DNA from: Bacteroidia bacterium
Lineage (GTDB): Bacteria > Bacteroidota > Bacteroidia > UKL13-3
Direction of reading: 5' to 3'
Length of the DNA: 64,000 nucleotides
Assembly (NCBI GenBank): GCA_044370475.1
Contig: JBILVK010000002.1
Coordinates: 9,383-73,382, forward strand
In this document: positions 1-64,000 of the stretch, piece after piece
Position numbering within the stretch: the first letter of the stretch is position 1
How the letters are laid out: each line of letters starts with the position of its first letter
Made by a program: the position numbers and the translations under genes
The notes under the pieces: model-generated
The model's input: only the letters and a program-made list of their open reading frames with translations
Told to the model about the DNA's origin: nothing
The model's database searches: none

Positions 1-660
1 GCAAATGTTGGATTAAGCAAAATCTATAACAATGGCTATAGTAGCGGGTTTGGAATGGCTTACTATTATCAGAATTTTAAACATCCCTATTTGGTAACTA
101 CTGCTGGTGGGGCACCCCCAAATTACCCTATTAAAGATACAAGCGAGCTTTCTCATAATATTTCATTTAGCGGTTATTTATCTAAAAGAACTCAGTATTT
201 TGAACCCATATTGTTTCTAAACTATGCTAATTTTGACTTAATAAGTAGGGTGCAAATAGAGGGCGGATTAAGCTATTTCCCATTAGGCAACGCCAAATTC
301 TATGGCTATTCCAGTGCAAGCTTTTCTAAAGTTAAATCAGATAAAAATTGGGTCTTTCAACAAAAGTTGGGATATACTCCAAGTCAGCTAATTGGGCTGG
401 ATGCAAGCTTCATGATTGGCGACCTAGACAATTATATGTCGCATTTGGGCTTCCTTACATTAAATACATTCGACCCTCTCAATTGGTCGGTTGGCATGGA
501 TGTTTCATTTAGAAAAAACAAGTATACCATTGCCCCTGGTTATAGATACCAACAAAGAGAAAGTTCTTATAGCAGTGAATCTGCTCCAGGTACTTCCAAA
601 ACGAATACTTACAACTATTTTAATCACTTATTTTTTATTACCATAAAATGTCAACTCTAA
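1..660 (+). CDS. hypothetical protein, 5' end outside the window; Gly/Ser/Tyr/Asn-rich, possibly an outer-membrane beta-barrel protein
   Basis: ORF track 55..660. The same frame has no stop back to nt 1. Its stop overlaps the start of the next gene. Confidence 0.4.
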   Translation, partial: ANVGLSKIYNNGYSSGFGMAYYYQNFKHPYLVTTAGGAPPNYPIKDTSELSHNISFSGYLSKRTQYFEPILFLNYANFDLISRVQIEGGLSYFPLGNAKFYGYSSASFSKVKSDKNWVFQQKLGYTPSQLIGLDASFMIGDLDNYMSHLGFLTLNTFDPLNWSVGMDVSFRKNKYTIAPGYRYQQRESSYSSESAPGTSKTNTYNYFNHLFFITIKCQL

Positions 661-1256
661 AGAAAATTCTAGTGGCCATATTGCTTCTTTGCAATGTCCA
701 TTCACAGGCACAAAATCTGAGCGAAATATTTACCAAAAGCTATGCTTCAGAAAAAGCAGGTAATTACAGCGAAGCAATAACTCAGATGCAGGGGCAAACC
801 TACAGTGCTGTTTACGAAGTAAACTTGCGCTTGGGATGGTTGTATTATGCTAATAAAAAACACAATGAATCTATTGCCTATTATCAAAAGGCAATCTCGC
901 TTAAGCCCATGGCTACAGAGCCTATTTGGGGTCTTATTTACCCACTTAGCGCCCAAGAAAAGTGGAATTCGGTGGAACAAGCTTATAAAGATATTTTAAA
1001 ATTAGACCCCAAAAACTCAAAGGCAAACTATTATTTAGGTTCCATTTATTTTTACCGAAAAGACTATAACAACGCTAGAAAGTTCTTACAAGAAGTTGTA
1101 AATCTTTACCCATTTGATAGGGAGGCGGGTCTCTTATTGGCTTGGAGCTATTACTATTTAGGAAATAAACCAGAAGCCAAGAAAATGTTTCAACATGTGT
1201 TAAATAATAAGCCAGATGACGCATCGGCATTGGAGGGTTTATCTTTAATAAAATAA
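648..1256 (+). CDS. secreted TPR-repeat protein
   Basis: N-terminal signal peptide (LLLCNVHSQAQ). Repeated A-x-x-Y-Y-x-K-A-hydrophobic-x-L-x-P TPR-like units. Confidence 0.7.
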   Translation: MSTLKKILVAILLLCNVHSQAQNLSEIFTKSYASEKAGNYSEAITQMQGQTYSAVYEVNLRLGWLYYANKKHNESIAYYQKAISLKPMATEPIWGLIYPLSAQEKWNSVEQAYKDILKLDPKNSKANYYLGSIYFYRKDYNNARKFLQEVVNLYPFDREAGLLLAWSYYYLGNKPEAKKMFQHVLNNKPDDASALEGLSLIK

Positions 1257-1273
1257 TTCCTTACCTTTATCGC

Positions 1274-1663
1274 GTGAAAGATTTAAAGAAGTATTACATC
1301 ATTCCAGCCCCTCCAGAGGATGTTTATTTAGCCCTTACCAATGAAGCAACCATGATGTTGTGGACAGGTGATCAAGCAAGTTTTGTGGCCGAGGTAGGTG
1401 CAGAATTCTCCATGTGGGATGGTAGTATTTTGGGTAAGAATTTGGAATTGGAGCCTAGTAAGAAAATTGTTCAACAATGGTTTTTTGGTGATGAGGAGAC
1501 CGATACGCCAAGTATTGTAACCATGAAACTACATCCACATAACCAAGGTACTTCTTTGGAAGTGAGGCATACCAATATTCCAGACGAAGAGTACAATGAT
1601 ATTGCAGATGGCTGGACAGCCGAATATGTTGGTTCATTGATTGACTTTTACGAGGAAGGTTAA
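1274..1663 (+). CDS. SRPBCC / AHSA1 (activator of Hsp90 ATPase-like) domain protein
   Basis: 129 aa, GTG start. The IPAPPEDVYLALTNEATMMLWTG opening is typical of the START/AHSA1 superfamily. Confidence 0.55.
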   Translation: MKDLKKYYIIPAPPEDVYLALTNEATMMLWTGDQASFVAEVGAEFSMWDGSILGKNLELEPSKKIVQQWFFGDEETDTPSIVTMKLHPHNQGTSLEVRHTNIPDEEYNDIADGWTAEYVGSLIDFYEEG

Positions 1664-1685
1664 GCATTTAGTGCCCCAAAAATCA

Positions 1686-2357
1686 TCACCATTTTATAGG
1701 TTCAATGTTATTTTGGAATAAATAGGCATTCGTTTTACTGAAATGTTTGCATTCAAAAAATCCTCTATGAGCCGAAAGGGGAGAAGGATGCGGAGCTTCT
1801 AAAACAAGGTGTTTTGAGCTATCTATCAATATTTTTTTGCTCTGCGCAAAGCTACCCCAAAGCAAGAATACAATGTTATGATGCTGCAGGCTAATCTGCT
1901 TTATTACCTCATCAGTAAATTCTTCCCAACCCTTTTTTTGATGCGACCCTGCTTGATTTGCACCTACTGTGAGGGTAGCATTTAACAAGAGTACTCCTTG
2001 CTCTGCCCAATGAATTAAATTGCCGCTCAACGGGATTTTATAGGAAGGAATATCAGCTTGTATGCCTTTAAATATATTGCGCAAAGAAGGAGGGAAGTCT
2101 ATTCCGTCATTCACAGAAAAACTTAAACCATGGGCTTGGTTCAGACCGTGATAAGGATCTTGGCCCAAAAGAACTACCTTGACTTGATGAAATGGTGTAA
2201 CATGAAAGGCCTCAAAGATTTTGGGTCCGGGTGGGTAAAACACCTTGCCTGCTTGTTTTTCAGCCTTTAAAAACGCAATAAGCTGCCTAAAGCTAGGTCT
2301 TTCTAGTGCCTCCTTTAAAACAAGTTTCCAGCTATCTTCAATTTGAATGTTAGACAT
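1686..2357 (-). CDS. ung: uracil-DNA glycosylase, family 1
   Basis: GQDPYHGLNQAHGLSFSV and HPSPLSA motifs. Start moved to the internal ATG (MSNIQIEDSW) by comparison with E. coli Ung as I remember it. Confidence 0.93.
   Translation of the reverse strand: MSNIQIEDSWKLVLKEALERPSFRQLIAFLKAEKQAGKVFYPPGPKIFEAFHVTPFHQVKVVLLGQDPYHGLNQAHGLSFSVNDGIDFPPSLRNIFKGIQADIPSYKIPLSGNLIHWAEQGVLLLNATLTVGANQAGSHQKKGWEEFTDEVIKQISLQHHNIVFLLWGSFAQSKKILIDSSKHLVLEAPHPSPLSAHRGFFECKHFSKTNAYLFQNNIEPIKW
2136..2148 (-). repeat. iterated motif copy, TTGGTTCAGACCG
   Basis: 13 of 15 match to the TTGGTTCAGACCGAA word. Lies inside ung and encodes HGLNQ on the coding strand. Confidence 0.8.
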
Positions 2358-2428
2358 GTTGTTGTGCAAGTTACATAATTCAGCATTTTTAATTTGCATT
2401 TATGCTCTCTGGCGTTCACTTTTGCCGT

Positions 2429-3241
2429 ATGGACCATAAAGAAATAATTGAAAAAGCTTGGGAAGATCGTTCCCTTTTAACAGATACAACTACACAGCAG
2501 GCAATAAATGAAGTGATAGAGAAGCTAGATAAGGGCGTTTTACGAGTGGCCGAACCTACCTCAAATGGTTGGCAGGTAAATGATTGGGTTAAGAAGGCTG
2601 TGATCTTATATTTCCCTATTCGGAAAATGGAAACTTACAACGTTGGACCCATGGAATACCACGATAAAATGGCACTTAAAACCAATTATGCAGAATTGGG
2701 TGTTCGTGTAGTTCCTAATGCCGTTGCGCGATATGGTGCCTACTTAAGTAAGGGCACTATTTTAATGCCAAGCTATGTTAATATTGGTGCTTATGTTGAT
2801 GAAGGAACCATGGTAGATACCTGGGCAACTGTTGGTAGTTGTGCGCAAATAGGTAAGCATGTTCACTTAAGTGGTGGAGTGGGAATTGGTGGCGTTTTAG
2901 AGCCTGTTCAAGCTGCTCCCGTAATCATTGAAGACAATTGCTTTATTGGTTCAAGATGTATAGTTGTTGAAGGAGTACACATTGAAAAGGAGGCTGTTTT
3001 AGGTGCTGGTGTTACCCTAACCATGAGCACAAAAATAATTGATGTAACGGGTCATGAACCCATTGAATACAAAGGTCGCGTACCTGCACGCTCGGTTGTA
3101 ATTCCAGGTTCATATACCAAACAATTTGCAGCTGGTTCTTACCAAGTTCCTTGTGCTTTAATTATTGGTCAAAGAAAACCTAGTACAGATTTAAAAACAT
3201 CTTTAAATAACGCACTTCGCGAATACGACGTAGCAGTATAA
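2429..3241 (+). CDS. dapD: 2,3,4,5-tetrahydropyridine-2,6-dicarboxylate N-succinyltransferase
   Basis: N-terminus MDHKEIIEKAWEDRSLL and hexapeptide-repeat body (GAYVDEGTMVDTWATVGSCAQIGKHVHLSGGVGIGG). Start chosen at the second ATG. Confidence 0.88.
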   Translation: MDHKEIIEKAWEDRSLLTDTTTQQAINEVIEKLDKGVLRVAEPTSNGWQVNDWVKKAVILYFPIRKMETYNVGPMEYHDKMALKTNYAELGVRVVPNAVARYGAYLSKGTILMPSYVNIGAYVDEGTMVDTWATVGSCAQIGKHVHLSGGVGIGGVLEPVQAAPVIIEDNCFIGSRCIVVEGVHIEKEAVLGAGVTLTMSTKIIDVTGHEPIEYKGRVPARSVVIPGSYTKQFAAGSYQVPCALIIGQRKPSTDLKTSLNNALREYDVAV

Positions 3242-3246
3242 ATAAG

Positions 3247-4155
3247 TTAATGTCCCCCGCCTTTCATCATTTTAAAAATATGAAGTAAGGCTGGGAATAC
3301 AGCATCCATTGATTCTTCTGCGCCTCTTGTGCTGCCTGGTAAGGCAAGTACAACCGTATTTCCAATAAGTCCGCATACACTTCTAGAAAGCATAGAATAT
3401 GGCATACGTTGTTGTCCATAATTTCTGATGGCTTCTGCTATGCCAGGAACTTCTTTTTCAATCAAGGGTTGCAAAGCTTCTGGCGTAACGTCAGTAGGTG
3501 AGAGTCCGGTACCCCCTGTAATTATTAATAAATCAATGCCATTGGCACAATGGTTTTTTACCCTATTCTGTATCTCACTTACCTCATCGGGTATCACAAT
3601 ATAATGTGTGTTTGCAAAGCTCATGGCTTCTAGTTTTGCCATAATAGCCTTGCCGGCTTTATCTTCTTTTTTCCCCGCAGAAATACTGTCGGAACACACA
3701 ATTACCGCCGCTTTTAGTTTATCCCCAATATTATTTTTGAAGTCGCTCTTGCCACCTTTTTTCTCAATTAATTTTATCTGCTTAATTTCAATTTGCTTGT
3801 CAATGGGCTTCAACATATCATAAATGGTTAAAGCAACAACAGATGCCCCATGCATGGCCTCAACTTCTACACCTGTTTTATAAATGGTGGAAACCTCTAC
3901 AAAAATTCTAATCTCCAAACCTTCCAATTCATAGGTTATGGCTGTTTGCTCTATGGGCAAAGGATGGCAATCTGGAATCAATTCACTGGTGCGCTTAACC
4001 CCAAATAAACCAGCCGTTCTAGCCATTTCTAATACATCTCCCTTAGGCACACGTTTATTTATAAGTGCATCCATGGTTTGGTTCGAACCAACCACAACGG
4101 TTGCGCTGGCAATTGCTCTGCGGTAAGTATTCGATTTATAGGTTATGTCTATCAT
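3247..4155 (-). CDS. moaC: bifunctional molybdenum cofactor biosynthesis protein MoaC/MoaB (cyclic pyranopterin monophosphate synthase fused to a MogA/MoaB-like domain)
   Basis: The N-terminal half resembles MoaC (KGDVLEMARTAGLFGVKRTSELIPDCHPLP). The C-terminal half resembles MoaB/MogA (IITGGTGLSPTDVTPEA). Confidence 0.88.
   Translation of the reverse strand: MIDITYKSNTYRRAIASATVVVGSNQTMDALINKRVPKGDVLEMARTAGLFGVKRTSELIPDCHPLPIEQTAITYELEGLEIRIFVEVSTIYKTGVEVEAMHGASVVALTIYDMLKPIDKQIEIKQIKLIEKKGGKSDFKNNIGDKLKAAVIVCSDSISAGKKEDKAGKAIMAKLEAMSFANTHYIVIPDEVSEIQNRVKNHCANGIDLLIITGGTGLSPTDVTPEALQPLIEKEVPGIAEAIRNYGQQRMPYSMLSRSVCGLIGNTVVLALPGSTRGAEESMDAVFPALLHIFKMMKGGGH
4078..4091. repeat. iterated motif copy, palindromic variant TTGGTTCGAACCAA
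   Basis: Perfect 14-nt palindrome inside moaC/B (encodes VGSNQ). Confidence 0.75.
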
Positions 4156-4160
4156 TGTAA

Positions 4161-4595
4161 TTATTGATTAATTTTCCATCTACTTGCTTCATCGTTAAAC
4201 AACTCTTTTCCCCAAATTGGAACTTCTTTTTTGATGCGCTCTACCAGGTATTCACATGATTCAATGGCTAACTTTCTGTGTTTAGATGAAGTAAATACAA
4301 ATAAGCAAATTTCTCCAGCATTTACTAGGCCTAAGCTATGATAAATGTGCATGCAAGTGAGGTCATATTTGGCAAAACAATCTTCTCTAATGATATCTAA
4401 AATGGGTTCGGCCATATCTAAATAACACTCGTAATTGATGCCAATAACTTCTATATCGTCTATCTTGTCATTGCGCACCTGACCTAAAAAAATATTATGT
4501 GCACCAATGTCTTTTTTAGTGCTGTGCTTGGTAATAGATTCGGCTATAAACGCAGGCGAAATAGCACCTTCCACAAAAACTTTTTTCTTACTCAT
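4161..4595 (-). CDS. moaE: molybdopterin synthase catalytic subunit MoaE
   Basis: 144 aa. FLGQVRND region and position in the operon next to moaC/B. Confidence 0.82.
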   Translation of the reverse strand: MSKKKVFVEGAISPAFIAESITKHSTKKDIGAHNIFLGQVRNDKIDDIEVIGINYECYLDMAEPILDIIREDCFAKYDLTCMHIYHSLGLVNAGEICLFVFTSSKHRKLAIESCEYLVERIKKEVPIWGKELFNDEASRWKINQ

Positions 4596-4598
4596 GCC

Positions 4599-4826
4599 TC
4601 AAAGTTTTATAATATCAATAATGTGAACCGGACAATTTACCATAGCTCTTTTGTTTTCATCATACTCCCAATCTGGTATGTTTACATTAAACATACCACG
4701 TTTTTCAACAGCTCCCACCAAGTTAGATTTGCCATCAATTCTACTCACACCCCATCTTTGCGGAGCAGCCTCCACACAGGCATTGCAGCCAATGCACTTG
4801 TTTCTTTGCTGAATAATTTTATACAT
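4599..4826 (-). CDS. small single-cluster ferredoxin (about 75 aa)
   Basis: CIGCNAC ... CP cysteine pattern. ATG at 4826 overlaps the last 8 nt of the U32 gene. The track's longer start is a TTG. Confidence 0.7.
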   Translation of the reverse strand: MYKIIQQRNKCIGCNACVEAAPQRWGVSRIDGKSNLVGAVEKRGMFNVNIPDWEYDENKRAMVNCPVHIIDIIKL

Positions 4827-6078
4827 CCTGTGCGTCAACAATTTTATAAAGCTTATCAGAATTCCTCACCTTTTCTGGCAAAATCAAGGAGAAAATATCT
4901 CCTTTGCTTACCTCATTTACCACCTTGTCATCCACACGCAACTCCCCAACAATGCTCTCCTGATAACCACTGCTTGGCCCCATCACAATTACCTTATCAC
5001 CCACTCGCAATTGGTGACTTTCTGCTTTAAATTCTGCTACACCCAATTTAGCAAAATAGTTCATTCCTTTACCAATATAAATTTTCTTTTGGGTAGCCTT
5101 AGAACCATACTCATCATTCCATTCGCCCATCTTCCTGCCTAAGTAATATCCATCCCAAAAACCCCTATTAAACACAGTAGATAAGCGCGTTTTCCAATCC
5201 AATAACTTCTCCTCAGAGTAGCTTTTATCGTAATATGAATCAATTGCCTCTCGGTAACATTTAGTTACTGTATACACATAATCTGCCGAGCGTCCTCTTC
5301 CTTCAATCTTCATTACCTTAACCCCTGCATCTATTATTTTATCAATAAAATCAATGGTGCAAAGGTCCTTGGCCGACATAATATATTCATTGTCTATCTC
5401 AAATTCTATGCCTTCATCTTTATCTGTTACCACATAATTTCTTCTACAATTTTGTATGCATGCACCTCTGTTTGCAGATGCATTATGCGAATGCAAACTC
5501 AAATAACATTTGCCAGATACTGCCATGCATAAAGCTCCATGAACAAAGATTTCTACCTCTATAGGCTTACCGGCTGGACCACAAATATTCTTTCTTTTTA
5601 TCTTAGAACAAATCTCCGCAACCTGCTTTAATGTTAGCTCCCGAGCCAAAACCACCACATCGGCAAAGGTGCTATAAAATTCTACCGTTTCAACATTAGA
5701 AACATTGGCTTGCGTAGAAATATGTACCTCAACACCCTCCTTATATGCAGTACTAATAGCCGCATGATCTGCCGCAATTATTGCCGTAATTCCTGCTTTT
5801 TTAACCGCCTTCACAATGTCCTTCATCAACCTAATATCATGGTCGTATAAAACAGTGTTTAAAGTAAGGTAAGTCTTAACGTTATGCTGCCTTCCAATCT
5901 CTGCAATTTTATCTAAATCATGCAAAGTGAAATTGTTGGTAGAACGCGCGCGCATATTCAATTGCTCCACGCCAAAATAAACAGAATTACACCCTGCTTG
6001 TATAGCCGCCATCATCGATTCATAGGAACCCGCTGGCGCCATTAATTCAATTGCTGTTTCTTTGCTAAATGTTGTCAT
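4819..6078 (-). CDS. U32 family 'peptidase' (family of the RlhA/TrhP/UbiU-type prephenate-dependent hydroxylases)
   Basis: U32 signature E-I-F-V-H-G-A-L-C-M-A-V-S-G-K-C-Y-L-S and N-terminal ELMAPAGS. 419 aa. Confidence 0.9.
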   Translation of the reverse strand: MTTFSKETAIELMAPAGSYESMMAAIQAGCNSVYFGVEQLNMRARSTNNFTLHDLDKIAEIGRQHNVKTYLTLNTVLYDHDIRLMKDIVKAVKKAGITAIIAADHAAISTAYKEGVEVHISTQANVSNVETVEFYSTFADVVVLARELTLKQVAEICSKIKRKNICGPAGKPIEVEIFVHGALCMAVSGKCYLSLHSHNASANRGACIQNCRRNYVVTDKDEGIEFEIDNEYIMSAKDLCTIDFIDKIIDAGVKVMKIEGRGRSADYVYTVTKCYREAIDSYYDKSYSEEKLLDWKTRLSTVFNRGFWDGYYLGRKMGEWNDEYGSKATQKKIYIGKGMNYFAKLGVAEFKAESHQLRVGDKVIVMGPSSGYQESIVGELRVDDKVVNEVSKGDIFSLILPEKVRNSDKLYKIVDAQDV

Positions 6079-7333
6079 AAAATCTATTTTGAATAGCTAT
6101 TGATTCTCCATGAATTTTGTTAAAAACCTCTGTGATAAAATCCTTATCTAAGCCAAATTTACTGGCCTCTACAAGCCTTTTCCTCAAAGTTAACTCCCAT
6201 TGTTCGGTCTGAACCAAAGCCATGTTTAAAGTCTTTTTTACCTCTGCTATTTTTGTTACTATTTCTTTTCTTTTTGCTAGCATTTCTATCATTGATGTGT
6301 CTAAACTGTTCAATGCAAATCGCAAATTCTCTAATGAGCTTTGTGCTTCCTTATGAAGCTTGTTTTCTTCATCAATTAACTCATCATTCGACTGATTTTT
6401 ATTAGTATCAGATAAGGGAATATTTACCTCATTATCCTTACCTGGTAAGCTATCAATTTTCTCAATTGTATTTATATCAAAATCCTTTTCAACGCTAGCT
6501 CGGTTCAAACCGAAATTGTTTTTAAAAATTGATTCACTGCTATTCTTACTTTCTGTTTTTTTGTTGCTAATTGTAGGCGCTAAGTCCAATGATTTTTCTG
6601 CACCAACCGACGAGTAATCGCTTTCATAAAATGTATTGTACAAAGAATGATAGCTCAGCATTTTATTTGCCAAAGGCTTGCCAATTCCACATATTATTTT
6701 TATGGCTTCATTGGCTTGAAGGCAGCCTATAACTCCCGCCAGAACGCCTATTACACCAGCTTCTTCGCAGTTTTGAATGTGCATCCCACTTGGCTCATTA
6801 GGAAATAAATCTCTGTAGTTTTTACTATAGCCTTCATTCATTTTAAGGTTAAATACAGAAACCTGTCCTTCATACCTAGAAATTGAGCCATACACCAAGG
6901 CTTTGCTATGTCTTACACATGCATCATTCAACAAATACCGAGTGGCAAAATTATCTGTGCCATCAATAACCAAATCATACTCTGTTAGGATAGAATCCAC
7001 ATTGTTTGTTTGCATTTCGTGTGGGTAGGTCTGAACCAAGCATTGTGCATTGATTTCTTTAACTTTTTTTGCCGCTTGCTCAGCCTTTAATTTGCCAATA
7101 TCATTTGAAGTATATAATATTTGCCTATGTAAATTGCTTTCTTCTACTACATCAAAATCAACAATTCCTATTTGTCCAACTCCCGCCGAGGCTAAATAAA
7201 TCAATGCCGGACAGCCAAGTCCGCCCGCACCTACCACAAGAACTTTGGCTTCAAACAACTTCTTTTGTTCTACTAAACCAAAATTTGGCAAGCGCATTTG
7301 CCTAGCGTATTTATGGTAGTTTAAATCTTCCAT
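6065..7333 (-). CDS. moeB: MoeB/ThiF-type adenylyltransferase fused by a low-complexity linker to a C-terminal chorismate-mutase-like (AroQ) domain
   Basis: N-terminus VLVVGAGGLGCPALIYLASAGVGQIGIVDFDVVEESNLHRQ is the ThiF/MoeB fold. Start overlaps the moaD stop (TAATG). The last ~89 aa align by eye to E. coli CM. Confidence 0.8.
   Translation of the reverse strand: MEDLNYHKYARQMRLPNFGLVEQKKLFEAKVLVVGAGGLGCPALIYLASAGVGQIGIVDFDVVEESNLHRQILYTSNDIGKLKAEQAAKKVKEINAQCLVQTYPHEMQTNNVDSILTEYDLVIDGTDNFATRYLLNDACVRHSKALVYGSISRYEGQVSVFNLKMNEGYSKNYRDLFPNEPSGMHIQNCEEAGVIGVLAGVIGCLQANEAIKIICGIGKPLANKMLSYHSLYNTFYESDYSSVGAEKSLDLAPTISNKKTESKNSSESIFKNNFGLNRASVEKDFDINTIEKIDSLPGKDNEVNIPLSDTNKNQSNDELIDEENKLHKEAQSSLENLRFALNSLDTSMIEMLAKRKEIVTKIAEVKKTLNMALVQTEQWELTLRKRLVEASKFGLDKDFITEVFNKIHGESIAIQNRFYDNI
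6068..6334 (-). other. chorismate-mutase-like domain (last ~89 residues of the MoeB-like protein)
   Basis: LENLRFALNSLDTSMIEMLAKRKEIVTKIAEVKK...ESIAIQN. Equivalents of EcCM Arg11, Arg28, Lys39, Glu52, Ser84 and Gln88 are visible. Asp48/Arg51 equivalents are not. Confidence 0.6.
6203..6217 (+). repeat. iterated motif copy, exact TTCGGTCTGAACCAA
   Basis: Exact 15-mer. Encodes LVQTE in the CM-like domain. Confidence 0.9.
6501..6514 (-). repeat. iterated motif variant CGGTTCAAACCGAA
   Basis: One core mismatch. Lies in the linker of the MoeB-like protein (encodes FGLNR). Confidence 0.6.
7028..7039 (+). repeat. iterated motif copy GGTCTGAACCAA
   Basis: Exact 10-nt core plus AA. Encodes LVQT in the ThiF domain. 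Confidence 0.8.
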
Positions 7334-7575
7334 TAGCCTCCAGAAAATGGGGGTAACAAGGCCACTTCATTTCCTGCCTCAAGAACATAATCTGCACCAA
7401 CAATTTTCTTGTTTACAGATACTAAATATTCTATTTCATTGAGCAATGGATAGGTCTTAGCCAATTGAGCTTTTAAGGTAAACACACTATCTACTAAGGG
7501 CAAGTTGCAAACATGCTGCTGCATAATTTCTGCTATTTGTCCAAAAGCTAAGACCTCAATTGTTTGATTTGCCAT
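7333..7575 (-). CDS. moaD: molybdopterin synthase sulfur-carrier subunit MoaD
   Basis: 80 aa ending in the Gly-Gly C-terminus (PPFSGG). ATG at 7575 chosen because the longer form in the track begins with TTG. Confidence 0.8.
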   Translation of the reverse strand: MANQTIEVLAFGQIAEIMQQHVCNLPLVDSVFTLKAQLAKTYPLLNEIEYLVSVNKKIVGADYVLEAGNEVALLPPFSGG

Positions 7576-7635
7576 AGAAATTTTTACCCGATAAGGAATG
7601 CTGCAAAAATGAGCATTTTTTTCCTTACTTGGCAA

Positions 7636-8394
7636 TTATGTTAAAACTAGTTTTATAGCTGCCATCAGAAGCACTACTGCCAAAATTCGTTTTAATGCCA
7701 CAATAGGAAGTTTTTTAGCGCCAAAATATGCGCCCAAACTTCCTCCCAATAAAGCTAAAAGTAGCATCCATAAAAAGTTATGGCTATGCACATTATCCAT
7801 GTCAAAAAACAATGCAAGGCTGCCACTTTTAAATAGACCAAAGAGTCCAGCCAATGAATTTACAGCAATAAATAGTGCACTTGTAGCCGAGGTTTCTTTA
7901 AAGTTTAACCACCCTAAAAGCAATAGGAGGGGCGATAAAATTATTCCACCGCCAATACCTATAACGCCCGAAATAAAACCAATTGAGGCTCCAATCAAAA
8001 GGCTGTAGAATATAGAAAATTCTTTTATGGCCGACTCTTTAATCTCATAAAAACCAAAAAGTCGCACTATGGGAATTGTCAATAATAGCGCGAGAATGGG
8101 CCTGTAATATCCATGGCCTATGTTTAAGAATCCGCCCAAAAACGCGGCTGGAATTGACCCCAAAACTAGAAAGAAGAATAGTCTCCAATTCAATTGTACC
8201 CTCGACTTAAACTGAGTAAAACTAATGAGTGAAACAAGTATGTTCAACACCAAAGCACTTGGTTTCATAATGCTGGGCGAAAAGCTAAATAAAGCCATTA
8301 AGGCCAAATAACCACTTGCTCCGCCATGACCAACCGATGCATATAAAAAGGCAATAATAGGCAGGACTATATAAAACAAAAGCTCCCAGTTCAT
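7636..8394 (-). CDS. TauE/SafE (DUF81) family anion permease
   Basis: Polytopic membrane protein with ASVGHGGASGY and GIGGGIILSP motifs typical of TauE/SafE. ATG at 8394 chosen because the track start is TTG. Confidence 0.78.
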   Translation of the reverse strand: MNWELLFYIVLPIIAFLYASVGHGGASGYLALMALFSFSPSIMKPSALVLNILVSLISFTQFKSRVQLNWRLFFFLVLGSIPAAFLGGFLNIGHGYYRPILALLLTIPIVRLFGFYEIKESAIKEFSIFYSLLIGASIGFISGVIGIGGGIILSPLLLLLGWLNFKETSATSALFIAVNSLAGLFGLFKSGSLALFFDMDNVHSHNFLWMLLLALLGGSLGAYFGAKKLPIVALKRILAVVLLMAAIKLVLT

Positions 8395-8402
8395 GCTTCT
8401 AA

Positions 8403-9599
8403 TTACTTCCAACAATCGTCAAATAAATGAATTTCTATAGGAGTTCCTTCACTAACCATAGCAATCTCTTGAGGCAATATGGCAATGCAATTTGCTTCAC
8501 TAAATGCATTTAGTTTATAGGATTCTTGTCCATCACATAAATAAACAAAACCTTGTTCTAACCTAGCTTTTAGGAAATGAGTTAGGCCCACTTTTTTGGT
8601 GTAATCATGTCCAAGTGGATATTTTTCTAGGCCATAGGGATGGTAAGTTAAACCCATCATTTTTCTTATGGTAGGCACTACATATTCATAACAACAGCTT
8701 AAAACAGAGGCCGGATTTCCAGGCAAACCAAACACCATGGTTTCCCCTTTTTTACCAAAGAACAAAGGTTTACCTGGCTTCTGTTTAACCCTGTAAAATA
8801 TGGCCTCTACGCCATTTTTATGAAAAGCTCTTTCTACAAAATCAAAATCGCCAACAGAAATCCCACCGCTCACCAAAAGAACATCACAACAAGCAAGTCC
8901 TTCCTCAATGGCCGCAATCACATCTTCCTCAAAATCATCCACGGTTTTTTTATGCAAAAATGACAAGCCCGCGCCTTGCATCAAAGCCTCCAACATCCAA
9001 GAATTACTCTCGTAAATTTGTCCGTGCTGCAATACTTCACCAGGCATAACAAGCTCCTTACCTGTTAAAATTAAACCCAGTTTTGGTGCAGGAACCACCG
9101 CAACTTCATGTATGCCCAATCCAGCCAAATAGCCAATTAAACCGGGGTTTAAGCGCTTTCCAGCCCTCAATGCAATTTCGCCTTTTTTTATTTGCGATCC
9201 CATTTTTCGAATGTGGGTACCAAGGGTAAAAGCATGGTCTTTAATGCGAATAAAGTTGCTTTCCAGATCAACATGCTCCTGCATCACAACCGTGTCGGCA
9301 CCAACTGGAATGGCTGCTCCCGTAAAAATTCTTATTGCCTTACCAGCTTCCAAACTTAAAATTTCGGTGTCTCCGGCTTGTGCAATTCCCATCACTTCTA
9401 TGGGCGTTTCGGTTCGAACCGAACCCAATGCGACAGCATAACCATCCATAGCAGACTGTGCAAATGGGGGCGAATTGAGCGGTGAAATGATATCCTCTGC
9501 AAGTACTTTCCCAACACAATGATTGAGGTTCATAATGCTTGCTGGTAACATTTTGCAGGTCAATTCTACTCGGTTTTTTGCCTCATCAACGGTAATCAT
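8403..9599 (-). CDS. moeA: molybdopterin molybdotransferase MoeA
   Basis: 398 aa with SPPFAQSAMDGYAV and LVSGGISVGDFDFV motifs. Confidence 0.9.
   Translation of the reverse strand: MITVDEAKNRVELTCKMLPASIMNLNHCVGKVLAEDIISPLNSPPFAQSAMDGYAVALGSVRTETPIEVMGIAQAGDTEILSLEAGKAIRIFTGAAIPVGADTVVMQEHVDLESNFIRIKDHAFTLGTHIRKMGSQIKKGEIALRAGKRLNPGLIGYLAGLGIHEVAVVPAPKLGLILTGKELVMPGEVLQHGQIYESNSWMLEALMQGAGLSFLHKKTVDDFEEDVIAAIEEGLACCDVLLVSGGISVGDFDFVERAFHKNGVEAIFYRVKQKPGKPLFFGKKGETMVFGLPGNPASVLSCCYEYVVPTIRKMMGLTYHPYGLEKYPLGHDYTKKVGLTHFLKARLEQGFVYLCDGQESYKLNAFSEANCIAILPQEIAMVSEGTPIEIHLFDDCWK
9408..9423. repeat. iterated motif copy, palindromic variant TTCGGTTCGAACCGAA
   Basis: Perfect 16-nt palindrome inside moeA (encodes SVRTE). 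Confidence 0.8.
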
Positions 9600-9608
9600 A
9601 AGTGATAT

Positions 9609-10589
9609 TTATCCTCCAATTTTTATCATACTTCGGTTCACAATATTTTCTGCCTGGGTATCTTCATAGTTATCAGAAAATTGTCCGCCTTGCCTAGCTT
9701 TCTTTTGCTGTACCGATTGTTTAATGATAGGTAAAATGTCTATGCCGGCCCTTAAATTGGCCAGCAAGTTGCTTTCTTCGGCAGAAAACAAGCAGTTCTT
9801 TATCTGTCCATCTGCTGTAACTCTTAGCCTGTTGCAATCGCCACAAAACGGCTCACTCATGGTGCTAATAACAGCAAAAGTTCCTTTAAAATCTGTAACC
9901 TGATACTTCTTAGCGGTATCATGTTTAAAATCTTCTAATTTTTGAATAGGGTAGTGCTCGCGCAGTTTGTTTAATATTTCTACATGCGTAAAAACCTTTT
10001 GATGCTCCCAATCATTGCCAGAAAATGGCATGTATTCTATAAAGCGAATATGCAAGGGTAAATCTTTGGTAAGAGCAACAAAATCTGAAATCTCATGCTC
10101 ATTAACCCCCTTCACAACCACCATATTTAATTTAACATGGAATTGATTTTTTAGCATCAATTCAATATTGTCCCATACCTTTTCAAAAGCATGCCTTTGT
10201 GTTAATTGCTTAAAAGTCTCCTTGTTTAGAGAATCAATGCTAATATTTACCGATTTAATTCCAGAAGTTTTAAGCAGCTCCAGGTGCTTATCTAGTAAAA
10301 AACCATTGGTGGTAATGGTTAACTCTGCACCAAGCTCAGATAAATTATGAAGAATTGTATGAATATCTTTTCTTACCAAGGGCTCACCGCCCGTAAGTCT
10401 AATTTTTTTAATGCCTTGTTCAACAAATAACTTTGCTATAGAAAATATTTCGGAGGCACTCATTAACTCCTCGCCAGGCATAAACTTCATTTCCTCGTGA
10501 GGCATGCAATACAAGCACCTAAAATTACATTGATCGGTTAAAGATATCCGCAAATAATCATGTACCCTGCCAAACGAATCCTTCAACAT
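9609..10589 (-). CDS. moaA: GTP 3',8-cyclase MoaA (radical SAM)
   Basis: CNFRCLYCMP radical-SAM motif and C-terminal CGDCNRLRVTADG cluster motif. Confidence 0.94.
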   Translation of the reverse strand: MLKDSFGRVHDYLRISLTDQCNFRCLYCMPHEEMKFMPGEELMSASEIFSIAKLFVEQGIKKIRLTGGEPLVRKDIHTILHNLSELGAELTITTNGFLLDKHLELLKTSGIKSVNISIDSLNKETFKQLTQRHAFEKVWDNIELMLKNQFHVKLNMVVVKGVNEHEISDFVALTKDLPLHIRFIEYMPFSGNDWEHQKVFTHVEILNKLREHYPIQKLEDFKHDTAKKYQVTDFKGTFAVISTMSEPFCGDCNRLRVTADGQIKNCLFSAEESNLLANLRAGIDILPIIKQSVQQKKARQGGQFSDNYEDTQAENIVNRSMIKIGG

Positions 10590-10602
10590 ATTAAACGCTT
10601 CT

Positions 10603-10610
10603 CAAAGCTA
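10603..10610 (-). promoter_or_regulatory. candidate Bacteroidota -7 promoter box TAGCTTTG upstream of moaA
   Basis: Matches TAnnTTTG, 13 nt upstream of the moaA ATG. Confidence 0.35.
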
Positions 10611-10723
10611 TTAGATTAAAAATATATTTTTTCAAGGTCAATACCCGCTTTCAAAAGTTTAATTATTTGTTTTTGCTTACCTAATATTCTGCCCAAATCA
10701 CCCATTAAACAAACCCAAAACCC

Positions 10724-10760
10724 AACGACCAAAGACTAACGACCAAAGACCAACGACTCT
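10724..10760. repeat. 14-nt tandem repeat, about 2.6 units of AACGACCAAAGAC(T/C)
   Basis: Direct reading gives AACGACCAAAGACT AACGACCAAAGACC AACGACTCT, in the moaA upstream spacer. Confidence 0.7.
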
Positions 10761-10794
10761 ACCTTCGCTAAAGCTACGGCAGACAAAGCAAAAA

Positions 10795-11478
10795 CTAACT
10801 CCTCTTAAAGTTCTTAAAATTCCTGTTCTTATTCTTATTAAACTTATTCCTATTTTGGTTATTTCGGTGCTGACCACCATTGCTGTATTTGTCTTCACCA
10901 ATCGCATTTACCTTGCGTTGTTGCATGTTTTTAAACTGCAAATCATCACTCTCACTAATGCTAATTTTTCCCTGACTCAAATTCTCCAAATGAGCCATTA
11001 CCTCATCATCATTCAACATCTCCAAATTCCATGCTTTAGAACTCATTTTCATGAACGAACCAATCGCATTGATATAGGCCGTACGCATCGGACCTTCCTC
11101 AAACTCCGCAACACGTTCAATTATTTTTGGAACAATTTTACCGTAAAATCTAAACCTTATTTTTGATTGAGGATAGCCAAGAGGGTCTGGCTTCGATTTA
11201 ATGCTCTCTGCACTTGGCATTGGGTATGGAGAATCTACATCCAATTTAAAATCACTCATTACAAACAAGTGATCCCATAACTTGTGCTTATAATCGGCAA
11301 CATCCCTTAAATGCGGGTTTAATTGCCCCATTAATTTGATGATGTCATTTGCTATGGTCTGACGGCGCTCTCTAACAGGCTCCTCAACCGCCACTTCTAT
11401 CATTCTTTGAATGATTCTTCCGTATTCAGAAATAAGCAATTTGCCTCTTTCTGTGTTATATTCTAAACTTAAACTCAT
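10795..11478 (-). CDS. DUF4290 family protein with a basic Asn/Lys/Arg-rich tail
   Basis: EYGRIIQRMIE...NPHLRDVADYKHKLWDHLFVMSDFKLDVDSPYP matches my recollection of DUF4290. Confidence 0.75.
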   Translation of the reverse strand: MSLSLEYNTERGKLLISEYGRIIQRMIEVAVEEPVRERRQTIANDIIKLMGQLNPHLRDVADYKHKLWDHLFVMSDFKLDVDSPYPMPSAESIKSKPDPLGYPQSKIRFRFYGKIVPKIIERVAEFEEGPMRTAYINAIGSFMKMSSKAWNLEMLNDDEVMAHLENLSQGKISISESDDLQFKNMQQRKVNAIGEDKYSNGGQHRNNQNRNKFNKNKNRNFKNFKRS

Positions 11479-11498
11479 GCGTTGTGTTGCAAGATAAA

Positions 11499-13169
11499 TT
11501 ATTTTATTGAATTCCCAATCAATTCGCGTGCTGCCGCTAATACCTTATCAGATGGATTCTCCCCACTCAACATGCGCGCAATTTCCTCAACGCGCTCTTG
11601 CGGACTTAACGATTTAATGGCCGTTTGTGTTTGCTCTCCCTCATTTGTTTTGTAAACATACAAATGTTGATTGGCTTTTCCTGCAATTTGAGGAAGGTGA
11701 GAGATAGCAATAATTTGATGAGATTGTGCATGCTCCCTCATCACAGTAGCAACTTTTTGAGCCGCTTCACCAGAAATACCACTGTCTATTTCATCAAAAA
11801 CCACGGTAGGCAATTTAACCTGGTCTGCAATTAAAGATTTAATGCATAGCATTAACCTACTCAACTCACCGCCACTCGCCACTTTGTTAATAGGCTGTGG
11901 GGCAAATCCCTTATTTGCAGAAAACATAAAAACCACCTCATCCATTCCAGAACCAGTTGCTTTTTCAAAGGCCAAATGCTTCAAATCAATATCAAAATTG
12001 GCATTCGGCATCGCCACCTGTACCAACAAAGAATTAACCTGTTCCAAAATTTTGGGTATGGCCAATTTCCTTTTTTTTCTCAAATTTTCCCCAGCATTCT
12101 CGGCACTTTCAGCATGCTTTTTCAATTGCCCACTTACTTTTTCAATCTCCTCATCCAAAGAACCAATCGCTTCCAATTGCCTTTCCAATTCCTGCCTCAA
12201 CGCAATCAATTCCTCAATGCTAGTTAACCTATGTTTCTTTTGAACTGCATATATCGCCTGTAACCGAGCCTCAGTTGTTGCCAATAAATTTGGGTCAGAA
12301 AGAGTCTTCTCTGCAATTAAATTCAACTCTGTAGCAATGTCTTTTAGGTCAACCAAATTACTTTCTAACCTCTGCATAATACTCGCCAACCCTTCTTGAT
12401 GCTTGGCTGCGGGCTGCAACAATGCCTTGCATTCGCGCAACATGTCAACTATGCTCTGCTCATTTCCATCCAATATATTTCCGGTCTGAACCGATACCTG
12501 CTGAATGGTTTCAGCGTGTGTTAATTCATCCAGCTTCTTTTCTAAATCTTCCTGCTCACCAAGCTTTAAATCTAGTCCCTGCAATTCACTCAAAACAAAA
12601 TTTAAATAGTCCTCATCTTGCTTTGCTTTGCTCTCCCTCTCCAATAAATCTTGTAAATATTTCTTGCTCTTTTGAAACTCCTTAAAACACTTTTGGTAAT
12701 GAATCAAGTCCTCTCCATTATTCGCAATCGCATCCAAAACAGATAATTGAAAAGCAGATTCATTCAACTCCAATGTTTCATGCTGAGAAACAATATCAAC
12801 TAAGCTTAATCCCAATGCCTTTAGTACCGGTAAATTAACAGGAGTGTCGTTTATAAAAGCCCTAGATTTGCCCGCCGCAGTAAGCTCTCGCCTTATGATA
12901 CACTGTGGCTCATAATCCAATTCATTCTGAGTAAAAAAGTCTGTTAAACGATACGCATCAATGTCAAAATGTGCCTCAACAACACACTTATCTGCCCCTT
13001 GTAAAATAACTTTAGAGTCGGCTCGCTCCCCCAAAATCAACCCCAAAGCGCCCATTAATATCGACTTACCAGCACCTGTCTCGCCAGTAATAATACTTAG
13101 CCCAGAATGAAAATTTATTTCACTCTGCCTAATAATGGCATAATTCCTGATTTTTAAACTTGTTAGCAT
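11499..13169 (-). CDS. recN: DNA repair protein RecN
   Basis: N-terminus LKIRNYAIIRQSEINFHSGLSIITGETGAGKSIL, coiled-coil middle, SGGELSRLMLC signature. Confidence 0.94.
   Translation of the reverse strand: MLTSLKIRNYAIIRQSEINFHSGLSIITGETGAGKSILMGALGLILGERADSKVILQGADKCVVEAHFDIDAYRLTDFFTQNELDYEPQCIIRRELTAAGKSRAFINDTPVNLPVLKALGLSLVDIVSQHETLELNESAFQLSVLDAIANNGEDLIHYQKCFKEFQKSKKYLQDLLERESKAKQDEDYLNFVLSELQGLDLKLGEQEDLEKKLDELTHAETIQQVSVQTGNILDGNEQSIVDMLRECKALLQPAAKHQEGLASIMQRLESNLVDLKDIATELNLIAEKTLSDPNLLATTEARLQAIYAVQKKHRLTSIEELIALRQELERQLEAIGSLDEEIEKVSGQLKKHAESAENAGENLRKKRKLAIPKILEQVNSLLVQVAMPNANFDIDLKHLAFEKATGSGMDEVVFMFSANKGFAPQPINKVASGGELSRLMLCIKSLIADQVKLPTVVFDEIDSGISGEAAQKVATVMREHAQSHQIIAISHLPQIAGKANQHLYVYKTNEGEQTQTAIKSLSPQERVEEIARMLSGENPSDKVLAAARELIGNSIK
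12482..12493 (+). repeat. iterated motif copy CGGTCTGAACCG
   Basis: Exact 10-nt core inside recN (encodes SVQTG). Confidence 0.8.
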
Positions 13170-13227
13170 GTTTCAGGAGCGAATATATGAATTACATGTA
13201 TGCTGTTTTCCACAGCTCCTAAGTCAA

Positions 13228-14802
13228 TTATTCTAAAATAAGTTTTCTAAGCGTTTTTTGCTCGGTCTGAACCAACTCCAAAAAATATATACCTCTTGGG
13301 AGTCCTTCCACAGAAAACCTTCTTTCATGTTGATTATTAAGTATTTTGACTAAAACTTCCTGCCCCATAGCATTGAAAATCTTTGCTTGTATGGGTGCTA
13401 AATTTTCAGTTTCAATGCGTATAAAATCTTTTCCAGGATTTGGGAAAAAGTTTATACCCGACAATTTATTTTGGTCCAAAACAGAAGTTGGCCATACCTG
13501 AATATAATTTGTTTTCTTTAAAGTATTGTTGCCAATGGCATTGGTAACTCTTAGCTGGACATTGTAATTTCCCACTACATTAAATTGTACTTGAGGATGC
13601 TGACTAACAGTGCTGGTGCCATTTAAATATACCACCCCAGTATTGGGAGTAATCGTCCATAACCATGCAACCACATTGCCTGTACTGGTATCTCTTAATC
13701 CTATAGTTTCATTGAGCTTAGGAACTACATTGGTTGCATAAAAATTGGCAATTGCACCCTCCCTAATTTTGATAAAATTAGTCTTTAAAGTGTCGTCAGA
13801 TGCTCCTTCATAAATGCTAGTTAGTTTTACACTGTAATCACCTATCTCATTAAATATTACTCGTGGGTTTTCACTGCTGGCTGTTGAGCCTGGCACAAAG
13901 CTGTAGGTAGCGGGAGTAATCTGCCAAACAAAAGATTTAGGCGAGCCATAAGATGAATTTGAAAAGTTAATGGTATCACCAGGTTTACCTGTTACTCTGT
14001 TTGCATTAAAATTACAATTATTAATATAAGCTTCTGGCCTAAAAATATCTTTGTATTTTATACTTGAAACCGCATTGGTGGTATTGTTTACTACTACTTC
14101 TAATATTGGAAAACCTTGACTCTTTGCTATCCAAGAATACTCAGTTCTGGCAGCTGGAATTGGGATTCCAAAGCCTCCAAACACAATCGAATCTGTACCT
14201 ACCACAACCGATTTAATTCTTAAACAATCAAATGTTCCATAGGGAGTTGTAATTTGTCCCCAACCATCAACCGTTGTTGTTCTGCTGCCACTTTGCTTTA
14301 ATGCTCCTAAAGTAGGTAAACTCGCTTCCCCTAAATAACTACCAGAAAATGTTTTTCCATAGCTCATAGGAAACTTCATTAAGGTGTCTTTTAGGGAGTA
14401 AGTTATTCCTAATGGTAAACTTTGAACAGTGGCTCCTCTGCCCATAATAACCAATGATTGATTGGTGCTTTTGTAAAAGCTAAATACGTTGCTTGCTGCT
14501 CCTCCGCCTAGCGGACCAAGAGAAAGGCTGCTTTCAGATAAGCCATAAGAGGCAGAGAAAAACTGCAATATGTAAGGTGTGGTGGCAGGTGAAATATATT
14601 TTTGAACGTCTTGGTTATCTACTTTCAAATTACCAAAACTCCAGACATAGTTTGCTCCTGTTGCTTCATAATTTATCATACTTGAACTTGAACTATACCT
14701 AACAGTGTCATTTACCTTAGAAAAATCACCGAAATTTAGGGTGATTTGAGCTTGAGCTTTGATGGCAATGACAAATAGAAATACGTATAATTTTAATCTC
14801 AT
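13228..14802 (-). CDS. secreted PKD-repeat protein with a T9SS type A C-terminal sorting domain
   Basis: Signal peptide from the second ATG (MRLKLYVFLFVIAIKAQAQ). Two PKD-like repeats. C-terminus FFPNPGKDFIRIE...GIYFLELV. Confidence 0.72.
   Translation of the reverse strand: MRLKLYVFLFVIAIKAQAQITLNFGDFSKVNDTVRYSSSSSMINYEATGANYVWSFGNLKVDNQDVQKYISPATTPYILQFFSASYGLSESSLSLGPLGGGAASNVFSFYKSTNQSLVIMGRGATVQSLPLGITYSLKDTLMKFPMSYGKTFSGSYLGEASLPTLGALKQSGSRTTTVDGWGQITTPYGTFDCLRIKSVVVGTDSIVFGGFGIPIPAARTEYSWIAKSQGFPILEVVVNNTTNAVSSIKYKDIFRPEAYINNCNFNANRVTGKPGDTINFSNSSYGSPKSFVWQITPATYSFVPGSTASSENPRVIFNEIGDYSVKLTSIYEGASDDTLKTNFIKIREGAIANFYATNVVPKLNETIGLRDTSTGNVVAWLWTITPNTGVVYLNGTSTVSQHPQVQFNVVGNYNVQLRVTNAIGNNTLKKTNYIQVWPTSVLDQNKLSGINFFPNPGKDFIRIETENLAPIQAKIFNAMGQEVLVKILNNQHERRFSVEGLPRGIYFLELVQTEQKTLRKLILE
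13262..13275 (+). repeat. iterated motif copy TCGGTCTGAACCAA
   Basis: 14 of 15 match. Encodes LVQTE in the T9SS sorting domain. Confidence 0.88.
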
Positions 14803-15007
14803 AACAATGAACTTATTTGGTGTTTTTAGGAAAGCAAAATAGTGATTTTCATGCATTTTTTCTATCTTCCCAAACTATTCCTTGTAGAAAGGAAGATTTG
14901 CACCTTACTTGTTAACATATTCCTTAGCTTTTGTGGAAAGCTTGTGAATATTGCATGGGTAGCAATTTCTTAATTTGTGATAGGAAGAAAGCTGTAATAC
15001 AATCAAA

Positions 15008-16303
15008 GTGGAAAAGAAGTTCTGGACATATATTATTCATTACCTGCACAAACATAATGAGTTATGTTTAGCCGATTTTGGTCGGTTTGCTGCACAGGTA
15101 AGTGAATTTTCTGTTGACCCAGTTGCTAAAAAAATAACCCCTCAACGTAAAAGGATCTACTTTCAAACTGGTGAATTTGGGAATTCCCCAGAATTTTTGA
15201 CATTTATCGCATCAATTTCAAATGATACTCCTGTTCAAATTGTTGATAACTTAGCTTCATTTGTTTCAAAAGCTAAATCGCAATTAAAATCAGATGCTAA
15301 AATAATTGTTGAAGATTTTGGCACATTTAAAATGAATGTAATGGGGGAGTTGGAGTTTGATTCAAACCAAACCCTATTTTTTGAAGATCAATCATTTGGA
15401 TTAAGGCCAATTCATTTTGCTGCAAATTTGCTTAAGACCAAGCGTATTGTTGTTGAGCAGGCCGAGGAGGAGGAGCAGGAATTAGTGCAAATGAGGGAAT
15501 CTGCTTTAAAGGAGCTTAAGGTTTTACTGGATAATGCGCGCGTGGCAGAAAGCAGCGAGCATACCAAGAAAAGCAAAGCTTTTCCAATTATAGCTACTAT
15601 TCTCACCCTCGTTTTACTTATTAACTTAGGCTTCTTTTTGTTTAAAGGTCCGGTAGACCAAATAAAACAACAAATTTCACAGATGAATATTCTTGGGAAA
15701 ACAGGAGAAATTCTGGATTCTCAGGCTTCAGAGTCTTTAGTGGTTAAGCCTGCACAACCTCAGGTTGCTATCATTTCAAAGGATGAAACTTCTTTGCCGC
15801 TTCCAAATTCGGATAGTCTTATAGCGCATATCGGTCAATCGCTAAGTCGTAGTAACTTCGAATTCGATTCCCTGAATTATTCGTTGGTTCAGACCGAAAA
15901 AATAGAAGACAAAATAATTGCAGAGGCTATACCTGAAACACTGGCTACAGAGCCTGTAGCATTGGTACCGCAATATGAGCCCATAGCCAACCCAGTTGAG
16001 GTAATTGACCCTACAGTAGACTATTACAACAGTCCAAACATGGTAAATGTGGATGCCCAAGAAAACGGAATCGACAAGGGATTTTATGTGATTGCAGGTG
16101 CTTTTAAGAGTGAGGATAATGCCAATAAAATGAAGGCCAAAATGGTTAAAAAGGGCGATACTTCAGCGATTGTTTTTAAGCCGAGCTCGTACCCTTATTA
16201 TTTGGTTTCATATCAAAAAAGCAAAACGCTTAATCAAGCTTTAAATTTGTTGGAGAAAAAAGACGATGCAAACCCAGCAATTTGGGTCTACTGCGCTTAC
16301 TAA
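15008..16303 (+). CDS. HU-like N-terminal domain / membrane anchor / C-terminal SPOR domain protein
   Basis: GTG start. One TM segment (FPIIATILTLVLLINLGFFLF). C-terminus GFYVIAGAFKSEDNANKMKAKM is SPOR-like. Confidence 0.65.
   Translation: MEKKFWTYIIHYLHKHNELCLADFGRFAAQVSEFSVDPVAKKITPQRKRIYFQTGEFGNSPEFLTFIASISNDTPVQIVDNLASFVSKAKSQLKSDAKIIVEDFGTFKMNVMGELEFDSNQTLFFEDQSFGLRPIHFAANLLKTKRIVVEQAEEEEQELVQMRESALKELKVLLDNARVAESSEHTKKSKAFPIIATILTLVLLINLGFFLFKGPVDQIKQQISQMNILGKTGEILDSQASESLVVKPAQPQVAIISKDETSLPLPNSDSLIAHIGQSLSRSNFEFDSLNYSLVQTEKIEDKIIAEAIPETLATEPVALVPQYEPIANPVEVIDPTVDYYNSPNMVNVDAQENGIDKGFYVIAGAFKSEDNANKMKAKMVKKGDTSAIVFKPSSYPYYLVSYQKSKTLNQALNLLEKKDDANPAIWVYCAY
15884..15903 (-). repeat. 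iterated motif copy, extended form TTGGTTCAGACCGAAAAAAT
   Basis: Exact 15-mer plus A-run. The 20 nt are identical to 34848..34867. Confidence 0.92.
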
Positions 16304-16854
16304 ATCCTTGGTCGCCACGGCAATTCTATGCCATTGTTTTCTTGTAAAATGATTCTCGATAGAACAAAAAGATAATCACTTAGTCTGTTTAAATAAATCA
16401 CAATTAAATCTGGAACGGGCGAACTGGCTTGAAGCAATACAACCATTCTTTCTGCACGTCTGCAAATACATCTGGCAACATGGCAATGTGAGGCTAATAT
16501 GTTTCCTCCGGGCAATACAAAGCTTTTTAACTCTGGTAATACCTCATTCATTTTGTCTATTTCCGATTCTAATTTCTGAACATCCTCTGGAAATAAATCG
16601 GGCACTTTCATTTTCGATTTTTCAGGATCGCTCGCCAAAACCGATCCAATGGTAAATAGGCGGTCTTGAATTTCATAAATAAATGCTTCTCTCTCTTCAT
16701 TTTTTAATTGGTCTTTTATTAATCCAAGGTATGAATTGAGTTCATCGGTTGTTCCATAGGATTCTATCCTGATATGTGATTTTAAAACGCGTGAACCTCC
16801 AATTAATGAAGTTTCACCTTGATCTCCTGTTTTTGTATAAATTTTAAATGTCAT
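16300..16854 (-). CDS. PduO-type ATP:cob(I)alamin adenosyltransferase
   Basis: IYTKTGDQGETSLIGGSRVLKSHIRIESYGTTDELNSYLG is the hallmark N-terminus. Confidence 0.88.
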   Translation of the reverse strand: MTFKIYTKTGDQGETSLIGGSRVLKSHIRIESYGTTDELNSYLGLIKDQLKNEEREAFIYEIQDRLFTIGSVLASDPEKSKMKVPDLFPEDVQKLESEIDKMNEVLPELKSFVLPGGNILASHCHVARCICRRAERMVVLLQASSPVPDLIVIYLNRLSDYLFVLSRIILQENNGIELPWRPRI

Positions 16855-16897
16855 AAAAAAAGCCTGCTTAATTCTGCAATTACGGAATTAAACAGGC
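16855..16897 (-). terminator. rho-independent terminator after the DUF3078 gene; its U-tract abuts the start codon of the adenosyltransferase gene
   Basis: The 13-bp stem (16862-16874 / 16885-16897) is fully paired only in the minus-strand RNA, with one G-U pair. Seven U's run directly into the AUG at 16854. Confidence 0.6.
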
Positions 16898-16921
16898 GTT
16901 TTAAAAATATGTTTCAAAAAA

Positions 16922-17821
16922 CTATTGTCTCGATAAAGTTAAAACCATTCCTAGGGTAAGTATTTGCGACCATTGAATGTCTTTTGATTGATCGTAATCC
17001 TTGATAATATTTACTTGGAAATTGGTACTTATATATTTCGTTGCCTTTAAGGTTAAATTGGCGTTCATGATATGCACAAATGCATTTGGTTTCCCCGATT
17101 TAAAATAGTCATAATTCACCATATACCTAGTTTTGAAATTTACATTTTTGGCTAAATCCTTGTCAAAATTGACAATGTATTGCAATACAAATTGATTTCT
17201 AATCTTATCACCAGGGTTTTCTAAACCATACAATTGAGCATTAGAAATGGTTGGATCAAGCACAATGGTTTGCCTCAAAGTACCAACCCCTAAACGCATC
17301 CATAGATAACTCAAAGGCTTATATTCAAATCCTACGGAGGTTGTGATATAAGCAGGTGCCATAAATTTAGAAACAAGAGAATCCTTAGTTATATCAGATA
17401 AACTCTTGGTCTTAGAATCAAATCCATCCTGAAATTGAGAAAGGAAGTTTAAGGATCCAAAAACATTCCATTTTGGACTAAGAATATAACCTGCTTTTAA
17501 GTCGTAAAACAACCTATCTGCATTTTTTCTTCTTACTTCTCCTTTGTTATCTTGATAACCTAATTGCATCTGCAAATCGCTGTTAAAATCCCAGTTTTCA
17601 GTTTTGTGCTTTACTCCATAATTTAGAAAGCCTCCAAAGGCAAAGCTATTTACACCCCCGCCTTTCCAATTATCACTAAAGGTAGATTGGTTTATAGTAA
17701 AACCAAGTTGAAAGCTATGTTTAAATTTACGTTCTTTTGGAACTGCTGCAGAGCTGTCTGTCTGCGCAAATGTGGGTGAAATAGAAATCCAAAGAATGAT
17801 TAATAGGAAAAGTTTCTTCAT
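16922..17821 (-). CDS. DUF3078-like outer-membrane protein
   Basis: Signal peptide MKKLFLLIILWISISPTFAQ and NWKGGGVNSFAFGGFLNY motif. Beta-strand-like alternating pattern. Confidence 0.55.
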   Translation of the reverse strand: MKKLFLLIILWISISPTFAQTDSSAAVPKERKFKHSFQLGFTINQSTFSDNWKGGGVNSFAFGGFLNYGVKHKTENWDFNSDLQMQLGYQDNKGEVRRKNADRLFYDLKAGYILSPKWNVFGSLNFLSQFQDGFDSKTKSLSDITKDSLVSKFMAPAYITTSVGFEYKPLSYLWMRLGVGTLRQTIVLDPTISNAQLYGLENPGDKIRNQFVLQYIVNFDKDLAKNVNFKTRYMVNYDYFKSGKPNAFVHIMNANLTLKATKYISTNFQVNIIKDYDQSKDIQWSQILTLGMVLTLSRQ

Positions 17822-17825
17822 ACTA

Positions 17826-18968
17826 TTATTGATTTGATTGATTAATTTTAAACATAGCACACAACTGCGCAATCACATAATCAACTTCCTCTTTTGTGTT
17901 TTGCTTGCCAAATGAAAACCTTACACTGGGTCTACCTGCTTCAATTTGCAATTCTGCTAATACATGCGAACCAATACTTGAACCAGAGGAGCATGCACTG
18001 CCTCCTGAGGCTGAAATACCGGCAATGTCCAATTTAAATAACAACATTTCGGCAATGGGTGTAGGAGGGAAGTTCACATTTAATACTGTGTATAACGACC
18101 TTCCTTCAACATCTCCATTGAACATTACGCCTTCAATGTTTTTCTTCAATTGCTCCATCATATAGTTTTTCAAGCTCATAATATGGGCCTTGTCTTGATC
18201 CAAATTTTGGCATGAAATTTCTAAGGCTTTTGCTAAACCTACTATGCCATAGACATTTTCGGTTCCGCCTCTCATATTTCTTTCTTGAGAGCCTCCTGTA
18301 ATCATCGGCGTAATCTGAGCACTATGGTGAATGTAGATAAATCCAACACCTTTGGGACCATTAAACTTATGTGCACCACATGCCAAGAAATGCACATGTG
18401 TTTTACTTAAATCAAAAGCAAAATGCCCCATGGTTTGCACTGTGTCGCATTGGAAGAATGCTCCATATTTACGACAGAGTTCGCCAATTTCTACAATGTC
18501 AATCATATTTCCAATTTCATTGTTCGCATGCATTAAACATACCAACGAATTAGGATAGAGTTGAAGTAATTCTTCTAAACTTTCAATGTCTACATGTCCT
18601 TTAGTATCTAATTTAACCATGTGACTTTTTACCAATCCTTGATGGGCTAATTCCTCAATGGTATGGCTAACGGCATGGTGCTCTATGGGTGAAGAGATAA
18701 TGTTTTTTACTCCTAAGTTCTGAACCGATTTGCGAATGGCCATATTATCTGCTTCGGTACCTCCGCTCGTAAAAAATATTTCGCCTGGTGAGCAATTTAA
18801 TAGGGTTGCAACTTTTTTTCTTGCTTCCTCAACATGCGTTCTTACAAGCCTTCCATGAGAGTGTGTAGAAGATGGATTGCCATATTCTTCCTTCATCATT
18901 TGGGTCATTACCTCAATTACATCAGGATGCATAGGGGTAGTAGCTGCATTATCTAAAAATATCTTCAT
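17826..18968 (-). CDS. cysteine desulfurase (NifS/IscS class V aminotransferase)
   Basis: IFLDNAATTP N-terminus, HKFNGPKGVG PLP-lysine region, SGGSACSSGS active-site Cys loop. Confidence 0.9.
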   Translation of the reverse strand: MKIFLDNAATTPMHPDVIEVMTQMMKEEYGNPSSTHSHGRLVRTHVEEARKKVATLLNCSPGEIFFTSGGTEADNMAIRKSVQNLGVKNIISSPIEHHAVSHTIEELAHQGLVKSHMVKLDTKGHVDIESLEELLQLYPNSLVCLMHANNEIGNMIDIVEIGELCRKYGAFFQCDTVQTMGHFAFDLSKTHVHFLACGAHKFNGPKGVGFIYIHHSAQITPMITGGSQERNMRGGTENVYGIVGLAKALEISCQNLDQDKAHIMSLKNYMMEQLKKNIEGVMFNGDVEGRSLYTVLNVNFPPTPIAEMLLFKLDIAGISASGGSACSSGSSIGSHVLAELQIEAGRPSVRFSFGKQNTKEEVDYVIAQLCAMFKINQSNQ

Positions 18969-18975
18969 TAAACAA

Positions 18976-19866
18976 TTATCTGGATTTTAAGGTTTGAAAA
19001 CCAATTAATTTATACACCAATTTGGCCATGGTGAATTCAGTTAAAATATTACCTTTAATTGGAGCAATTTCAACAACATCAAATCCAACAACATTTCTTT
19101 TGGCAAATACTTCTTTTAAGAAGCTTACTGTTTCATGCCAAAACAAACCATTGGGCTCTGCAGTTCCAACTGCAGGAACTATACTAGGATCAAACCCATC
19201 AGCATCTATGCTAATGTATACGTTCTCGCCAAGTGTTTTCAATGCTTCTTTTGCCCAATTTGGATTCGACCTTACTTGGTGGGCGTAAAAAGTATGAATA
19301 TTATCGCTCGACTTTATTAATTGACTTTCTTCAATGCATTGGGCTCTAATTCCAATTTGTGTTAATGGAACTTCTAAATCGTGAACCCTAGCCATTACCG
19401 AGGCATGTGAGTATTTGTTGCCATGGTATTCTTGCCTCAAATCACTATGAGCATCAATCTGCAAAACATGCACATCCGGTATAAATTTTTTAACGGCCTT
19501 TACCGTCCCAAAAGTGATCGTATGCTCTGCTCCTAAGGTTATTGGAAACTTATTGTCAGATAACAATTGATTGGTATGCTTTTCTATATGCTTAACCGCT
19601 TTTTGATCAACCAGCCCTTTAAAATCCATAGGTGCTAAGGTGCATATTCCTCCCAATAAATAACTTTCTTGATCCAATTCCTCATCATACAATTCAACAA
19701 ACTGTGAAGCTTTTATAATTGCGTTTGGACCTTTGTTGCTGCCAGATAAATAGGAGGAAGTATATTCATAGGGTGCCGACTGAATTACATACTTTGAGGA
19801 ATCGTATGCATAAAATTCCTCGTTTTCAATGGCCAAGAAGTTCTTTTTGTGGTTATAGTATTTCAT
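18976..19866 (-). CDS. speB: agmatinase (arginase/ureohydrolase family)
   Basis: GAEHTITFG, QIDAHSDLR and SIDADGFDPS metal-binding motifs. Confidence 0.82.
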   Translation of the reverse strand: MKYYNHKKNFLAIENEEFYAYDSSKYVIQSAPYEYTSSYLSGSNKGPNAIIKASQFVELYDEELDQESYLLGGICTLAPMDFKGLVDQKAVKHIEKHTNQLLSDNKFPITLGAEHTITFGTVKAVKKFIPDVHVLQIDAHSDLRQEYHGNKYSHASVMARVHDLEVPLTQIGIRAQCIEESQLIKSSDNIHTFYAHQVRSNPNWAKEALKTLGENVYISIDADGFDPSIVPAVGTAEPNGLFWHETVSFLKEVFAKRNVVGFDVVEIAPIKGNILTEFTMAKLVYKLIGFQTLKSR

Positions 19867-19883
19867 TTTTTATATGTCAATTG

Positions 19884-20690
19884 TTAAAATATAGATTCAG
19901 GTATTTCAAACTCATTGTCAACATCAGTAAGTACAAAAGGTTTTCCTTTCGTAATACAAACAGTATGTTCAAATTGTGCCGATAACTTTCCATCAATTGT
20001 TCGGGCTGTCCAACCGTCTTTCTTGTCCACTTTTGCCCTTGCCTTGCCAGCATTAATCATGGGTTCAATGGTGAAAATCATACCTGCCTGTAAAATTGGT
20101 CCAGTATTTTTATCAGCTATATGGCAAACTTCTGGCTCTTCATGGAATTTAATGCCTACCCCATGCCCGCAAAATTCATAAACGGTGCTATAACCAAATG
20201 AGGTAGCATATTTATTAATTTCAAATCCAATATTGTTGAGGTAATTGCCAGAAAAACATTGATTAATTCCAATGGCAAGGCATTCTTTTGTTACTTCTAC
20301 CAATTTTTTAGCATGTTCAGTTACATTGCCCACCAAAAAAGTTTTGGATGTATCCCCAAAAAATCCATTTACAATGGTGGTAATATCTACATTCACAATA
20401 TCCCCTTCTCTTAATTCATGTTTTCCTGGTATTCCGTGACAAATAACATCATTTACTGAAATACAACTTTCTTTAGGGTAACCATGATATCCTAAGGTTG
20501 CAGGTTTTGCTTTTTGGGAGAGCATGTAATCTGTACAAATTTTATTCAAAAAATCGGTACTCACACCAGGTTTAACAAATGGTTCTACTATCTTTAAAGT
20601 TTGGGCAGCTATGATGCTACTTTGTCTAATTCCCTCAATTTGCTCAGGAGTTTTGATAATTATCTTACTTTTTGTGTCTCGAAATGCCAA
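19884..20690 (-). CDS. map: type I methionine aminopeptidase
   Basis: IIIKTPEQIEGIRQSS, HGIPG, DIVNVD, GHGVG and EPM motifs. The only plausible in-frame start is TTG at 20690. Confidence 0.9.
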   Translation of the reverse strand: MAFRDTKSKIIIKTPEQIEGIRQSSIIAAQTLKIVEPFVKPGVSTDFLNKICTDYMLSQKAKPATLGYHGYPKESCISVNDVICHGIPGKHELREGDIVNVDITTIVNGFFGDTSKTFLVGNVTEHAKKLVEVTKECLAIGINQCFSGNYLNNIGFEINKYATSFGYSTVYEFCGHGVGIKFHEEPEVCHIADKNTGPILQAGMIFTIEPMINAGKARAKVDKKDGWTARTIDGKLSAQFEHTVCITKGKPFVLTDVDNEFEIPESIF

Positions 20691-20709
20691 TGTTGCTCAA
20701 TTTAGCTGT

Positions 20710-20717
20710 CAAAAATA
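20710..20717 (-). promoter_or_regulatory. candidate -7 box TATTTTTG upstream of map
   Basis: TAnnTTTG match 20 nt upstream of the start. Confidence 0.35.
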
Positions 20718-20965
20718 AGATTAATTTACCACAAATACATGTCCATGTTCACCCATTCAAAACCACTTTTTACTCGTTTAAAGTTGCACTTTTATTGGTG
20801 TTTGTTCAAACAAACCGCATAACATTCAATGAAAGTAGCTTAATTAGTTGGACGCCATAAAACACAACAGTCACCCAAAATTAAATTGTAATGAGCTAGT
20901 TAAATTTCATGAAATTATCCCATAAGAATGAATGTTCTTTAAGGATTAAAGCAGAAAAAATGTTG

Positions 20966-21313
20966 TTATAATGTCTCAAGTATTTCTTTGATTTCTACAA
21001 TAGACTCATCCACTAAGGTGCTAATTCTATTGATAAAACCAGGCATTTCTGCTATATGACTAGACTCTTTGCCATATTGCTCTAGCGACTTCATGATATT
21101 AAACAATTCGTTTGCTCCAAGCATTTGAATAGGGGCTTTCATTTTGTGCGCCAAATGCCCAATTCCTTCATAATCTTGTTTAGCAAGTAATTCATTAAAT
21201 AGTATTGCTTCTGTAGCAGTAGTATTTACATATAATTCCAACATCTCTTTAATGAAACTATTGTCTCCGCCAGAAATCTCTTTTAAGTAGGTTAAATCAA
21301 TTGTGTTTGCCAT
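20966..21313 (-). CDS. stand-alone Hpt (histidine phosphotransfer) domain protein
   Basis: About 115 aa helical protein with the HLAHKMKAPIQMLGA phospho-His motif. ATG at 21313 chosen because the track start is TTG. Confidence 0.68.
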   Translation of the reverse strand: MANTIDLTYLKEISGGDNSFIKEMLELYVNTTATEAILFNELLAKQDYEGIGHLAHKMKAPIQMLGANELFNIMKSLEQYGKESSHIAEMPGFINRISTLVDESIVEIKEILETL

Positions 21314-21377
21314 TATGAATAATTTAAACAAAATTATGCAAAAAAATAATTTAATTGCATATCAAAATTTCAGTTAA

Positions 21378-22151
21378 ATGCAGAAAGGTATTTGTTTGCT
21401 CAATATTATGCCGTTACGTGCCCATCCAAGCAGTACCAGCGAAATGGTAACTCAATTGCTTTTTGGTGAAACTTATGAGGTTATGGAGGAAGTTGAGGAT
21501 TGGGTTAAAATTAATACCACCTCAGAAAATTATTTGGGTTGGCTAAGCAAAAATCAAATATCTAATTGGAATGAATGTTCTGAGGATCTGTTGTTGCTTA
21601 GAAATTTCCCATATACCTTAGCCATAAATCAGTTAAACAATTCTTTCCATTACTTATTGCCAGGTAGTATTCTTCATCAATTTAAATATAGTGATTCTAG
21701 ATCCACCTTTGAAATTAACAGCAATACTTACGAACTTAAACTGGCACCCAATGAAATGATTTCCCTGCCATTTCATGAAATTGGTAATTATGCTTCCCTG
21801 TTTTTAAATGCACCCTATCTTTGGGGTGGAAGGTCAATGTGGGGCATAGATTGTTCAGGATTTACTCAACTGCTTTTTAAAGTTACTGGAGTTCAACTGC
21901 CCAGAGATGCTTACCAACAAGCAGAATTAGGCGAGCCCGTCGATTTTGTGAACGAAACAAAGATGGGAGACTTGGCTTTCTTTGAAAATGAGGCAGGTAA
22001 AATTTCACACGTTGGAATGATCCTAGAGCCAGGCGAAATTATCCATGCTTCTGGAATGGTTAGAAGAGATGTATTTGATAGCTATGGAATTTTCAATGAA
22101 AATTTAGGCAAACACACCCATAAATTAAGATTAATAAAAAGATATCTTTAA
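21378..22151 (+). CDS. C40 (NlpC/P60) family peptidase with an N-terminal SH3-like domain
   Basis: YLWGGRSMWGIDCSGFTQLLF catalytic Cys motif and a downstream HVGM histidine. Confidence 0.85.
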   Translation: MQKGICLLNIMPLRAHPSSTSEMVTQLLFGETYEVMEEVEDWVKINTTSENYLGWLSKNQISNWNECSEDLLLLRNFPYTLAINQLNNSFHYLLPGSILHQFKYSDSRSTFEINSNTYELKLAPNEMISLPFHEIGNYASLFLNAPYLWGGRSMWGIDCSGFTQLLFKVTGVQLPRDAYQQAELGEPVDFVNETKMGDLAFFENEAGKISHVGMILEPGEIIHASGMVRRDVFDSYGIFNENLGKHTHKLRLIKRYL

Positions 22152-22211
22152 AACAATCGAGTAAAAGTTCGGTTCTAATTAGAAATATTAAACATTTAAA
22201 ACAAATACAAT

Positions 22212-22679
22212 ATGTCATTAAAAGCAGGCGATAAAGCCCCATCATTCAAGTTAATTGATTCAGACAAAAATGAAGTTTCATTGTCTAATTACGCAGGAAA
22301 AAACCTCATCATCCACTTTTTCCCTGCCTCGTTTACCGGTGTTTGTACCACTCAATTATGTACAGTACGAGATGCAATTTCTATGTATCACAACGATAAA
22401 TGTGATGTAGTTGCCATCTCTGTTGATCTTCCATTTACTTTAGCTAAATTCAAAGAATTGCAAAACCTAAATTTCACTTTGCTTTCAGATTTTAATAAAG
22501 AAGCTTCTACTGCTTACGGAGCTATTTACGAAAACTGGATTCTTGGACTTAAAGGAGTGAGCAAAAGATCTGCTTTTGTAGTTGATGGAAATGGAACAAT
22601 TCAATATGCTGAAGTACTTGAAAGTGCTGGCGACTTGCCAAATTTTGCAGCTATCAACGAAACTTTAGAGCGTTTGTAG
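22212..22679 (+). CDS. peroxiredoxin (AhpC/TSA-redoxin family)
   Basis: FFPASFTGVCTTQLC peroxidatic Cys motif; 155 aa. Confidence 0.82.
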   Translation: MSLKAGDKAPSFKLIDSDKNEVSLSNYAGKNLIIHFFPASFTGVCTTQLCTVRDAISMYHNDKCDVVAISVDLPFTLAKFKELQNLNFTLLSDFNKEASTAYGAIYENWILGLKGVSKRSAFVVDGNGTIQYAEVLESAGDLPNFAAINETLERL

Positions 22680-22752
22680 TTTTTTTAGTCTCTGGAATAC
22701 AGATGGGTTTGGTTTTTTTTCTATACCAATTTGTATTTTGTGGGAGTTTGCC

Positions 22753-22760
22753 TACATTTG
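22753..22760 (+). promoter_or_regulatory. candidate -7 box TACATTTG for the tRNA-Arg/tRNA-Leu unit
   Basis: TAnnTTTG match 12 nt upstream of the mature 5' end of tRNA-Arg. Confidence 0.5.
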
Positions 22761-22772
22761 CAGCCCACTAAG

Positions 22773-22846
22773 GGTTTCGTAGCTCAATTGAATAGAGCAT
22801 CTGACTACGGATCAGAAGGTTACAGGTTTGAATCCTGTCGAGACCA
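22773..22846 (+). tRNA. tRNA-Arg (anticodon ACG)
   Basis: Hand-folded cloverleaf: acceptor GGTTTCG/CGAGACC, anticodon loop CTACGGA, T-arm ACAGG-TTTGAAT-CCTGT. 74 nt, no encoded CCA. Confidence 0.88.
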
Positions 22847-22881
22847 CAAAGCCCCTTAAGTGCAAACAAAAGGGGCCTTAT

Positions 22882-22965
22882 GCCCAGATGGCGGAATTGG
22901 TAGACGCGCTGGTCTCAAACACCAGTGAGCTCACCCTCGTGCCGGTTCGACCCCGGCTCTGGGTA
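22882..22965 (+). tRNA. tRNA-Leu (anticodon CAA), long variable arm
   Basis: Acceptor GCCCAGA/TCTGGGT, anticodon stem-loop CTGGT-CTCAAAC-ACCAG, T-arm GCCGG-TTCGACC-CCGGC. 84 nt. Confidence 0.88.
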
Positions 22966-22976
22966 CTTAACAAAAA

Positions 22977-23001
22977 GTCGCTGAATTTCAGCGACTTTTT
23001 T
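22977..23001 (+). terminator. rho-independent terminator after the tRNA pair
   Basis: GTCGCTGA-ATT-TCAGCGAC hairpin followed by TTTTTT. Confidence 0.75.
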
Positions 23002-23104
23002 GTTTTAACTCACTTTTGCCCTTGAATTTTACTTGCCCATTATATCATTAGATGATGATTAATAATATATTCCCATTTTATTAAATTTATCAAACAAGCT
23101 ATTT

Positions 23105-24127
23105 ATGCATATTGGAAAAGGTTATTCATTTAAAGAGGTAATTCTTTGGACCAGAAGAGATATTTTAACGCTTCTCATAATTAATTCTATACCAACTTTT
23201 CTTTTTTATTATTTTAAATGGCAATGGCTCCTACTGCCTTGGTTACCCATTGCTTTATTAGGCACTGCGGTGGCTTTTGTTAGTGGATTTAAAAATAATG
23301 CATCCTATGACCGACTCTGGGAAGCGCGTAAAATATGGGGAGCTATTACCAATTTTAGTCGAACCTGGGGGATAATGGTTAAAGATTATGTTACCACTCA
23401 ACATGCCAAACAACCAGTTTCAGAGGTGGAATTAAATAAAATCCATCTTCAACTATATAACCGACATATAGCTTGGTTAACTGCTTTAAGGTATCAACTT
23501 CGAGAAAACAAAACTTGGGAAGCAATAAACCTCCCTCATAACAAAGAATACCGCAATAGATGGTTTAGGGTAGAGGAACAAGATAATAAAATTGGTGATG
23601 CTATTATGCCCTATTTGTCGCAAAGAGACTACGATATAGTGATGTCAAAATCGAATAAAGCTACCCAAATTATTGCCCTGCAATCAGAGTATTTGAGAGG
23701 CTTATTGCAAGAAGGTTTAATAGAAGACTTTCGACATATGGAATTGGAAAAAGTATTGATGGAATTATACAATCAACAAGGTGCTAGCGAACGTATCAAA
23801 AACTTTCCTTATCCCAGACAATATGCAAGCTTAAACAATTGGTTTATCAAAATTTTTGTTGCCCTAATCCCCTTTGGAATGTTGCAAGAATTTGTGCGTT
23901 TAGGTGATGATTATGTTTGGATGACCATCCCTTTTTCTGCCTTATCTGGTTGGATTTTCACCACCCTAGAAAGAATTGGTGAAACCTCAGAAAATCCCTT
24001 TGAAGGCAGCGCCAATGATGTGCCCATTACTACCATCAGCAGAAACATTGAAATAGACCTACTCGAAATGCTTCATATAGATCACCAGTTAAAACCATTG
24101 CAAGCCCAAAATAACATCCTTAATTAA
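23105..24127 (+). CDS. bestrophin-like (YneE/UPF0187) anion channel
   Basis: LLGTAVAFVSGFKNNASYDRLWEARKIWG motif typical of bacterial bestrophin homologues. Confidence 0.78.
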   Translation: MHIGKGYSFKEVILWTRRDILTLLIINSIPTFLFYYFKWQWLLLPWLPIALLGTAVAFVSGFKNNASYDRLWEARKIWGAITNFSRTWGIMVKDYVTTQHAKQPVSEVELNKIHLQLYNRHIAWLTALRYQLRENKTWEAINLPHNKEYRNRWFRVEEQDNKIGDAIMPYLSQRDYDIVMSKSNKATQIIALQSEYLRGLLQEGLIEDFRHMELEKVLMELYNQQGASERIKNFPYPRQYASLNNWFIKIFVALIPFGMLQEFVRLGDDYVWMTIPFSALSGWIFTTLERIGETSENPFEGSANDVPITTISRNIEIDLLEMLHIDHQLKPLQAQNNILN

Positions 24128-24142
24128 AGTGTTTAATAACTG

Positions 24143-24766
24143 CTACTTTATTTGAAATTCCCCATTTTCATTCATATGCGGATTCTTCATTTGTGGAATT
24201 ACTGGCTTTGGTTTTATCTCCCTTTGCTTTCTCTCAATTTCCATCTGCCCCCCAGATTGCTTAACCTTCTGCCATGCAACCATATTCATGATCACACCAC
24301 TGAGTGTAAACGCACCTCCCAATAACATAGTTCCTAAATTATTCCCTACTGCTCCACCTATGGTTATTCCTGTGCCTAAAAGAGTAAATACATTGGCCAT
24401 AACGCCCTTAGAGCCGGCCTGAACCAATAAGTTTTCTGAAGTAGGCACCGCTGGCGCATTCTTCATTCGAATGATCTTGTTCGACTCAAATACATGATTA
24501 GAATAATAACAGACCTCCTCAGAATTAAACTTTAACATCAACAACTTATTGATTTCTTTGGTGCTGTCTTTTGAGAAGCTTTGAGCAACCAATGCCCGCA
24601 TAATAAGCTCATTTTTTTTAACATTTTTTTCCTGACTATACATCATCGAATGCGAATCAAAATAACTAATCACCTCACTCATTTTTTTACCTTTCATGCT
24701 AGGTATCTCTTGAGCAAAACTTAACATACTGCAGCAAATCAACATGATCACTAATACTATTCTCAT
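24143..24766 (-). CDS. hypothetical protein with a signal peptide and a C-terminal Gly-zipper membrane hairpin
   Basis: MRIVLVIMLICCSMLSFAQ signal and the GTGITIGGAVGNNLGTMLLGGAFTLSGVIM segment. No family recognised. Confidence 0.45.
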   Translation of the reverse strand: MRIVLVIMLICCSMLSFAQEIPSMKGKKMSEVISYFDSHSMMYSQEKNVKKNELIMRALVAQSFSKDSTKEINKLLMLKFNSEEVCYYSNHVFESNKIIRMKNAPAVPTSENLLVQAGSKGVMANVFTLLGTGITIGGAVGNNLGTMLLGGAFTLSGVIMNMVAWQKVKQSGGQMEIERKQREIKPKPVIPQMKNPHMNENGEFQIK

Positions 24767-24823
24767 CTTATTAAATTCTTTTTTTTAATACTCAAACACC
24801 TTACTCTAGAAGAAATCTACCTG

Positions 24824-24831
24824 CAAATGTA
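24824..24831 (-). promoter_or_regulatory. candidate -7 box TACATTTG upstream of the 24143..24766 gene
   Basis: TAnnTTTG match 58 nt upstream of the ATG. Confidence 0.35.
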
Positions 24832-24903
24832 CCCGTTTTATTATTTACTCACCTAGTTAATTGCATTAGATAGAACTAACTTGCAACCCATAAACTATAT
24901 CAA

Positions 24904-26247
24904 ATGTCACAATCAGCCATTCTTGCCAATTTCAATATTACTGAGCTTAATCCTATGCAAATTGCCATGCAAGAGGCTTTTAAACACAAAGAAGATATTA
25001 CCCTTATTTCTCCAACAGGCTCCGGTAAAACCTTGGCATTTCTGCTTCCATTGGTCGCCAAACTCAAACAAAATAAACCAAGCAATGCAGATGAGCCTAA
25101 ACTTCAAGCACTGTTGCAAGCAATGATTATTGTGCCAACACGCGAACTTGCCTTGCAAATTGAAATGGTCTTTAAGAAAATGGGTTCAAGCCATAAAATC
25201 AATTGTTGTTATGGCGGACATTCGGTTCGCATCGAAGAAAATAACTTATCAGAAACACCTGCAGTTTTAGTGGGAACTCCAGGTAGAATTGCCTACCATA
25301 TCAGAAATCAAAACATAGATGTAAGTCAAACTCAATACTTGATTTTAGATGAATTTGATAAGTCGCTAGAGGCCGGTTTTCAAGAGGAAATGAGCTTTAT
25401 CATTCAGCAGCTAAAACACCTTCAAAAGCGTGTGCTTACTTCTGCAACAGCCATTCAAGAAATACCCAATTTTGTAAAAATTAACAAGCCAAATTTACTC
25501 GATTTTACCAAAGGAATTCAGCAACCATTGAGTAGTCTTAAGCTCCAATATGTAAGAGTTATTGGCGATGATAAGTTAGAAGCTCTAATGCTACTTTTAG
25601 GTTCGCTCCAAGATAAATCTGCCATTGTTTTTTGTAACCACAGAGATGCCGTAAATAGAATAAGCGACCAGCTTTTTAAGCACAAAATTGCACATGGATT
25701 TTATCATGGCGGATTAGAGCAAATTGATAGAGAAAAAACGCTTATTAAATTAAGGAACGGAACAACTCGCATTTTAATTACCACTGACCTTGCCTCTCGC
25801 GGTTTAGACATACCAGAAATAGATGTAGTGGTTCATTACCAATTGCCACTTAAAGAAGATGCCATGATTCACAGAAATGGCCGAACCGCTAGAATGAACG
25901 CCAATGGAACCGCAATTTTTCTATTAGATGAACAAGACCATTTGCCACCCTTTTTAGATACAGAACCAGAGGTGCTTCAATTGCCCAACAGCTTCCAATT
26001 ACCAGAGCCTCCACATTGGAAAACACTCTTTATTAAGGCCGGTAAAAAAGACAAAATAAACAAAATGGACATCGTGGGTATGCTGCTACAAAAAGGCAAA
26101 TTAAGCAAGGATGAACTAGGAATTATTGAGGTTTTAGACCATACTGCATACGCCGCCATCAAAGCCAACAAGCTTAAAGCAACCCTTATTTTGGTGAAAG
26201 AAGAAAAGCTAAAAGGGCGTAAAATAAGAATGGAAGAAGCAAGTTAA
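24904..26247 (+). CDS. DEAD-box-type ATP-dependent RNA helicase with a DbpA-like C-terminal RNA-binding domain
   Basis: SPTGSGKTLAF (motif I), PTRELA, DEFD (motif II variant), SAT, HRNGRTAR, and a C-terminal KINKMDIVGML...IEVLDHTAYAAI domain. Confidence 0.88.
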   Translation: MSQSAILANFNITELNPMQIAMQEAFKHKEDITLISPTGSGKTLAFLLPLVAKLKQNKPSNADEPKLQALLQAMIIVPTRELALQIEMVFKKMGSSHKINCCYGGHSVRIEENNLSETPAVLVGTPGRIAYHIRNQNIDVSQTQYLILDEFDKSLEAGFQEEMSFIIQQLKHLQKRVLTSATAIQEIPNFVKINKPNLLDFTKGIQQPLSSLKLQYVRVIGDDKLEALMLLLGSLQDKSAIVFCNHRDAVNRISDQLFKHKIAHGFYHGGLEQIDREKTLIKLRNGTTRILITTDLASRGLDIPEIDVVVHYQLPLKEDAMIHRNGRTARMNANGTAIFLLDEQDHLPPFLDTEPEVLQLPNSFQLPEPPHWKTLFIKAGKKDKINKMDIVGMLLQKGKLSKDELGIIEVLDHTAYAAIKANKLKATLILVKEEKLKGRKIRMEEAS

Positions 26248-26258
26248 TTTCAAAGCAT

Positions 26259-26273
26259 TTCGGTCTGAACCAA
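26259..26273 (+). repeat. iterated motif copy, exact TTCGGTCTGAACCAA (intergenic)
   Basis: Exact 15-mer, 12 nt after the helicase stop codon. Confidence 0.9.
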
Positions 26274-26351
26274 TATTAAATCGGGTTTTCTGGATTTAGT
26301 TGTCAAAACGAACATGGATATAAGAATGGAATAGCAGAGCTTTGAACTGCT

Positions 26352-27359
26352 ATGAAACACATTCATTTTACCCAAACTTTCCTACCTAAATTCAATGCCC
26401 CAAAAGCTAAATTAATTTTGCTTTTGATGGTTCAACTTTTTGTTTCCAAACAAGCATCTTCTTGGGGCTTCTTTGCCCATCAAAAAATAAACAGATTAGC
26501 CGTTTATTGCCTGCCTCCAGAAATGTTTGGCTACTTTAAATCTCATATAGATTTTATAAGCGAGCATGCAGTAGACCCAGATAAACGCAGGTACCTAGTA
26601 GAAGGGGAGGGCGTTAAACATTATATCGATATGGATTATTATGAACGTGCATTGCCTTTCGATACCCTGCCAAGGTCTTACCAAAAAGCCATGGAAAAAT
26701 ACACCAAAGATACTTTACATACTTATGGAATTGTACCCTGGAATATTCAATGGATGCTCAGAAATTTAACCCAGGCCTTCCAAGAAAATAATACCCCTAG
26801 AATTCTTAAGTACGCAGCAGAAATTGGACATTATATTGGCGATGCTCATGTGCCTTTGCATACCACTTCAAATTATAACGGACAGCAGACCAATCAACAT
26901 GGCATTCATGGTTTTTATGAGTCTAGACTCCCAGAACTATTCTCCCAGAATTACGATTTTTTTGTAGGTAAAGCTGTTTATCTTCATAAGCCCCTCGATG
27001 CAGCATGGGATGCTGTGGAAGGAAGTTTTGCAGGATTGGATTCTGTTTTTCTCTTTGAAAAATTACTCCACAAAAGTTTTCCAGAAAATCAAAAGTATTC
27101 CTATGAAGCAAAAGGCAATCAATTGCAAAAGGTGTACAGTCCTAATTTTTCTGAATCCTACCATAAACAACTAGATGGAATGGTAGAAAGAAGAATGTCG
27201 GCTGCAATACTCTGCGTGGCTTCATTTTGGTATACCGCCTGGGTAAATGCCGGACAGCCAGATTTTCAATCTAAGCCTATAAATAATCCAGATTCAACAG
27301 ACTTAATCGCCTTTCCAACTTCTTTGCCAGAAAAAATGATTGGTCGCCAAGAAAATTAA
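26352..27359 (+). CDS. zinc-dependent phospholipase C / S1-P1 nuclease superfamily protein
   Basis: The mature N-terminus SWGFFAHQKINRLAV and GDAHVPLHTTSNYNGQ resemble the zinc-binding motifs of this superfamily. Confidence 0.55.
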   Translation: MKHIHFTQTFLPKFNAPKAKLILLLMVQLFVSKQASSWGFFAHQKINRLAVYCLPPEMFGYFKSHIDFISEHAVDPDKRRYLVEGEGVKHYIDMDYYERALPFDTLPRSYQKAMEKYTKDTLHTYGIVPWNIQWMLRNLTQAFQENNTPRILKYAAEIGHYIGDAHVPLHTTSNYNGQQTNQHGIHGFYESRLPELFSQNYDFFVGKAVYLHKPLDAAWDAVEGSFAGLDSVFLFEKLLHKSFPENQKYSYEAKGNQLQKVYSPNFSESYHKQLDGMVERRMSAAILCVASFWYTAWVNAGQPDFQSKPINNPDSTDLIAFPTSLPEKMIGRQEN

Positions 27360-27428
27360 TGCACGTTTTACTACAATTTTAAGTGGTTTTTGTGCATAAC
27401 TTGTTTTTGCTACTAGTTGCCATCACTT

Positions 27429-27436
27429 TATTTTTG
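27429..27436 (+). promoter_or_regulatory. candidate -7 box TATTTTTG upstream of dnaN
   Basis: TAnnTTTG match 72 nt upstream of the ATG. Confidence 0.3.
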
Positions 27437-27470
27437 TTTGCAAGAGGAAATGGCATTATTTCATTTCTTT

Positions 27471-27485
27471 TTGGTTCGAACCGAA
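27471..27485. repeat. iterated motif copy, palindromic variant TTGGTTCGAACCGAA flanked by T-run and A-run
   Basis: CTTTTTGGTTCGAACCGAAAAAAAA in the dnaN leader, 23 nt before the ATG. Confidence 0.85.
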
Positions 27486-27507
27486 AAAAAATTAATATAT
27501 AATAACG

Positions 27508-28629
27508 ATGAAGTTTATTGTAAATAGCAGTGTATTGTTGCGCCACTTGTCATACATAGATGGGGTGGTAGTTGCAAAACCAATTATTCCAATTTTGAAT
27601 AATTTCTTATTCGATATTAAGGATGGTGTATTAACTATTCATTCTACCGATTTAGAAACCACCATGAGCACAAGTATCAAGGTGGATGCTAAGGAGGATG
27701 TCTCTATTGCCATTCCTTCTAAAACCACTTTGGAGTTATTAAAAACATTATCGGATCAGCCATTGGCCTTCTCTATTAATGAAGAAAAGGGCTCGGTAGA
27801 AATTAAATACGAAAGTGGCCGTTTTAAACTTACTGCACAAAAAGGCGATGAGTTCCCTAAAACCCCAGAAGTAGAAGGCGAGAACTCCTTCGAAATTGGT
27901 GCAAAAATTCTCCAAAAAGCCATTAGTAAATCGGTATTTGCAACTAGCTCAGATGAGTTAAGACTTAACTTAACTGGAGTGTATTTGCAATTATTTAAAA
28001 ACAATATCACTTTCGTTGCTACAGATGCAAACCGTTTGGTTAGGTTTACACGCAACGATGTGAAGCCAGGAACAGAAGAGGCTTTAATCCTCCCTAAAAA
28101 AGCATTGAACCTTTTGAAATCATGTTTGCCTAACGATGAAACTCAAGTAAAGGTGAATTTCAATAGACAAAACGCCTATTTTCAAATAGGAGATGTGAAT
28201 TTAATCTGTCGTTTAATAGACGAAAAATATCCTGATTATAGAGCCGTTATTCCTACAGAAAACCCTAATAAACTAACCATCGATAGAGGTGAGTTCTTAA
28301 TGGCTGTTAAACGTGTTTCTATTACCTCAAACAAAACTACACATCAAATTCGATTAAAAATGGTGGGTAGCGAACTTACCATTAGTGCAGAGGACATTGA
28401 TTTTGAAAATGAGTCGCAAGAGAAACTTACTTGCTCTTACGATGGTGAGGACATGGAGATTGGTTTCAATTCTAAATACTTGTTAGAAATGTTAAATACC
28501 ATGGATGCACCGCAGGTTGTTTTGGAATTATCTCAGCCTAATCGTGCAGGCGTTATTGTGCCAGCCAACCAAGATGCAGATGAAGATATTTTGATGTTAA
28601 TTATGCCAATGATGCTGAATAACTACTAA
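27508..28629 (+). CDS. dnaN: DNA polymerase III beta sliding clamp
   Basis: 373 aa. MKFIVNSSVLLRHLSYIDGVV opening and three-domain length; C-terminal MPMMLN. Confidence 0.93.
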   Translation: MKFIVNSSVLLRHLSYIDGVVVAKPIIPILNNFLFDIKDGVLTIHSTDLETTMSTSIKVDAKEDVSIAIPSKTTLELLKTLSDQPLAFSINEEKGSVEIKYESGRFKLTAQKGDEFPKTPEVEGENSFEIGAKILQKAISKSVFATSSDELRLNLTGVYLQLFKNNITFVATDANRLVRFTRNDVKPGTEEALILPKKALNLLKSCLPNDETQVKVNFNRQNAYFQIGDVNLICRLIDEKYPDYRAVIPTENPNKLTIDRGEFLMAVKRVSITSNKTTHQIRLKMVGSELTISAEDIDFENESQEKLTCSYDGEDMEIGFNSKYLLEMLNTMDAPQVVLELSQPNRAGVIVPANQDADEDILMLIMPMMLNNY

Positions 28630-28649
28630 GCATTTTATTATAATAAAAA

Positions 28650-28683
28650 GGCCTTGTATATTTTTATACAAGGCCTTTTTTTT
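28650..28683. terminator. bidirectional rho-independent terminator between dnaN and the convergent gene
   Basis: GGCCTTGTATA-TTTT-TATACAAGGCC (11-bp perfect stem), preceded by AAAAA and followed by TTTTTTTT. Confidence 0.8.
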
Positions 28684-28747
28684 GCTTAGCTAAATATGTT
28701 TACAGCCAATAAAGGCAATTAAATAGCGCGATGCAGCTTACGCGACA

Positions 28748-29977
28748 TTAACTAGAAACAGGTATTCGTCCAACCTGCAATTTGCCATTTACCTTCTTAA
28801 TTACTTTCCTAAAATCTTCAGGAAAATATCCCGAAGTCTTTACCCTTCTGAAATAATTCATAGGATCTCCACCTACATAAATACCCAAATTATTAGATGA
28901 GGTATTATAAGGTTTTTTCAATTGAACAAAGTTCTTGTCGTACAAATACAACCCATAGTCGGGCTTTCTTGTATACTCAGATACATCCTCCACAAAAGAA
29001 CCTATAAAGTAATTAGCAGTGTCAAATGTTACTCCTTCTTTGCTGTTTAAATTGTCGTCCACAAAAACTCCTTCAAAATTACCTCTACTAACCTGATGAG
29101 CTTTGCTGTTCATAAAGAATTCTACTTTACAAAAATCAAAATTGGCGCGCATTTCCTTAATGATATTTAGGTTAGTTTGATTTTGCAATTTCCTTACAAA
29201 ATTGGCATCCTCCACACGCTTTTCCATCACCAACGCATTAATCAATTTTTCATCAGGTTCCTCTAGCATAAATAAGAGTGTTCCTTGTGCACGCTTGTTT
29301 AAATCCTTCACCAGTGCTCCTTCGTCACTCACAATTTTATCTCTTAACCTTAAAGCACTCAACCTAACGCCAATCTCAAAAGCACTTGGTCTTCCCTTAA
29401 AAGTTGTAGCTGTAGTTGCATTGGTAAAACTATGCACATACTTAAGTTCTAAACTGGCCACACTGCCCATGTTTATAGTAAGTCCAACCACTCCACTAAA
29501 ATCAATATCGCCACGGGTATTTAGGTTTTGTGAATCCTGACTTACATCTTTATAAACCCCAAAGTCTAAAACACTGGTTTGGGTGAAGGTTAAATAGGAG
29601 GGTCTAACTCCAACAAATAGCCTAAGATCATCCGACATTCTATCTGGAACATAATTTAAATAGACGCTCAAATCAATAAAATTGCTCTGAAAACGTTTAT
29701 CGGTATTAAAATCCCTAAATCCCAACCAGGCAGCTCCCAATTCTGCCGTATAATCTAATCTATTTAAATACCTATTGGTATGGTATGGCGTAATCGGACT
29801 CTGAAAATAGGCTGCAATACTACCCAATCCTCTACCTACAAAATTCTCGTGTTGTGAGTGTATGGTAGTGAAATTACCATTCAAAATCATGCCGAAACTG
29901 GGCTCATAAATCCGCTGCGCCTGCATATAAAATGGCACAATCATCATTAAAATCAAATGCTTTAAATGGATTTTCAT
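28748..29977 (-). CDS. hypothetical secreted protein; N-terminal half looks like an outer-membrane beta-barrel, C-terminal half unknown
   Basis: Signal peptide (MIVPFYMQAQ) and an alternating aromatic pattern in the first ~200 aa. No family recognised. Confidence 0.4.
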   Translation of the reverse strand: MKIHLKHLILMMIVPFYMQAQRIYEPSFGMILNGNFTTIHSQHENFVGRGLGSIAAYFQSPITPYHTNRYLNRLDYTAELGAAWLGFRDFNTDKRFQSNFIDLSVYLNYVPDRMSDDLRLFVGVRPSYLTFTQTSVLDFGVYKDVSQDSQNLNTRGDIDFSGVVGLTINMGSVASLELKYVHSFTNATTATTFKGRPSAFEIGVRLSALRLRDKIVSDEGALVKDLNKRAQGTLLFMLEEPDEKLINALVMEKRVEDANFVRKLQNQTNLNIIKEMRANFDFCKVEFFMNSKAHQVSRGNFEGVFVDDNLNSKEGVTFDTANYFIGSFVEDVSEYTRKPDYGLYLYDKNFVQLKKPYNTSSNNLGIYVGGDPMNYFRRVKTSGYFPEDFRKVIKKVNGKLQVGRIPVSS

Positions 29978-29981
29978 TTAG

Positions 29982-30908
29982 CTAATTTATAATAAAGTCA
30001 ATGTTTCTCCTCAATCCGTTGTATTTAGTTCGTTTAATTGGCGATTTTTTAAAAAGTTTTGAAAAAACTTCCTCGCTAATATCTGTCCAATCCAAAATAC
30101 TCATTTCTTTCAACATTGGGTTCGGTTCAAACCGAGGCTCACTGTGCTTCTTGGCAAATCTATTCCATGGGCAAACTTCCATGCAAACATCACAACCAAA
30201 CACCCAATCCTCAAATTTTCCCTTCATTTCCTGAGGAATTGCGTCTTTTAATTCAATGGTAAAATAGCTGATGCACATGCTGCCATCAACCTTGTGGGGT
30301 TCGTATAATGCGCCGGTTGGACAAGCATCTAGGCAAGCTGTGCAACTTCCACAATGATCTGTTTGCGCGTGGTCGTATTCCAAATCTAAATCCAAAATGA
30401 GCTCACTTACAAAAAAATAACTCCCAGCTTGCTTATTAATTAAATTGCCATTTTTCCCAAGCCAACCTAAACCACTTTTTATGGCCCAAGCCTTTTCCAT
30501 CACTGGCGCAGAATCCACAAACACCCTTCCAGAAACCTCACCAATCTCCGTCCAAATAAATTGCATCAATTCCTGCAATTTGTCCTTCACAACCACATGG
30601 TAATCCTCCCCAAATGCATATTGAGAAATTTTTATTCGGTCCGAACCAAGCGCCGCTTCTGGGTTATGGTAGTTGTACAATAAACTGATAACAGATTTGG
30701 AGCCTTCAACCAAAAGGGTAGGGTCTAGTCGCTTGTCAAAATGGTTTTCCATGTACTGCATCTTTCCATGCCTTCCTTCTTTTAACCACTGCTCTAGGCG
30801 CGGAGCCTCCTTCTCTAAAAATTCAGCTTTTGAAATGCCGCAAAACGAAAACCCAAGTCGCCTAGCTTCTTCCTTAATAAGTTGAGAATATGTTGACTTG
30901 TTTGTCAA
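29982..30908 (-). CDS. queG: tRNA epoxyqueuosine(34) reductase QueG
   Basis: [16 protein letters not shown] and [11 protein letters not shown] ferredoxin-type motifs. The only early in-frame start is TTG. Confidence 0.88.
30121..30135. repeat. iterated motif variant TTCGGTTCAAACCGA
   Basis: One core mismatch; inside queG (encodes FEPN). Confidence 0.6.
30635..30649 (+). repeat. iterated motif variant TTCGGTCCGAACCAA
   Basis: 14 of 15 match; inside queG (encodes LGSDR). Confidence 0.7.
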
Positions 30909-30910
30909 TC

Positions 30911-32467
30911 CTAGATAATAACTTCCTCTCCCTTTGCATTCATAAACTTATAATCTATTAAATGCATACTTTGATTTGGCATTACTTTAATCCACTGCCT
31001 ATAAGCTTTCCACCACCTAAAACGTGGCGATTTAAACCAACCATCTTTAAGAAATGCCGCCAAAAACGGATGTACTTCAATGGTAAATCCTTTTAAATGT
31101 AGATTCTCTATTAAATATTTGATGTGACTTTCTATATCATCTACAATACTAACGCTCGATTGAATTTCACCACTGCCAAGGCAGGTCGGACATTTTTCAT
31201 TGGTTACCACAGCCATTTCTGGCCTCACGCGCTGGCGGGTAATTTGAATTAAGCCAAACGGACTCATTGGAAGAATCTTGTGCTTGGCTCTATCGGTCTT
31301 CATTACCTCCTTTAATTTCTCATAAACCAGCTTTCTGTTTCCAGCGGTTTTTAAGTCAATTAAGTCAATAACAATAATACCACCAAGATCCCTAAGGCGT
31401 AACTGACGGGCAATTTCATCAACCGCCTCCATATTTACCTTTAAGGCATTCTCTTCCTGGTTTTCACCTTTACCAGAGGTGTTCCCACTGTTAACATCTA
31501 TTACATGTAAGGCCTCAGTATGTTCAATGATGAGGTAAGAACCTCCCATGAAATTTACTTCCTTGCCAAAACTGGTTTTAATCTGTTTCTCAATTCCAAA
31601 ATGCTCAAAAATGGGTAGCTTGCCAGCATACAGCTTAACAATATTCTCTAATTCGGGCGATTTACTTTTGAGATATGATTTGATTTTAGTGTATAAAAAG
31701 TTGTCATTTACCTGTATATTGGTATATGTCTCATTCACCAAATCCCTTACCATGGTTAGGGTTCTATCGTTTTCACCTAAAACTTTTTGGGGAGGAGTGG
31801 CATCTCTTAATTGCTTGCACAAATCGTCCCACTTGCCCATCAAGTCTTTCAGGTCGGCTTGCAAATCTTCCTGACTTTCACCTTCAGCATTGGTTCTTAT
31901 AATTACACCAAAGTTTTCTGGCCTAATCGCGTTTACTGCCTCTTTTAACCTGCGACGTTCGTCTTGCTTAACAATTTTCTTAGAAATAGAAACACTATTA
32001 TCAAAAGGCATCATCACCAAAAATCTTCCTGCAAGAGAAAGTTCGGCTGTTAACCTCGGACCTTTGTTAGAAATGGGTTCTTTGCTTATTTGAACCAGTA
32101 CTTGCTGGCTTCTTTTAAAGAGTTCTGTAATCTTACCACCTTTGTTAATATCAGATTCAAGGTGTTCTTGTTTAATTCCAAAATCTTTGGGCCTACTTGC
32201 CCTTAGCATTCTGCTAAATTTTTGGGTTGATTGAAATTGGGGACCTAAATCGAGGTAATGTAAAAAGGCATCTTTTTCGTGGCCTACATCTACAAATGCC
32301 GCGTTTAAACCGGGCATAACTTTACCAACTGTACCTAAATATACATCTCCAACTTGGTAATTATCGTCTACCTTTTCATGATGAAGTTCTATTAACTTCT
32401 TATCCTTAAGAATAGCAATATCAACCCCTCCCGAAGGGTTTGAATTTATTATTAATTCGTAATTCAC
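30911..32467 (-). CDS. rng: ribonuclease E/G family endoribonuclease (RNase G-like)
   Basis: S1 domain ([23 protein letters not shown]), HVIDVNSG and [10 protein letters not shown] catalytic motifs. GTG start. Confidence 0.88.
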
Positions 32468-32552
32468 TGCAATAATTTGTTAGGCAATCAGCTTTTTGCT
32501 GTTGCAATTTTGGGGAGGGTAATCATAAATAACTTAAGAGAAACTGCATAGA

Positions 32553-32587
32553 AAAAAGAAGTAAGGAACTTAAACTTACTTCTTTTT
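32553..32587 (-). terminator. rho-independent terminator after the small basic-protein gene
   Basis: GAAGTAAG-9 nt-CTTACTTC, extended by A/T runs on both sides. Confidence 0.6.
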
Positions 32588-32597
32588 TCGTTAAAAA

Positions 32598-32687
32598 CTA
32601 CTTCTTCTTATGTCTGTTCTTACGAAGACGTTTTTTGCGTTTGTGGGTTGCGATTTTATGACGCTTTCTTTTTTTACCGCTTGGCAT
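32598..32687 (-). CDS. 29-aa highly basic protein MPSGKKRKRHKIATHKRKKRLRKNRHKKK (AURKAIP1/COX24-like; candidate small ribosomal protein of the bS22 type). Not in the ORF track.
   Basis: My own translation gives ATG at 32687 and TAG at 32598-32600. The ATG lies 1 nt after the stop of the upstream TPR gene, and a terminator follows. Confidence 0.7.
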   Translation of the reverse strand: MPSGKKRKRHKIATHKRKKRLRKNRHKKK

Positions 32688-32688
32688 G

Positions 32689-33531
32689 TTAATTGGAATT
32701 TTTAAGGTTATTAATAGTAATCTCTATATTTTTCTTTGCTTCTTCATCTGGCACTAGGCCTTTAAAAGTTTCAAATGCTTTAATTGCTTCCATTTTCTTA
32801 CCTAGCTGACTGTATGTTTCGCCCAAGTAATAGTGGAATTCGGGATTCATGGGTTGAATGCGAACCAAAGTCTCAAACCTAGCAGCTGCCTTATCCATTT
32901 GATTGCTGCGCATAGACAGCATACCCAATGTATAATTAGCTTCAATATTGTTTGAATCCCTACGTGTTACATCCTTAGCCATTTGAACACCTTTCATAAT
33001 GTCGAGGTCGTTTTGGATATAGCAAATTGCTAATGCATTCTTGGCCTCTAAGTTGTTCTCGTTCAATGCTGCCACCTTTTCAAATGCTTTTATGGCTTCC
33101 CTCGAAGCATATATCTGCATGGCAGTATCTTCGCACATTGCGGCAAATTCATAAAACCTGAAACCTGCATTGTACCAAGAATTTTCATCGTTGATTTTCT
33201 CAGCTACTTTGCTAAAATAATGTGCGCCAACTAATTTAAACCCTAAAGAATCCCAGGTTGTTGATAGGTCGGCAATCTCATAAATTTTAGCTTCTGGGTT
33301 ACTGGCCAAATCTGTTTTGGCACTAATATCTTCCCAAGCAGCTGTTGTAATAGAATCTTTTAAACTAGCCAAATAATCATTGAAATCAAAGCTGCGTACC
33401 GGCTGATTTGCAGCAGTAGAAGCTGTTGGCAATACATCTGGCGTGCTCGACTTATAGTTTAAATAAACCAATAGGCCAACCATGCTCAATAGCACCGCTA
33501 CAATGATTATTTGTGCTTTGTTAAATTGCAT
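32689..33531 (-). CDS. membrane-anchored TPR-repeat protein
   Basis: N-terminal TM helix (IIIVAVLLSMVGLLVYL) and C-terminal TPR units (AKNALAICYIQ..., ANYTLGMLSM..., FHYYLGETYSQLGK). Confidence 0.68.
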   Translation of the reverse strand: MQFNKAQIIIVAVLLSMVGLLVYLNYKSSTPDVLPTASTAANQPVRSFDFNDYLASLKDSITTAAWEDISAKTDLASNPEAKIYEIADLSTTWDSLGFKLVGAHYFSKVAEKINDENSWYNAGFRFYEFAAMCEDTAMQIYASREAIKAFEKVAALNENNLEAKNALAICYIQNDLDIMKGVQMAKDVTRRDSNNIEANYTLGMLSMRSNQMDKAAARFETLVRIQPMNPEFHYYLGETYSQLGKKMEAIKAFETFKGLVPDEEAKKNIEITINNLKNSN

Positions 33532-33872
33532 TAAGCTTCTTTTAAGGCTTGCTTAGCTTCTGCTTCTCTCTTAGCTGCTGTAGTTTTTACTACTTCACTT
33601 TTCTTGATTTTTTCAACAAAAGTTTTTGCTGGCTTAAACGAAGGAATATAATGCTCATCAATTACCATAGCAGTATTTTTCGAAATATTGCGAGCAATCT
33701 TCTTAGCACGTCTCTTAATAATAAATGAACCAAATCCACGGAAATACACATTTTTTCCTTCTGTCATGTTGTTGCGCACAACTTTGAAAAATGATTCTAC
33801 TACCTCTTGCACTTGATTTTTCTCTACACCTGTTTTAAGTGAAATCTCTTGGATAATTTCTGCTTTAGTCAT
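33531..33872 (-). CDS. HU/IHF family DNA-binding protein with a Lys/Ala-rich tail
   Basis: MTKAEIIQEISLKTG...FRGFGSFIIKRRAKKIARN...IPSFKPAKTF. Its stop overlaps the next start (TAATG). Confidence 0.85.
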   Translation of the reverse strand: MTKAEIIQEISLKTGVEKNQVQEVVESFFKVVRNNMTEGKNVYFRGFGSFIIKRRAKKIARNISKNTAMVIDEHYIPSFKPAKTFVEKIKKSEVVKTTAAKREAEAKQALKEA

Positions 33873-33940
33873 TGTTAATCTGTATTATATGATTGAATTT
33901 TTTTTACCTTTTTTGTACTTATCTCATTCGTAAGGGGTTG

Positions 33941-33948
33941 CAAATGTA
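33941..33948 (-). promoter_or_regulatory. candidate -7 box TACATTTG upstream of the HU gene
   Basis: TAnnTTTG match 69 nt upstream of the ATG. Confidence 0.4.
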
Positions 33949-34011
33949 TGTATTAGAACTGAAAAAAGGTGTTTTTTTTATAAAATAATTCATTTTTATT
34001 GCAAACATTAA

Positions 34012-35070
34012 ATGATTCCACAAAATCTTCTGGTTCAATGGTACCAAATCCATAAGCGAGATTTGCCTTGGCGAAATACGCAAGACCCATATATCATATG
34101 GCTTTCGGAGGTTATTTTGCAACAAACCAGGGTGGCGCAAGGTATGCCCTATTTTCTAAAGTTTGCACAAGTTTATCCACGTGTAGAAATGTTGGCTCAG
34201 GCAAACCAAGAGCAAATTCTTAAATTATGGCAGGGCTTGGGTTATTATAGCCGGGCCAGAAATATGCACCATACGGCTCAATTGGTAACGAAAAATTATC
34301 AAGGCCAATTTCCAAATTCCTATCTCGGTCTGATCCAACTCAAAGGAATTGGGCCGTACACGGCCGCGGCTATTGCTAGCTTTGCTTTTAATGAGGCTGT
34401 GGCGGTTTTAGATGGTAACGTGTTTAGGGTTATCTCTCGTTATTATGCCCAAGCAGAGCCTATTAACAGTACTGCAGGCAAAAAAATATTTGAGGAGCTT
34501 GCCGCTAAATTCCTAAATAAAAAAATGCCTGCCATACACAATCAGGCCATGATGGAGCTAGGCTCATTAATCTGCACCCCATCTAAACCTAATTGCGGCG
34601 ATTGTCCGCTACAAGCAACTTGCAAGGCCAATCTTACAGGTACGCAACATTTGTTCCCTGTAAAAATCAAGAAAAATGCGCCAAAAACGCGTCATTTCAA
34701 TTATTTCTTCATCAAAGCCAATAACAAAATAGCTTTTATACAGCGGGCTAAGGGCGATATTTGGCAAAATCTTTTTGAATTGCCTCTAATAGAAACCTCT
34801 GAACCTTTTGTTATCGAAAATGCTGAAAAATACCTAGCAACGGCGAATTGGTTCAGACCGAAAAAATTGCCTAAACTGCTTTTTGAAACCAAACATATTT
34901 TAACTCACCAACATATTGAGGCCAAGTTTTTTGAGATTGAACTCGCTGCAAAGGATAAGGCTGCCATTGGCGCTACTTGGTACAATTTGGAGGAGTTTAA
35001 AAAATTACCTATTGCTAGGTTGATGGAAAAGTTTTTTAATTCCGTAAATTTGTATCATGAGTCTAAATAA
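34012..35070 (+). CDS. mutY: A/G-specific adenine DNA glycosylase MutY
   Basis: LPWRNTQDPYIIWLSEVILQQTRV, the HhH-GPD GIGPYTAAAIASFAF, and the FeS loop CTPSKPNCGDCPLQATC. C-terminal NUDIX-like domain. Confidence 0.9.
   Translation: MIPQNLLVQWYQIHKRDLPWRNTQDPYIIWLSEVILQQTRVAQGMPYFLKFAQVYPRVEMLAQANQEQILKLWQGLGYYSRARNMHHTAQLVTKNYQGQFPNSYLGLIQLKGIGPYTAAAIASFAFNEAVAVLDGNVFRVISRYYAQAEPINSTAGKKIFEELAAKFLNKKMPAIHNQAMMELGSLICTPSKPNCGDCPLQATCKANLTGTQHLFPVKIKKNAPKTRHFNYFFIKANNKIAFIQRAKGDIWQNLFELPLIETSEPFVIENAEKYLATANWFRPKKLPKLLFETKHILTHQHIEAKFFEIELAAKDKAAIGATWYNLEEFKKLPIARLMEKFFNSVNLYHESK
34325..34338 (+). repeat. iterated motif variant TCGGTCTGATCCAA
   Basis: One mismatch to TCGGTCTGAACCAA; inside mutY. 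Confidence 0.55.
34848..34867 (-). repeat. iterated motif copy, extended form TTGGTTCAGACCGAAAAAAT
   Basis: Exact 15-mer plus A-run, identical over 20 nt to 15884..15903. Inside mutY (encodes WFRPKK). Confidence 0.92.
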
Positions 35071-35443
35071 GGTGATGTTGATTGGAAATTTGGGGCAAGA
35101 TCCTACAGTGAAATACCTTGAAAGTAACCGCGTAGTGGCTCAGTTTTCAATGGCTACGCACGAGAGCTTTACCGATAAAAATGGCGAAACAAGGGTAGAA
35201 ACTGAATGGCATCAGGTGGTGGTTTGGGATTCTTTGGCCAAATTGGTCGACCAGTTAAAGTTGAAATCTATGCTGATTAAGGGGACACAGGTTTTTGTGG
35301 AGGGCAAAATTAAAACCGAAAATTACCGCGATAAGCAAGGGCTTGAACAAAAACGAAAGGTGATTAAGGCGAGCCAAATTCAATTGCTCACCAATAATAA
35401 ACCTGCTGATTTTAAGCCTCATAGTGAAATACCTGCAGAGTAA
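35057..35443 (+). CDS. ssb: single-stranded DNA-binding protein (OB fold) lacking the canonical acidic C-terminal tip
   Basis: LNKVMLIGNLGQDPTVKY...TEWHQVVVW OB-fold motifs. Ends ...HSEIPAE rather than D-D-D-[IL]-P-F. Start overlaps the mutY end by 14 nt. Confidence 0.82.
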   Translation: MSLNKVMLIGNLGQDPTVKYLESNRVVAQFSMATHESFTDKNGETRVETEWHQVVVWDSLAKLVDQLKLKSMLIKGTQVFVEGKIKTENYRDKQGLEQKRKVIKASQIQLLTNNKPADFKPHSEIPAE

Positions 35444-35502
35444 GATTGTTGAAAAGTGGACAATCTGTTTGCTAGAATTTTCCATTTTTAGCTCATAATC
35501 AT

Positions 35503-35510
35503 TATCTTTG
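35503..35510 (+). promoter_or_regulatory. candidate -7 box TATCTTTG upstream of gldE
   Basis: TAnnTTTG match 24 nt upstream of the ATG. Confidence 0.4.
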
Positions 35511-35533
35511 CTCTTTATTAAGTTTAAAACCAT

Positions 35534-36868
35534 ATGGGCGAACCTCCTCCGGGTAGTATCTATTTACAGATTTTCAATGCTGCTCTTAGCACCTCAGATT
35601 CATTAAGTATTCTCTTTTATATTTTATTTATCGTTGTTTTTGTTGTTTTATCTGCAGCCTTTTCTGGCTCGGAAAACGCATTATTCTCTTTGTCTAAAGC
35701 CCAGTTACAAGAGTTAATAGAGGTTCCTGGCCCAAGAGCCAATGCCATAAACTTCTTATTGCGTTATCCCAAGAGACTCTTAGCAACCATTCTCATTGCA
35801 AATACTTTTGTAAACATTGCCATGGTATTGGTTTCTACCTTGCTTTTTGCTGCTATCTTTAATTTTTCTGCCTTCCCTTTTATTGGTTTTTTGGTGGAAG
35901 TGGTGCTTGTTACTTTTATGTTGGTGCTTTTTGGGGAGGTTATTCCTAAAGTGTATTCTTTTCAAAACAATGTTAAAGTTTCCCATCTCCTTGCAGTGCC
36001 TCTTTATTACACTTACAAATTATTTCAACCTCTAGTGTATTTGCTAGAACAAAGTACAACCATAATAGATAAGAGAATTACCAAAAAAGGTCATATTTTT
36101 TCTGTTGATGAGCTTACACATGCCATCGAAATTACTTCCGAAAAAGACGCTCCCAAACAAGAAAAAAACATTTTAAAAGGGGTGGTAAATTTTGGCAATA
36201 CCAATGTAAAGCAAATCATGAGGCAGCGACCAGATGTGGTGGGCGTTGATTTAGATACTGATTTTAGGCAACTCATGATTCAAATTGTAGATTCGGGTTA
36301 CAGTAGGGTGCCTGTTTTTCAAGATAATTTGGACCAGATAAAAGGGATACTTTTTACCAAAGATCTTCTTCCTTATCTAAATTATACGGATAATTTTCAG
36401 TGGCAAAAATTGTTAAGACCTGCCTACTTTGTGCCTGAGAGTAAAAAAATTGATGACCTACTTAAGGAGTTTCAATCTAAAAGAATGCACCTAGCTGTTG
36501 TGGTTGATGAGTTTGGTGGTACCAGTGGCTTGGTGAGTATGGAAGATATTGTAGAAGAGATTTTTGGCGAAATTCAGGATGAATTTGATGAGGATGAACA
36601 TGTTTACACGCGCATTAACGACCATACTTTTATTTTTGAAGGAAAGATGCTCATCAACGATATGTGTAAATACATGGAGATAGATGCCAATGATTTTGAA
36701 GACATACGCAATGATGCCGAAACACTAGGAGGGATGCTCCTTGAGCTTAATGCCCACTTACCCAAATTGGGTCAGGAAATAAAGTTTGATAGATACACGT
36801 TTAAAATAGAATCTGTAGATACCAGAAGAATTAAAAGGGTAAAAGTTAGTTTTGAACCAAGTATTTAA
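35534..36868 (+). CDS. gldE: gliding motility-associated protein GldE (CNNM/DUF21 membrane domain + CBS pair + CorC/HlyC domain)
   Basis: Domain order read from the sequence. Sits between ssb and gldD, as in the published Flavobacterium johnsoniae locus. Confidence 0.78.
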   Translation: MGEPPPGSIYLQIFNAALSTSDSLSILFYILFIVVFVVLSAAFSGSENALFSLSKAQLQELIEVPGPRANAINFLLRYPKRLLATILIANTFVNIAMVLVSTLLFAAIFNFSAFPFIGFLVEVVLVTFMLVLFGEVIPKVYSFQNNVKVSHLLAVPLYYTYKLFQPLVYLLEQSTTIIDKRITKKGHIFSVDELTHAIEITSEKDAPKQEKNILKGVVNFGNTNVKQIMRQRPDVVGVDLDTDFRQLMIQIVDSGYSRVPVFQDNLDQIKGILFTKDLLPYLNYTDNFQWQKLLRPAYFVPESKKIDDLLKEFQSKRMHLAVVVDEFGGTSGLVSMEDIVEEIFGEIQDEFDEDEHVYTRINDHTFIFEGKMLINDMCKYMEIDANDFEDIRNDAETLGGMLLELNAHLPKLGQEIKFDRYTFKIESVDTRRIKRVKVSFEPSI

Positions 36869-36870
36869 TC

Positions 36871-37446
36871 ATGCAAAAAATTTCACTTCTTTTATTACTA
36901 TCTCTCATCTTTGCTTGCAGCGATGACCAACAAACAACCCCAAGGGAAAGAGGTTTTCAAAGAATTGATTTGCCTCAAAAATCATACGCTAGATTTACTT
37001 TAGAAAACTGTAATTATAGTTTCGATTTACCTGCTTATGCAGAAGTAAAACCAGATCCATATCCTGCGGCGGAAGAATGCTGGTACAATGTTTATTACAA
37101 GCCTTTTGGGGCTACTTTACATTTAAGTTACAGGAAAGTGAAAGATAGAAAGGACCTCTTTAAATTGCTTAACGACTCCCGAGAAATGGTTTTTAAACAT
37201 GTAATGAAGGCCGACCAAATTGTTGAAAATTACATAAACACCAATCAAGTTCAAGGCATATTTTATGAGCTAGATGGAAGTACTGCCACCAATGCCCAGT
37301 TTTATGTAACAGATAGTACTAGCCACTTCCTTAGAGGCTCTTTATACTTTAATGGCAAAACAAACCAAGATTCTATTGCACCTGTACTTAAGTTTATAAA
37401 GACAGATATGCTTAAGCTAATAGAAACCTTGCAATGGGAAAAATAA
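36871..37446 (+). CDS. gldD: gliding motility lipoprotein GldD
   Basis: Lipobox LIFAC. ERGFQRIDLPQKSY resembles GldD. Immediately downstream of gldE. Confidence 0.7.
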   Translation: MQKISLLLLLSLIFACSDDQQTTPRERGFQRIDLPQKSYARFTLENCNYSFDLPAYAEVKPDPYPAAEECWYNVYYKPFGATLHLSYRKVKDRKDLFKLLNDSREMVFKHVMKADQIVENYINTNQVQGIFYELDGSTATNAQFYVTDSTSHFLRGSLYFNGKTNQDSIAPVLKFIKTDMLKLIETLQWEK

Positions 37447-37447
37447 G

Positions 37448-40400
37448 CTATCTTAATACAGTGAAATTGCCTTTTAAAGTGTGCTTAGATTGATCCCAGC
37501 CAGTATAGTTTACAATGTAAAAATACACATCAGCCATAATCTCATTCCCATCTACCTTCCCGTCAAATCCTTGCTTCTTGTCCTTGGTTTCAAATATTCT
37601 TTCTCCCCATCTATTGTAGATCTGTAACTGAAAGTCTTTCACAAATACAGGCAATGTCTTAAACTCATCATTTAAACCATCACCATTTTTAGTGTAGGCG
37701 TTTGGACAATAAACAATGGGGCTCTGAACCAAATCAATGGTATTAGATTTACTGGTTTGATTGTTTCCAAATATATTCTCGTACGCCAATACTGTATATT
37801 GGTATAGGCCATTATCATAATTCAATTGACCGTCATTAAACATCAATGGTTTTTCAGTTTTGGTAAATAGGGTCGACTCTTGGTAGATCCCTGGTTCTGT
37901 TTTTAATAACTCGTACCTGTTAATTCCTAAACTCCAATAATCGTATGGAAGCCAATTCACCTTATTTACAAAAGGCTCAGCATTGCCTTGTAATAATATA
38001 GTGCAAGCTTCTTTATTGTTTACACTGGTATTGCCACATAAGTCTACATTTACCAATCTATAACAATAACTTGCTTCATCTACATCCACATCTTCATCAT
38101 TAAAAACAGTATCTGTAAGCACCCGCTTCTCATCAACCATTTCAAAGCTTGAACTAAACCTTCCTTTACGTTTCCATATCTCATAACGCCAAAAACTGTC
38201 TTGCTCTGCACTCTCATAAACCAACTGTATCGATTTGTCATTTACCACGGTTGCGTTATAAATCTCGAGGTTGGGTGCAAACGTTAAAGTTCCCTTTAAG
38301 CAAGATGCCGTACTTGTATCTCCAAAATAGTTGCAATAGTCACTTGTGGTTAAAGAATAACATACTTTATTGCTTGGATTAACCAAATAATTATCTACAA
38401 AATAAGTGGTGCTTAAATCATTAAAAGTTGCAATCTTACTAGGTACCCCATTTTCAATTCTTAACAAATACAAAAACTGAGTGAGCGGTTTCTTATTTAA
38501 AACGCTCCATTCAACCAGTATAGAATCCTGACTCAACTTCTTAGGACAATACGCATTTCCTACCATAGCAGGTTCTTGGGGTATTACAATAAATTTTATG
38601 GTTTTAAATCCTTGTCTAAAATGAGGACAACTGTTATCTCTTACTTGTACAATAAATTCAATAGTGTCTGAACCAATTTCACTGCAGGTAGGTATCCATT
38701 TTAAACCCGCAAAACCTAAACCAACCCCATCTTTATAGCTAGTTGTCACTTGTGGTTTCCCAATAATATTTCCTCCTAATTTTATAAAAACTGAGTCTAA
38801 TGGATCCTTCGCATTCACAAAATAACTGCCGCTAAAAGTATCATAGGCATGCAATACAAAATACTCGGTATTTAATCCCAAAAAACTATTGGCATCCAAA
38901 CTATCTCCTTTATATAAACTGCATATCAACCTAGAAGTATCGCCCGCCAACCTACAACTGTTAAGGCTTTGCATTTGATAGCAATAGTTCAAATCTAAAT
39001 TCAATGGCGCATTAACATCCATAAAATTATTGGCCATCATATTATTTAATGAATCTAATAAGGCCATTTTACTTCCATTTACCGACCTATAAATTTGATA
39101 GTTTAAGAAGTCGGAATTTGGGGTGATGCTTATAAAATTTACTTGCAAGGTTTTATCATCTAAAACCTTCACACAATTTGGGTATGGCGGCTCAATGGGG
39201 TCAGAAATCAAAACAATTTTTATAACGCCTTTCACCTCGTTAGGTATTGGACAAGCAGCATCGTTTATCGTAACATGAATATAGAATGTGTCTGAACCAA
39301 AATCTGTACATAGCGATGTCCAATCAAGTTCACCTTCAATTAATCCCGGTATATCTTTGCTTATATTAATCTTGGCCGGACTTATAGCACGAGTGAGTAT
39401 ATCCGATTCAAAAACAGCGGTCATTTTATCTCCACCTGCATCTGTAATTTTAAACGGATAATTGAGGTTCTTACCAGCGTAAACGATCAATACAGTATCT
39501 TTAAACAAAGGCGGACTTACATAGGTTCTCATGTCAAATTTAAACAAGCCTAAATTACATCCTCCTTGGTTGGTATCATAAGCTCTCTTACCCGGATTAA
39601 GTCGGGAATAAGCAGTAGGAGTGGTTGGGAAATCGCTTAAGCCTCCACATCCTGCACATACTGCTTGGTAAACCACCCCCGATTTATCAAAATGGCTGGT
39701 TCCACCATCAACATGTTCTTGACTTTGACTACCTCCATAGAAACTAGCGTATAGTAATTCTTTAAAATCGGGAGCCAAAACCATGAGGTAAAAATCAGAC
39801 CCATCAGAAGTTTTTTGAAATGCATCGGAGGTTACAGGCATGCCAAAAACATGATCCATTCCATTGTGGTAAGAATTGTTTGTACCACCTCCCCATCCAC
39901 TCACATAAACCCTTCCACAAATATCAACCAGGAAGGCAGAAGGAGATAAACAAGGCATTATACTGCTTCCTTTTCCAAAGGTGGTTGTTAATAACAAAGT
40001 TGTTAAACTACTATTGTATTTCCTTACAAATTGTTTCGCATTAGCAACACCATAAACACCTGCACTCATGGTAAAGCTACCACTTGTTTGTCCCATGGTA
40101 TAAATATTATTCTGGGCATCTGTTTGCACAAAAAAAGCTTGGTCATAGGCTCCTGTGCCTACATAAATAACTCTCTGCTTAACCCCACTGCTAGAATATT
40201 TACCAATAAATCCATCTACTCCACCACCATAAGGAAATGAACTTGTTCCAAACTGAAGGTTACCACTGGTTGTACCGCCTCCAATAATGGGTTCATTTAA
40301 ATTATTTACGCAAACAGAATGCACAGATTCATCTCCAGTGCCTCCAATAAATGTACTAAACAAAATATTGCTTAACATTCCATTTAACTTCAAAAAATAT

Positions 40401-41788
40401 CCATCCTGAACGCCACCTCCAAAACTAGATTGAGAGGCATTAATAAGCGGAATCCCTTGGTTCTGCTTCGATTTAGTACAAGTAGAGACATAGATATTAC
40501 CTGCAAAATCTAATATCACTTCGCCCCTAAACCAATCAGCATAATTATAAGGCAACTGATGAGATTGCATTACAAAGCCTCTGTGTGCGTCGCCATTTAT
40601 ACCATCGTCTTCTGAACCTCCAATATAAGTAGAGGCTATCAAGTTGTTTCCAGCAGCATTTAACCTAAGTACAAACAAATCTGAATTGCCATTATGTGTT
40701 TTATCATAGGAACTATTGGTCACAGGGAAGTTAACCGAGTTGGTTGTGCCAAATACAATAATATCGTTGGATGTATTAATAGAATCTGATGCTACAGTTA
40801 TACTATGTGGTTGTTCATTGTCTGATCCACCCAAAAAAGTTCCGAATAATAAACTACTTCCATTAGGATTAAACTTCGCCAAAAAGATATCCCTAGCATA
40901 TTCTCCATCTACGCCACTTCCGCCATTAAAACTTACATCAAATGCACCAGCAGTATATGGGAAGTTTGCTGCATAAACTGTGCCTGCTCCATAGGCATTT
41001 CCATATTTATCATAGCTTGCTGCAAAACCAAAATTATCTGCCGGACTTCCCATATATGTCCCAAAAATCACTGCAGGGTCAATAACAATTGGGTAAGAAG
41101 GATTATATTTAGAAGGTTTAAATTGAACCAAATTACCACTTAAAATATATTGTGTGGCAATTACTTCTTGAACCTCATTAACAGTTTGGAAGCTCACAGG
41201 ATTCTCTTCCACAATTTCTCCTAAAGAGGTTTCTATATGTAGTCCGTTCTCCTTTAAAAACACCTTGTTAGCGCCTTCATAGCGTAATTTTATTTTGCTA
41301 ATATCAGCACCAGGTTGAGCTATAAAATTTATCTTAATTCCATCTTCCTGAGTTAAAATCTCCAAATCAATTCCAGGATAAATTTGAGTTAAGGTTATTT
41401 TTTTATAAGCATATACATTGCTTCTCCATTTAGATGCATCGCCCACAAAAAAGTTATAATATTCTGGACTTTTATAATCTTTTAAAACCTTCGGATTTGG
41501 GTTGGCTCCTTCAAAGTGAACCTTTACCGAATGAAATTTAACCTTATCAATATTTTCACCATGCTGCCTTTTGTGAGCGGCTTCTTTATCAATGAATAGA
41601 TAGGTTAGGGTATTGTTCTCTATAAAAATATTACCAATGGGAACGTCTGCTTTAAATAAAACATTTTTATCCCACTGACCTAAATTTTCTGTAAATTGTA
41701 TGGCTGTTTTAGGAAAGCCATTTGCTTGAACATCCTTGTTAGTATTAAACAAAAGGATGAACAAGTGCAATGCTGCCCCAAAATACAT
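37448..41788 (-). CDS. very large secreted protein (about 1446 aa) with beta-propeller (SBBP-like) repeats, Ig-like repeats and a T9SS type B C-terminal sorting domain
   Basis: C-terminus YCPNAYTKNGDGLNDEFK...IYNRWGERIFE... matches the type B / gliding-associated C-terminal domain. ATG at 41788 chosen because the track start is TTG. Confidence 0.78.
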   Translation of the reverse strand: MYFGAALHLFILLFNTNKDVQANGFPKTAIQFTENLGQWDKNVLFKADVPIGNIFIENNTLTYLFIDKEAAHKRQHGENIDKVKFHSVKVHFEGANPNPKVLKDYKSPEYYNFFVGDASKWRSNVYAYKKITLTQIYPGIDLEILTQEDGIKINFIAQPGADISKIKLRYEGANKVFLKENGLHIETSLGEIVEENPVSFQTVNEVQEVIATQYILSGNLVQFKPSKYNPSYPIVIDPAVIFGTYMGSPADNFGFAASYDKYGNAYGAGTVYAANFPYTAGAFDVSFNGGSGVDGEYARDIFLAKFNPNGSSLLFGTFLGGSDNEQPHSITVASDSINTSNDIIVFGTTNSVNFPVTNSSYDKTHNGNSDLFVLRLNAAGNNLIASTYIGGSEDDGINGDAHRGFVMQSHQLPYNYADWFRGEVILDFAGNIYVSTCTKSKQNQGIPLINASQSSFGGGVQDGYFLKLNGMLSNILFSTFIGGTGDESVHSVCVNNLNEPIIGGGTTSGNLQFGTSSFPYGGGVDGFIGKYSSSGVKQRVIYVGTGAYDQAFFVQTDAQNNIYTMGQTSGSFTMSAGVYGVANAKQFVRKYNSSLTTLLLTTTFGKGSSIMPCLSPSAFLVDICGRVYVSGWGGGTNNSYHNGMDHVFGMPVTSDAFQKTSDGSDFYLMVLAPDFKELLYASFYGGSQSQEHVDGGTSHFDKSGVVYQAVCAGCGGLSDFPTTPTAYSRLNPGKRAYDTNQGGCNLGLFKFDMRTYVSPPLFKDTVLIVYAGKNLNYPFKITDAGGDKMTAVFESDILTRAISPAKINISKDIPGLIEGELDWTSLCTDFGSDTFYIHVTINDAACPIPNEVKGVIKIVLISDPIEPPYPNCVKVLDDKTLQVNFISITPNSDFLNYQIYRSVNGSKMALLDSLNNMMANNFMDVNAPLNLDLNYCYQMQSLNSCRLAGDTSRLICSLYKGDSLDANSFLGLNTEYFVLHAYDTFSGSYFVNAKDPLDSVFIKLGGNIIGKPQVTTSYKDGVGLGFAGLKWIPTCSEIGSDTIEFIVQVRDNSCPHFRQGFKTIKFIVIPQEPAMVGNAYCPKKLSQDSILVEWSVLNKKPLTQFLYLLRIENGVPSKIATFNDLSTTYFVDNYLVNPSNKVCYSLTTSDYCNYFGDTSTASCLKGTLTFAPNLEIYNATVVNDKSIQLVYESAEQDSFWRYEIWKRKGRFSSSFEMVDEKRVLTDTVFNDEDVDVDEASYCYRLVNVDLCGNTSVNNKEACTILLQGNAEPFVNKVNWLPYDYWSLGINRYELLKTEPGIYQESTLFTKTEKPLMFNDGQLNYDNGLYQYTVLAYENIFGNNQTSKSNTIDLVQSPIVYCPNAYTKNGDGLNDEFKTLPVFVKDFQLQIYNRWGERIFETKDKKQGFDGKVDGNEIMADVYFYIVNYTGWDQSKHTLKGNFTVLR
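38666..38676 (+). repeat. partial iterated motif GTCTGAACCAA
   Basis: Encodes IGSDT in one Ig-like repeat. The homologous repeat carries the same word at 39290. Confidence 0.5.
39290..39300 (+). repeat. partial iterated motif GTCTGAACCAA
   Basis: Encodes FGSDT in the paralogous repeat, so this pair may reflect domain duplication. Confidence 0.5.
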
Positions 41789-41833
41789 TCGATATGAATA
41801 GCCAGTTTTCAAATTTTAGGTAAATATAATAAT

Positions 41834-42541
41834 ATGTTAGACAAAAATAAACCCAATTTAGTTGTTTTAAGTGGAGCAGGAATTAGCGCAGAGAGTGGAT
41901 TGGCTACTTTTAGAGACAGTGGCGGACTGTGGGAAGGCTACAAAATTGAAGATGTAGCCACGCCAGAGGCTTGGGTTAAGGACCCTCTTAAGGTGCTAGA
42001 TTTCTATAATTTACGTAGAATTAGCGCGCAAAATGCTCTACCCAATTTTGCTCATTTTTCCCTCGCAGATTTAGAAAATGATTTTAATGTTCAAATAGTT
42101 ACTCAAAATGTAGACGATTTGCACGAGCGCGCAGGCAGTACGAAAGTGCTTCATCTGCATGGAGAATTAAACAAAAGCAGAAGTACCAAGAACCCAAATC
42201 TCGTCTACAAAATAGATGGATCCAACCTCAATTATGGCGATAAATGTGAGCTAGGAAGTCAGCTTAGGCCCCATATTGTTTGGTTCGGAGAATCGGTGCC
42301 ACTGATTGAAACTGCGTCAAATTTGGTTCAGCAGGCTGATATATTTTTGGTGATTGGCACTTCATTGCAGGTATACCCCGCAGCTGGACTCTTGTCTTAT
42401 TTTGATGCATTAAAGCCCGTGTATTTTATTGATCCAAAACCCCTGAAAATGACCAATTATCCCAATATTCATTATATCAGTAAAAATGCAATTGAAGGGA
42501 TGAAAGAATTTACGCAAATCATGTTAAAGAAGCGTTCATAA
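41834..42541 (+). CDS. cobB: NAD-dependent protein deacylase, Sir2 family
   Basis: VVLSGAGISAESGLATFRDSGGLWE, QNVDDLHERAG and VWFGE motifs. Confidence 0.88.
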   Translation: MLDKNKPNLVVLSGAGISAESGLATFRDSGGLWEGYKIEDVATPEAWVKDPLKVLDFYNLRRISAQNALPNFAHFSLADLENDFNVQIVTQNVDDLHERAGSTKVLHLHGELNKSRSTKNPNLVYKIDGSNLNYGDKCELGSQLRPHIVWFGESVPLIETASNLVQQADIFLVIGTSLQVYPAAGLLSYFDALKPVYFIDPKPLKMTNYPNIHYISKNAIEGMKEFTQIMLKKRS

Positions 42542-42580
42542 CAATTTGTAATGTTTTAAAGATTTTTTTGTTGTTTTGCA

Positions 42581-42593
42581 CGGTCTGAACCAA
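42581..42593 (+). repeat. iterated motif copy CGGTCTGAACCAA (intergenic)
   Basis: Exact core; ends 5 nt before the ATG at 42598. Confidence 0.85.
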
Positions 42594-42597
42594 ACAA

Positions 42598-43401
42598 ATG
42601 GAAGTAAAAAGTGAATTGAAAATTGCCTTAATTCAACAAGAAATTGCCTGGGAAAATCTCCCAGCAAACCTTGAATATTTTGAGGATCTAATCTCCAAAA
42701 TTTCTCCTGATACAGACCTAGCCGTGTTGCCAGAAATGTTTAGCACAGGCTTTAGCATGAACCCAGAGAAATTTGAGGAAGAGTCGCTTCAAGCATCTGT
42801 TAATGCTATGCAAAGCTGGAGTGCGACAAATGGTATTGCAATCTGTGGTAGCCTCATGGTGAAGGAAAACGGAAGCTATTTCAATCGCTTTTATTGGTTC
42901 GAACCGAATGGAAATTCTAGCCATTATAATAAGGCGCATTTGTTTAGAATGGGAGAGGAGCAATTGCATTACGCTAAGGGGCAGGAGCAAGTTTTGATAC
43001 ATTATAAAGGATGGAAAATTGCACCTTTTATTTGTTACGACCTTAGGTTTCCGGTTTGGATAAGGCGCACTCCAGTGTATGATTATGATTTGCTCATTTT
43101 TGTGGCAAATTGGCCAGAAAGAAGGGCAAAGCATTGGAGGGCTTTAACTATAGCAAGGGCAATAGAAAATCAAGCTTTTTTGGTGGCAGTAAACAGAATT
43201 GGTGAGGATGGAAATGGGGTAAATCATTCTGGTGATTCACTTGCGATAAGTCCTATTGGCGAGGTAATTTTGGACGCTGCTGCTTTGCCTCGCGTTTTTT
43301 CTGTGAACCTAAAATATGCTGAATTGGAAAAATATAGAGAAGCATTTCCCGTTGGTCTTGACACAGATACCTTTGAAATTAAAAAGGCATGCAACGAATA
43401 G
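42598..43401 (+). CDS. carbon-nitrogen hydrolase family amidase (omega-amidase / YafV-like)
   Basis: Glu-Lys-Cys triad context: LPEMF, NKAHLF, FICYDLRFP. Confidence 0.82.
   Translation: MEVKSELKIALIQQEIAWENLPANLEYFEDLISKISPDTDLAVLPEMFSTGFSMNPEKFEEESLQASVNAMQSWSATNGIAICGSLMVKENGSYFNRFYWFEPNGNSSHYNKAHLFRMGEEQLHYAKGQEQVLIHYKGWKIAPFICYDLRFPVWIRRTPVYDYDLLIFVANWPERRAKHWRALTIARAIENQAFLVAVNRIGEDGNGVNHSGDSLAISPIGEVILDAAALPRVFSVNLKYAELEKYREAFPVGLDTDTFEIKKACNE
42894..42908. repeat. iterated motif copy, palindromic-core variant TTGGTTCGAACCGAA
   Basis: Inside the amidase gene; encodes YWFEPN. Confidence 0.85.
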
Positions 43402-43437
43402 TAGAATAATGTAGTCAATAAAGAATAACACAAGAAT

Positions 43438-44574
43438 ATGATCAAAAGAATAGTTATAATATTGCTTTTAATAGCCAACTCGCAATTTTTGGGATGGGCA
43501 CAATCGAAGAAAAAAAGCGACAAAAATGCAGAGCCTACTCCTCAGAAAATAGAGGCTGGCTTGGGTGTAATGGAGTTTTTTTACGACAATTACAATTTTA
43601 GAAGTATCAATGAAAAAGGGGGGCTAGTATTCCATGATTTTAAATTTAGAAATATTGGTAAAGGTCCTATCATCATTACTGATGTGATTACTACTTGTGG
43701 TTGTACGCAATCAAACTGGACAAGAGGTCCAGTGCAGGCCGGTGATACAGGAACTGTAAGGGCAACATTTGACCCTAATGGCAGATTGGGTGAGTTTGAT
43801 AGGGCTTTAACTGTTGTTACAGATGGCTCTCCCAATAGCTTTGCTCTTAGAATTCGCGGACAGGTTCAACCTATGAGGGTTAATTTTGCCGACACCTACA
43901 AGTATCAATATGGTAATATTGCGGTTAAAACTAATTCCATTCAGTTTCCCGCTGTTAAATCTAATTCATATGATTCTACAGAAATTGGATTATTTAATTT
44001 GAGCAATAAGAAAATTTTTGTTTATAAAATTGAGGCACCCAATAATATGCTTGTTACTCAGCCATACGATAATATTCCACCTAATACAGATATGAAAATT
44101 AAGGTGAAATATTACCCCAAAATGCCTTTAGAATATGGTCCTACCAAACAAGAGCTGAGATTATTTACAAGCGATGATTCTTTGCCTTACAAAAAGTTCT
44201 ACATCAGTGCTAATATTGTTGAGGACTTCAGTAAAATGGATAAAAAAGCACTGAAGAAGGCTCCTAAATTGGTGTTAAATACAGCCGAAATTGATTTAGG
44301 TAATGTGAAATTATTTAGCTCTCCGGTGGCTAAATTTACCTTAACCAATAAAGGAAAATCAGACCTTATAGTGAGAAGAGTAATCAGGTCTTGTTCTTGT
44401 TTAACTCCTGAATTATCTCAAACAGTAATTCCTAAAGGTAAAACTGCAACCCTCGATGTTGCCTATTCACTTGCAAATATGGCAGGACCCGATTCCAAAA
44501 CAGTGAAAATTATTACCAATGATCCAAACCAGCCAGAAATTACATTAAACATAAAATTAAATGTAACTGAGTAG
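43438..44574 (+). CDS. DUF1573 repeat protein, secreted
   Basis: FHDFKFRNIGKGPIIITDVITTCGCT and VRRVIRSCSCLTP are DUF1573-type motifs. Confidence 0.75.
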   Translation: MIKRIVIILLLIANSQFLGWAQSKKKSDKNAEPTPQKIEAGLGVMEFFYDNYNFRSINEKGGLVFHDFKFRNIGKGPIIITDVITTCGCTQSNWTRGPVQAGDTGTVRATFDPNGRLGEFDRALTVVTDGSPNSFALRIRGQVQPMRVNFADTYKYQYGNIAVKTNSIQFPAVKSNSYDSTEIGLFNLSNKKIFVYKIEAPNNMLVTQPYDNIPPNTDMKIKVKYYPKMPLEYGPTKQELRLFTSDDSLPYKKFYISANIVEDFSKMDKKALKKAPKLVLNTAEIDLGNVKLFSSPVAKFTLTNKGKSDLIVRRVIRSCSCLTPELSQTVIPKGKTATLDVAYSLANMAGPDSKTVKIITNDPNQPEITLNIKLNVTE

Positions 44575-44620
44575 CAAAATCTTTGCTTAATTATCTGATT
44601 ATTTCGTTATTTTTTGGCTT

Positions 44621-44628
44621 TATTTTTG
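44621..44628 (+). promoter_or_regulatory. candidate -7 box TATTTTTG upstream of the HtrA-like gene
   Basis: TAnnTTTG match 32 nt upstream of the ATG at 44660. Confidence 0.4.
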
Positions 44629-44659
44629 CAAGTTGATTTTTACAAAAAAGAATGAACAT

Positions 44660-46093
44660 ATGAGAAAATTTTCAATCGTAATTTTGGGTTTTGCTGGCGG
44701 TATTTTAGGCGCCTTTATGCTTAATTTTTTTCTTCCTAAAACTGTGTTTTTTGAAACTGCTCAAAGAAGCAATAGCAATTACGCCACTGTTGATTACAAA
44801 GGAAGTACTTTAGCATCTGCTGATTTTGTAAAGGCGTCTCAAGCCTCTACTCATAGCGTAGTTTTTATTAAAACACTAACCAACCAAAGGGCTTACCAAG
44901 ATCCATTTTTCGACTTTTGGAATGGGATGGATTTCTTTGGACGGAGAGGCCCCGTAGCAAGCTCTGGTTCTGGTGTAATTATGACATCAGATGGATATAT
45001 TGTCACCAATTATCATGTGGTTAAAAATGCAGATCAAATTGAGGTTATTTTAAATAATAACAAACAATCTTATCAAGCAAAGGTAATTGGAACAGACCCT
45101 TCCACAGATTTAGCCTTACTTAAAATAAATGCCAGCAATTTGCCTCATATGGTACTGGGAAATTCAGACCAAGTACAGGTAGGTGAGTGGGTTTTGGCTG
45201 TTGGTAATCCTTTTAACCTTACTTCAACGGTTACTGCTGGAATTGTAAGCGCAAAAGGTAGAAATATCAATATCGTGAATAATCAGTTTCCAATTGAAAG
45301 TTTTATTCAAACAGATGCCGCTATTAATCCCGGAAATAGCGGTGGGGCCTTGGTAGACCTTGAGGGTAAATTAATTGGTATTAATACAGCCATTGCCAGT
45401 AATACTGGTTCTTACAATGGATATGGATTTGCCATTCCTGTGAACATTGTAGCAAAAATTGTGAAAGACCTAGTTGAATACAAAGAGGTTCAAAGAGGAT
45501 TTACAGGTATTGATATTAAAGACATAGATGGCAACACTGCCCAAAGACTTAAGTTAAACAATAACCATGGTGTTATTGTAGATTATGTGCTACCAGAAGG
45601 ACCTGCCGAGCAATCTGGCATTAGGTCTGGAGATGTTGTTTTAAAAATTAACGACAAAGACATTGATAGCAAGGCCAATTTTGATGAGCAAATTGCCTAC
45701 CACAGACCTGGAGATAAAATTAAAGTACTTTATCTTAGAAATGGCAAACAAGAATCTACAATCATAACCTTGTTAAACAAAGAAGGCACCACCGCTATCA
45801 TGAAAAAAGGCACTGTAAGCTCTGATATTTTAGGTGCAGATTTTCAGCCAATTTCAAAACTAGAAAAGGATAAAACAGGTATTCAAAATGGATACAGAAT
45901 AAGCAATATTAGGCAAGGAAAAATTGCTCAAATGGGTATACAGGAAGGATTTGTCATAACCGCAATTAATAAAAAAGAATACCAAGATGTAAACGATCTC
46001 ATTAAGGCTTTAGAATCGTCTAGGGGTCAAACTTCCATTGAAGGTGTTTTTGCAAATGGTGGAAGAGGTGTATTTTCATTTTATATTTATTAA
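44660..46093 (+). CDS. HtrA/DegP-family periplasmic serine protease with two PDZ domains
   Basis: TNYHVV (His), DLALLKI (Asp), GNSGGALV (Ser). The track start is TTG, so the ATG at 44660 is preferred. Confidence 0.88.
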   Translation: MRKFSIVILGFAGGILGAFMLNFFLPKTVFFETAQRSNSNYATVDYKGSTLASADFVKASQASTHSVVFIKTLTNQRAYQDPFFDFWNGMDFFGRRGPVASSGSGVIMTSDGYIVTNYHVVKNADQIEVILNNNKQSYQAKVIGTDPSTDLALLKINASNLPHMVLGNSDQVQVGEWVLAVGNPFNLTSTVTAGIVSAKGRNINIVNNQFPIESFIQTDAAINPGNSGGALVDLEGKLIGINTAIASNTGSYNGYGFAIPVNIVAKIVKDLVEYKEVQRGFTGIDIKDIDGNTAQRLKLNNNHGVIVDYVLPEGPAEQSGIRSGDVVLKINDKDIDSKANFDEQIAYHRPGDKIKVLYLRNGKQESTIITLLNKEGTTAIMKKGTVSSDILGADFQPISKLEKDKTGIQNGYRISNIRQGKIAQMGIQEGFVITAINKKEYQDVNDLIKALESSRGQTSIEGVFANGGRGVFSFYIY

Positions 46094-46178
46094 TCAGATT
46101 TGATTACTGAGAAATATCATTTTGTTAAGAGTGGTAAATCCTTGAAATTGCAGTTTTAACCATTACTCAAAACAATAT

Positions 46179-46949
46179 ATGATACGTTTCGATTTTCTTG
46201 AAGCCAATAAAGAACGATTTCGCAAAGAATTCCTTGAAGCTCAACCTTTTCCACATATTGGTATTGATGGTTTATGTGATGAACAAAAGCTCACAGAATT
46301 ATACAATCAAATACCTAATATCGAAACGCCTAGTGCCGATTATGTTTTTGCGAAAAACAAGTTTGAAAAAAGTCGCTATTATGAATTAGGTGGGCTTTTT
46401 CAAGAATTGCACGAAGACCTTATTAATCCTAGATTCGCAGATTTTGTAAGCTATATTACCAATGAAGATGTTTTTATTGACCCTACTTTTTATGGTGGTG
46501 GAATTCATCAGGGTAAAAAGGGTAGCTTTTTGGATATGCATGCCGATTTTAATTACCATCCATTACATGAAAATTGGTTTAGAAATCTAAATCTACTTTT
46601 ATACATCAATAAAGATTGGAAAAAGGAATATGGGGGAGAGCTACGTTTAGAAGATGGAAGAACAGGTGAGAAAACAGAGGTAGATGTACCCTTCAATAGG
46701 TTAGCTATCATGCATTGCAGAGGCTATACTTTACATGGCTACGATCCTATTAGCTTCCCTGAAGGAGAATTCAGAACATCAATTGCGGCTTATGCTTATA
46801 CCATCCACGAAAATCAATTGGAATCGAGCAGAACAACTGTCTGGCATGTGAAAAAGGAAAGTCCAATAAAGTTTATTTTATCCAAAATTTGGGTGCCTGC
46901 AGTAAAGGTAAAAAGCTTATTTAGTAAAAGTAAAACTGCCGACCATTAG
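46179..46949 (+). CDS. 2OG-Fe(II) oxygenase superfamily protein
   Basis: Putative HxD...H facial triad (LDMHAD ... TLHG) and GGELRL strand. Confidence 0.6.
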   Translation: MIRFDFLEANKERFRKEFLEAQPFPHIGIDGLCDEQKLTELYNQIPNIETPSADYVFAKNKFEKSRYYELGGLFQELHEDLINPRFADFVSYITNEDVFIDPTFYGGGIHQGKKGSFLDMHADFNYHPLHENWFRNLNLLLYINKDWKKEYGGELRLEDGRTGEKTEVDVPFNRLAIMHCRGYTLHGYDPISFPEGEFRTSIAAYAYTIHENQLESSRTTVWHVKKESPIKFILSKIWVPAVKVKSLFSKSKTADH

Positions 46950-46950
46950 T

Positions 46951-46958
46951 GTAATTTT
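46951..46958 (+). promoter_or_regulatory. candidate -7 box TAATTTTG upstream of the TonB-dependent receptor gene
   Basis: TAnnTTTG match about 60-87 nt upstream of the candidate starts. Confidence 0.3.
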
Positions 46959-47017
46959 GGTCAAAATTTTATTTATTGAACATTGCACGAACTTTTGGCT
47001 AACATAGGTGTTATGAA

Positions 47018-49423
47018 TTGCGTTTAATCACGTATTTTTGGCTTATGTTTTCTAGGTATGCATTTTTCTTGTTTTTTTTCATTTTAGCTCAAAATACTTG
47101 GGTTAAAGGGCAATCCTTTACCCTCAGCGGGTATGTAAAAGATAGTACTACTGGCGAAACGCTTATTGGTGCTAGCATCAGAAATCTGGAAGGAACCTTG
47201 GGTACCGTAACCAATTCATATGGCTTCTTCTCTTTAAGTGTTCCAAATGAAGGCACTCAGCTTGTTTGCTCTTATATAGGCTATCAGCCAAAGAAATTAA
47301 CCGCAAAGAAAAATAAAAACAAGGGTATACAAATTGAACTTGCTCCTCAATCTAAAATTGCCAAGGAGGTAGTTATTAGCGGTGATAGAGTAGACAAGAA
47401 TGTACGAAGCACCGAAATGAGTAGGATTGAAATTAGTGGTGAAAAATTAAAAGCTTTACCTGTGGTTTTTGGTGAACCCGATGTGTTAAAAGCAATTACT
47501 TTGCTTCCCGGAATTAAAAGTGGGGGCGAGGCCAGTACAGGTTTTTATGTAAGAGGGGGTGGCCCAGATCAAAACTTGATTTTAATGGATGAGGCTGTGG
47601 TATATAATCCTTCTCATTTGTTTGGATTTCTTTCTGTGTTTAATGCAGATGCAGTAAAAGGAATAGATATTATAAAAGGTGGAATGCCTGCAAACTACGG
47701 TGGTAGGCTGTCTTCTATCTTAAATGTGTATATGCGTGATGGTAATAATCAGCAATATAAATATAGTGGTGGTGTGGGACTTATTTCAAGTCGCTTATCT
47801 GCCGAAGGTCCCATAGAAAAAGGTAAAAGCAGTTTTTTAGTTTCGGCCCGAAGAACCTATATCGACTTCCTGGTGAGGCCATTTTTACCTTCAGATATCA
47901 AGGGGAATAGTTATTATTTTTATGATATGAACCTCAAAATGAGTTTCATTTTAGGTGAAAAGGATAGAATTTATATTTCAGGATACTTTGGTAGAGATAT
48001 TCTTGATTATAAGAGCCAATTTAACAATTCAGTAAACTTCAATTTTGGTTGGGGTAATTCAACTGCTACTGCTAGGTGGAACCATGTTTTTAACCCCAAA
48101 TTGTTTAGCAATACCAGCATTATTTTTAACAGATATGAATTGTTTAACGACTTTAACTTTGGTGCTGGTGGCTTCAAAGTAAGAAGTAACCTAAGGGATT
48201 GGAATTTTAAAAGCGATTTTACATGGTACCCGCACGAAAAGCATCAAGTAAAATTTGGAATAAATTACACTTACCACACTTTTCAACCGGGAATTTTAAG
48301 TGGCAATATTGGTAGTACAAAAATTGACCAAGAAATAAATAAACAGTTTGCACATGAATATGCTGCTTATGCTTTGGATGAATGGAATATTAATCACCGT
48401 TGGACAATCAATTATGGCCTAAGGGCGGTTGCTTTTCAATTGGTTGGACCTTACTCTCAGGCTGAGTTCGACAATGTGAACCAACTCCCAACTGATAATG
48501 TAACCATATATAAGCCGGGCGAAACAATTGCCTTCTATCCAAGGTTAGAGCCAAGGGTAAATGTTACCTATCTTATCAATGAAAGCTCTAGTGTAAAAGG
48601 CTCCTATACGCAAACCTATCAATTCCTGCATTTAGCAACAACCTCTGGAGCCCAATTCCCAATTGATTTATGGGTTCCAAGTTCAAATTTGGTTAAGCCT
48701 CAAATGGCAAGGCAATACGCTTTGGGTTACTTTAAGAACTTTAAGCAAAATACCTATGAATCTTCTGCCGAGATTTATTATAAGCCCATGAAAAACCAAA
48801 TTGAGTTTAAACCTGGAGCCACCCTGTTTTTTAATCAAAACCTAGAGCAAGAAATGGTTTTTGGCGAGGGTAAAAGCTACGGTTTAGAACTGTTTTTAAG
48901 AAAGAAAACGGGCAAATTAAATGGTTGGATTGGATATACCTGGAGCAGAACAACAAGGCAATTCGATGAATTAAATAATGGTAAACCTTATTTCTATAGA
49001 TACGATAGAACCCATGATATTTCTGTTTTACTAAGTTACGAAATCAATAAGAAATGGTCGGCAAACTTTGTCTTTGTTTACGGAACAGGCAATGCGACAA
49101 CCTTGCCAGATTCTAGATATGCATATAGATACGGTATTGACCCTTTAACTGGCGAGCCAAAATTTGTTTTTATTGATAGGTATGGGGCTGTTAATTCATT
49201 TAGGCTACCATCTTATCATAGGGCAGATATTTCATTTACCTACATTGCTTTGCAATCAAAAAAATTTGAGAGCAGTTGGAACTTTAGTATTTACAATATC
49301 TATAACAGAGCAAATCCCTATTTCATATACTTTTTCCCAGATATAGAATCACAAACTGTTAAAGCTTATATGGTGTATCTTTTCCCAATTTTACCTTCTG
49401 TGCAATGGAATTTTAAGTTCTAA
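47018..49423 (+). CDS. TonB-dependent receptor (carboxypeptidase-regulatory-like domain + plug + barrel)
   Basis: FTLSGYVKDSTTGETLIGASI CarbopepD-like start, the plug motif VVFGEPDVLKAITLLPGIKSGGE, and a C-terminal aromatic residue. Start is uncertain (TTG 47018 or ATG 47045). Confidence 0.85.
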   Translation: MRLITYFWLMFSRYAFFLFFFILAQNTWVKGQSFTLSGYVKDSTTGETLIGASIRNLEGTLGTVTNSYGFFSLSVPNEGTQLVCSYIGYQPKKLTAKKNKNKGIQIELAPQSKIAKEVVISGDRVDKNVRSTEMSRIEISGEKLKALPVVFGEPDVLKAITLLPGIKSGGEASTGFYVRGGGPDQNLILMDEAVVYNPSHLFGFLSVFNADAVKGIDIIKGGMPANYGGRLSSILNVYMRDGNNQQYKYSGGVGLISSRLSAEGPIEKGKSSFLVSARRTYIDFLVRPFLPSDIKGNSYYFYDMNLKMSFILGEKDRIYISGYFGRDILDYKSQFNNSVNFNFGWGNSTATARWNHVFNPKLFSNTSIIFNRYELFNDFNFGAGGFKVRSNLRDWNFKSDFTWYPHEKHQVKFGINYTYHTFQPGILSGNIGSTKIDQEINKQFAHEYAAYALDEWNINHRWTINYGLRAVAFQLVGPYSQAEFDNVNQLPTDNVTIYKPGETIAFYPRLEPRVNVTYLINESSSVKGSYTQTYQFLHLATTSGAQFPIDLWVPSSNLVKPQMARQYALGYFKNFKQNTYESSAEIYYKPMKNQIEFKPGATLFFNQNLEQEMVFGEGKSYGLELFLRKKTGKLNGWIGYTWSRTTRQFDELNNGKPYFYRYDRTHDISVLLSYEINKKWSANFVFVYGTGNATTLPDSRYAYRYGIDPLTGEPKFVFIDRYGAVNSFRLPSYHRADISFTYIALQSKKFESSWNFSIYNIYNRANPYFIYFFPDIESQTVKAYMVYLFPILPSVQWNFKF

Positions 49424-49428
49424 TAGAA

Positions 49429-50313
49429 ATGAATACTCTCATGAAATTACCTTATTTTTTGTCAAAACAATTTTCCAAAATACCCTTGTTGTTAATTGCT
49501 GCTACACTATTAATTAGTGCTTGCGAAAAGGAGATAAAAATTGACCTGCCTCCTTCAAAACCAGAATTGGTTGTAGAGGCTTCCATTAATCAATTATCGC
49601 CAACGCTTAATTATGTGGTGCTCTCTAATACCCTCGATTATTTCAATCCAAGCCTCGATTTATCTGCAGTAAGTGGAGCTAAAGTTTACATTACAGAAGG
49701 AAATATCATTGGCAATGATACTGTTTTTGAAACAGCAAATCGACTGCAGTTTTATGATGTTGCAAGCGAGATTTTTCCAGGAATTTATGTAAATCCAAGC
49801 TTTGTTGGTCAGGTAGAAAAACCTTATTACCTAGAGATAGAATTAAATGATGGCAAAAAGATAACAGGCAAAACATTTATACCTAAACCCGTTCCAATAG
49901 ATAGCATGCATTATTGGTTCGAACCAAACGAAAAAGACACCAATGCATTCTTTTATTTTAATTGGTTTGATGGCCCAGAACAAAACAACTATAGGGTGGT
50001 GCTCAAGGAGGGAATTTTGCCCGTGTTAACTGGCTGGGGCTATGCCGATAGATTCTATACTTTTGATGATTCGCAAATAAACAATCAAACTAGGCCTTTT
50101 CTAATGCTTAATCCTTTTAAATATGGCGATACCGTTCATGTGTATTTATCACAAATAGGAAGAAAGGAATACCTCTTTTGGGATTCATTTAGAAATGCTG
50201 CAAATAATGGCGGACCCTTTGCTACGCCTACCTCTGTTTCTTCAAATGTGGAGGGCGCTATAGGTTCCTTTACGGGTTATGGTATTACGCAAACACAGTT
50301 TATTTTAAGGTAA
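49429..50313 (+). CDS. DUF4249-like lipoprotein, partner of the upstream TonB-dependent receptor
   Basis: Lipobox LISAC followed by KPELVVEASIN, with the typical position downstream of a TonB-dependent receptor gene. Confidence 0.6.
   Translation: MNTLMKLPYFLSKQFSKIPLLLIAATLLISACEKEIKIDLPPSKPELVVEASINQLSPTLNYVVLSNTLDYFNPSLDLSAVSGAKVYITEGNIIGNDTVFETANRLQFYDVASEIFPGIYVNPSFVGQVEKPYYLEIELNDGKKITGKTFIPKPVPIDSMHYWFEPNEKDTNAFFYFNWFDGPEQNNYRVVLKEGILPVLTGWGYADRFYTFDDSQINNQTRPFLMLNPFKYGDTVHVYLSQIGRKEYLFWDSFRNAANNGGPFATPTSVSSNVEGAIGSFTGYGITQTQFILR
49914..49927. repeat. iterated motif copy, palindromic variant TTGGTTCGAACCAA
   Basis: Perfect 14-nt palindrome; encodes YWFEPN, as at 42894. Confidence 0.8.
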
Positions 50314-51660
50314 TTATCTTTTAGTAAATCGATAGATAATAACTTGATTCTTTTTGATGTCATAGTTGCGAATGATGGCAAGCTCATTGCCCATTGCATC
50401 CACATCAATATCTAATGCATCTACATTTTGCATTTCACAATAGGGCTTCAATATGGCAGCCATTTGTAGTTTACTAATTCTACTATATAAATTATCGTTG
50501 TCTACGCAATAGCCATCCAAGTTTAATTGCTCAAAATTACCCATTTGGATGGCATTAAAGGTGTTTTCTCCCTGCCCGTTAAATATCACCATTTGGTTGA
50601 TAGATTCCTCTTGTATATTGGTTCTACCTTTATTTAAACTCACAATTACTTGGTCGCCTTTATTTGAAATAACAGGAGGGGCAGGCACGCTTAATCCATC
50701 GTTTTCAATTAACCTATATTTGGTATTGTTGATCAATTCAAACTCCTTATGCCAAAACAATTTCATAACACTTGAATTTGGATCCATGCCATAGTTTGCC
50801 ACCATAAATGCTAATTTCCCATTTCTGATGACATTACAACTCACCACAAAGCTTTGGAGGGCTGGATTTAAACTAAACGATGCTTCCTTGCCAAGCATTT
50901 GGGTGTTTGGCGTCAAAAAATTGTCTAATAACAAGAGCCTAAACAAGTTAAAATCCTCGTCGTAAAAAGCAATATGGTAGGCAATTGCACTAGGATCGTG
51001 CTCTGCATTGGCTCCTTTTCTCGACAAAACATAATACCCCATATTCTCGGCAGTAAACTTCCATTTGCCTTGAAACTTTAAACTCTCCAAAGGATTTGAA
51101 CTTGGAAACGCAATATCAATTTCTTTTACTGTTTCTTCATTTTTGTCTAGTAAATTTATTTGATAAATATGCAAATCCTCCAAACCGTCATATACTTCAA
51201 AAATCATTTTTCCAGTTGCTGTAAAATGAATTTTGTTTACCAAATCGTGGTTTAACCCAATTGCCTCAATATCGAACTTTTTTGATGCAATCTCTACCCC
51301 ATTAAAATTTAATACCCTTAACCAATATTTAGTACTCAATCTATCAACTAAAAAAAGATAGTTCTTGTTAGCATATATCGAAAATTGTCCGTTAGAGTTC
51401 ACCTTAAAATTAGCCCTTTTGGTAAGGTCTTTACTATAATAAAAAACATTATTCAATAAAGTCGCATTCGTTCCAACGCCTTCATCCACGTCTTTATCCT
51501 TATTAAACACAAGTGCAAAACCATGATCACCAAAATCAAAATAATGATTGCAATATCCACCCCCAGATTGCTTATCTAAAATGATTTTTGATTGCCCTTT
51601 AGATTGATTCGCTATGGAAACAAATAGGAGGAGGGATAGGAATAATTTGAGGATTTTCAT
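50314..51660 (-). CDS. hypothetical secreted protein
   Basis: Signal peptide MKILKLFLSLLLFVSIANQSKGQ. The ATG at 51660 lies 2 nt after the accC stop. No family recognised. Confidence 0.45.
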   Translation of the reverse strand: MKILKLFLSLLLFVSIANQSKGQSKIILDKQSGGGYCNHYFDFGDHGFALVFNKDKDVDEGVGTNATLLNNVFYYSKDLTKRANFKVNSNGQFSIYANKNYLFLVDRLSTKYWLRVLNFNGVEIASKKFDIEAIGLNHDLVNKIHFTATGKMIFEVYDGLEDLHIYQINLLDKNEETVKEIDIAFPSSNPLESLKFQGKWKFTAENMGYYVLSRKGANAEHDPSAIAYHIAFYDEDFNLFRLLLLDNFLTPNTQMLGKEASFSLNPALQSFVVSCNVIRNGKLAFMVANYGMDPNSSVMKLFWHKEFELINNTKYRLIENDGLSVPAPPVISNKGDQVIVSLNKGRTNIQEESINQMVIFNGQGENTFNAIQMGNFEQLNLDGYCVDNDNLYSRISKLQMAAILKPYCEMQNVDALDIDVDAMGNELAIIRNYDIKKNQVIIYRFTKR

Positions 51661-51662
51661 AC

Positions 51663-53144
51663 TTAACTTTTTCTTTTTAACTGCCAATTGCTCGATGGAT
51701 TTTCTTTCACTTGAACCTCTTTACCTTCGTATTGAAAGAACAAATCCCCAGCACTAAAAGCTGCTGCTTTAATCTGCGCTTCACTGCTTTTCTTATTCAA
51801 CATTTCTGGCAAAAAATACTTCTGAATAAAATGAGTATCAAAATCACCTTTCAAATAAGCTTCATTTTCCATGACAAATGCACCAAAACTCAATGTTGTT
51901 TCTATTCCACTAATTTTATAATCTGCAATAGCTCTTTTCATCCTATTAATTGCCTCTTCCCTGTTAGCACCAAAGGTGATTAATTTAGCTATCATAGGGT
52001 CGTATTGAATTGGAATTTCCATACCTTCTTCAAAGCTATCATCTACTCTTACCCCATAACCTTGCGGCGTTCTGTAAGTAGTTAATTTACCAATATCGGG
52101 TAAAAAGTTATTCTGTGGGTCTTCCGCGCAAACCCTAAGCTCTATGGCATGTCCGTGAATTTTCAAGTCCTCTTGGGTGTACCCCAATTGCTCGCCACGC
52201 GCCACCCTAATTTGCTCCTTTACCAAATCAAGTCCAACAATTTGTTCTGTAACAGGGTGCTCAACTTGCAAGCGTGTGTTCATCTCCAAAAAGTAAAAAT
52301 TTAATTCATGGTCAACCAAGAACTCAACCGTACCTGCACCAAAATAATTTGAAGCCTTAGCTACGTTAACCGCAGCCTCACCCATTTTCTTCCTAACCTC
52401 TGGAGTTAAGCAGCTAGAAGGCGCCTCTTCAACCAATTTTTGATGTCTTCTTTGAATGCTGCATTCACGCTCAAACAAATACACCACGTTGCCATGTTGG
52501 TCTCCCAATATTTGAATTTCAATATGTTTGGGCGAACCAACAAATTTTTCAATAAAAACGGCATTATCTCCAAAGGAGGCCAATGCTTCCGATTGAGCCA
52601 ATCTGATAGCTTCTTCAAATTCGTCCTCAGAGTTTACTACACGCATTCCTTTGCCACCGCCACCTGCAGAGGCTTTTACCAAAACAGGATATCCTATAGT
52701 TGTGGCAATTTTTTTAGCTTCTACCACATCTCTTAGTTCTTCTTGAGTGCCTGGTACCAAGGGTACATCAAACTTACTAACTGCTTGCTTAGCGCCAATT
52801 TTACTTCCCATTACCTCCATACTCTCTGCAGATGGGCCAATAAAAATGATTCCAGCATCTTTAACTTTACGCGCAAAATGAGCATTCTCGCTCAAAAAAC
52901 CATATCCAGGATGTATGGCATCTGCACCAACAGATAAAGCCACTTCAATGATTTTATCTCCTAATAAATAGCTCTGGTTACTGGGTGGCGGACCAATACA
53001 AACGGCCTCATCTGCATACCTTACATGCAGGGCTTTTCTATCTGCCTCGCTATACACTGCAACAGTTTTTATGCCCATTTCTTTGGCTGTGCGCATTACC
53101 CTTAATGCAATCTCGCCTCTATTTGCTATGAGTATCTTTTTCAT
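51663..53144 (-). CDS. accC: biotin carboxylase subunit (acetyl-CoA carboxylase AccC type)
   Basis: KKILIANRGEIALRVMRTAKEMGI, the ATP-grasp GGGGKGMRVV, and EMNTRLQVEHPVTE. ATG at 53144 preferred over the track's TTG. Confidence 0.9.
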   Translation of the reverse strand: MKKILIANRGEIALRVMRTAKEMGIKTVAVYSEADRKALHVRYADEAVCIGPPPSNQSYLLGDKIIEVALSVGADAIHPGYGFLSENAHFARKVKDAGIIFIGPSAESMEVMGSKIGAKQAVSKFDVPLVPGTQEELRDVVEAKKIATTIGYPVLVKASAGGGGKGMRVVNSEDEFEEAIRLAQSEALASFGDNAVFIEKFVGSPKHIEIQILGDQHGNVVYLFERECSIQRRHQKLVEEAPSSCLTPEVRKKMGEAAVNVAKASNYFGAGTVEFLVDHELNFYFLEMNTRLQVEHPVTEQIVGLDLVKEQIRVARGEQLGYTQEDLKIHGHAIELRVCAEDPQNNFLPDIGKLTTYRTPQGYGVRVDDSFEEGMEIPIQYDPMIAKLITFGANREEAINRMKRAIADYKISGIETTLSFGAFVMENEAYLKGDFDTHFIQKYFLPEMLNKKSSEAQIKAAAFSAGDLFFQYEGKEVQVKENPSSNWQLKRKS

Positions 53145-53164
53145 TTTATATTGGTTCAAACAGA

Positions 53165-53172
53165 CAAAAATA
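53165..53172 (-). promoter_or_regulatory. candidate -7 box TATTTTTG upstream of accC
   Basis: TAnnTTTG match 21 nt upstream of the ATG. Confidence 0.4.
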
Positions 53173-53306
53173 ACAGAATTTAAGAATACACACTTATTTT
53201 ACTTGTTAACTGCTATTTGTCATAGATAACCATCACAAATTAAGCAGGAAAGAAAATTTTCAAATTATTAATTTTATCATAATGTTGGAATTTGCTCTTT
53301 GTAGGC

Positions 53307-53314
53307 TAAGTTTG
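53307..53314 (+). promoter_or_regulatory. candidate -7 box TAAGTTTG upstream of the desaturase gene
   Basis: TAnnTTTG match 51 nt upstream of the ATG. Confidence 0.35.
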
Positions 53315-53364
53315 TAACAATTGAACGACTTGTTTCTCCCCAGTTAGCTTAATAATTAATTTAA

Positions 53365-54465
53365 ATGAAACTCATTAAATTCCAAAGCGAAGAAAAAAGT
53401 CAGAAAGAATTTACCAAGGAACTTCGCCAAAACGTAAATGCTTATTTCAAAGAAAACAACCTTTCTACCAAAGGCAATTTTCTCATGTATGTAAAAACTG
53501 TTACTGTTTATACATTGTATGTTGTGCCTTTTATTGTTATTCTCAATTACAATTTACCATTTCTAAGCTCATTTTTATTGTTTATGGTTATTGGAATGGG
53601 CACAGCTGGCGTGGGAATGAGCGTAATGCACGATTCTTTACACAACTCCTATTCTAAGAACAAATGGGTAAATAAAATAATGGGGTTAAGCATGTATATT
53701 ATTGGCAGCAATGTGTTTAATTGGAAGCTTCAACACAATATTTTTCATCATGCTTACACTAATATTGGTGGACTTGATGAGGATATAAAACCGCGTTGGA
53801 TCATGCGATTCTCAGAACAATCTCCTCTTAAACCTGTTCACAAATATCAGTATTTATACTCCTTGCCCTTGTACTCTATGATGACCATCTCCATGTTACT
53901 TGGCGACTTACCTAGGCTTATTGGCTATAACAAAGCAGGGTTAATTGAGCAACATCTAAGCAATGCAAGAAAAGAATTCTCCATTTTGATTGGCATAAAA
54001 CTGGCCTATTTATTTGTAGTTATTGGTTTGCCAATTATATATACAGACCTTGCTTGGTGGCAGGTTTTATTGTCTTTTTTGGCTATGCACATGGTGGCTG
54101 GATTCATATTCGCCCTGGTGTTTCAATTGGCACATATTGTAGAGGGTGTTGCTCAGCCAGTAGCAAATGAAAATCATGTTACAGAGAACGAGTGGGCTGT
54201 TCATCAACTGCTTACCACCGCCAATTTTGCCCCCAAGAACAAGCTTCTTAATTGGTATGTGGGTGGATTAAACTACCAAGTAGAGCATCATCTTTTTCCT
54301 AATATCTGCCATATGCATTACCCCGCTTTGTCTAAAATTGTAGAAAAAACAGCCCATAAATACGGCATACCATACTTGCAAAACCCAACCTTATGGGCGG
54401 CCATAAAGTCGCACATAAACAGGTTAAAAGAGTTAGGCAATCCTCCAAAACAAGTTATTTCTTAG
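53365..54465 (+). CDS. membrane fatty-acid desaturase (front-end/acyl-lipid type, no cytochrome b5 domain)
   Basis: Three histidine boxes: HDSLHNSY, HNIFHHAYTN, QVEHHLFP. Confidence 0.82.
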   Translation: MKLIKFQSEEKSQKEFTKELRQNVNAYFKENNLSTKGNFLMYVKTVTVYTLYVVPFIVILNYNLPFLSSFLLFMVIGMGTAGVGMSVMHDSLHNSYSKNKWVNKIMGLSMYIIGSNVFNWKLQHNIFHHAYTNIGGLDEDIKPRWIMRFSEQSPLKPVHKYQYLYSLPLYSMMTISMLLGDLPRLIGYNKAGLIEQHLSNARKEFSILIGIKLAYLFVVIGLPIIYTDLAWWQVLLSFLAMHMVAGFIFALVFQLAHIVEGVAQPVANENHVTENEWAVHQLLTTANFAPKNKLLNWYVGGLNYQVEHHLFPNICHMHYPALSKIVEKTAHKYGIPYLQNPTLWAAIKSHINRLKELGNPPKQVIS

Positions 54466-54479
54466 TTGTTTAATTATTT

Positions 54480-54494
54480 TTCGGTCTGAACCAA
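54480..54494 (+). repeat. iterated motif copy, exact TTCGGTCTGAACCAA (intergenic)
   Basis: Exact 15-mer 15 nt after the desaturase stop, flanked by a T-run and an A-run. Confidence 0.9.
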
Positions 54495-54500
54495 AAAAAA

Positions 54501-54537
54501 GCTGCAAATAGCTTGAGGTTTATTTATAATTTGCAGC
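54501..54537 (+). promoter_or_regulatory. 9-bp hairpin ending 3 nt before the ccmB start codon
   Basis: GCTGCAAAT-19 nt-ATTTGCAGC. No U-run on the + strand, an A-run upstream. Confidence 0.4.
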
Positions 54538-54540
54538 CCA

Positions 54541-55191
54541 ATGAGCCCTTTAGTACATCTCATCAAAAAAGAATTCATCCTTGAATGGAGGCAACGTTAT
54601 GCCCTCAACGGAATTTTATTGCAAGTACTGTCGTCTGTATTTGTGGTTTATCTTGCCATTAAAACCCTAAACAATAACTCCTGGAATGGTGTGTTCTGGG
54701 TGCTTATGCTTTTTATTTCAATTAATGCCATTGCCAAGAGCTTTATTGGTGAAGGAAAAGGTAAAAATCTTTATTACCATATGTTGGTTCAGCCCCAACA
54801 ATTGCTGCTTGCTAAATTTATTTACAATGCCATCTTGAATGTGTTTTTGGCAGCCTTAAGCCTTTCTACTTTTATGCTGTTACTTGGTAATCCTATAGAA
54901 TCTATGGCCTTATATTTTGCCGTAACATTCTTTGGATGCATTGGTATTGCTGGAACTTTTACCATGTTATCGGCCATCTCATCTAAAGGCGGTAACAGCA
55001 ATTTATTAATGCCCGTTTTAAGCTTACCCATCATTATTCCTTTGCTGCTCATCATTATTAAAGCCGCCAAAAGAGCAATGGATGGAACAGATGCTACTCA
55101 GATATACAAAGATCTTGGAACCTTATTTGTGTTCAATATCTTGGTGGTAGTGCTTGCCTATATCTTGTTTCCTTCTCTTTGGAAAGAATAG
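54541..55191 (+). CDS. ccmB: CcmB-like heme-exporter ABC permease
   Basis: Six-TM protein. LEWRQRYALNGILLQ and GGNSNLLMPVLSLPIIIPLL resemble CcmB. Confidence 0.6.
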   Translation: MSPLVHLIKKEFILEWRQRYALNGILLQVLSSVFVVYLAIKTLNNNSWNGVFWVLMLFISINAIAKSFIGEGKGKNLYYHMLVQPQQLLLAKFIYNAILNVFLAALSLSTFMLLLGNPIESMALYFAVTFFGCIGIAGTFTMLSAISSKGGNSNLLMPVLSLPIIIPLLLIIIKAAKRAMDGTDATQIYKDLGTLFVFNILVVVLAYILFPSLWKE

Positions 55192-55213
55192 AAGCGCTTA
55201 CCAATTTTTAATT

Positions 55214-55221
55214 TATATTTG
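55214..55221 (+). promoter_or_regulatory. candidate -7 box TATATTTG upstream of mnmA
   Basis: TAnnTTTG match 45 nt upstream of the ATG. Confidence 0.35.
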
Positions 55222-55265
55222 CCAGCTCAATCACTAGGGCTTTTTACCCTTTCATGTTTTGAATT

Positions 55266-56366
55266 ATGAGTAAAAAAGGAAGAATTTTAGTCGCCATGAG
55301 TGGCGGTATTGATAGCACCGTGGCAGCAGTAATGCTGGCAGAAGAGGGCTATGAAGTTGTAGGAGTTACCATGAAAACATGGGATTACCAAAACAGCGGG
55401 GGTGGCAAAAAAGAAACAGGTTGTTGCAGCCTAGATTCCATTAACGATGCCAGAACCATTGCTGTTCAACATGGCATTCACCATTTAATTTTAGATATTA
55501 GAGACGAATTTGGTGATTTTGTAATCGATAACTTTATCGAAGAATACCTCGCTGGTAGAACCCCAAACCCTTGTGTACTATGCAATACGCATATCAAATG
55601 GGAAGCTTTACTTAAACGTGCTAATCAGCTCGATTGTGAATTTATTGCAACCGGACATTACGCGCAAATTAGACAAGAAAATGATCGTTATGTCATTAGT
55701 CGTGGATTAGACCATAGCAAAGATCAAAGCTACGTTCTTTGGGGATTGAGTCAAGAAAGTTTGTCGCGCACTTTATTCCCTTTAGGTGGATATCACAAAA
55801 CCGAAATTAAGCAAATGGCCATTGATAGAGGTTATACTGAGCTTGCCAAAAAAAGTGAAAGCTATGAAATCTGTTTTGTGCCCGATAATGACTACCGTGG
55901 ATTTTTGAAAAGGAAGGTAGATGGTTTAGAGGAAAGGGTAGATGGGGGTAATTTTGTAAACCGTGAAGGCAAAATTCTGGGCAAACACCGTGGCTATCCT
56001 TTTTATACCATTGGTCAGCGCAAGGGATTGGAAATAGCCTTAGGAGAACCTATGTTTGTTTTAGAGATTATGCCAGACACAAATACCGTAGTTTTAGGTA
56101 GGGAAGAAGAGTTACAAAGAAATGGCATGTGGGTGCGTAATATTAATTTGCAAAAATATGCAGAAATAAAATCGCCACTCGAATCGTTAACAAAAGTAAG
56201 ATACAAAGACGCTGGAACCATGGCCACCATTATGCAAGAAGACACCCGTATGAAAGTTGATTTTCATAGTATGGTAAAGGGCGTTGCTCCCGGACAAAGT
56301 GCTGTATTCTACGAAGACAATGATGTGATTGGGGGCGGTTGGATTCAATCTAGTTACGAATTATAA
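55266..56366 (+). CDS. mnmA: tRNA 2-thiouridine(34) synthase MnmA
   Basis: VAMSGGIDSTVAA PP-loop, NPCVLCN, and DQSYVLW motifs. Confidence 0.94.
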   Translation: MSKKGRILVAMSGGIDSTVAAVMLAEEGYEVVGVTMKTWDYQNSGGGKKETGCCSLDSINDARTIAVQHGIHHLILDIRDEFGDFVIDNFIEEYLAGRTPNPCVLCNTHIKWEALLKRANQLDCEFIATGHYAQIRQENDRYVISRGLDHSKDQSYVLWGLSQESLSRTLFPLGGYHKTEIKQMAIDRGYTELAKKSESYEICFVPDNDYRGFLKRKVDGLEERVDGGNFVNREGKILGKHRGYPFYTIGQRKGLEIALGEPMFVLEIMPDTNTVVLGREEELQRNGMWVRNINLQKYAEIKSPLESLTKVRYKDAGTMATIMQEDTRMKVDFHSMVKGVAPGQSAVFYEDNDVIGGGWIQSSYEL

Positions 56367-56370
56367 GTAT

Positions 56371-57063
56371 ATGATGGCTTGGTTCAGACAGAATTTATTG
56401 AATACTATTTTGCTTATTGCATTGGTATTAACATTGCATGCATGTTCTAAAAATAATTCTGCCGAGGCGCAGCCCGACCTAGGCTTGGCGTATTTCCCTT
56501 TAGATTCTGGGTGGGTAAAAGTGTACAGTGTAGATTCCATTTCCTTTAATGATAATACAGAAACCATAGATACTTTTCACTTTATGCTAAAGGAAACTTT
56601 TGCTGGAATTATATCTGGGCAAGAGCTTAACGCGCATAGGGAGGTGAAAAGAGAAGTATTAAAAGATAGTAGTGAAATATGGGAGCCTAGGACATCTATT
56701 TTTATTACACAAGATAAAAATACCTTGCAATGGGTTGAAGAAAACACCCGTTTTGTAAAGCTTATTTTTCCTATAGGTACTGCCCAATCTTGGAACGGAA
56801 ATGCCTACAATTCTCTTGGCAGGAAAAATTATCAATGGCAGAATTTATATGCTAATTTTAATAATGGTGATACCCTCTTTAGCAACTGTATAAGCGTGCT
56901 AGAGGCGCAAACAAACAACCTTATTGAGGAGATTCTCATTCGCAATGTCTACGCAAAAAACCTTGGTTTAATTGATCGCACAAACACCAATATCAATACC
57001 CAATCGAATAAAAAATCGGGTTATAAAATTAGACAAAAACTTAAATCATTTACCCGTCCATGA
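56371..57063 (+). CDS. hypothetical lipoprotein
   Basis: ATG at 56371, just after the mnmA stop. Lipobox LTLHAC. The track's earlier start is TTG inside mnmA. Confidence 0.45.
   Translation: MMAWFRQNLLNTILLIALVLTLHACSKNNSAEAQPDLGLAYFPLDSGWVKVYSVDSISFNDNTETIDTFHFMLKETFAGIISGQELNAHREVKREVLKDSSEIWEPRTSIFITQDKNTLQWVEENTRFVKLIFPIGTAQSWNGNAYNSLGRKNYQWQNLYANFNNGDTLFSNCISVLEAQTNNLIEEILIRNVYAKNLGLIDRTNTNINTQSNKKSGYKIRQKLKSFTRP
56379..56393 (-). repeat. iterated motif variant TTGGTTCAGACAGAA
   Basis: 14 of 15 match; codons 3-7 of the lipoprotein gene (AWFRQ). Confidence 0.65.
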
Positions 57064-58709
57064 GACTTCTTTTTTGCTTCTTTCTTCTTTTTTTCGGTCT
57101 GAACCTAAGCGCCCAACAAAGGTTTTATTTTGCAGAGTTCATTGACAAGCCCAACGCAAAAAAGCAACTATACAATCCATCAAGTTATATCTCTTTAAGG
57201 GCCATCGATCGCAGGTCGAGGAATAGGGTACCCTTAAATATAAATGACATTCCTCCAGATAGCGCCTACCTAGCGCAGTTAGCTCAATTGCCCTTATTAC
57301 TTTATGGAAGCAGCAGGTGGCTTAATGGCGCAATTATTCTGGCAAACAACAAGGAAATTGAAGCTCAAATTAAAAGCCTAAGTTTTGTTAGTAAGTTAAC
57401 CTACTTAGGTCCGGCTTACTTTTATGAAGAACAAGATGAAGCAACAGAAAATAGCCTCGAAAATCAACTTCAAATCCTAGCTCAATCCTTCGAAAATAAG
57501 AGCGAAAAAAATGATTCCATTCTTCTGGGCAAAAGCTTTAATCAAATAGACCAAATTCATGCGGCAGGTTTAATGAAATCTGGACTCAATGGCAAGAATA
57601 CCTTAATTGCTGTATTAGATGCCGGCTTTAAAAACCTAGATAAATTACTTCCATTTAATCACTTGTTTGCTGAGAAGAGAATTCTTGCTACAAGAGACTT
57701 TGTGGAGATGGAAGAAGAGGTATTTGAAGATGATGAACATGGTCTTTCCGTAATGAGTTGTTTGGGTGCTTTTCAGCCTGGAGTTATTAGCGGCACCGCA
57801 CCCGGAAGCAGTTATTTGTTACTTAGATGCGAAAATGCATCATCAGAATATTTGGTCGAGGAATACTTTTGGACCTTAGCTGCAGAGTATGCTGATAGCG
57901 CAGGTGCTGATATTATTAATTCTTCTTTGGGTTATACCAAACATGATGAAAAAGCCATGGGACACAAGTATGCTGAGTTCGATGGCAAAACAACAGTGGT
58001 AAGCAGGGCCGCCGATATTGCTGCTAGCAAGGGTATTTTAGTGGTGGTAAGTGCTGGCAATGAAGGCGATGATCCATGGCGCCAATTAAGTGCTCCAGCA
58101 GATGCGCCTAATGTTTTAACGGTGGGTGCCATAGATAAGCATGGCAGTTATGCAGGCTTCAGTTCAGTGGGTCCAACTTCCGATAAAAGAATTAAGCCAG
58201 ATTTAGTTGCAAAAGGAAAAAATGCGGTATTAATGTCTCAGGATGCCAAGATTTTTGAAGGCAATGGAACATCCTATGCCTGCCCAATTATAGCAGGTGC
58301 AGGGGCTATTTTATTGCAGGCTGAACCAAGCGCTACTTCTCAAAAAATCAAAGAAACGATGATGCTTACTTGCAACCAATATGATAATCCCGATAAATAC
58401 ATTGGTTCAGGCTTACCTAATATTGAATTAGCTGCTAAGTGTCTTAAGGTAAAAACAGATAGTTTAATTGACTTAAGAGAGTTGCCAGATAGATATTTGC
58501 ATGTGATTATTAATGCCAAGTACGATCAAAAGGTTCAAGTAACCATTACCGAACCAATAAAGAAAGAAACAGAGAAATTGAATTTACACCTTAAAAAAGG
58601 TTTGAACAGAATAAAATTAAAAGGATACAAAAAACGCCCAAGTGGAATTTATCACTTGAGCGTTGAGTTTACCCAAAAAAGGGTGGAAGCAGATTTTGTT
58701 AAGCCTTAA
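57060..58709 (+). CDS. S8 (subtilisin) family serine peptidase
   Basis: Asp (AVLDAGF), His (HGLSVMS), Ser (GTSYACP). ATGA start/stop overlap with the upstream gene. Confidence 0.85.
   Translation: MRLLFCFFLLFFGLNLSAQQRFYFAEFIDKPNAKKQLYNPSSYISLRAIDRRSRNRVPLNINDIPPDSAYLAQLAQLPLLLYGSSRWLNGAIILANNKEIEAQIKSLSFVSKLTYLGPAYFYEEQDEATENSLENQLQILAQSFENKSEKNDSILLGKSFNQIDQIHAAGLMKSGLNGKNTLIAVLDAGFKNLDKLLPFNHLFAEKRILATRDFVEMEEEVFEDDEHGLSVMSCLGAFQPGVISGTAPGSSYLLLRCENASSEYLVEEYFWTLAAEYADSAGADIINSSLGYTKHDEKAMGHKYAEFDGKTTVVSRAADIAASKGILVVVSAGNEGDDPWRQLSAPADAPNVLTVGAIDKHGSYAGFSSVGPTSDKRIKPDLVAKGKNAVLMSQDAKIFEGNGTSYACPIIAGAGAILLQAEPSATSQKIKETMMLTCNQYDNPDKYIGSGLPNIELAAKCLKVKTDSLIDLRELPDRYLHVIINAKYDQKVQVTITEPIKKETEKLNLHLKKGLNRIKLKGYKKRPSGIYHLSVEFTQKRVEADFVKP
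57093..57105 (+). repeat. iterated motif copy TTCGGTCTGAACC
   Basis: Exact core; lies in the signal-peptide coding region (FFGLNL). Confidence 0.8.
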
Positions 58710-59232
58710 CTTCTTTTAATTTTAAAGAAGGAATATTAATGCTCATCAAATAGAAACTGCCAAACAATAAGGTATTGTATACAAGGTCTGATGCAAATGT
58801 GTTTTGGAAAAATGGAATGCCTGCAATATAACTGCTCATGAGTCCGGCAAAGTCATTCGTGTAAAGATTGCCCATTGAAGCTGGGTAAAAGAATACACAG
58901 TTAGTTATTAAGAAAAATAGGATAGAAGAACCTACAGAACCCATGGCAACTTTGTACCAAGTTAGGTTATTGTTTATTTGGGTGCCAATGAAAATTGCAC
59001 CTACAATAGCGCCATAGGTAACCAACATTTCTAAGCCATAAAAACCTAAAAACAAATCGCTAATTAACATTGCAATAATAGGAACTAGGTAAGCTAAATA
59101 ACTTCTGCCTAAATAGGCTCCACCAAAAAGAGCTATTGCTCCAATTGGACTAAAATTGGGAGCGTGAGGAATTAAACGCAAAAATGCTGCGGCGAAAATT
59201 AAACCAACTATTGCTAATATTCTTTTATTCAT
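58699..59232 (-). CDS. DUF6580-like integral membrane protein
   Basis: RLIPHAPNFSPIGAIALFGGAYL motif, 5-6 TM helices. ATG at 59232 preferred over the track's TTG. The 3' end overlaps the convergent S8 gene by 11 nt. Confidence 0.5.
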   Translation of the reverse strand: MNKRILAIVGLIFAAAFLRLIPHAPNFSPIGAIALFGGAYLGRSYLAYLVPIIAMLISDLFLGFYGLEMLVTYGAIVGAIFIGTQINNNLTWYKVAMGSVGSSILFFLITNCVFFYPASMGNLYTNDFAGLMSSYIAGIPFFQNTFASDLVYNTLLFGSFYLMSINIPSLKLKEVKA

Positions 59233-59453
59233 GGTAATTATTATATGTGGCGAAAATAAGAAGCTTTTAAGATATTGCAACAATAGTTATGTAAATCTTT
59301 TTCCACTTTGTGATATGGATTAGTTAATTACGCTCTATTTAAGCCATCTAAAGGATTCAACTACCTTTTATAAAAAAAGTTGTCGCACTTCACATAAAGT
59401 CTTTAAATTGCGGTGCTTAAGGAAATAACTATTTCGAAAGTAGTTTTTCTAGT

Positions 59454-59461
59454 TACTTTTG
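59454..59461 (+). promoter_or_regulatory. candidate -7 box TACTTTTG upstream of the M16 peptidase gene
   Basis: TAnnTTTG match 26 nt upstream of the ATG. Confidence 0.4.
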
Positions 59462-59486
59462 TAAAAACCAACAAAAAATATATAAC

Positions 59487-62393
59487 ATGAAAAAAGGTTT
59501 ATTATTTGCAGGTGCATTTGCTTTACTGATGGGAATTCAGTCGGCAAATTCCCAAACGCCAGCAACCACTATCCCAGCAAAAACCACCCTGATTGAAAAG
59601 GTAACTGCCAATCCAGGAGAGTTAAAAATTAGTTATGAGAAGTATCTACTTCCAAATGGCTTAACCCTTCTAGTTCATGAGGATCATTCCGATCCCATTG
59701 TCCATGTTGAGGTTACTTACCACGTTGGTTCGGCCAGAGAAACTCCAGGTAAGTCTGGATTTGCACATTTCTTTGAACACATGATGTTTCAAGGTTCTTT
59801 GCATGTTAAAGATGAAGAGCATTTTAAAGTTGTTCAAGGCGCTGGTGGTCAAATGAATGGAACTACCAACAGAGATAGAACCAATTATTTTGAAACCCTT
59901 CCAGCTAACTATTTAGAAACTGCTTTATGGTTAGAAGCTGATCGTATGGGATTCTTATTGGATTCTGTAACCCAAAAGAAATTTGAGGTTCAAAGAGCAA
60001 CTGTAAAAAACGAAAAGGGTCAAAACGTAGATAACATACCTTATGGCAAAAGAGGAGAGATAAACGACGCTGCTTTGTATCCACAAGGACATCCTTATAG
60101 CTGGCCAACAATTGGTTATTTGGAGGATTTGGATAGGGTAAATGTAGACGATTTGAAGAATTTCTTTATGCGTTGGTACGGACCAAACAACGCGTGTGTG
60201 GTTGTTTCTGGAGATGTTACACCTGCAGATGTAGTAAAATTGACTGAGAAATATTTTGGACCAATTCCTAAAGGACCAGATGTTCGTGCTCAAAAAGTTG
60301 AAGCGGTTAGATTGCCAGATAACAAATATGTAAACTATGGCGACAATGTATTTGCACCTATGTATGCATTTACATATCCTTCCGTTAAGCAATACCATGT
60401 AGATGAAGCTGCGCTAGATGTTTTGGGTTATATTTTAGGAAATGGTAACAATTCTCTTTTATACAAGAATTTTATTAAGCCTGAGCCTCAAAAAGCTATT
60501 CAAGTTTTCTCTTTTAACTCTGGCTCAGAGTTAGCTGGCGAGTTTGGTATTATATTATTAGCTATGCCTAATTTTGAAGGGGATAATGACATTGAAAAAG
60601 GCTTAATGGCTAGTTTAGCAGAATTTGATGCAAAAGGTGTTTCTGATGATGATTTGAATAGAGCAAAGGGTCAATTTGAAACCAGCATCATCCAAAGCAT
60701 GCAAAGTGTGGGTAGTAGAGCAAGTATTTTAAGTACTATGTGGTATTTAAGCCATGGTAATCCTAAATTGGCTCAAGGCTTTAATATGAGCGATGAGTTA
60801 GCTAGGTATAATAAAGTAACAAAAGAAGATGTAATGCGTGTTTTTCGTCAGTATATTAAAAACAAAAATTACACCTTAGTAAATATTTTTCCTAAAAAGG
60901 CTAATGCAGCTGCAAATAAAGAAGAAAGTAAAGAGTCTCAAAGTTCTGGTGCAGCTGTAAAAACTGAGTTAGAATACAAAGGATTGTCATATACAACACC
61001 TAAAGATAACTTCGACCGCAGCAAACGCCCAGAGGCAGGGGCAGCTAAATCAACAGAAATTCCAAATTTCTATAGTGCCAATTGGGATAATGGTATTAAA
61101 GTAATAGGTACCGAAACCAAAGAGTCTCCTATTGTAACCATTTTACTTACTATGAAAGGTGGAAACATAGCTGTTGGTGATCCTGCCAAAACTGGATTAG
61201 CAAACTTAACAGCTGATATGATGGGTGAGGCTACTCAAACCTTAACAAGTGAGCAATTTGAAAATGAGTTAGACAAATTAGGAAGCTCAATTTCATTTGG
61301 AGCTGGTACAGACAATCATTTTATGCAGGTGGTTTGTATGAAAAAGAACCTTGATGCTACCATGAAATTAGTTGAGGAAAAATTGTTGCGTCCTAAGTTT
61401 ACGAGCGAAGATTTTAAATTAAATCAATCACAAAACTACCAAGGAATTAATTCTCAAAAATATGATGCAGCGGCAACGGCCGATTTAGCTTTTGGTAAAT
61501 TGATATATGGAAAAAGCATTGCTGCAGAGCCAGTAGGAGGAACCTTGAAATCAATTAAGGCTATGACCATGAAGGATGTTCAGTCTTTTTATGATAAGTT
61601 TTATGCTCCAGATTTTGCTACTTTAACCATTGTTGGTGATGTAAGCGAGACTGAAGTAATGGCTAAAACTGCCTTCTTAAAAAATTGGAAGAAAAAGAAT
61701 CCAGTATTTCCTGTAATTGCACCTCCAGTTGCTAATAATGCAAGTGGATCTCAAATCATGTTGGTTGACAAATACAAGGCAGCGCAATCTGAAATTAGAG
61801 TTGGACAATTAGGTCAAACCTACGATTGGAATGGAAAATTCTTTAAAACAAATGCCATGAATTATCCATTAGGTGGTAATTTCAATAGCCGTTTAAATTT
61901 AAATTTGCGCGAAGACAAAGGTTTTACTTACGGAATTCGTTCATACAATATGGGTTACAAAGACCGTCAAGGTGTATTTGAAATCTCAACTGGTGTTAGA
62001 ACATCTGCTACTGATAGCGCCATGAAAGAAATCATGTATGAGGTAAACAATTACCGTAACAATGGTATTACTGATGAAGAATTAGATTTTATGAAAAAAT
62101 CAATTACTCAAAGTGATGCTTTGCGTTATGAAACCAATTTCCAAAAAGCTAGTTTCTTAAATAGATTAGTGGAGTATAACTTGCCTAAAGATTATATCCG
62201 TCAGCAAAACACTACCATTAAATCTTTAACCAAAGAAGAAATTAATGCCATTGCAAAGGAAATTTTGCAACCAGAAAAAATGACTATTTTAATAGTAGGC
62301 GATAAAGAAAAAGTGAAGGTGCCTCTAGAGAAATTAGGTTATAAAATCCAAGATTACAAAGATGTTGAAGTAGCAACATACGAGAAGAACTAA
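59487..62393 (+). CDS. M16 (pitrilysin/insulinase) family zinc peptidase, double-length (two M16 units)
   Basis: HFFEHMMFQGS inverted zincin motif (HxxEH). 968 aa with a second inactive-type half. Signal peptide present. Confidence 0.88.
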   Translation: MKKGLLFAGAFALLMGIQSANSQTPATTIPAKTTLIEKVTANPGELKISYEKYLLPNGLTLLVHEDHSDPIVHVEVTYHVGSARETPGKSGFAHFFEHMMFQGSLHVKDEEHFKVVQGAGGQMNGTTNRDRTNYFETLPANYLETALWLEADRMGFLLDSVTQKKFEVQRATVKNEKGQNVDNIPYGKRGEINDAALYPQGHPYSWPTIGYLEDLDRVNVDDLKNFFMRWYGPNNACVVVSGDVTPADVVKLTEKYFGPIPKGPDVRAQKVEAVRLPDNKYVNYGDNVFAPMYAFTYPSVKQYHVDEAALDVLGYILGNGNNSLLYKNFIKPEPQKAIQVFSFNSGSELAGEFGIILLAMPNFEGDNDIEKGLMASLAEFDAKGVSDDDLNRAKGQFETSIIQSMQSVGSRASILSTMWYLSHGNPKLAQGFNMSDELARYNKVTKEDVMRVFRQYIKNKNYTLVNIFPKKANAAANKEESKESQSSGAAVKTELEYKGLSYTTPKDNFDRSKRPEAGAAKSTEIPNFYSANWDNGIKVIGTETKESPIVTILLTMKGGNIAVGDPAKTGLANLTADMMGEATQTLTSEQFENELDKLGSSISFGAGTDNHFMQVVCMKKNLDATMKLVEEKLLRPKFTSEDFKLNQSQNYQGINSQKYDAAATADLAFGKLIYGKSIAAEPVGGTLKSIKAMTMKDVQSFYDKFYAPDFATLTIVGDVSETEVMAKTAFLKNWKKKNPVFPVIAPPVANNASGSQIMLVDKYKAAQSEIRVGQLGQTYDWNGKFFKTNAMNYPLGGNFNSRLNLNLREDKGFTYGIRSYNMGYKDRQGVFEISTGVRTSATDSAMKEIMYEVNNYRNNGITDEELDFMKKSITQSDALRYETNFQKASFLNRLVEYNLPKDYIRQQNTTIKSLTKEEINAIAKEILQPEKMTILIVGDKEKVKVPLEKLGYKIQDYKDVEVATYEKN

Positions 62394-62411
62394 GTATTCT
62401 ATTTATAAAAA

Positions 62412-62447
62412 AGAGTCCCACGTGTCAACCTGGGACTCTTTTTTTTT
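62412..62447 (+). terminator. rho-independent terminator after the M16 peptidase gene
   Basis: AGAGTCCCA-10 nt-TGGGACTCT followed by a run of about 9 T. Confidence 0.75.
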
Positions 62448-62510
62448 GACTAATAATCAAATGAAAGAGAAAAGCTGATTCAACTCATTTGAACTCAGAA
62501 AAGAAATGAA

Positions 62511-62518
62511 TATGTTTG
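62511..62518 (+). promoter_or_regulatory. candidate -7 box TATGTTTG upstream of the TPR gene
   Basis: TAnnTTTG match 27 nt upstream of the ATG. Confidence 0.4.
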
Positions 62519-62544
62519 TAAAGTATTATTTAAATTAAGAACCA

Positions 62545-63930
62545 ATGAAAAGATTATTATTAGCAGCTTTTGTTATGCTAAGTATCCAATTGTTTGCGCA
62601 AAAAAGCAATGTGGAGAGTGCTGCAATTTACTTGCGTAATGGCGAGTTGGAAGACGCGAAAAAAACAATTGAACTTGCCATAGTAAATTCCGAAACAAAG
62701 GATGATCCTAAGGCTTGGTACTATTATATAGCAGTTTTGGATACCATTTACCGAAATCCAGAATATGTAAAGCTAGTAGATGCCGATTTGGCTGAAAAGT
62801 TTTTTGCAGGATGCAAAAAATGTATTGAGACTGATGTAAAGAAAAGATATGAATTCTATTGTAAAGACCAAGCCATTTTAAATAGCGCTTTTATGTGCTT
62901 TAACAAGGGTAGCGAGGCTTATGGCAATAAGGAATACCAAAAAGCTATCAAATATTACCAAATGGTACTTGAAGTAATTCCTTATGATAAAAACGATGAT
63001 TTAAAGAAGAATAACTTGTCTGAAAAGAACATTTATTTATACATGGCTACATGTGCTGTTCAATCTAAAGACAATAGTAAGGCTAAACAGTACCTTCAAA
63101 AATTAATGGACTTAAATTATGATGACCACTTAATTTATCTTCAAATGGCTAGTATCTATTTAGAGGAAACTGATACTACTTCAGCCATAAAATTCATTGA
63201 GCAGGGTAGAACAAAATACCCAAGCGAGAAGGACTTGATTAATCAAGAGTTGAATATCTATATGAATATGGGTCGCCAAGACATTTTGTTAGATAAATTA
63301 AATTCAGCAATAGAAATTAATCCAGATGATGCTACTTTAATTTTTGTAAGAGGAAGTGTTTATGATAATTTTGCAAATGACATAAATAGGAAGGCAAAAG
63401 ATATTAGAGATACTGTTTCTACCTTGAAAAGGAAGGCACAAATTGAAAAAGTTCCTGCAAAAAAAGCTACGTATACTGCAGCTGCAGCTAAGTATCAAAA
63501 GTTATACGAGGAACAATTGGTAAGAGTGAAAGAAAATGCAGCAAAAGCTGAGGCAGATTACAAAAAGGTGGTGGAGATTAATCCAGATTACATTGATGCT
63601 TATTACAATTTGGGTGCCTTAACTAATAATAAGACTGCCGAAGTGGTTGAAAAAATGAATGCAATTCCAAGTAGTTTACAAGGAGCTGAATACGATAAAA
63701 GGTACAATCCATTAAGAAAGCAAAAGGATGATATTTTAAACACCGCTCTTGGCTATTTTAACCAAGCATTGGCTATCGCAGAATCTAAGGGCGAAGAAAC
63801 TGATGAGAAAAAGAAAGAAAAATATGCTTACATGAGAGATATTCTTTATAGCATTCAAATGGTTTATGCAAATCTAAATGAAGAGCAAAAAACCATGGAA
63901 ACCAAAAAGAAAAGAGCCCAATACGAATAG
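62545..63930 (+). CDS. secreted TPR-repeat protein with a Lys/Glu-rich coiled segment
   Basis: Signal peptide MKRLLLAAFVMLSIQLFAQ. Several TPR-like units (YQKAIKYYQMVLEVIP, IDAYYNLGAL). Confidence 0.65.
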   Translation: MKRLLLAAFVMLSIQLFAQKSNVESAAIYLRNGELEDAKKTIELAIVNSETKDDPKAWYYYIAVLDTIYRNPEYVKLVDADLAEKFFAGCKKCIETDVKKRYEFYCKDQAILNSAFMCFNKGSEAYGNKEYQKAIKYYQMVLEVIPYDKNDDLKKNNLSEKNIYLYMATCAVQSKDNSKAKQYLQKLMDLNYDDHLIYLQMASIYLEETDTTSAIKFIEQGRTKYPSEKDLINQELNIYMNMGRQDILLDKLNSAIEINPDDATLIFVRGSVYDNFANDINRKAKDIRDTVSTLKRKAQIEKVPAKKATYTAAAAKYQKLYEEQLVRVKENAAKAEADYKKVVEINPDYIDAYYNLGALTNNKTAEVVEKMNAIPSSLQGAEYDKRYNPLRKQKDDILNTALGYFNQALAIAESKGEETDEKKKEKYAYMRDILYSIQMVYANLNEEQKTMETKKKRAQYE

Positions 63931-63958
63931 TATTATTCCAATTTATTCTCATAAAAAA

Positions 63959-63990
63959 ATCCTCGACCCAAACGTCGGGGATTTTTTTTT
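63959..63990 (+). terminator. rho-independent terminator after the TPR gene
   Basis: ATCCTCGAC-6 nt-GTCGGGGAT (one G-U pair) followed by TTTTTTTTT. Confidence 0.65.
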
Positions 63991-64000
63991 GCAACTAGGA

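Follow-up and report, generated by a model that had tools for sequence, protein, structure and literature searches.

We find that a single short word is scattered through the genes and spacers of the core chromosome of an uncultured freshwater Bacteroidia MAG, where it and its close variants recur about once per 3 kb (~0.3 per kb) in the 64,000 nucleotides analyzed (the window). The best reading of this word, to which we give a probability of about 0.5, is that it is a recently evolved, clade-specific self-DNA tag of the DUS and USS type, spread by biased uptake or recombination.

The enrichment of the word is ~1000-fold, whether the null is a dinucleotide shuffle, a Markov model (orders 1 to 5) or a codon shuffle. 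In the window (G+C 36.9%), the core GGTCTGAACC / GGTTCAGACC occurs 11 times (starts at 2138, 6206, 7028, 12483, 13264, 15886, 26262, 34850, 42582, 54483 and 57096) but only 0.01 copies are expected from dinucleotide shuffles, and the palindromic GGTTCGAACC occurs 5 times (4080, 9411, 27473, 42896 and 49916) against 0.02 expected. The 15-mer TTCGGTCTGAACCAA is exact at 6203, 15884 (minus strand), 26259, 34848 (minus strand) and 54480; there are 18 matches with up to 2 mismatches (0.14 expected) and 32 with up to 3 (1.36 expected). The top non-trivial k-mers of the window at k = 10 to 16 are the word and its sub-words. Markov models of orders 1 to 5 predict 0.045 to 0.54 copies of GGTCTGAACC, and synonymous-codon shuffling of all ORFs yields 0.15 copies on average and at most 2 in any of 500 shuffles, compared to 8 ORF-internal copies observed.

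A sequence-only reading of the window had reported these exact counts and coordinates for the core, palindrome and 15-mer, had put G+C at about 37%, and had claimed an excess of orders of magnitude, to be checked against Markov and codon-shuffled backgrounds. Our recount reproduced all of the counts and coordinates, the G+C estimate was close, and the excess survives dinucleotide shuffles as well as both backgrounds. The one-mismatch copies that it placed at 6501, 30121, 30635, 34325 and 56379 do exist, but these positions are 15-mer starts or lie 1 to 3 bases off, and are not core starts. Its statement that five copies continue into an A-run was overstated, in that GACCGAAA occurs 5 times and GACCGAAAAA 4 times, but GACCGAAAAAA only 3 times. 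The copies are as follows (coordinates, strand, copy and location).

2136..2150, minus: CACGGTCTGAACCAA, 2 mismatches; uracil-DNA glycosylase gene, sense frame HGLNQ
4077..4092, no strand: palindromic-core copy TTTGGTTCGAACCAAC; MoaC/MoCF gene
6203..6217, plus: exact 15-mer; ThiF/MoeB gene, antisense frame LVQTE
6500..6514, minus: TT-dialect copy TTCGGTTTGAACCGA; ThiF/MoeB gene, sense frame FGLNR
7025..7039, plus: copy GTAGGTCTGAACCAA; ThiF/MoeB gene, LVQTY
9408..9423, no strand: perfect 16-base palindrome TTCGGTTCGAACCGAA; MoeA gene
12480..12494, plus: copy TCCGGTCTGAACCGA; recN, with no copy at the orthologous position of L045
13261..13275, plus: copy CTCGGTCTGAACCAA; near the 3' end of a PKD/T9SS-tail protein gene, with a decayed form in L045
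15884..15898, minus: exact 15-mer; HU-CCDC81/SPOR gene, LVQTE, with 1 mismatch in L045
26259..26273, plus: exact 15-mer; spacer, 12 bases past the DEAD-box helicase stop, in opposite orientation in the orthologous spacer of L167
27470..27485, no strand: palindromic-core copy with T-run and A-run; spacer upstream of dnaN, kept in L167, TT form in L168
30122..30136, minus: TT-dialect copy CTCGGTTTGAACCGA; queG, PRFEPN, conserved across the clade
30635..30649, plus: CC-variant copy TTCGGTCCGAACCAA; queG, CT core in L167, L168 and L178
34324..34338, plus: degenerate copy CTCGGTCTGATCCAA, 2 mismatches; mutY
34848..34862, minus: exact 15-mer; mutY, WFRPK here and in L167, compared to WISSN in L178 and WISKT in L168
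38662..38676, plus: partial copy GTCTGAACCAA; 1454-aa CHU_C gene
39286-39300: second partial copy
42579..42593, plus: copy CACGGTCTGAACCAA; spacer between SIR2 and CN-hydrolase genes
42893..42908, no strand: palindromic-core copy TTCGGTTCGAACCAAT, read on the minus strand; CN-hydrolase gene
49913..49928, no strand: palindromic-core copy TTTGGTTCGAACCAAT; DUF4249 gene
54480..54494, plus: exact 15-mer with T-run and A-run; spacer, 15 bases past the fatty-acid desaturase stop
54784..54798, minus: degenerate copy TTGGGGCTGAACCAA, 2 mismatches; ccmB
56379..56393, minus: copy TTCTGTCTGAACCAA, 1 mismatch; hypothetical gene
57093..57107, plus: copy TTCGGTCTGAACCTA, 1 mismatch; 5' end of S8 peptidase gene, FGLNL
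15357, 22255, 24413, 36846, 53151, 58315 and 60173: other 3-mismatch relics

A single family, TTCGGT-YY-GAACC-R-A, is a better description of the copies; its central dinucleotide is CT in 11 window copies, TC in 5, TT in 2 and CC in 1, and variants are joined by single transitions (TC to TT to CT). The palindromic form, earlier presented as a sibling, is indeed present in 5 copies, but is one member of this YY-centred family and not a separate element. The word is quasi-palindromic (T-run, GGT, four bases, ACC, A-run) and has a perfectly palindromic variant, but its commonest form is asymmetric. The flanks are AT-rich, with a T-run of 5 to 7 bases on the 5' side and A on the 3' side; the conserved stretch is only ~15-20 bases, and apart from the T-run and A-run we found no flank similarity among copies. 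The palindromic member contains TTCGAA and a CpG, and the flanking CpG within TTCGG is 92-100% conserved and is not decaying.

The word acts on the level of DNA, not protein, since five of the six reading frames are used, on both strands, while the sixth, closed by TGA, is empty. Roughly 79% of copies lie inside ORFs, where they encode peptides as different as LVQTE, FGLNQ, xR(F/S)EPx, WFRP and GSD, and codon choice, as judged by synonymous-codon shuffling, is bent towards the word; the earlier view that this is not a shared protein domain is borne out. Spacers are nevertheless enriched 2.8-fold, with 21% of copies but 7.6% of positions outside ORFs (P = 4e-5). Within genes, 42 copies are antisense and 29 sense. 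Neighbouring copies are in opposite orientation in 48 cases and in the same orientation in 17 (P = 1.5e-4), and among close inverted pairs the '+-' and '-+' arrangements are equally frequent. Neither strand is clearly preferred in the 79 kb of window plus flanks, where strict cores are split 10:6 and manual addition of degenerate copies gives ~12:8.

Further copies lie past the window edges, and at least seven related species carry the word at high density, spread over many contigs (at least 14 of CAILJQ01, 8 of JAWXAZ01, and also JAKRSG01, JAIOYZ01 and others), in accord with the earlier genome-wide interpretation. Among loci that were not selected for the word, those with DnaN at least 86% identical have 16 cores in 68 kb, but relatives with DnaN 55-83% identical have 2 cores in 849 kb, G+C-matched relatives have 2 cores in 307 kb, and sister lineages that share the gene order around dnaN have no copy at all. 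The word is limited to one narrow, young, genus-level clade of uncultured lake bacteria, and is not a feature of Bacteroidota at large. Within this clade, some sites keep their position, and species with 72-77% DNA identity differ by gains and losses of others; a site in one spacer has the reverse orientation in another species. Point mutation both creates and erodes copies, at times altering the protein; at the mutY copy at 34848, comparison of the orthologous residues indicates that the peptide has been altered to accommodate the word. Species also differ in central-dinucleotide dialect: CT is far above TT in the window species, whereas in most relatives TT equals or exceeds CT once locus selection is allowed for.

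If the word is a self-DNA tag, an uptake or recombination component of this freshwater clade would prefer to bind (T-run)TTCGGT-YY-GAACCAA, and word-bearing fragments would be taken up and recombined more often than wordless ones, so that molecular drive would spread point mutations that improve near-matches, as far as coding constraints allow. Over time, genes and spacers would fill to about one copy per 3 kb. The alternating orientation suggests that reading of the word is strand-specific or directional, and that each fragment needs only one copy per strand. The alternation fits strand-specific reading with redundancy, but classical surface uptake of double-stranded DNA does not predict it. 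We saw no competence genes in the 79 kb of window plus flanks, and E. coli DprA, ComEC and ComF probes had no match in 2.3 Mb of retrieved loci, which are partial genomes.

The formal likeness to DUS and USS claimed from the sequence holds with respect to clade restriction, dialects, turnover by point mutation, spacer enrichment, and preferred orientation and frame in genes. Both USS and DUS have one orientation that is commoner within genes (PMC2346458) and likewise an excess between genes (PMC1939737). The density of uptake words is ~0.8 per kb in H. influenzae and N. meningitidis (PMC2817400), and that of our word is 3 to 5 times below either. Similar to the word, the DUS of Neisseriaceae (ATGCCGTCTGAA) is an asymmetric sequence of 12-15 bases whose excess amounts to orders of magnitude; it occurs within genes as well as spacers and in either orientation, with one favoured in ORFs; it is restricted to a clade, its species dialects differ by one or two bases, and some copies form inverted pairs. 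The word and neisserial GCCGTCTGAA have GTCTGAA in common and agree at 8 of 10 bases, a match with a chance probability of ~0.005 that was noted post hoc. However, DUS belongs to another phylum and is about 4 times as dense, and evidence for ComP and a type IV pilus exists on the DUS side only; the uptake bias of the word is putative. The word, unlike DUS, is quasi-palindromic with T-run and A-run flanks, alternates in orientation over kilobase distances, and occupies a much younger and narrower clade. The USS of Pasteurellaceae (AAGTGCGGT) resembles the word in having a core with AT-rich flanks, and in lying mostly in ORFs, in a few frames set by codon usage and at poorly conserved positions, with over-represented spacers, turnover by point mutation and two dialects (PMC2817400, PMC1626085). 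USS differs in being denser and unrelated in sequence, while the receptor for the word and the competence of its host are putative; alternating orientation is not mentioned in the cited USS literature.

It is doubtful that the word is instead a binding-site array for a clade-specific intracellular protein (nucleoid-associated, chromosome-organising, ParB/Noc/SlmA-like or repair-associated), with hundreds of sites kept by selection for compaction, segregation or surveillance. Quasi-palindromy and perfectly palindromic variants would suit a dimeric binder, several sites occupy the same position in different species, a site can change orientation without moving, and alternation could reflect a directional loader or loop anchor. 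However, arrays such as parS, NBS, SBS and matS comprise tens of sites per genome and are regional, compared to ~0.3 copies per kb on many contigs; the commonest form of the word is not a palindrome; and sister lineages with the same gene order do without it. Moreover, quick turnover and placement where the coding cost is low (spacers and the fast-evolving mutY) fit drive better than a position-specific function.

Distinctly less probable is a signal of the Chi type, at which a translocating helicase-nuclease or a recombination mediator would spare linear self DNA, including transforming DNA, from degradation and start recombination. With about one copy per 3 to 6 kb, the word is similar in density to E. 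coli Chi, and processing of linear fragments from both ends would favour the 48:17 alternation. Like Chi and KOPS, the word is spaced at a few kilobases and read at the DNA level irrespective of genes, and its orientation pattern suggests directional reading. Several copies lie in or beside DNA-repair genes (udg, recN, mutY twice, and the dnaN spacer), a weak, post hoc observation that would also suit such a signal. Known Chi and KOPS sites, however, have 5 to 8 bases, are enriched few-fold and are co-oriented with replication, whereas the word has 15 to 20 bases, is enriched ~1000-fold, alternates, and has no clear strand polarity; quasi-palindromy is also unexpected for a site read on single-stranded DNA.

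We attach a similarly small chance to a HIP1-like bias, in which a clade-specific modification or very-short-patch repair system (methyltransferase plus mismatch-repair bias) converts near-matches. The palindromic member with its TTCGAA and CpG and the single-transition steps among YY variants would agree with this, but most copies are non-palindromic (CT 11 versus TC 5), the TTCGG CpG shows no decay, and there are no methyltransferase genes in the 79 kb. The known context of short-patch repair is 4 to 6 bases, which a 15-base specificity far exceeds. The earlier comparison with HIP1 (GCGATCGC) of cyanobacteria is apt, in that both words are hyper-abundant in coding and non-coding DNA of one lineage and have palindromic members, but HIP1 is denser, occurs across its phylum and is strictly an 8-base palindrome, whereas the dominant form here is a 15-base asymmetric word of a genus-level clade. 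HIP1 may be connected with methylation and with methylation-dependent transformation (bioRxiv 10.64898/2026.06.24.733823).

A trivial or mobile feature (shared protein motif, MITE or IS-end relics, intrinsic terminators or assembly artefact) is effectively refuted: some copies with T-runs and A-runs can fold a 9-bp hairpin (-6.7 kcal/mol) and the queG copy at 30122 partly coincides with a conserved FEPN peptide, but copies use five frames and both strands with non-homologous flanks, hairpins are weak (-1.6 to -6.7 kcal/mol), the T-run before and A-run after the hairpin reverse the terminator layout and terminator calling on the copies called 0, the equal frequency of inverted-pair arrangements is unlike terminal inverted repeats, the 49 IMG/VR hits are at chance level with one per viral contig and none with more than one, and the same sequence with intact ORFs is in independent JGI, NCBI and Logan assemblies. 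REP/BIME elements and MITEs are likewise short repeats with dyad symmetry, but they are extragenic, 30-150 bases long, and have stable hairpins and common flanks; the earlier exclusion of both is upheld by the ORF location, flanks, hairpins and viral contigs.

For the self-DNA tag, Riemerella (Flavobacteriaceae), the only well-studied competence system in the phylum, may serve as a precedent. Riemerella undergoes natural transformation, and R. columbina shows a preference for its own DNA; a tag is therefore suspected, although it is not yet identified (PMC7965970, PMC8459023). The Riemerella machinery combines a CarboxypepD_reg protein of the outer membrane with a lipoprotein at the cell surface. 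By analogy, the word, which is probably read by uptake or recombination machinery, may have as its reader not a type IV pilus but a TonB-dependent transporter of the outer membrane together with a surface lipoprotein. Riemerella differs in that only A-rich k-mers, and no high-information word, have been found; the k-mer hunt in Flavobacteriaceae gave A-rich words only, and our literature search, in agreement with the sequence-only reading, found no such word described for Bacteroidota. A pattern of this kind is otherwise known mainly from uptake sequences, by which a few bacteria recognise the DNA of their own kind.

The word, that is the 15-mer TTCGGTCTGAACCAA and its close variants, is a real and strong genomic feature. 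Its core 10-mer GGTCTGAACC, counted together with the complement, occurs 11 times in the window compared to 0.01 expected from dinucleotide-preserving shuffles, and the palindromic variant GGTTCGAACC occurs 5 times compared to 0.02 expected; both counts, as well as the coordinates of the 10-mer, are exactly those of the sequence-only reading. The full 15-mer is found in 5 exact copies, in 18 copies with two mismatches or fewer (0.14 expected) and in 32 copies with three or fewer (1.36 expected). In a de novo k-mer census of the window, TTCGGTCTGAACCAA and its sub-words rank first among non-trivial words at every k from 10 to 16. The excess persists against the two further backgrounds that the sequence-only reading had proposed. 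Markov models of order 1 to 5 predict 0.045 to 0.54 copies of GGTCTGAACC in the window, and 500 shuffles in which synonymous codons were exchanged among all ORFs, with every protein sequence preserved, yielded a mean of 0.15 copies in ORFs (maximum 2), compared to 8 observed. Both the Markov models and the existence of G+C-matched relatives that do not carry the word rule out an artefact of composition or codon usage.

In total, there are 19 distinct core copies in 64 kb, or approximately 1 per 3.4 kb. This density of ∼0.3 per kb is below the ∼0.8 per kb of classical uptake sequences. Additional copies are found beyond both ends of the window in this species, at positions −3323, −626, 67332 and 70981. 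The one-mismatch copies had previously been listed as core starts, but some of these coordinates are in fact 15-mer starts.

Every copy fits a single family, (T-run)TTCGGT-YY-GAACC-R-A, which can be searched as TTCGGTYYGAACCRA and in which GGT and GAACC never vary. The central dinucleotide in the window is CT in 11 copies, TC in 5 (the palindrome), TT in 2 and CC in 1. The word is quasi-palindromic, and the form seen most often departs from symmetry twice, through a C facing an A in the arms and through the central CT; a strict palindrome of the HIP1 type does not describe it, since 11 of the 19 cores are asymmetric CT and the palindromic form accounts for only 5. The 5′ flank in the window species is rich in T over 5 to 7 bases (62–77% T), and the two bases 3′ of the core are A in 85% and 100% of copies. 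Copies share no flank similarity beyond the T-run and the A-run, and the continuation into an A-run that had been attributed to five copies holds in just 3 to 5, depending on the length required. The sequence GGTAAGAACC also occurs, without the flanks of the word, at three positions in the window and is probably due to chance or unrelated:

3134, − strand, GGTAAGAACC
31534, + strand, GGTAAGAACC
39466, − strand, GGTAAGAACC

Folding of the word as RNA or DNA is weak (−1.6 to −6.7 kcal/mol), and the best value requires pairing between the T and A flanks. The order of elements (T-run, word, A-run) is the opposite of that in an intrinsic terminator, and a terminator scan called the true dnaN terminator at 28645–28680 but no copy of the word; this reversed order and the lack of a terminator call rule out intrinsic terminators. 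Intergenic repeats of the REP, BIME or MITE type were rejected because 79% of copies lie in ORFs, the hairpins are weak and nothing is conserved past the T-run and A-run.

The copies reside in ordinary core chromosome. The genes in the window include those for molybdopterin synthesis, recN, udg, mutY, ssb, dnaN, queG, RNase G and gldD, as well as genes encoding T9SS-tailed proteins and a TonB-dependent receptor, and the window is 100% identical to contigs of several JGI lake metagenomes, a Logan assembly and the NCBI MAG GCA_964544835.1 (CAZJDT01). Within genes, copies occupy five of the six reading frames, and the sixth, which holds TGA, has no copies. Among 90 copies pooled from the clade, we found 32 in the antisense-0 frame (LVQTE), 18 in sense-0 (FGLNQ), 11 in sense-1, and 5 each in antisense-1 and antisense-2, such that one orientation is favored within genes. 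Like uptake sequences, the word is over-represented in spacers: 21% of copies are outside any ORF of at least 300 bases, compared to 7.6% of random positions (P = 4e-5). The use of five frames, the empty TGA frame and the spacer enrichment place the signal in DNA rather than protein, and the frame analysis and codon shuffling rule out a shared protein motif. Copies are neither clustered nor over-dispersed along the DNA (33 gaps of <800 bp versus 35.4 expected at random). The word sits where its cost is least, as has been described for the uptake signal sequences (USS) of Pasteurellaceae and the DNA uptake sequences (DUS) of Neisseriaceae (PMC2346458, PMC2817400, PMC1939737).

Three local features of the window are the following:

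2136, 12480, 34324, 34848, 15357 and 15884, copies in DNA-metabolism genes (udg, recN, two in mutY, two in HU-like genes)
27470, copy directly upstream of dnaN
21331–34012, genes diverging about the tRNA/dnaN region, mostly − strand leftward and + strand rightward

DNA-metabolism genes hold 6 of ∼24 copies yet make up ∼10% of the window, in a small sample examined post hoc. These copies recall the bias to genome-maintenance genes reported for DUS and USS. A parS-like cluster near the origin was considered since dnaN lies within the window, and was rejected because there is no DnaA-box cluster in the window and the word is also found on many other contigs. Without a DnaA-box cluster, and with the minimum of the cumulative GC skew nearer 40–56 kb, no origin can be placed. 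Arrays of the parS, NBS, SBS or matS type were likewise rejected, because the word is mostly asymmetric and is spread over many unrelated contigs at a density of ∼0.3 per kb.

The exact 15-mer was searched in 185,579 species-representative genomes, and the result is a lower bound on the genomes that bear the word.

Genomes with matches to the exact 15-mer
CAILJQ01 (uncultured Bacteroidetes Loclat_bin-05405), at least 14 contigs
JAWXAZ01 (MP5IB2.37), at least 8 contigs
JAKRSG01, at least 3 contigs
JAIOYZ01, at least 3 contigs
CAMDHZ01, CANHDN01 and JBILJL01, at least 1 contig each, plus additional degenerate copies close by

All other genomes among the matches listed have one chance match each. 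Thus, at least 7 species-level MAGs bear the word, and its over-representation is genome-wide as judged from many MAG contigs and from DNA beyond the window. We also examined a sample chosen independently of the word, 80 metagenome loci around dnaN, using DnaN identity as a measure of relatedness to the window species. Loci with DnaN at least 86% identical have 16 cores in 68 kb, while loci with DnaN 55–83% identical have only 2 cores in 849 kb (2 in 307 kb in the G+C-matched subset). This restriction to a clade, together with the dialects described below, is that of uptake sequences. The DNA of the word-bearing group is just 72–77% identical to the window and the closest sampled relatives do not have the word; therefore, the word marks a clade at the genus to family level. 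The gene order around dnaN is common to the word-bearing group only. A nuclease gene flanked by two copies was considered as a clade-specific insertion, but linkage of the nuclease gene to dnaN reaches outside the clade. A scan of all of IMG/VR found 49 single chance-level matches and no enriched contig, and a phage-borne or mobile element was rejected on this basis; the window has no island.

Peripheral members of the group (loci L171, L178 and L173, with DnaN 82–86% identical) have fewer copies (0.8–2.7 cores per 10 kb), which are more degenerate, and L171 and L178 have no copy within two mismatches of the 15-mer. These sparse copies may represent decay after loss of a reader, or early accumulation. 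In a search of outgroup loci for alternative dialect words, we found only tandem repeats and one 10-mer, CCTTGCGGGA, which occurs 5 times with T-rich flanks in 21 kb of locus L200 (DnaN 62% identical) and may represent either one arm of a terminator or a word particular to that lineage. A minisatellite was seen in one locus of a word-bearing MAG:

L200 1658, 2372, 8634, 20442 and 20916, copies of CCTTGCGGGA
L087 (JAWXAZ01, MP5IB2.37) ∼400–1230, ∼60 tandem copies of the 14-base unit TTACCTTTATTGGG and its variants

Copies of the word are gained and lost between species. We aligned the window with the syntenic loci L045, L167, L168, L170 and L178, and observed two kinds of copies, those that keep their position, often with changes at the central dinucleotide or decay of the flanks, and those present in one species only, with unrelated sequence in the other:

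Window 13261, 15884, 27470, 30122 and 30635, copies conserved in position
Window 12480, L045 5695 and 7914, L168 8713, L170 1475 and 1669, copies in one species only
Window 26259–26273, + strand, and L167 8768–8782, − strand, copies at the same spot in the spacer that follows the DEAD-box helicase gene
Window 34848, copy in mutY

The window and L167, in which the copy in the helicase spacer is flipped, are 77% identical in DNA. In mutY, the window and L167 encode WFRPK, which corresponds to the word, while L178 encodes WISSN and L168 encodes WISKT. Based on these orthologous alignments, point substitutions both create and destroy copies, at times with a cost to the protein. As with uptake sequences, copies originate by point mutation in sequence that was already there and turn over between species, with gains, losses, decay, a flip and the change from WISSN to WFRPK. 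The preferred form also differs between species: CT is preferred in the window species and L167, TT is preferred in L168 and L169, and TT is at least as frequent as CT in CAILJQ01, JAIOYZ01, CAMDHZ01 and CANHDN01 after subtraction of the copies used to select loci.

Neighboring copies tend to alternate in orientation. Among neighboring strict cores, 48 pairs are in opposite and 17 in the same orientation (binomial P = 1.5e-4), a ratio reached in 101 of 20,000 within-locus orientation shuffles; this analysis was exploratory and post hoc. The ratio of opposite to same is in the same direction in all five data groups (9:6, 14:2, 5:2, 14:6 and 6:1), and homologous overlap among loci is confined to the dnaN set, L045 and L021, without which the ratio is ∼42:16. 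For pairs <500 bp apart, with degenerate copies included, 15 are opposite (one of which is an artefact) and 1 is the same. The ‘+−’ and ‘−+’ arrangements are equally common.

Neighboring pairs of copies (start positions)
Window 6203/6500/7025
Window 30122/30635
Window 34324/34848
Window 42579/42894
Window 54480/54784
Window 56379/57093
L072 (in-clade locus) 2349/2385
L029 (in-clade locus) 5378/5411

Alternation could arise from the purging of deletion-prone 15-bp direct repeats, but this explanation leaves the ratio of 16:4 for copies 2 to 4 kb apart unaccounted for. Polar motifs such as Chi or KOPS are words of 5–8 bases co-oriented with replication; we rejected them because the word spans 15–20 bases and its neighbors alternate rather than co-orient. 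The papers on USS and DUS that we consulted do not mention alternation of neighboring copies, and simple surface recognition of double-stranded DNA does not predict it.

We favor the interpretation that a component of the DNA-uptake or recombination pathway of this clade reads the word, with a probability of about one half, because its features, taken together, are those that characterize uptake sequences in Neisseriaceae and Pasteurellaceae. These features are a high-information asymmetric word, ∼1000-fold excess, placement at the DNA level, enrichment in spacers, a preferred frame and orientation within genes, confinement to one clade, dialects, and copies that turn over by point mutation. 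In those two families, the pattern is attributed to molecular drive, with uptake and recombination as the biased steps. The cautious comparison to uptake sequences in the sequence-only reading thus gains support from the excess, the DNA-level placement, the clade restriction, the dialects and the turnover. Alternating orientation would be expected if recognition of the word involves a single strand or direction and a fragment needs only one copy on each strand. An additional copy in the same sense would then add nothing, while one in the opposite sense would; on this interpretation, alternation suggests strand- or direction-specific reading.

An unlikely alternative is that the copies are sites for an intracellular dimeric DNA-binding protein. 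A dimer suits a quasi-palindrome, but not the density, the asymmetry of the dominant form or the fast turnover. If such a binder were nevertheless responsible, the copies would still constitute an unusually dense, high-information array of sites with unexplained alternating polarity. We consider it improbable that the word is a Chi-like signal for the processing of linear DNA; although its spacing and alternation are suitable, its length, degree of excess and palindromy are not. Similarly slim is the chance of a HIP1-like product of methylation and repair, which would explain the palindromic member and the variants linked by transitions, but most copies are non-palindromic and specificity over 15 bases is beyond known short-patch repair; no methyltransferase gene is present in the 79 kb that we read. 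The analyses of frames, flanks, hairpins, terminators and IMG/VR leave virtually no room for a protein motif, a mobile-element relic, a terminator or an artefact.

Natural transformation is known in this phylum. In Riemerella, it requires ComEC, DprA, ComF and RecA, together with a CarboxypepD_reg protein of the outer membrane, a DUF5689 lipoprotein and a helix-hairpin-helix protein of the periplasm; R. columbina favors its own DNA, yet a k-mer search there gave only A-rich words (PMC8459023, PMC7965970). The window and its flanks (79 kb) contain no competence genes, and E. coli DprA, ComEC and ComF probes had no match in 2.3 Mb of fetched loci, which are fragments and uninformative on whole genomes. 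The window contains a gene pair of the same kind as the outer-membrane protein and lipoprotein of Riemerella:

47018–50313, TonB-dependent receptor (N-terminal CarboxypepD_reg), then a DUF4249 lipoprotein gene with a palindromic copy

The partner family is DUF4249 here rather than DUF5689, and any link to transformation would be conjectural. The word also resembles the neisserial DUS GCCGTCTGAA, with which it shares 7 contiguous bases (GTCTGAA, positions 5–11 of the word) and 8 of 10 bases. The chance of this match is ∼0.005 for a random 15-mer, but it was noticed post hoc and is a curiosity rather than evidence of homology.

A literature search found no prior description of the word, or of uptake sequences in Bacteroidota, Flavobacteriia or other classes; the word is apparently an undescribed feature. 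Uptake sequences are a classic case of a DNA-import machinery reshaping its own genome. To our knowledge, accepted uptake sequences are confined to two proteobacterial families, both old, and their origin therefore cannot be watched. What is new here with respect to uptake sequences is the occurrence in another phylum, in a young clade with word-free sisters, and with an added orientation rule. Tentatively, the word might even constitute the first genuine tag for uptake or recombination outside Proteobacteria, recently born at the genus level in uncultured freshwater Bacteroidia, with species dialects, strand- or direction-specific reading, probably a non-pilus apparatus of the Bacteroidota type, and convergence on the neisserial GTCTGAA core.

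Here, this genomic signature is seen in a different phylum and among abundant lake bacteria, in a clade so young that word-free close relatives remain. Since word-free sister lineages (DnaN 74–83% identical) exist, a receptor gene could be findable by simple phyletic profiling, and comparison of gene content between word-rich and word-free sisters could reveal the receptor or reader. The rate at which words accumulate in proteins, and the cost, would become measurable, and the molecular-drive model could be tested in nature. If the word is indeed read during uptake or recombination, within-clade recombination by transformation would be frequent in freshwater Bacteroidia, and the poorly understood competence apparatus of Bacteroidota would have a recognition step.

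Follow-up and report, generated by a model that had tools for sequence, protein, structure and literature searches.

A chorismate mutase–U32–ferredoxin module, probably a passenger, in the molybdenum cofactor operon of an uncultured Bacteroidota clade

In a 64,000-nucleotide stretch of Bacteroidia DNA (hereafter the window), one operon combines the full pathway of molybdenum cofactor (Moco) synthesis with a module made up of a chorismate mutase (CM) domain, a U32-family Fe–S protein and a ferredoxin. We consider it probable that this module is unrelated to its host operon, that it hydroxylates a macromolecule and that it has no chemical role in Moco synthesis.

The operon consists of nine closely packed minus-strand genes (moaA, moeA, tauE, moaD, moeB::CM, U32, ferredoxin, moaE and moaC/B). 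A sequence-only reading had already given this order, and it held: all of the ORFs were found in place, and scans against Pfam and NCBIfam, which supply the gene identities, confirmed their domains. The first gene, moaA (9609–10589), encodes GTP 3′,8-cyclase, a radical SAM enzyme (TIGR02666, 357 bits, cut-off 284; Radical_SAM and Mob_synth_C). It is followed by moeA (8403–9599), which encodes molybdopterin molybdotransferase (MoeA_N, MoCF_biosynth and MoeA_C), and by tauE (7636–8415), which encodes a TauE/SafE-family membrane protein (PF01925, 107.7 bits). The tauE gene occupies the same operon position in loci L001, L089, L091, L093, L019 and L097/98 and is a lineage-typical, conserved member of the Moco operon. 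The sulfur-carrier subunit MoaD (80 aa; ThiS and TIGR01682, with a C-terminal GG) is encoded at 7333–7575; its ORF is listed as 7333–7635 from a TTG at 7635, homologues are called at 76–80 aa, and the true start is probably the ATG at 7575. The moeB–CM ORF (6065–7333) encodes a MoeB (ThiF) adenylyltransferase domain (residues 1–245, 6599–7333; PF00899, 263 bits), an N/K/S/D/E-rich low-complexity linker delimited by alignment of the fusion proteins (residues 246–327, 6353–6598) and an AroQ-type CM_2 domain (residues 328–422 plus the stop codon, 6065–6352; PF01817, 55.6 bits, cut-off 27), the Pfam domains themselves spanning residues 9–235 (ThiF) and 338–415 (CM_2). Downstream lie the genes for the U32-family Fe–S protein (4819–6078; 419 aa; PF01136, 232 bits), the ferredoxin (4599–4826; 75 aa; CxxCxxC...CP; Fer4_15 and Fer4_13) and MoaE, the molybdopterin synthase catalytic subunit (4161–4595; PF02391, 86.5 bits). 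The last gene is a moaC/moaB fusion (3247–4155; NF002947, 406 bits, cut-off 285) that joins cPMP synthase to an MPT adenylyltransferase-like domain.

Three overlaps reported by the same reading were recovered directly in the sequence: TAATG is common to the moaD stop and the moeB start, the end of moeB–CM and the start of U32 share 14 nt, and the U32 stop and the ferredoxin start (ATG at 4826) share 8 nt. A further 13 nt overlap joins moeA and tauE. Because the remaining junctions are also overlaps, or gaps of only 3–9 nt, the nine genes are very likely to be co-transcribed. The intergenic region 5′ of moaA (10590–10794) is, from reading the sequence, the presumed promoter region of the operon; it contains TAGCTTTG at 10610–10603 on the minus strand, which fits what we take to be the Bacteroidetes −7 consensus, TAnnTTTG. 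An Rfam search of positions 1–16000, with the Moco motif included, returned no match, riboswitch or other, at E ≤ 1.

In the fusion protein, the CM domain stands where other Bacteroidota MoeB/MoeZ proteins have a rhodanese domain, a replacement that had been missed earlier. Among the MoeB homologues in the matches listed, the ThiF+CM_2 architecture occurs in only nine protein clusters, all of them top-ranked, and the other Bacteroidota proteins are nearly all ThiF+Rhodanese, with a few, mostly shorter, consisting of ThiF alone. The window ThiF domain is 55–63% identical to MoeB of relatives that have rhodanese instead of CM. We rejected an assembly artefact as the source of the fusion, because ThiF+CM_2 recurs with identical gene order in at least five diverged relatives. 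The fusion alignment places an insertion of about 68 aa in the linker of the window protein, absent from a relative whose U32 protein is 98% identical; no tandem repeat was found in this linker. The CM domain keeps the equivalents of EcCM R11, R28, K39, S84 and Q88, with R51 and E52 replaced; R51 is lost in U32-linked CM copies and kept by most of the CM family. Its Q48/W52/H81 signature is shared by CM domains that form fusions with DAHP synthase and with prephenate dehydratase; two DAH7PS–CM proteins investigated as bifunctional enzymes come from Prevotella nigrescens and P. gingivalis (PMC8408635, PMC12202928).

All of the inspected fusion loci are syntenic, running from recN and a DUF4290 gene through moaA to moaC/B and, where the contig extends so far, on to dapD and UDG, and they form a single clade in the U32 tree. 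In L097 and L098, the closest relatives that lack the fusion, the Moco genes keep this order but the module is absent, and MoeB has a rhodanese domain where the fusion clade has CM. That the module stands among Moco genes goes back to one rearrangement, confined to a small uncultured Bacteroidota clade. The published Moco operon of F. johnsoniae also has no U32 gene (PMC12758843). Between the window and L091/L093, the U32 proteins are 88–90% and the ferredoxins 87–91% identical, against 62–64% for MoaA, 53% for MoeA, 43–47% for MoaD, 57–63% for MoeB, 45% for the CM domain, 70–71% for MoaE and 72–75% for MoaC/B. This difference within the clade (87–91% for U32 and ferredoxin, 43–75% for the Moco proteins) means that the U32 and ferredoxin genes evolve as housekeeping genes do. 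The module is most likely a passenger rather than an added step in cofactor synthesis. Of the two explanations offered earlier, a housekeeping RNA hydroxylase placed into the operon is favoured by the evidence.

Conservation of the pair was surveyed in 80 species-level loci or genomes (82 loci for the CM count) from Bacteroidota, Ignavibacteria, Balneolia and Chlorobi. Orthologues of the window U32 protein are 60–72% identical across these groups, and in 76 of the 80 species a ferredoxin orthologue lies directly downstream. The sole exception to a single U32 gene is L085, with two copies in tandem. A CM gene stands beside U32 in eight of the 82 loci (L005, L010, L047, L069, L030, L035, L043 and L075). 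Among the 144 immediate neighbours of the pair, 197 Pfam families are represented, of which CM_2 is the commonest (6); no other exceeds four, a count that DinB_2/DUF1569 reach within a single clade. With CM_2 as the only recurrent extra partner, the idea that CM, U32 and ferredoxin constitute one genetic module is well supported. The pair is away from any Moco gene in 78 of the 80 species, and about 95% of the orthologues are distant from Moco genes. U32 and ferredoxin are an ancient, closely linked, self-contained pair that occurs in otherwise unrelated contexts.

We predict that the window U32 protein is an O2-independent, prephenate-dependent hydroxylase of an FCB-group subfamily, most likely acting on tRNA. 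Its cysteine motif, C184-X6-C191-X15-C207-X3-C211, is invariant in the family and agrees with the published motif of U32 oxidases (PMC11574389). For the modelled C-terminal barrel (pLDDT >90), the top match is the C-terminal domain of a U32 protein from Geobacillus (4he6/4he5; TM 0.83–0.88), followed by the tRNA-binding domains of IF2 and EF-Tu (domain II); TrhP has a domain of this kind and UbiU has none. Orthology to E. coli TrhP, RlhA or UbiU was rejected on the basis of 25–31% identity, the family models (the NCBIfam TrhP model gives 200 bits where the cut-off is 534) and the U32 tree, in which the window family forms its own branch, well apart from all three. The sequence-only reading had held that the adjacency to Moco genes would be incidental if the protein clustered firmly with tRNA/rRNA hydroxylases located outside Moco loci in close relatives. 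Half of this picture was found, because the U32–ferredoxin orthologues do sit outside Moco loci in relatives, but the firm clustering was not, the family being on a separate branch.

Several features nevertheless ally the window protein with TrhP (YegQ), the prephenate-dependent tRNA U34 hydroxylase of E. coli: a Peptidase_U32 TIM barrel with a four-cysteine motif, a C-terminal β-barrel (by its 4he6-like fold in the window protein, by PF16325 in TrhP), a size of about 420–450 aa and a genetic link to prephenate, which in the window group runs through the adjacent or fused CM. A ferredoxin, YfhL, is reportedly required in the E. coli TrhP pathway (Lauhon 2019, J Bacteriol). The window protein differs in lacking a TrhP insertion of about 50 aa and in a C-terminal domain without a sequence match to PF16325; its ferredoxin, very likely co-transcribed, is of the single-cluster Fer4_15 type and no YfhL orthologue, and its substrate is a prediction. 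The Bacillus proteins TrhP1/TrhP2 (YrrN/YrrO) rank with TrhP among the nearest known counterparts. RlhA, the 23S rRNA ho5C2501 synthase, is likewise prephenate-dependent (PMC5727448) and shares the U32 domain, the cysteine motif and 28% identity, but the window protein lacks DUF3656 and the long C-terminal extension, and FCB taxa hold a separate RlhA1 gene besides this family. PepU32#4 and RlhA1 are the only classes of U32 protein in those taxa, and Bacteroidetes have TrmR, with TrhO and TrhP absent from the anaerobic members (supplements of PMC6599085). By elimination, the window protein appears to fit the uncharacterised PepU32#4/PrtC subfamily (Kimura 2017, Sakai 2019; P. gingivalis PrtC included), with which it shares the taxa (Bacteroides, Flavobacterium, Chlorobium), a length of about 415 aa and the lack of DUF3656. 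Our literature search found no function, ferredoxin partner or CM association for this class.

It seems unlikely to us that U32–ferredoxin(–CM) is kept in strings of Moco genes through real functional coupling with molybdenum metabolism, whether by hydroxylation of a pterin-, Moco- or molybdoenzyme-related substrate, by a ferredoxin that also reduces the Fe–S clusters of MoaA, or as a co-regulated anaerobic oxidation toolkit together with molybdenum hydroxylases. Coupling would account for three separate Moco-linked arrangements in lineages that do not group in the U32 tree: moeB::CM–U32–ferredoxin–moaE in the window clade; moaC/B, U32–ferredoxin and a xanthine-dehydrogenase-type (XDH-family) Mo-hydroxylase, whose start overlaps the ferredoxin stop, in L019; and U32–ferredoxin directly after moaE in L064. 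It would also fit the retention of the embedding across the clade despite the divergence of the Moco proteins, and the PTPS/QueD-family (pterin-type) genes near the pair in L004, L010 and L047. The adjacency in L019 and L064 exceeds pure-chance expectation (three Moco-type neighbour genes in two genomes against about 0.4 expected among 144 slots, a rough estimate that takes Moco and molybdoenzyme genes as about 0.3% of a genome), but this is suggestive and statistically weak, and the excess is lost after correction for the many pathways that might have been noticed; a Moco-specific role is therefore unlikely. We know of no step in Moco synthesis that needs hydroxylation. The module is missing at the corresponding place from L097/98, the closest relatives by Moco operon, and from L099, a Saprospiraceae relative of L064. 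The pterin- or sulfur-carrier-related substrate proposed earlier thus loses ground: nearly all orthologues lie far from Moco genes, the module is missing from the otherwise identical Moco operon of L097/L098, and the Moco genes have a much higher rate of evolution than U32 and ferredoxin. Moreover, several Bacteroidetes strains have no Moco genes whatever (PMC12758843), although most Bacteroidetes are listed with PepU32#4.

We regard as quite improbable a hydroxylase of a small molecule (a quinone, an aromatic or a kynurenine-pathway intermediate) that takes over anaerobically from an O2-dependent monooxygenase, in the way that UbiU/V take over from UbiI/H/F. Lipophilic aromatics are indeed substrates of UbiU/V (PMC6747719, PMC10990095), which are U32 Fe–S proteins that use prephenate as oxygen source (PMC10990095). 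UbiU is about 30% identical to the window protein, and YhbP-family genes occur near both systems: in seven loci the ferredoxin is followed by a YhbP-like (PNPOx-fold) gene, and in E. coli about 1.5 kb separates yhbP from ubiT. In L010, CM–U32–ferredoxin is co-directional with genes for an FAD monooxygenase, tryptophan 2,3-dioxygenase and a fatty-acid desaturase and with the PTPS gene. However, such neighbours each occur in one or a few loci only; UbiU and UbiV form a heterodimer, whereas FCB loci other than L085 have one U32 gene, with neither a second U32 partner nor an SCP2/UbiT-like lipid carrier adjoining the pair in the surveyed loci. The translation-factor-type barrel is shared with TrhP, not with UbiU, and UbiV (292 aa) has no room for it. 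The quinone of the FCB group is menaquinone, not the ubiquinone of the Ubi system, and 60–72% identity across the superphylum is commoner in enzymes that act on invariant macromolecules. Chlorobium species are listed with PepU32#4, but neither TrmR nor TrhO is recorded for the Chlorobi of the occurrence table (supplements of PMC6599085); a simple mo5U role therefore fits badly, which favours a small molecule. Finally, a collagenase-type, PrtC-like peptidase with irrelevant neighbours, as the database names 'putative protease' and 'collagenase-like protease' and the presence of P. gingivalis PrtC in the PepU32#4 class (PMC5727448) would have it, is barely credible given the invariant Fe–S motif, the obligatory ferredoxin partner and recurrent CM genes, Pfam and NCBIfam scans that returned no secretion-related domain, and genetically defined U32 functions that are hydroxylation factors in every case.

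Before the rearrangement the operon had the order moaA–moeA–tauE–moaD–moeB(+rhodanese)–moaE–moaC/B. In the ancestor of one small uncultured Bacteroidota clade, CM–U32–ferredoxin was inserted between moeB and moaE; the ThiF part of moeB was joined in frame to CM, and the stretch that encodes rhodanese was lost. With that domain gone, sulfur for MoeB would have to come from a separate sulfurtransferase, as for E. coli MoeB. In the reading that we prefer, a passenger that hydroxylates a macromolecule, the CM domain would convert chorismate to prephenate. The U32 enzyme, supplied with electrons through the ferredoxin, would take oxygen from prephenate and hydroxylate a conserved macromolecule, most probably tRNA U34 (ho5U, then mo5U through TrmR). 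Operon membership would give the module co-expression at most, and no chemical part in Moco synthesis. The operon would carry a three-part kit for O2-independent hydroxylation, comprising a CM domain, a U32 protein and a ferredoxin, that occurs almost everywhere in Bacteroidota.

Nine packed open reading frames (ORFs) were found on the minus strand at 3247–10589, as the sequence-only reading had described, and Pfam and NCBIfam scans gave their identities: moaA (9609–10589; TIGR02666, 357 bits), moeA (8403–9599; MoeA_N, MoCF_biosynth and MoeA_C), a tauE/safE-family membrane protein gene (7636–8415; PF01925), moaD (7333–7575; ThiS family, C-terminal GG), a fusion of moeB to a chorismate-mutase (CM) domain (6065–7333; ThiF at residues 9–235 and CM_2 at residues 338–415, 55.6 bits against a gathering cut-off of 27), a U32 gene (4819–6078; PF01136, 232 bits against a cut-off of 22.4), a 75-amino-acid (aa) single-cluster ferredoxin gene, or Fdx (4599–4826; Fer4_15/Fer4_13, CxxCxxC...CP), moaE (4161–4595; PF02391) and a moaC/moaB fusion (3247–4155; NF002947, 406 bits). 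Direct reading of the sequence also bore out the reported overlaps of moaD with moeB (TAATG), of moeB–CM with U32 (14 nt) and of U32 with the ferredoxin gene (8 nt); the remaining junctions are overlaps or gaps of 3–9 nt, except that tauE is separated from the preferred ATG of moaD by about 60 nt. By Pfam and NCBIfam the Moco set (MoaA, MoaC, MoaD, MoaE, MoeB, MoaB/Mog and MoeA) is complete in this operon, from which mobA is absent. No molybdoenzyme was detected among the ten large window ORFs scanned, nor any xanthine dehydrogenase (XDH) by tblastn across the 64-kb window, and no further U32, CM, rhodanese, XDH, YhbP or PTPS gene was found there. The sole sizeable intergenic stretch of the operon is the 205 nt upstream of moaA. 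An Rfam scan of the first 16 kb (E ≤ 1) matched no family, Moco riboswitch included, upstream of or within the operon, and a sigma-70 promoter and terminator scan, ill-suited to Bacteroidota promoters, returned counts similar to those of shuffled sequences.

The window U32 protein has thousands of homologues in Bacteroidota at 70–75% identity. Scanning one genome per species placed orthologues of 60–72% identity at 80 loci spanning Flavobacteriales, Chitinophagales, Sphingobacteriales, Cytophagales, Saprospiraceae, Bacteroidales, Balneolia, Ignavibacteria and Chlorobiota, which were annotated by comparison with the window proteins and by clustering of neighbouring genes (L-numbers denote these and other comparison loci). 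At 76 of the 80 loci, the gene that directly follows U32 encodes an orthologous 75-aa ferredoxin, and the two genes usually abut or overlap. The 144 nearest other neighbours fell into 197 Pfam families, among which CM_2 was the commonest with six members; the rest had four or fewer, DinB_2 and DUF1569 reaching four through the same neighbour gene in four loci of one clade (L009, L011, L018 and L021). After a profile search, the CM count stood at eight of 82 loci outside the window clade, in addition to the clade that carries the moeB–CM fusion. A stand-alone CM of about 100 aa lies directly upstream of U32, overlapping or near its start, in L005, L010, L047 and L069; an 88-aa CM just follows the ferredoxin in L030; and in L035, L043 and L075 the CM domain forms the C terminus of a divergent neighbour. 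The earlier proposal that CM, U32 and ferredoxin constitute a module is upheld by these data, as the ferredoxin linkage and the CM as the recurrent further neighbour indicate that U32–Fdx is an old and autonomous gene pair, repeatedly accompanied by a chorismate mutase of its own.

Several loci depart from or extend this arrangement. Among the 80 sampled genomes, a ferredoxin directly after U32 is missing only in L070, L073, L079 and L082 (three Marinilabiliales/Prolixibacteraceae-type Bacteroidales and one Chlorobi MAG), where it may be encoded elsewhere or replaced. Tandem U32 genes (8900–10258 and 10258–11499) precede the ferredoxin in L085, a Bacteroidetes MAG (8900–11729), a duplication resembling the TrhP1/TrhP2 and UbiU/UbiV pairs. 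At L010 (7386–13628), co-directional genes encode a FAD monooxygenase, tryptophan 2,3-dioxygenase, CM, U32, ferredoxin, a fatty-acid desaturase, a PTPS/QueD-family protein and a weak globin-like ORF, such that O2-dependent enzymes adjoin a predicted O2-independent hydroxylase; PTPS/QueD-family genes also lie near U32–Fdx in L004 and L047. In seven FCB loci on two separate tree branches, a YhbP-family gene (PNPOx fold, putative FMN-binding) directly follows the ferredoxin (L016:11463–11912, L017:11418–11903, L028:11469–11933, L052:1764–2240, L057:11462–11902, L062:1857–2288 and L065:11462–11893). E. coli yhbP (L088:1473–1916) lies about 1.5 kb from ubiT–ubiU–ubiV, and YhbP is a possible accessory factor of U32 hydroxylases that has gone unrecognised.

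Four cysteines of the window U32 protein (C184-X6-C191-X15-C207-X3-C211) are invariant in 26 homologues and are the predicted 4Fe–4S ligands; CX6CX15CX3C is the published U32 motif that ligates such a cluster (PMC11574389). Identity to E. coli TrhP, RlhA and UbiU is 31%, 28% and 30%, respectively, by MAFFT (25.6%, 28.2% and 28.5% by tblastn). The protein scores below the NCBIfam equivalog cut-off for TrhP (NF011996; 200 against 534 bits) and below those for UbiU (153 against 440 bits) and UbiV (54 against 275 bits). It is encoded by a single gene, unlike the paired paralogues UbiU and UbiV, and no UbiT-like gene was found in the 64-kb window. Whereas RlhA carries DUF3656 (73.9 bits in E. coli RlhA) and a long C-terminal extension, the window protein matches PF01136 only. 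The sequence-only reading had raised the prospect that the U32 protein would cluster with tRNA/rRNA hydroxylases encoded outside Moco loci; orthologues outside Moco loci were indeed found, but the window family does not cluster with these hydroxylases and forms its own tight branch in a neighbour-joining tree. On these sequence comparisons, it belongs to none of the characterised U32 families.

The C-terminal region of the protein offers a further comparison. PF16325 (Peptidase_U32_C), which scores 75 bits in E. coli TrhP, has no sequence match in the window U32, and a PDB sequence search gave zero matches. The AF2 model of residues 310–419 is a barrel (pLDDT >90) that best matches crystal structures of a C-terminal domain from a Geobacillus U32 protein (4he6 and 4he5; TM 0.83–0.88, r.m.s.d. 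1.0–1.2 Å), followed by the domain-II barrels of IF2, EF-Tu and eIF5B; a fold search with the full-length protein brought up generic TIM barrels, and 5d88 came no higher than rank 37. Given that the C-terminal U32 domain is present in E. coli TrhP and absent from UbiU, the modelled barrel suggests a TrhP-like architecture. The supplements of Sakai et al. (2019) list only two U32 classes, RlhA1 and PepU32#4, for Bacteroides, Flavobacterium and Chlorobium (PMC6599085), so that by elimination the window U32 would be PepU32#4, a subfamily that includes P. gingivalis PrtC (Kimura et al. 2017, PMC5727448). TrmR is present in all listed Bacteroidetes, and TrhO and TrhP are both missing from the anaerobes Bacteroides, Parabacteroides, Porphyromonas and Capnocytophaga (PMC6599085); on the argument from TrmR without TrhO or TrhP, the same authors suggested that PepU32#1 and HP0169 stand in for TrhP (PMC6599085). 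Taken together with the TrhP-like architecture, this argument favours tRNA U34 as the predicted substrate of the window U32. Countering it, the listed Chlorobi lack TrmR and TrhO, yet Chlorobium species have PepU32#4 (PMC6599085). Prephenate-dependent, O2-independent hydroxylation by the window U32 is likewise predicted, with genomic support from the CM adjacency at eight of 82 loci and in the fusion clade.

Orthology of the ferredoxin to E. coli YfhL was considered and rejected, as the BLASTP match (E = 0.013) covers 15 residues in which CxxCxxC alone aligns. YfhL is a 2×[4Fe–4S] dicluster protein, whereas the window ferredoxin has four cysteines in all, finds its best Pfam matches in the single-cluster families Fer4_15 and Fer4_13, and resembles mono-cluster ferredoxins.

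The window CM domain exceeds the CM_2 gathering score and reaches no NCBIfam CM equivalog cut-off. The active-site residues of E. coli CM (EcCM) are R11′, R28, K39, D48, R51, E52, S84 and Q88 (PMC5526877). Aligned with EcCM, all 13 U32-linked CM domains keep R11, R28, K39 and Q88, and 11, the window domain among them, keep S84. Position 48 has Q in place of D, position 52 has W, Y or F (in one domain A) in place of E, R51 has been lost, and position 81 carries a conserved His. An exhaustive CM profile search of 1.84 billion representatives retrieved 1,062 at E ≤ 1e-10 (a word-indexed search gave seven hits only, with no U32 fusions). The best 150 of the 1,062, with 179 aligned CM domains, include none with the canonical R51–E52 pair of EcCM, and most carry W/Y/F52–H81. 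Proteins P0248–P0255 and about 20 others, of roughly 190–230 aa, have two tandem CM_2 domains that belong to this AroQ subgroup with W52/H81. The signature also occurs where a CM domain is joined to DAHP synthase or to prephenate dehydratase, indicating that it is lineage-typical rather than U32-specific. The idea that the pocket had been remodelled around the prephenate C4-OH (D48Q, E52W and H81), yielding a prephenate-presenting subunit instead of a mutase, was therefore rejected as a U32-specific property; loss of R51 is the sole feature specific to U32-linked copies. Prevotella nigrescens and P. gingivalis have DAH7PS–CM fusions that are studied as bifunctional enzymes (PMC8408635, PMC12202928). 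The CM domain is probably a functional mutase that descends from the housekeeping one.

The fusion of CM to MoeB is narrowly distributed. In a search with the MoeB–CM protein, the ThiF+CM_2 architecture occurred in only nine protein clusters, all nine top-ranked; nearly all other listed Bacteroidota MoeB proteins were ThiF plus rhodanese (PF00581), and a few, mostly shorter, were ThiF alone. The window MoeB has kept its ThiF domain (PF00899, 263 bits), and its C-terminal rhodanese is replaced by a linker and CM_2; with the rhodanese domain of L019, a Flavobacteriales MAG, as query, no rhodanese was found elsewhere in the 64-kb window. The inspected fusion loci share one order, recN–DUF4290–moaA–moeA–tauE–moaD–moeB::CM–U32–Fdx–moaE–moaC/B, with dapD and UDG next where the contig extends; L001 differs downstream. 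Their U32 proteins form one clade in the neighbour-joining tree, which included four fusion-clade sequences. The nearest MoeB relatives outside the fusion clade (60% identical), in L097 and L098, belong to operons ordered tatA–moaA–moeA–tauE–moaD–moeB(+rhodanese)–moaE–moaC/B; that is, the same order minus the three inserted functions. The simplest history would be a single insertion of CM–U32–Fdx between moeB and moaE, which would have left CM as an in-frame extension of the MoeB ThiF domain and deleted the rhodanese part of moeB. Fusion proteins are mostly 339–354 aa and their ThiF–CM linker is hypervariable: the window linker (6353–6598) contains a low-complexity insertion of about 68 aa, under which no tandem repeat was detected and which is absent from L089, a fusion locus whose U32 is 98% identical, and the L001 linker (approximately 7330–7750) has an independent insertion that adds about 115 aa relative to other fusions. 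Such hypervariability is expected if the linker acts as a passive tether that joins two domains folding on their own. Both fusion partners are dimeric, AroQ CM as a dimer and MoeB in the MoeB2–MoaD2 complex.

A TauE/SafE-family gene occupies the position between moeA and moaD in all Moco operons seen from this part of the Bacteroidota (for example, L097:6965–7699 and L089:7940–8698). The position is held also in relatives without the U32 module, and in L019 (5461–6192) mobA intervenes. Transport of sulfur compounds or of oxyanions is a possible role of the encoded protein.

The placement of the module within the Moco operon and the MoeB–CM fusion are genuine, stable traits of one clade, and are best read as an operon mosaic. 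Within the fusion clade, U32–Fdx evolves as core housekeeping genes do and the Moco genes do not: between the window and L091/L093, U32 (88–90% identity) and Fdx (87–91%) resemble DapD (91%, L091 only) and DUF4290 (84–88%), whereas identity is 72–75% for MoaC/B, 70–71% for MoaE, 62–64% for MoaA, 57–63% for the MoeB ThiF domain, 53% for MoeA and 43–47% for MoaD; CM stands at 45%. U32–Fdx lies away from any Moco gene in 78 of the 80 sampled species, and we know of no hydroxylation step in the established Moco pathway. No U32 is listed in the Moco operons published for Flavobacterium IR1 and F. johnsoniae UW101, and some Bacteroidetes strains have no Moco genes at all (PMC12758843); F. johnsoniae is listed with a PepU32#4 protein (PMC6599085). 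All of this speaks against a true tie of U32–Fdx to Moco function, which we regard as improbable. In its favour, two more lineages place U32–Fdx beside Moco genes, and these group neither together nor with the fusion clade in the tree. In L019 (10004–14267), U32–Fdx sits between a complete Moco operon, after a 344-nt gap following moaC/B, and a gene for an XDH-family molybdoenzyme (930 aa; Fer2, Fer2_2, Ald_Xan_dh_C and MoCoBD_1/2); that gene begins at 11475 and so overlaps the ferredoxin stop at 11478. The Saprospiraceae MAG L064 has U32–Fdx directly after moaE, an arrangement that its Saprospiraceae relative L099 lacks. By a rough estimate in which Moco-related genes make up about 0.3% of a genome, about 0.4 would be expected in the 144 neighbour slots and three were seen, in two genomes; this suggestive excess has a p value of a few per cent and is lost once the many noticeable pathways are allowed for. 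A literature search for U32 proteins in Moco synthesis found no such link; what looked like 44 mentions of U32 in one preprint were selenocysteine residue U325. A broader reading, which we consider very unlikely, is that a U32–ferredoxin hydroxylase is functionally tied to molybdenum metabolism, through Moco or a molybdoenzyme, in some FCB lineages at least. It would account for the three separate arrivals of the pair among Moco genes and for its translational coupling to an XDH-family gene in one of them. If true, it could mean, for example, O2-independent hydroxylation on a pterin or molybdoenzyme substrate, or a ferredoxin that also drives MoaA.

With the operon read as a lineage-specific mosaic, the message for Moco biology is mostly negative: annotation pipelines should not assign these genes a Moco role, although loss of the MoeB rhodanese bears on where fusion-clade MoaD gets its sulfur. 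To our knowledge, U32 proteins are the only enzymes that draw their hydroxylation oxygen from an organic donor, prephenate, and three substrate classes of U32 hydroxylases are known so far. The module resembles these prephenate-dependent enzymes in its predicted function and falls outside every characterised family; its conserved ferredoxin partner and CM association have, as far as we know, not been described previously. Nearly all Bacteroidota and Chlorobi possess the subfamily, to which the long-misnamed PrtC 'collagenase' of P. gingivalis belongs. Three of its features lend themselves to testing: a single-cluster ferredoxin that is obligatory and co-translated, a modelled C-terminal barrel of the type that binds tRNA, and a recurrent private chorismate mutase, the last of which provides independent genomic support for the prephenate link.

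Follow-up and report, generated by a model that had tools for sequence, protein, structure and literature searches.

A MoeB-chorismate mutase fusion lacking the Arg51 equivalent, encoded beside a U32 protein and a ferredoxin in Bacteroidota, as a candidate source of prephenate

The U32 "peptidases" have only recently been recognised as O2-independent hydroxylases that take oxygen from prephenate. A precedent involving the ferredoxin YfhL and ho5U was reportedly described by Lauhon in 2019. In E. coli, prephenate comes from the housekeeping enzymes PheA/TyrA. UbiU/V, TrhP and RlhA use prephenate as their oxygen donor or require it (PMC10990095, PMC6599085, PMC5727448). CX6CX15CX3C is the essential cysteine motif of the family, and according to a 2024 review, neither the reaction nor the way in which prephenate is transformed had yet been demonstrated directly (PMC11574389). 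Among chorismate mutases (CMs) of the AroQ type, the canonical polar active-site set includes Arg51, and the contacts of the Arg51 equivalent are water-mediated in BsCM_2 (PMC5526877). The CM class fused to DAHP synthase in Bacteroidota (DAH7PS-CM or DAHPS-CM) is experimentally active and often the sole CM of the organism (PMC8408635), and the M. tuberculosis enzyme MtCM (AroQ-delta), a naturally weak CM, is activated when partnered by DAHP synthase (PMC7762937, PMC9910054). A literature search found no paper on a CM beside a U32 gene or on a MoeB-CM fusion.

The window, that is, the whole stretch of 64,000 nucleotides analysed here, contains a minus-strand operon (3247..10589) in the order moaA, moeA, tauE, moaD, moeB-CM, U32, fdx, moaE and moaC/moaB, as assigned with Pfam for each ORF. 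The fusion gene moeB-CM (6065..7333, minus strand; 422 aa) carries Pfam ThiF and CM_2 domains, an architecture shared by nine orthologous clusters. Its start shares 1 nt with the stop of moaD (7333..7635, minus strand; PF02597, and TIGR01682 moaD with E 3.5e-11). The product of moaD is a sulfur carrier of the ThiS family and serves the MoeB domain as substrate. At its other end, the fusion gene runs 14 nt into the start of the U32 gene. The U32 gene (4819..6078, minus strand) encodes a U32-family [4Fe-4S] protein of 419 aa (PF01136, E 7e-69), and its end is overlapped by the gene for a single-cluster ferredoxin (Fdx) of 80 aa (4599..4841, minus strand; Fer4_15, E 1.4e-9). Synteny comparison showed an identical gene order in seven other loci or genomes (L001, L003, L004, L006, G035, G044 and G045). 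The fusion thus lies inside a moa/moe operon with moaD and moaE, and the genome of the window encodes two Mo-bisPGD enzymes.

The preliminary description had read the protein as a MoeB adenylyltransferase joined through a low-complexity linker to a CM-like domain, and Pfam and AlphaFold2 (AF2) agreed with this architecture. The ThiF/MoeB domain comprises residues 9-235 (6629..7309, minus strand; PF00899, E 2e-78; pLDDT >90). The best N-terminal matches in NCBIfam were MoeB-type models (E 1e-77 to 4e-89, 258-299 bits), with scores below the full-length equivalog cut-offs because these models take in rhodanese or other regions. Like MoeB/MoeZ-type MoaD adenylyltransferases, the domain has the ThiF fold and adjoins moaD within a complete moa/moe operon. 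Unlike E. coli MoeB and the MoeB-rhodanese proteins of most Bacteroidota, the fusion lacks the CxxC zinc site, and its C-terminal extension is a CM rather than a sulfurtransferase; the earlier remark that rhodanese and CxxC are both absent was borne out by a Pfam search for PF00581 and by inspection of the 422-aa sequence. ThiF plus rhodanese is the architecture of most relatives. In the congener G046, MoeB likewise lacks both rhodanese and CxxC, so neither feature is essential in the genus. The linker, rich in Asn, Ser, Lys, Glu and Asp (approximately residues 242-333; 6335..6610, minus strand), is predicted to be disordered, with pLDDT <50 at residues 242-318. Orthologous fusion proteins range from 339 to 459 aa with variable linkers (about 10 to about 135 residues); in the alignment, most orthologues have some 10 aa of linker, and only P0001 and P0005 carry long inserts.

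The C-terminal domain, residues 334-422 (6068..6334, minus strand), was assigned to AroQ (type II) chorismate mutases by PF01817, AF2 and Foldseek. In the full protein, CM_2 matched residues 338-415 with E 6.4e-15 and 55.6 bits against a gathering cut-off of 27, and the domain alone matched CM_2 (PF01817) with E 1.4e-16 and 60.9 bits. The NCBIfam CM-type models (CM_T, CM_P_1, CM_archaeal and PchB-type) gave at best 37-46 bits against cut-offs of 67-273; the domain is thus a member of none of the curated CM subfamilies. AF2 modelling of the domain alone gave a pLDDT of 93.6 and three helices (2-39, 47-63 and 68-91), and the 50 best PDB matches in Foldseek were all AroQ CMs or PchB, led by 1ECM (TM 0.92-0.93, rmsd 0.8-0.9 Å). 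The profile search and structure prediction proposed earlier for these residues therefore gave a significant CM_2 match and an AroQ-like fold. Conclusions on the fold are based on the domain-only model; in the full-length monomer the CM part was predicted with moderate confidence only, and helices 1 and 2 were merged.

Compared with the CM of the E. coli P-protein (EcCM, 1ECM; TM 0.92, rmsd 0.8 Å), the domain has a different fusion partner and only 21-22% identity. R338, R355, K366, S411 and Q415 correspond to Arg11, Arg28, Lys39, Ser84 and Gln88 and are invariant in nine fusion proteins. The preliminary description had listed these five equivalents correctly, together with one for Glu52, which instead reads Trp379. 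A single offset of +327 maps all five conserved residues to EcCM, the helix boundaries agree, and a column tally of 174 related domains reads Q-x-x-R-[WYF]. For these three reasons the ungapped register was chosen, in which Asp48 is probably Gln375 (6209-6211, minus strand), Arg51 is Gln378 (6200..6202, minus strand) and Glu52 is Trp379 (6197-6199, minus strand). The gapped HMMER alignment to 1ECM, which places Arg51 at Trp379, is probably off by one and was rejected. Arginine 51 is missing in either register, so that the earlier statement that one canonical arginine is absent holds; the alternative Q...Q reading of Asp48/Arg51 proved to be the right one, whereas Trp does not replace Arg51. 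Trp379 occupies the Glu52 position, where it is normal in the active Bacteroidota DAH7PS-CM class, as is Gln375. The domain thus differs from EcCM by Asp48 to Gln, Arg51 to Gln, Glu52 to Trp and Ile81 to His, and its polar site departs from the complete canonical set (Arg11', Arg28, Lys39, Asp48, Arg51, Glu52 and Gln88) at Q375, Q378 and W379.

Among the closest known systems are the C-terminal CM domains of Bacteroidota DAH7PS-CMs (enzymes of Prevotella nigrescens and Porphyromonas gingivalis; PMC8408635, PMC12202928), which by profile and signature belong to the same AroQ subclass and share Q48, W/Y/F52, H81, the motif IH.ESI..Q and the dimeric three-helix fold. The fusion-type CM differs in being detached from DAHP synthase, either fused to MoeB or standing alone before U32, in reading Gln at Arg51, and in having a host with no Phe/Tyr branch to feed. 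Q48, W52 and H81 are common to fusion-type CMs and DAHPS-CM domains, whereas loss of Arg51 is not common to DAHPS-CMs. Arg51 was lost in every one of the 14 small CMs whose genes lie upstream of a U32-ferredoxin pair and in the same direction, and in all 10 copies of MoeB-fused CMs (24/24 together), with seven different residues at position 51 (Q, H, N, F, V, I and Y). The co-directional and fused copies define a CM subclass without Arg51. An Arg51-less small CM was also present in G099, with no U32 gene within 4.5 kb. The broader statement that all U32-neighbouring CMs lack Arg51 was abandoned, as divergently transcribed X-CM proteins of 242-291 aa, which look like decayed DAHPS-CM proteins, retain it.

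As Arg51 belongs to the canonical polar set (PMC5526877), activity of the fusion CM could be badly impaired. The domain might even be a dead or nearly dead AroQ module that only binds chorismate or prephenate, either as a carrier giving U32 spontaneous or imported prephenate or as a sensor modulating MoeB or U32. The consistent loss of Arg51 in the 24 copies, with chemically unrelated replacements, would fit such a role, seven different residues being compatible with ligand binding only; Glu52 and Asp48 are also non-canonical, and some DAHPS-fused CM domains are mainly prephenate-binding regulators (PMC5526877, PMC8408635). We nevertheless regard an inactive binder as unlikely. R11', R28, K39, S84 and Q88 are invariant, the active DAHPS-CM class likewise has Q48, W52 and H81 (PMC8408635), and this CM is the sole one in eight of nine genomes (see below), with no other prephenate source. 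Moreover, in BsCM_2 the residue equivalent to Arg51 makes its contacts through water (PMC5526877), so that its loss should weaken rather than abolish catalysis. MtCM offers a precedent for a sub-optimal AroQ site that works with a partner protein (PMC7762937, PMC9910054), although its active-site deviation is a different one and its partner is DAHP synthase.

The differences from EcCM at positions 48, 51, 52 and 81 could alternatively reflect an altered reaction, such as that of a PchB-like isochorismate-pyruvate lyase or of a mutase acting on a different chorismate derivative, so that U32 would receive some donor other than prephenate. PchB structures were indeed among the fold matches, and NCBIfam gave weak matches to isochorismate lyase and "CM-like" models. 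This seems very improbable to us: three of the four pocket differences are common to bona fide DAHPS-linked CMs, CM models outscored PchB models in NCBIfam, position 51 is variable rather than re-specialised, and no isochorismate synthase was seen beside the cassette.

The U32 protein carries the motif C184-X6-C191-X15-C207-X3-C211, 100% conserved in 81 sequences. In common with TrhP, RlhA and UbiU/UbiV, it has the Peptidase_U32 domain together with the Fe-S motif CX6CX15CX3C, and its CM is genetically tied to it, matching the prephenate requirement seen in E. coli. It is not assignable to any of these as an orthologue, as the NCBIfam scores were below the cut-offs (TrhP, the best match, 200 bits against 534; UbiU, 153 against 440; UbiV, 54 against 275) and Pfam found no DUF3656, the domain present in RlhA. 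No solved structure related to it was matched by sequence. On these sequence features, the protein is probably a prephenate-dependent hydroxylase. It is 60-75% identical across the phylum, and in a U32-centred search the ferredoxin gene directly followed U32 in 76 of 80 species-representative loci, so that the two form a fixed pair. The ferredoxin is a candidate for the missing electron-transfer partner in reconstitution in vitro. Where E. coli draws on housekeeping PheA/TyrA, a CM and a ferredoxin, each dedicated to the U32 protein, are here encoded with it in one cassette.

Free-standing, overlapping CM-U32-Fdx cassettes were found in L011, L021, L058, L080 and L104-L107, and also in eight genomes from sister genera and a congener. 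The genome of the window (94% complete) encodes a single CM_2, that of the fusion, a single U32, that of its neighbour, and chorismate synthase, and it contains no PDT, PDH_N, CM_1 or CmoA, although absences from this 248-contig assembly carry some risk. A CM_2 domain was present in all 30 U32-bearing genomes tested. Among these, the nine with a U32-linked or fused CM all lacked PDT, and that CM was the only one in eight of them; the remaining 21 all carry DAHPS-CM (8/9 vs 0/21, Fisher's exact test, ~1.5e-6). Among congeners, 17 of 25 lacked CM_2. The CM-less congener examined as a whole genome, G046 (2.59 Mb, 99% complete), has DUF4290-moaA-moeA-moaD-moeB(243 aa)-moaE-moaCB-dapD at the corresponding site and a Mo-bisPGD enzyme, and contains no U32, Fdx or CM anywhere. 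CM, U32 and Fdx are thus one accessory unit, gained or lost together. The earlier proposal of an active CM working for the adjacent U32 enzyme gains comparative support from the sole CM and sole U32, the absence of PDT, PDH and CmoA, the further known consumers of prephenate, the free-standing cassettes and the joint presence or absence in the genus.

A different proposal, that the fusion couples MoaD activation to chorismate chemistry in the manner of a Rosetta stone, found no such support. Under that proposal, CM-U32-Fdx would act in molybdopterin/pterin chemistry or on a product of MoaD/MoeB-dependent sulfur transfer, for example by hydroxylating or oxidising a pterin intermediate or a thiolated RNA base without O2, and the fused parts would form a physical complex. 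U32-Fdx pairs do lie inside or abut molybdenum-cofactor (Moco) genes in four arrangements (genus g1, G074, L030 and L075), a frequency above what chance would suggest, so some functional connection with Moco may exist; behind Fdx, several metagenomic lineages carry a PTPS/QueD-like pterin enzyme, and the CM sits where most Bacteroidota MoeB proteins have a rhodanese domain. Against this, G046 retains the same Moco operon with a plain MoeB and the Mo-bisPGD enzyme in the absence of CM, U32 and Fdx, and within 4 kb of U32-Fdx, 76 of the 80 loci contain no Moco gene. Disorder and variable length of the linker also speak against it, as does the occurrence elsewhere of the same type of CM as a separate gene before U32. 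The identity of U32 across the phylum, finally, looks like that of a protein with a housekeeping function that does not depend on Moco, a pathway of patchy distribution. Such a true coupling is in our judgement rather unlikely, and so is the related idea that the placement is no coincidence and that the target of the prephenate-dependent U32 hydroxylase is a pterin, a compound related to molybdopterin or something that the MoaD/MoeB sulfur relay produces; if true, it would represent a new O2-independent accessory step tied to molybdenum-cofactor metabolism in Bacteroidota. As CM-U32-Fdx is one unit and is missing from G046 with its intact Moco operon, the joining of the CM to MoeB is probably incidental and looks like an accident of gene order. 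PTPS/QueD was rejected as a general neighbour of U32-Fdx, being found at only 2 of the 80 species-representative loci. A mosaic or horizontally transferred origin of the moeA-moaD-moeB segment, suggested by identities of 33-48% to G046, was dropped because these genes evolve fastest in all pairwise comparisons, those among fusion-bearing congeners included.

Taking the fusion as incidental, we consider it probable that the gene encodes a MoeB and a prephenate-making CM joined by a floppy tether, the CM lacking Arg51 but active and feeding the U32-Fdx pair. The N-terminal module is a rhodanese-less MoeB of the ordinary kind, adenylating MoaD for molybdopterin synthesis, presumably with no cross-talk with the CM. 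The AroQ module derives from the CM domain that Bacteroidota normally bear on DAHP synthase. In this lineage, which has lost the Phe/Tyr branch, it is proposed to convert chorismate to prephenate solely for the U32 [4Fe-4S] hydroxylase, to which it is translationally coupled, and for the ferredoxin dedicated to that enzyme. The hydroxylase would use prephenate as an O2-independent oxygen-atom donor, most likely for an RNA base as with TrhP and RlhA. In this genus CM-U32-Fdx lies immediately behind moeB, and the CM reading frame is joined to moeB. Loss of Arg51 (Gln378) would reflect relaxed or down-tuned catalysis, not inactivation, because trace prephenate may suffice. This locus and its relatives form a natural self-contained unit of three genes for CM, U32 and ferredoxin in hosts with no other predicted use of prephenate, and they lend comparative-genomic support from beyond Proteobacteria and Bacilli to prephenate as the U32 co-substrate. 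Kinetics of the Arg51-less subclass would show how little CM activity a co-substrate role needs. The locus also suggests caution with Rosetta-stone fusions, as the real functional partner of the CM would be the next gene rather than the fused MoeB.

The divergent stretch LVQTEQW contains one copy of the 15-mer TTCGGTCTGAACCAA (6203..6217, plus strand), as first described, which is read as L373-V-Q-T-E377. The preliminary description had suspected that this DNA word overwrote part of the active site. The word covers the codons L373-E377 and ends one codon before Gln378, so that the Gln378 codon lies outside it; L004 and L001, which lack the word at this site, still read Q..QW, and co-directional U32-linked CMs in other genera are also without Arg51. 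Neither overwriting of the site nor loss of Arg51 can thus be attributed to the word. The window contains 18 copies of TTCGGTCTGAACCAA with up to two mismatches, against 0.14 expected, and exact copies number 158 in the whole genome (3.49 Mb), in which the word is over-represented.

The ORF at 6065-7333 on the minus strand encodes a protein of 422 residues (moeB-CM). In Pfam, residues 9-235 matched ThiF (E 2e-78) and residues 338-415 matched the chorismate mutase (CM) domain CM_2 (E 6.4e-15; 55.6 bits, gathering score 27); the C-terminal 89 residues by themselves scored 60.9 bits. In NCBIfam, the N-terminal part grouped with MoeB/MoeZ/ThiF adenylyltransferases and the C-terminal part matched CM models, with every score below the equivalog cut-off. 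The preliminary description of a MoeB-like N-terminus joined to a CM-like C-terminus was thus borne out, as was the absence of a rhodanese domain (Pfam) and of a CxxC pair (sequence). The whole-protein AF2 model contained a confident ThiF domain and a helical C-terminus, with residues 242-318 disordered (pLDDT <50). The C-terminal domain alone, modelled with 15 homologues, formed three helices with a pLDDT of 93.6. All 50 best PDB matches of this domain model were AroQ mutases or the related lyase PchB, and the closest structure was E. coli P-protein CM (EcCM, 1ECM; TM 0.92-0.93, rmsd 0.8-0.9 Å over 88-89 columns). The proposed AroQ fold, stated beforehand to be refutable by the lack of a CM_2 hit or of such a fold, was therefore supported by both profile score and structure. 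As MoeB and AroQ CM are both dimers, tethering the two would be structurally harmless.

Alignment by phmmer to PDB sequences placed Arg11, Arg28, Lys39, Ser84 and Gln88 of EcCM on R338, R355, K366, S411 and Q415, reproducing an earlier by-eye alignment, and a single offset of +327 related all five residues to EcCM. A catalytic arginine had also been described as missing, with the Asp48/Arg51 positions read as T...W or, ungapped, as Q...Q. Arg51 fell on Trp379 when phmmer was allowed a one-residue gap. The ungapped register was favoured over this gapped one by the single offset; by the ungapped phmmer alignment to P. furiosus CM, in which Asp48, Arg51 and Glu52 correspond to Gln375, Gln378 and Trp379; by the helix boundaries of the AF2 domain model, which agreed with the ungapped register; and, most tellingly, by the motif Q-x-x-R-[W/Y/F] across 174 related domains, retrieved when 1.84 billion representative proteins were searched with a profile, where Arg stands one residue before the aromatic, in the Gln378 column. 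Thus, the absence of Arg51 and the Q...Q reading stood, the T...W reading was discarded, and the correct statement of the predicted substitutions is Asp48 to Gln, Arg51 to Gln, Glu52 to Trp and Ile81 to His.

The nearest relatives of the CM domain were the C-terminal CM domains of Bacteroidota fusion proteins with DAHP synthase (DAHPS-CM). Four of five such proteins taken from genomes carried Q..RW and [I/V/L]H.ESI..Q, and one had His for Arg. As Gln48, Trp52 and His81 are normal in this class, which is experimentally active and often the sole CM of the organism (PMC8408635), they are compatible with catalysis; judged from sequence, the absent Arg51 is the only unusual feature of the active site. 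Arg51 is part of the canonical polar active-site set, and the ligand contacts of its equivalent in the B. subtilis homologue are water-mediated (PMC5526877), from which we infer that its loss weakens, but does not abolish, catalysis.

The end of moeB-CM is overlapped by 14 nt by a gene for a U32-family protein (U32; 4819-6078, minus strand), the end of which is in turn overlapped by a gene for an 80-aa ferredoxin (Fdx; 4599-4841, minus strand). The U32 protein contained a Peptidase_U32 domain (Pfam), and its nearest characterised relative was TrhP, followed by UbiU (NCBIfam). Its motif C184-X6-C191-X15-C207-X3-C211 was invariant in 81 sequences; such a motif defines the Fe-S 'U32 oxidases' (PMC11574389). 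U32 kept 60-75% identity throughout Bacteroidota and in neighbouring phyla, and a small ferredoxin directly followed it in 76 of 80 species-representative loci. Prephenate is the demonstrated oxygen donor for UbiU/V (PMC10990095) and is required in the TrhP and RlhA reactions (PMC6599085, PMC5727448).

The window's genome contained chorismate synthase, a single CM_2 domain (moeB-CM) and a single U32 (its neighbour), and was devoid of prephenate dehydratase (PDT), prephenate/arogenate dehydrogenase (PDH), AroH-type CM and CmoA; its DAHPS/KDO8PS-like genes carried no CM domain. With PDT, PDH and CmoA absent, no known consumer of prephenate other than U32 remains. At other loci, a CM of the same type was encoded separately, by a gene of ~100 aa overlapping the start of U32, with Fdx next; such free-standing CM-U32-Fdx cassettes were found at loci L011, L021, L058, L080, L104/105 and L106/107 and in genomes G053, G057-G061, G103 and G115. 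At least one CM_2 domain was present in 30 of 30 U32-bearing genomes. Nine of these genomes had a CM that was linked to U32 or fused; all nine lacked PDT, and in eight that CM was the sole one. The other 21 all carried DAHPS-CM.

A fusion search of 5.8 billion clustered proteins yielded nine ThiF+CM_2 clusters among the top matches, the remainder being ThiF+rhodanese or ThiF alone. All fusions examined shared one operon order, moaA-moeA-tauE-moaD-moeB.CM-U32-fdx-moaE-moaC/B, flanked by DUF4290 and dapD. Of 25 species representatives of the window's genus (G032-G054), eight contained a CM_2 domain of any kind; seven matched the fused CM (the G049 copy in a contig-truncated 257-aa frame), and the eighth, G053, had its CM as a standalone gene preceding U32. 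The fused CM domains formed one clade (FastTree support 0.87). Since the other 17 representatives contained no CM_2 domain and PDT/PDH are absent from the window's genome, the genus appears auxotrophic for Phe and Tyr yet retains chorismate synthase. The fusion is already named 'adenylyltransferase/chorismate mutase' in JGI automatic annotation; our literature search found no paper describing the MoeB-CM fusion, the CM-U32-Fdx cassette or an Arg51-less CM subclass.

The one CM-less congener checked for U32, G046, was examined across its entire assembly (13 contigs totalling 2.59 Mb, 99% complete). It carried DUF4290-moaA-moeA-moaD-moeB-moaE-moaC/B-dapD at the same site, and its 243-aa MoeB ended exactly at the start of the fusion's linker. 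Its Mo-bisPGD enzyme was 76% identical to that of the window's genome, and CM, U32, ferredoxin and TauE were found nowhere in the whole genome. Judging from this one congener, CM, U32 and Fdx were gained and lost together. As G046 keeps the molybdenum cofactor (Moco) operon and the Mo-bisPGD enzyme without CM, Moco biosynthesis does not need CM. The fusion that had suggested coupling of the MoaD-activating enzyme to chorismate/prephenate chemistry is real, but the functional partner of the CM would be the next gene, U32; supply of U32 by the CM, also proposed earlier, is backed by the pathway gaps, the free-standing cassettes, the 30-genome distribution and the joint absence in G046. A TauE/SafE-family permease gene (7636-8415, minus strand) separated moeA from moaD in every operon with the fusion, and also at L030; being absent from G046, it co-varies with CM-U32-Fdx in the genus.

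Position 51 was occupied by a residue other than Arg in all 14 small CMs encoded co-directionally and directly upstream of U32 (Q, H, N, F, V, I or Y) and in all 10 CMs fused to MoeB (Q; V in G044). Arg was present in 4/5 DAHPS-linked CMs, in 5/5 proteins of the same family encoded divergently from U32 ('X-CM', 242-291 aa) and in 2/2 standalone Arg-bearing CMs chosen as controls, neither of which adjoins U32. In one genome, G099, a CM lacking Arg51 was found and no U32 lay near it. As seven unrelated residues occur at position 51, the comparison points to relaxed constraint and no new specific role, which would fit a requirement for prephenate in catalytic amounts rather than as a biosynthetic flux.

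X-CM proteins of 242-298 aa, transcribed divergently from U32-Fdx, were found at L256 (G074), L257 (G075), L258 (G105), L259 (G106) and L260 (G056), and also at L046, L054 and L086. Their C-terminal CM domain keeps Arg51 in family f1, and their N-terminal region generated no Pfam match but gave a weak alignment to the final part of the DAHP synthase barrel. X-CM proteins may have arisen by decay of DAHPS-CM and may represent an evolutionary intermediate. At L109 (1040-2209), the standalone CM P0264 retains Arg51, and the downstream gene that it overlaps is FAD-dependent amine-oxidase-like and not U32, which is a different CM partnership. The representative proteins also included a tandem double-CM_2 family of ~190-230 aa (P0244-P0251, P0254, P0259, P0260 and others), with Y-S-x-R-[EK]...Y-A in the first domain and [DA]-x-x-R-W...H-A-E in the second.

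Taken together, we consider it reasonably probable that the CM feeds prephenate to U32-Fdx and that the MoeB fusion follows from gene position, since the cassette is immediately 3' of moeB. In these bacteria, which are menaquinone users, the CM dimer would convert chorismate to prephenate, and translational coupling would keep production of the U32 [4Fe-4S] enzyme in step with CM. U32 would then hydroxylate its substrate, with prephenate as oxygen-atom donor and electrons carried by ferredoxin; to judge from TrhP and RlhA, the substrate is probably an RNA base. The unit would be dispensable, as congeners exist without it. A pterin-related or Moco-related substrate of U32 is improbable in our estimate; it would agree with the contact of U32-Fdx with Moco genes in four different arrangements (the window's genus, G074, L030 and L075) and with a PTPS/QueD-like gene (6-pyruvoyl-tetrahydropterin synthase family) directly after Fdx in several lineages (L012, 7460-7924; L013, 7541-7897; L106, 5600-6061; L255 in G057, 2690-3160), but this gene occurred in 2 of 80 species-representative loci. 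The Moco adjacency might, at a guess, reflect co-regulation under low oxygen. The fusion and its cassette should interest mainly workers on prephenate-dependent U32 hydroxylases.

The over-represented word TTCGGTCTGAACCAA at 6203-6217 had been suspected of overwriting part of the active site. This was refuted: the word spans codons L373-E377, with the Gln378 codon (6200-6202) just outside; the orthologues at L004 and L001, compared for an Arg where the word is absent, retained Q..QW without it; and CMs of other genera with other peptides at these codons also lacked the Arg. At L006 and L003, the same word occupied the same place with 29 nt around it identical, and was kept at synonymous sites among proteins only 48-62% identical. 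The window held 18 copies with at most 2 mismatches against 0.14 expected (the 17 further sites include 15884, 26259, 34848 and 54480), and the 3.49 Mb genome held 158 exact copies, equally on both strands (77 on +, 81 on −). The 10-mer core GGTCTGAACC occurred 504 times in the genome, with N-A after every copy and usually TTTC before. In appearance, the word resembles uptake-signal or Chi sequences, and it is a separate, interesting feature in its own right.
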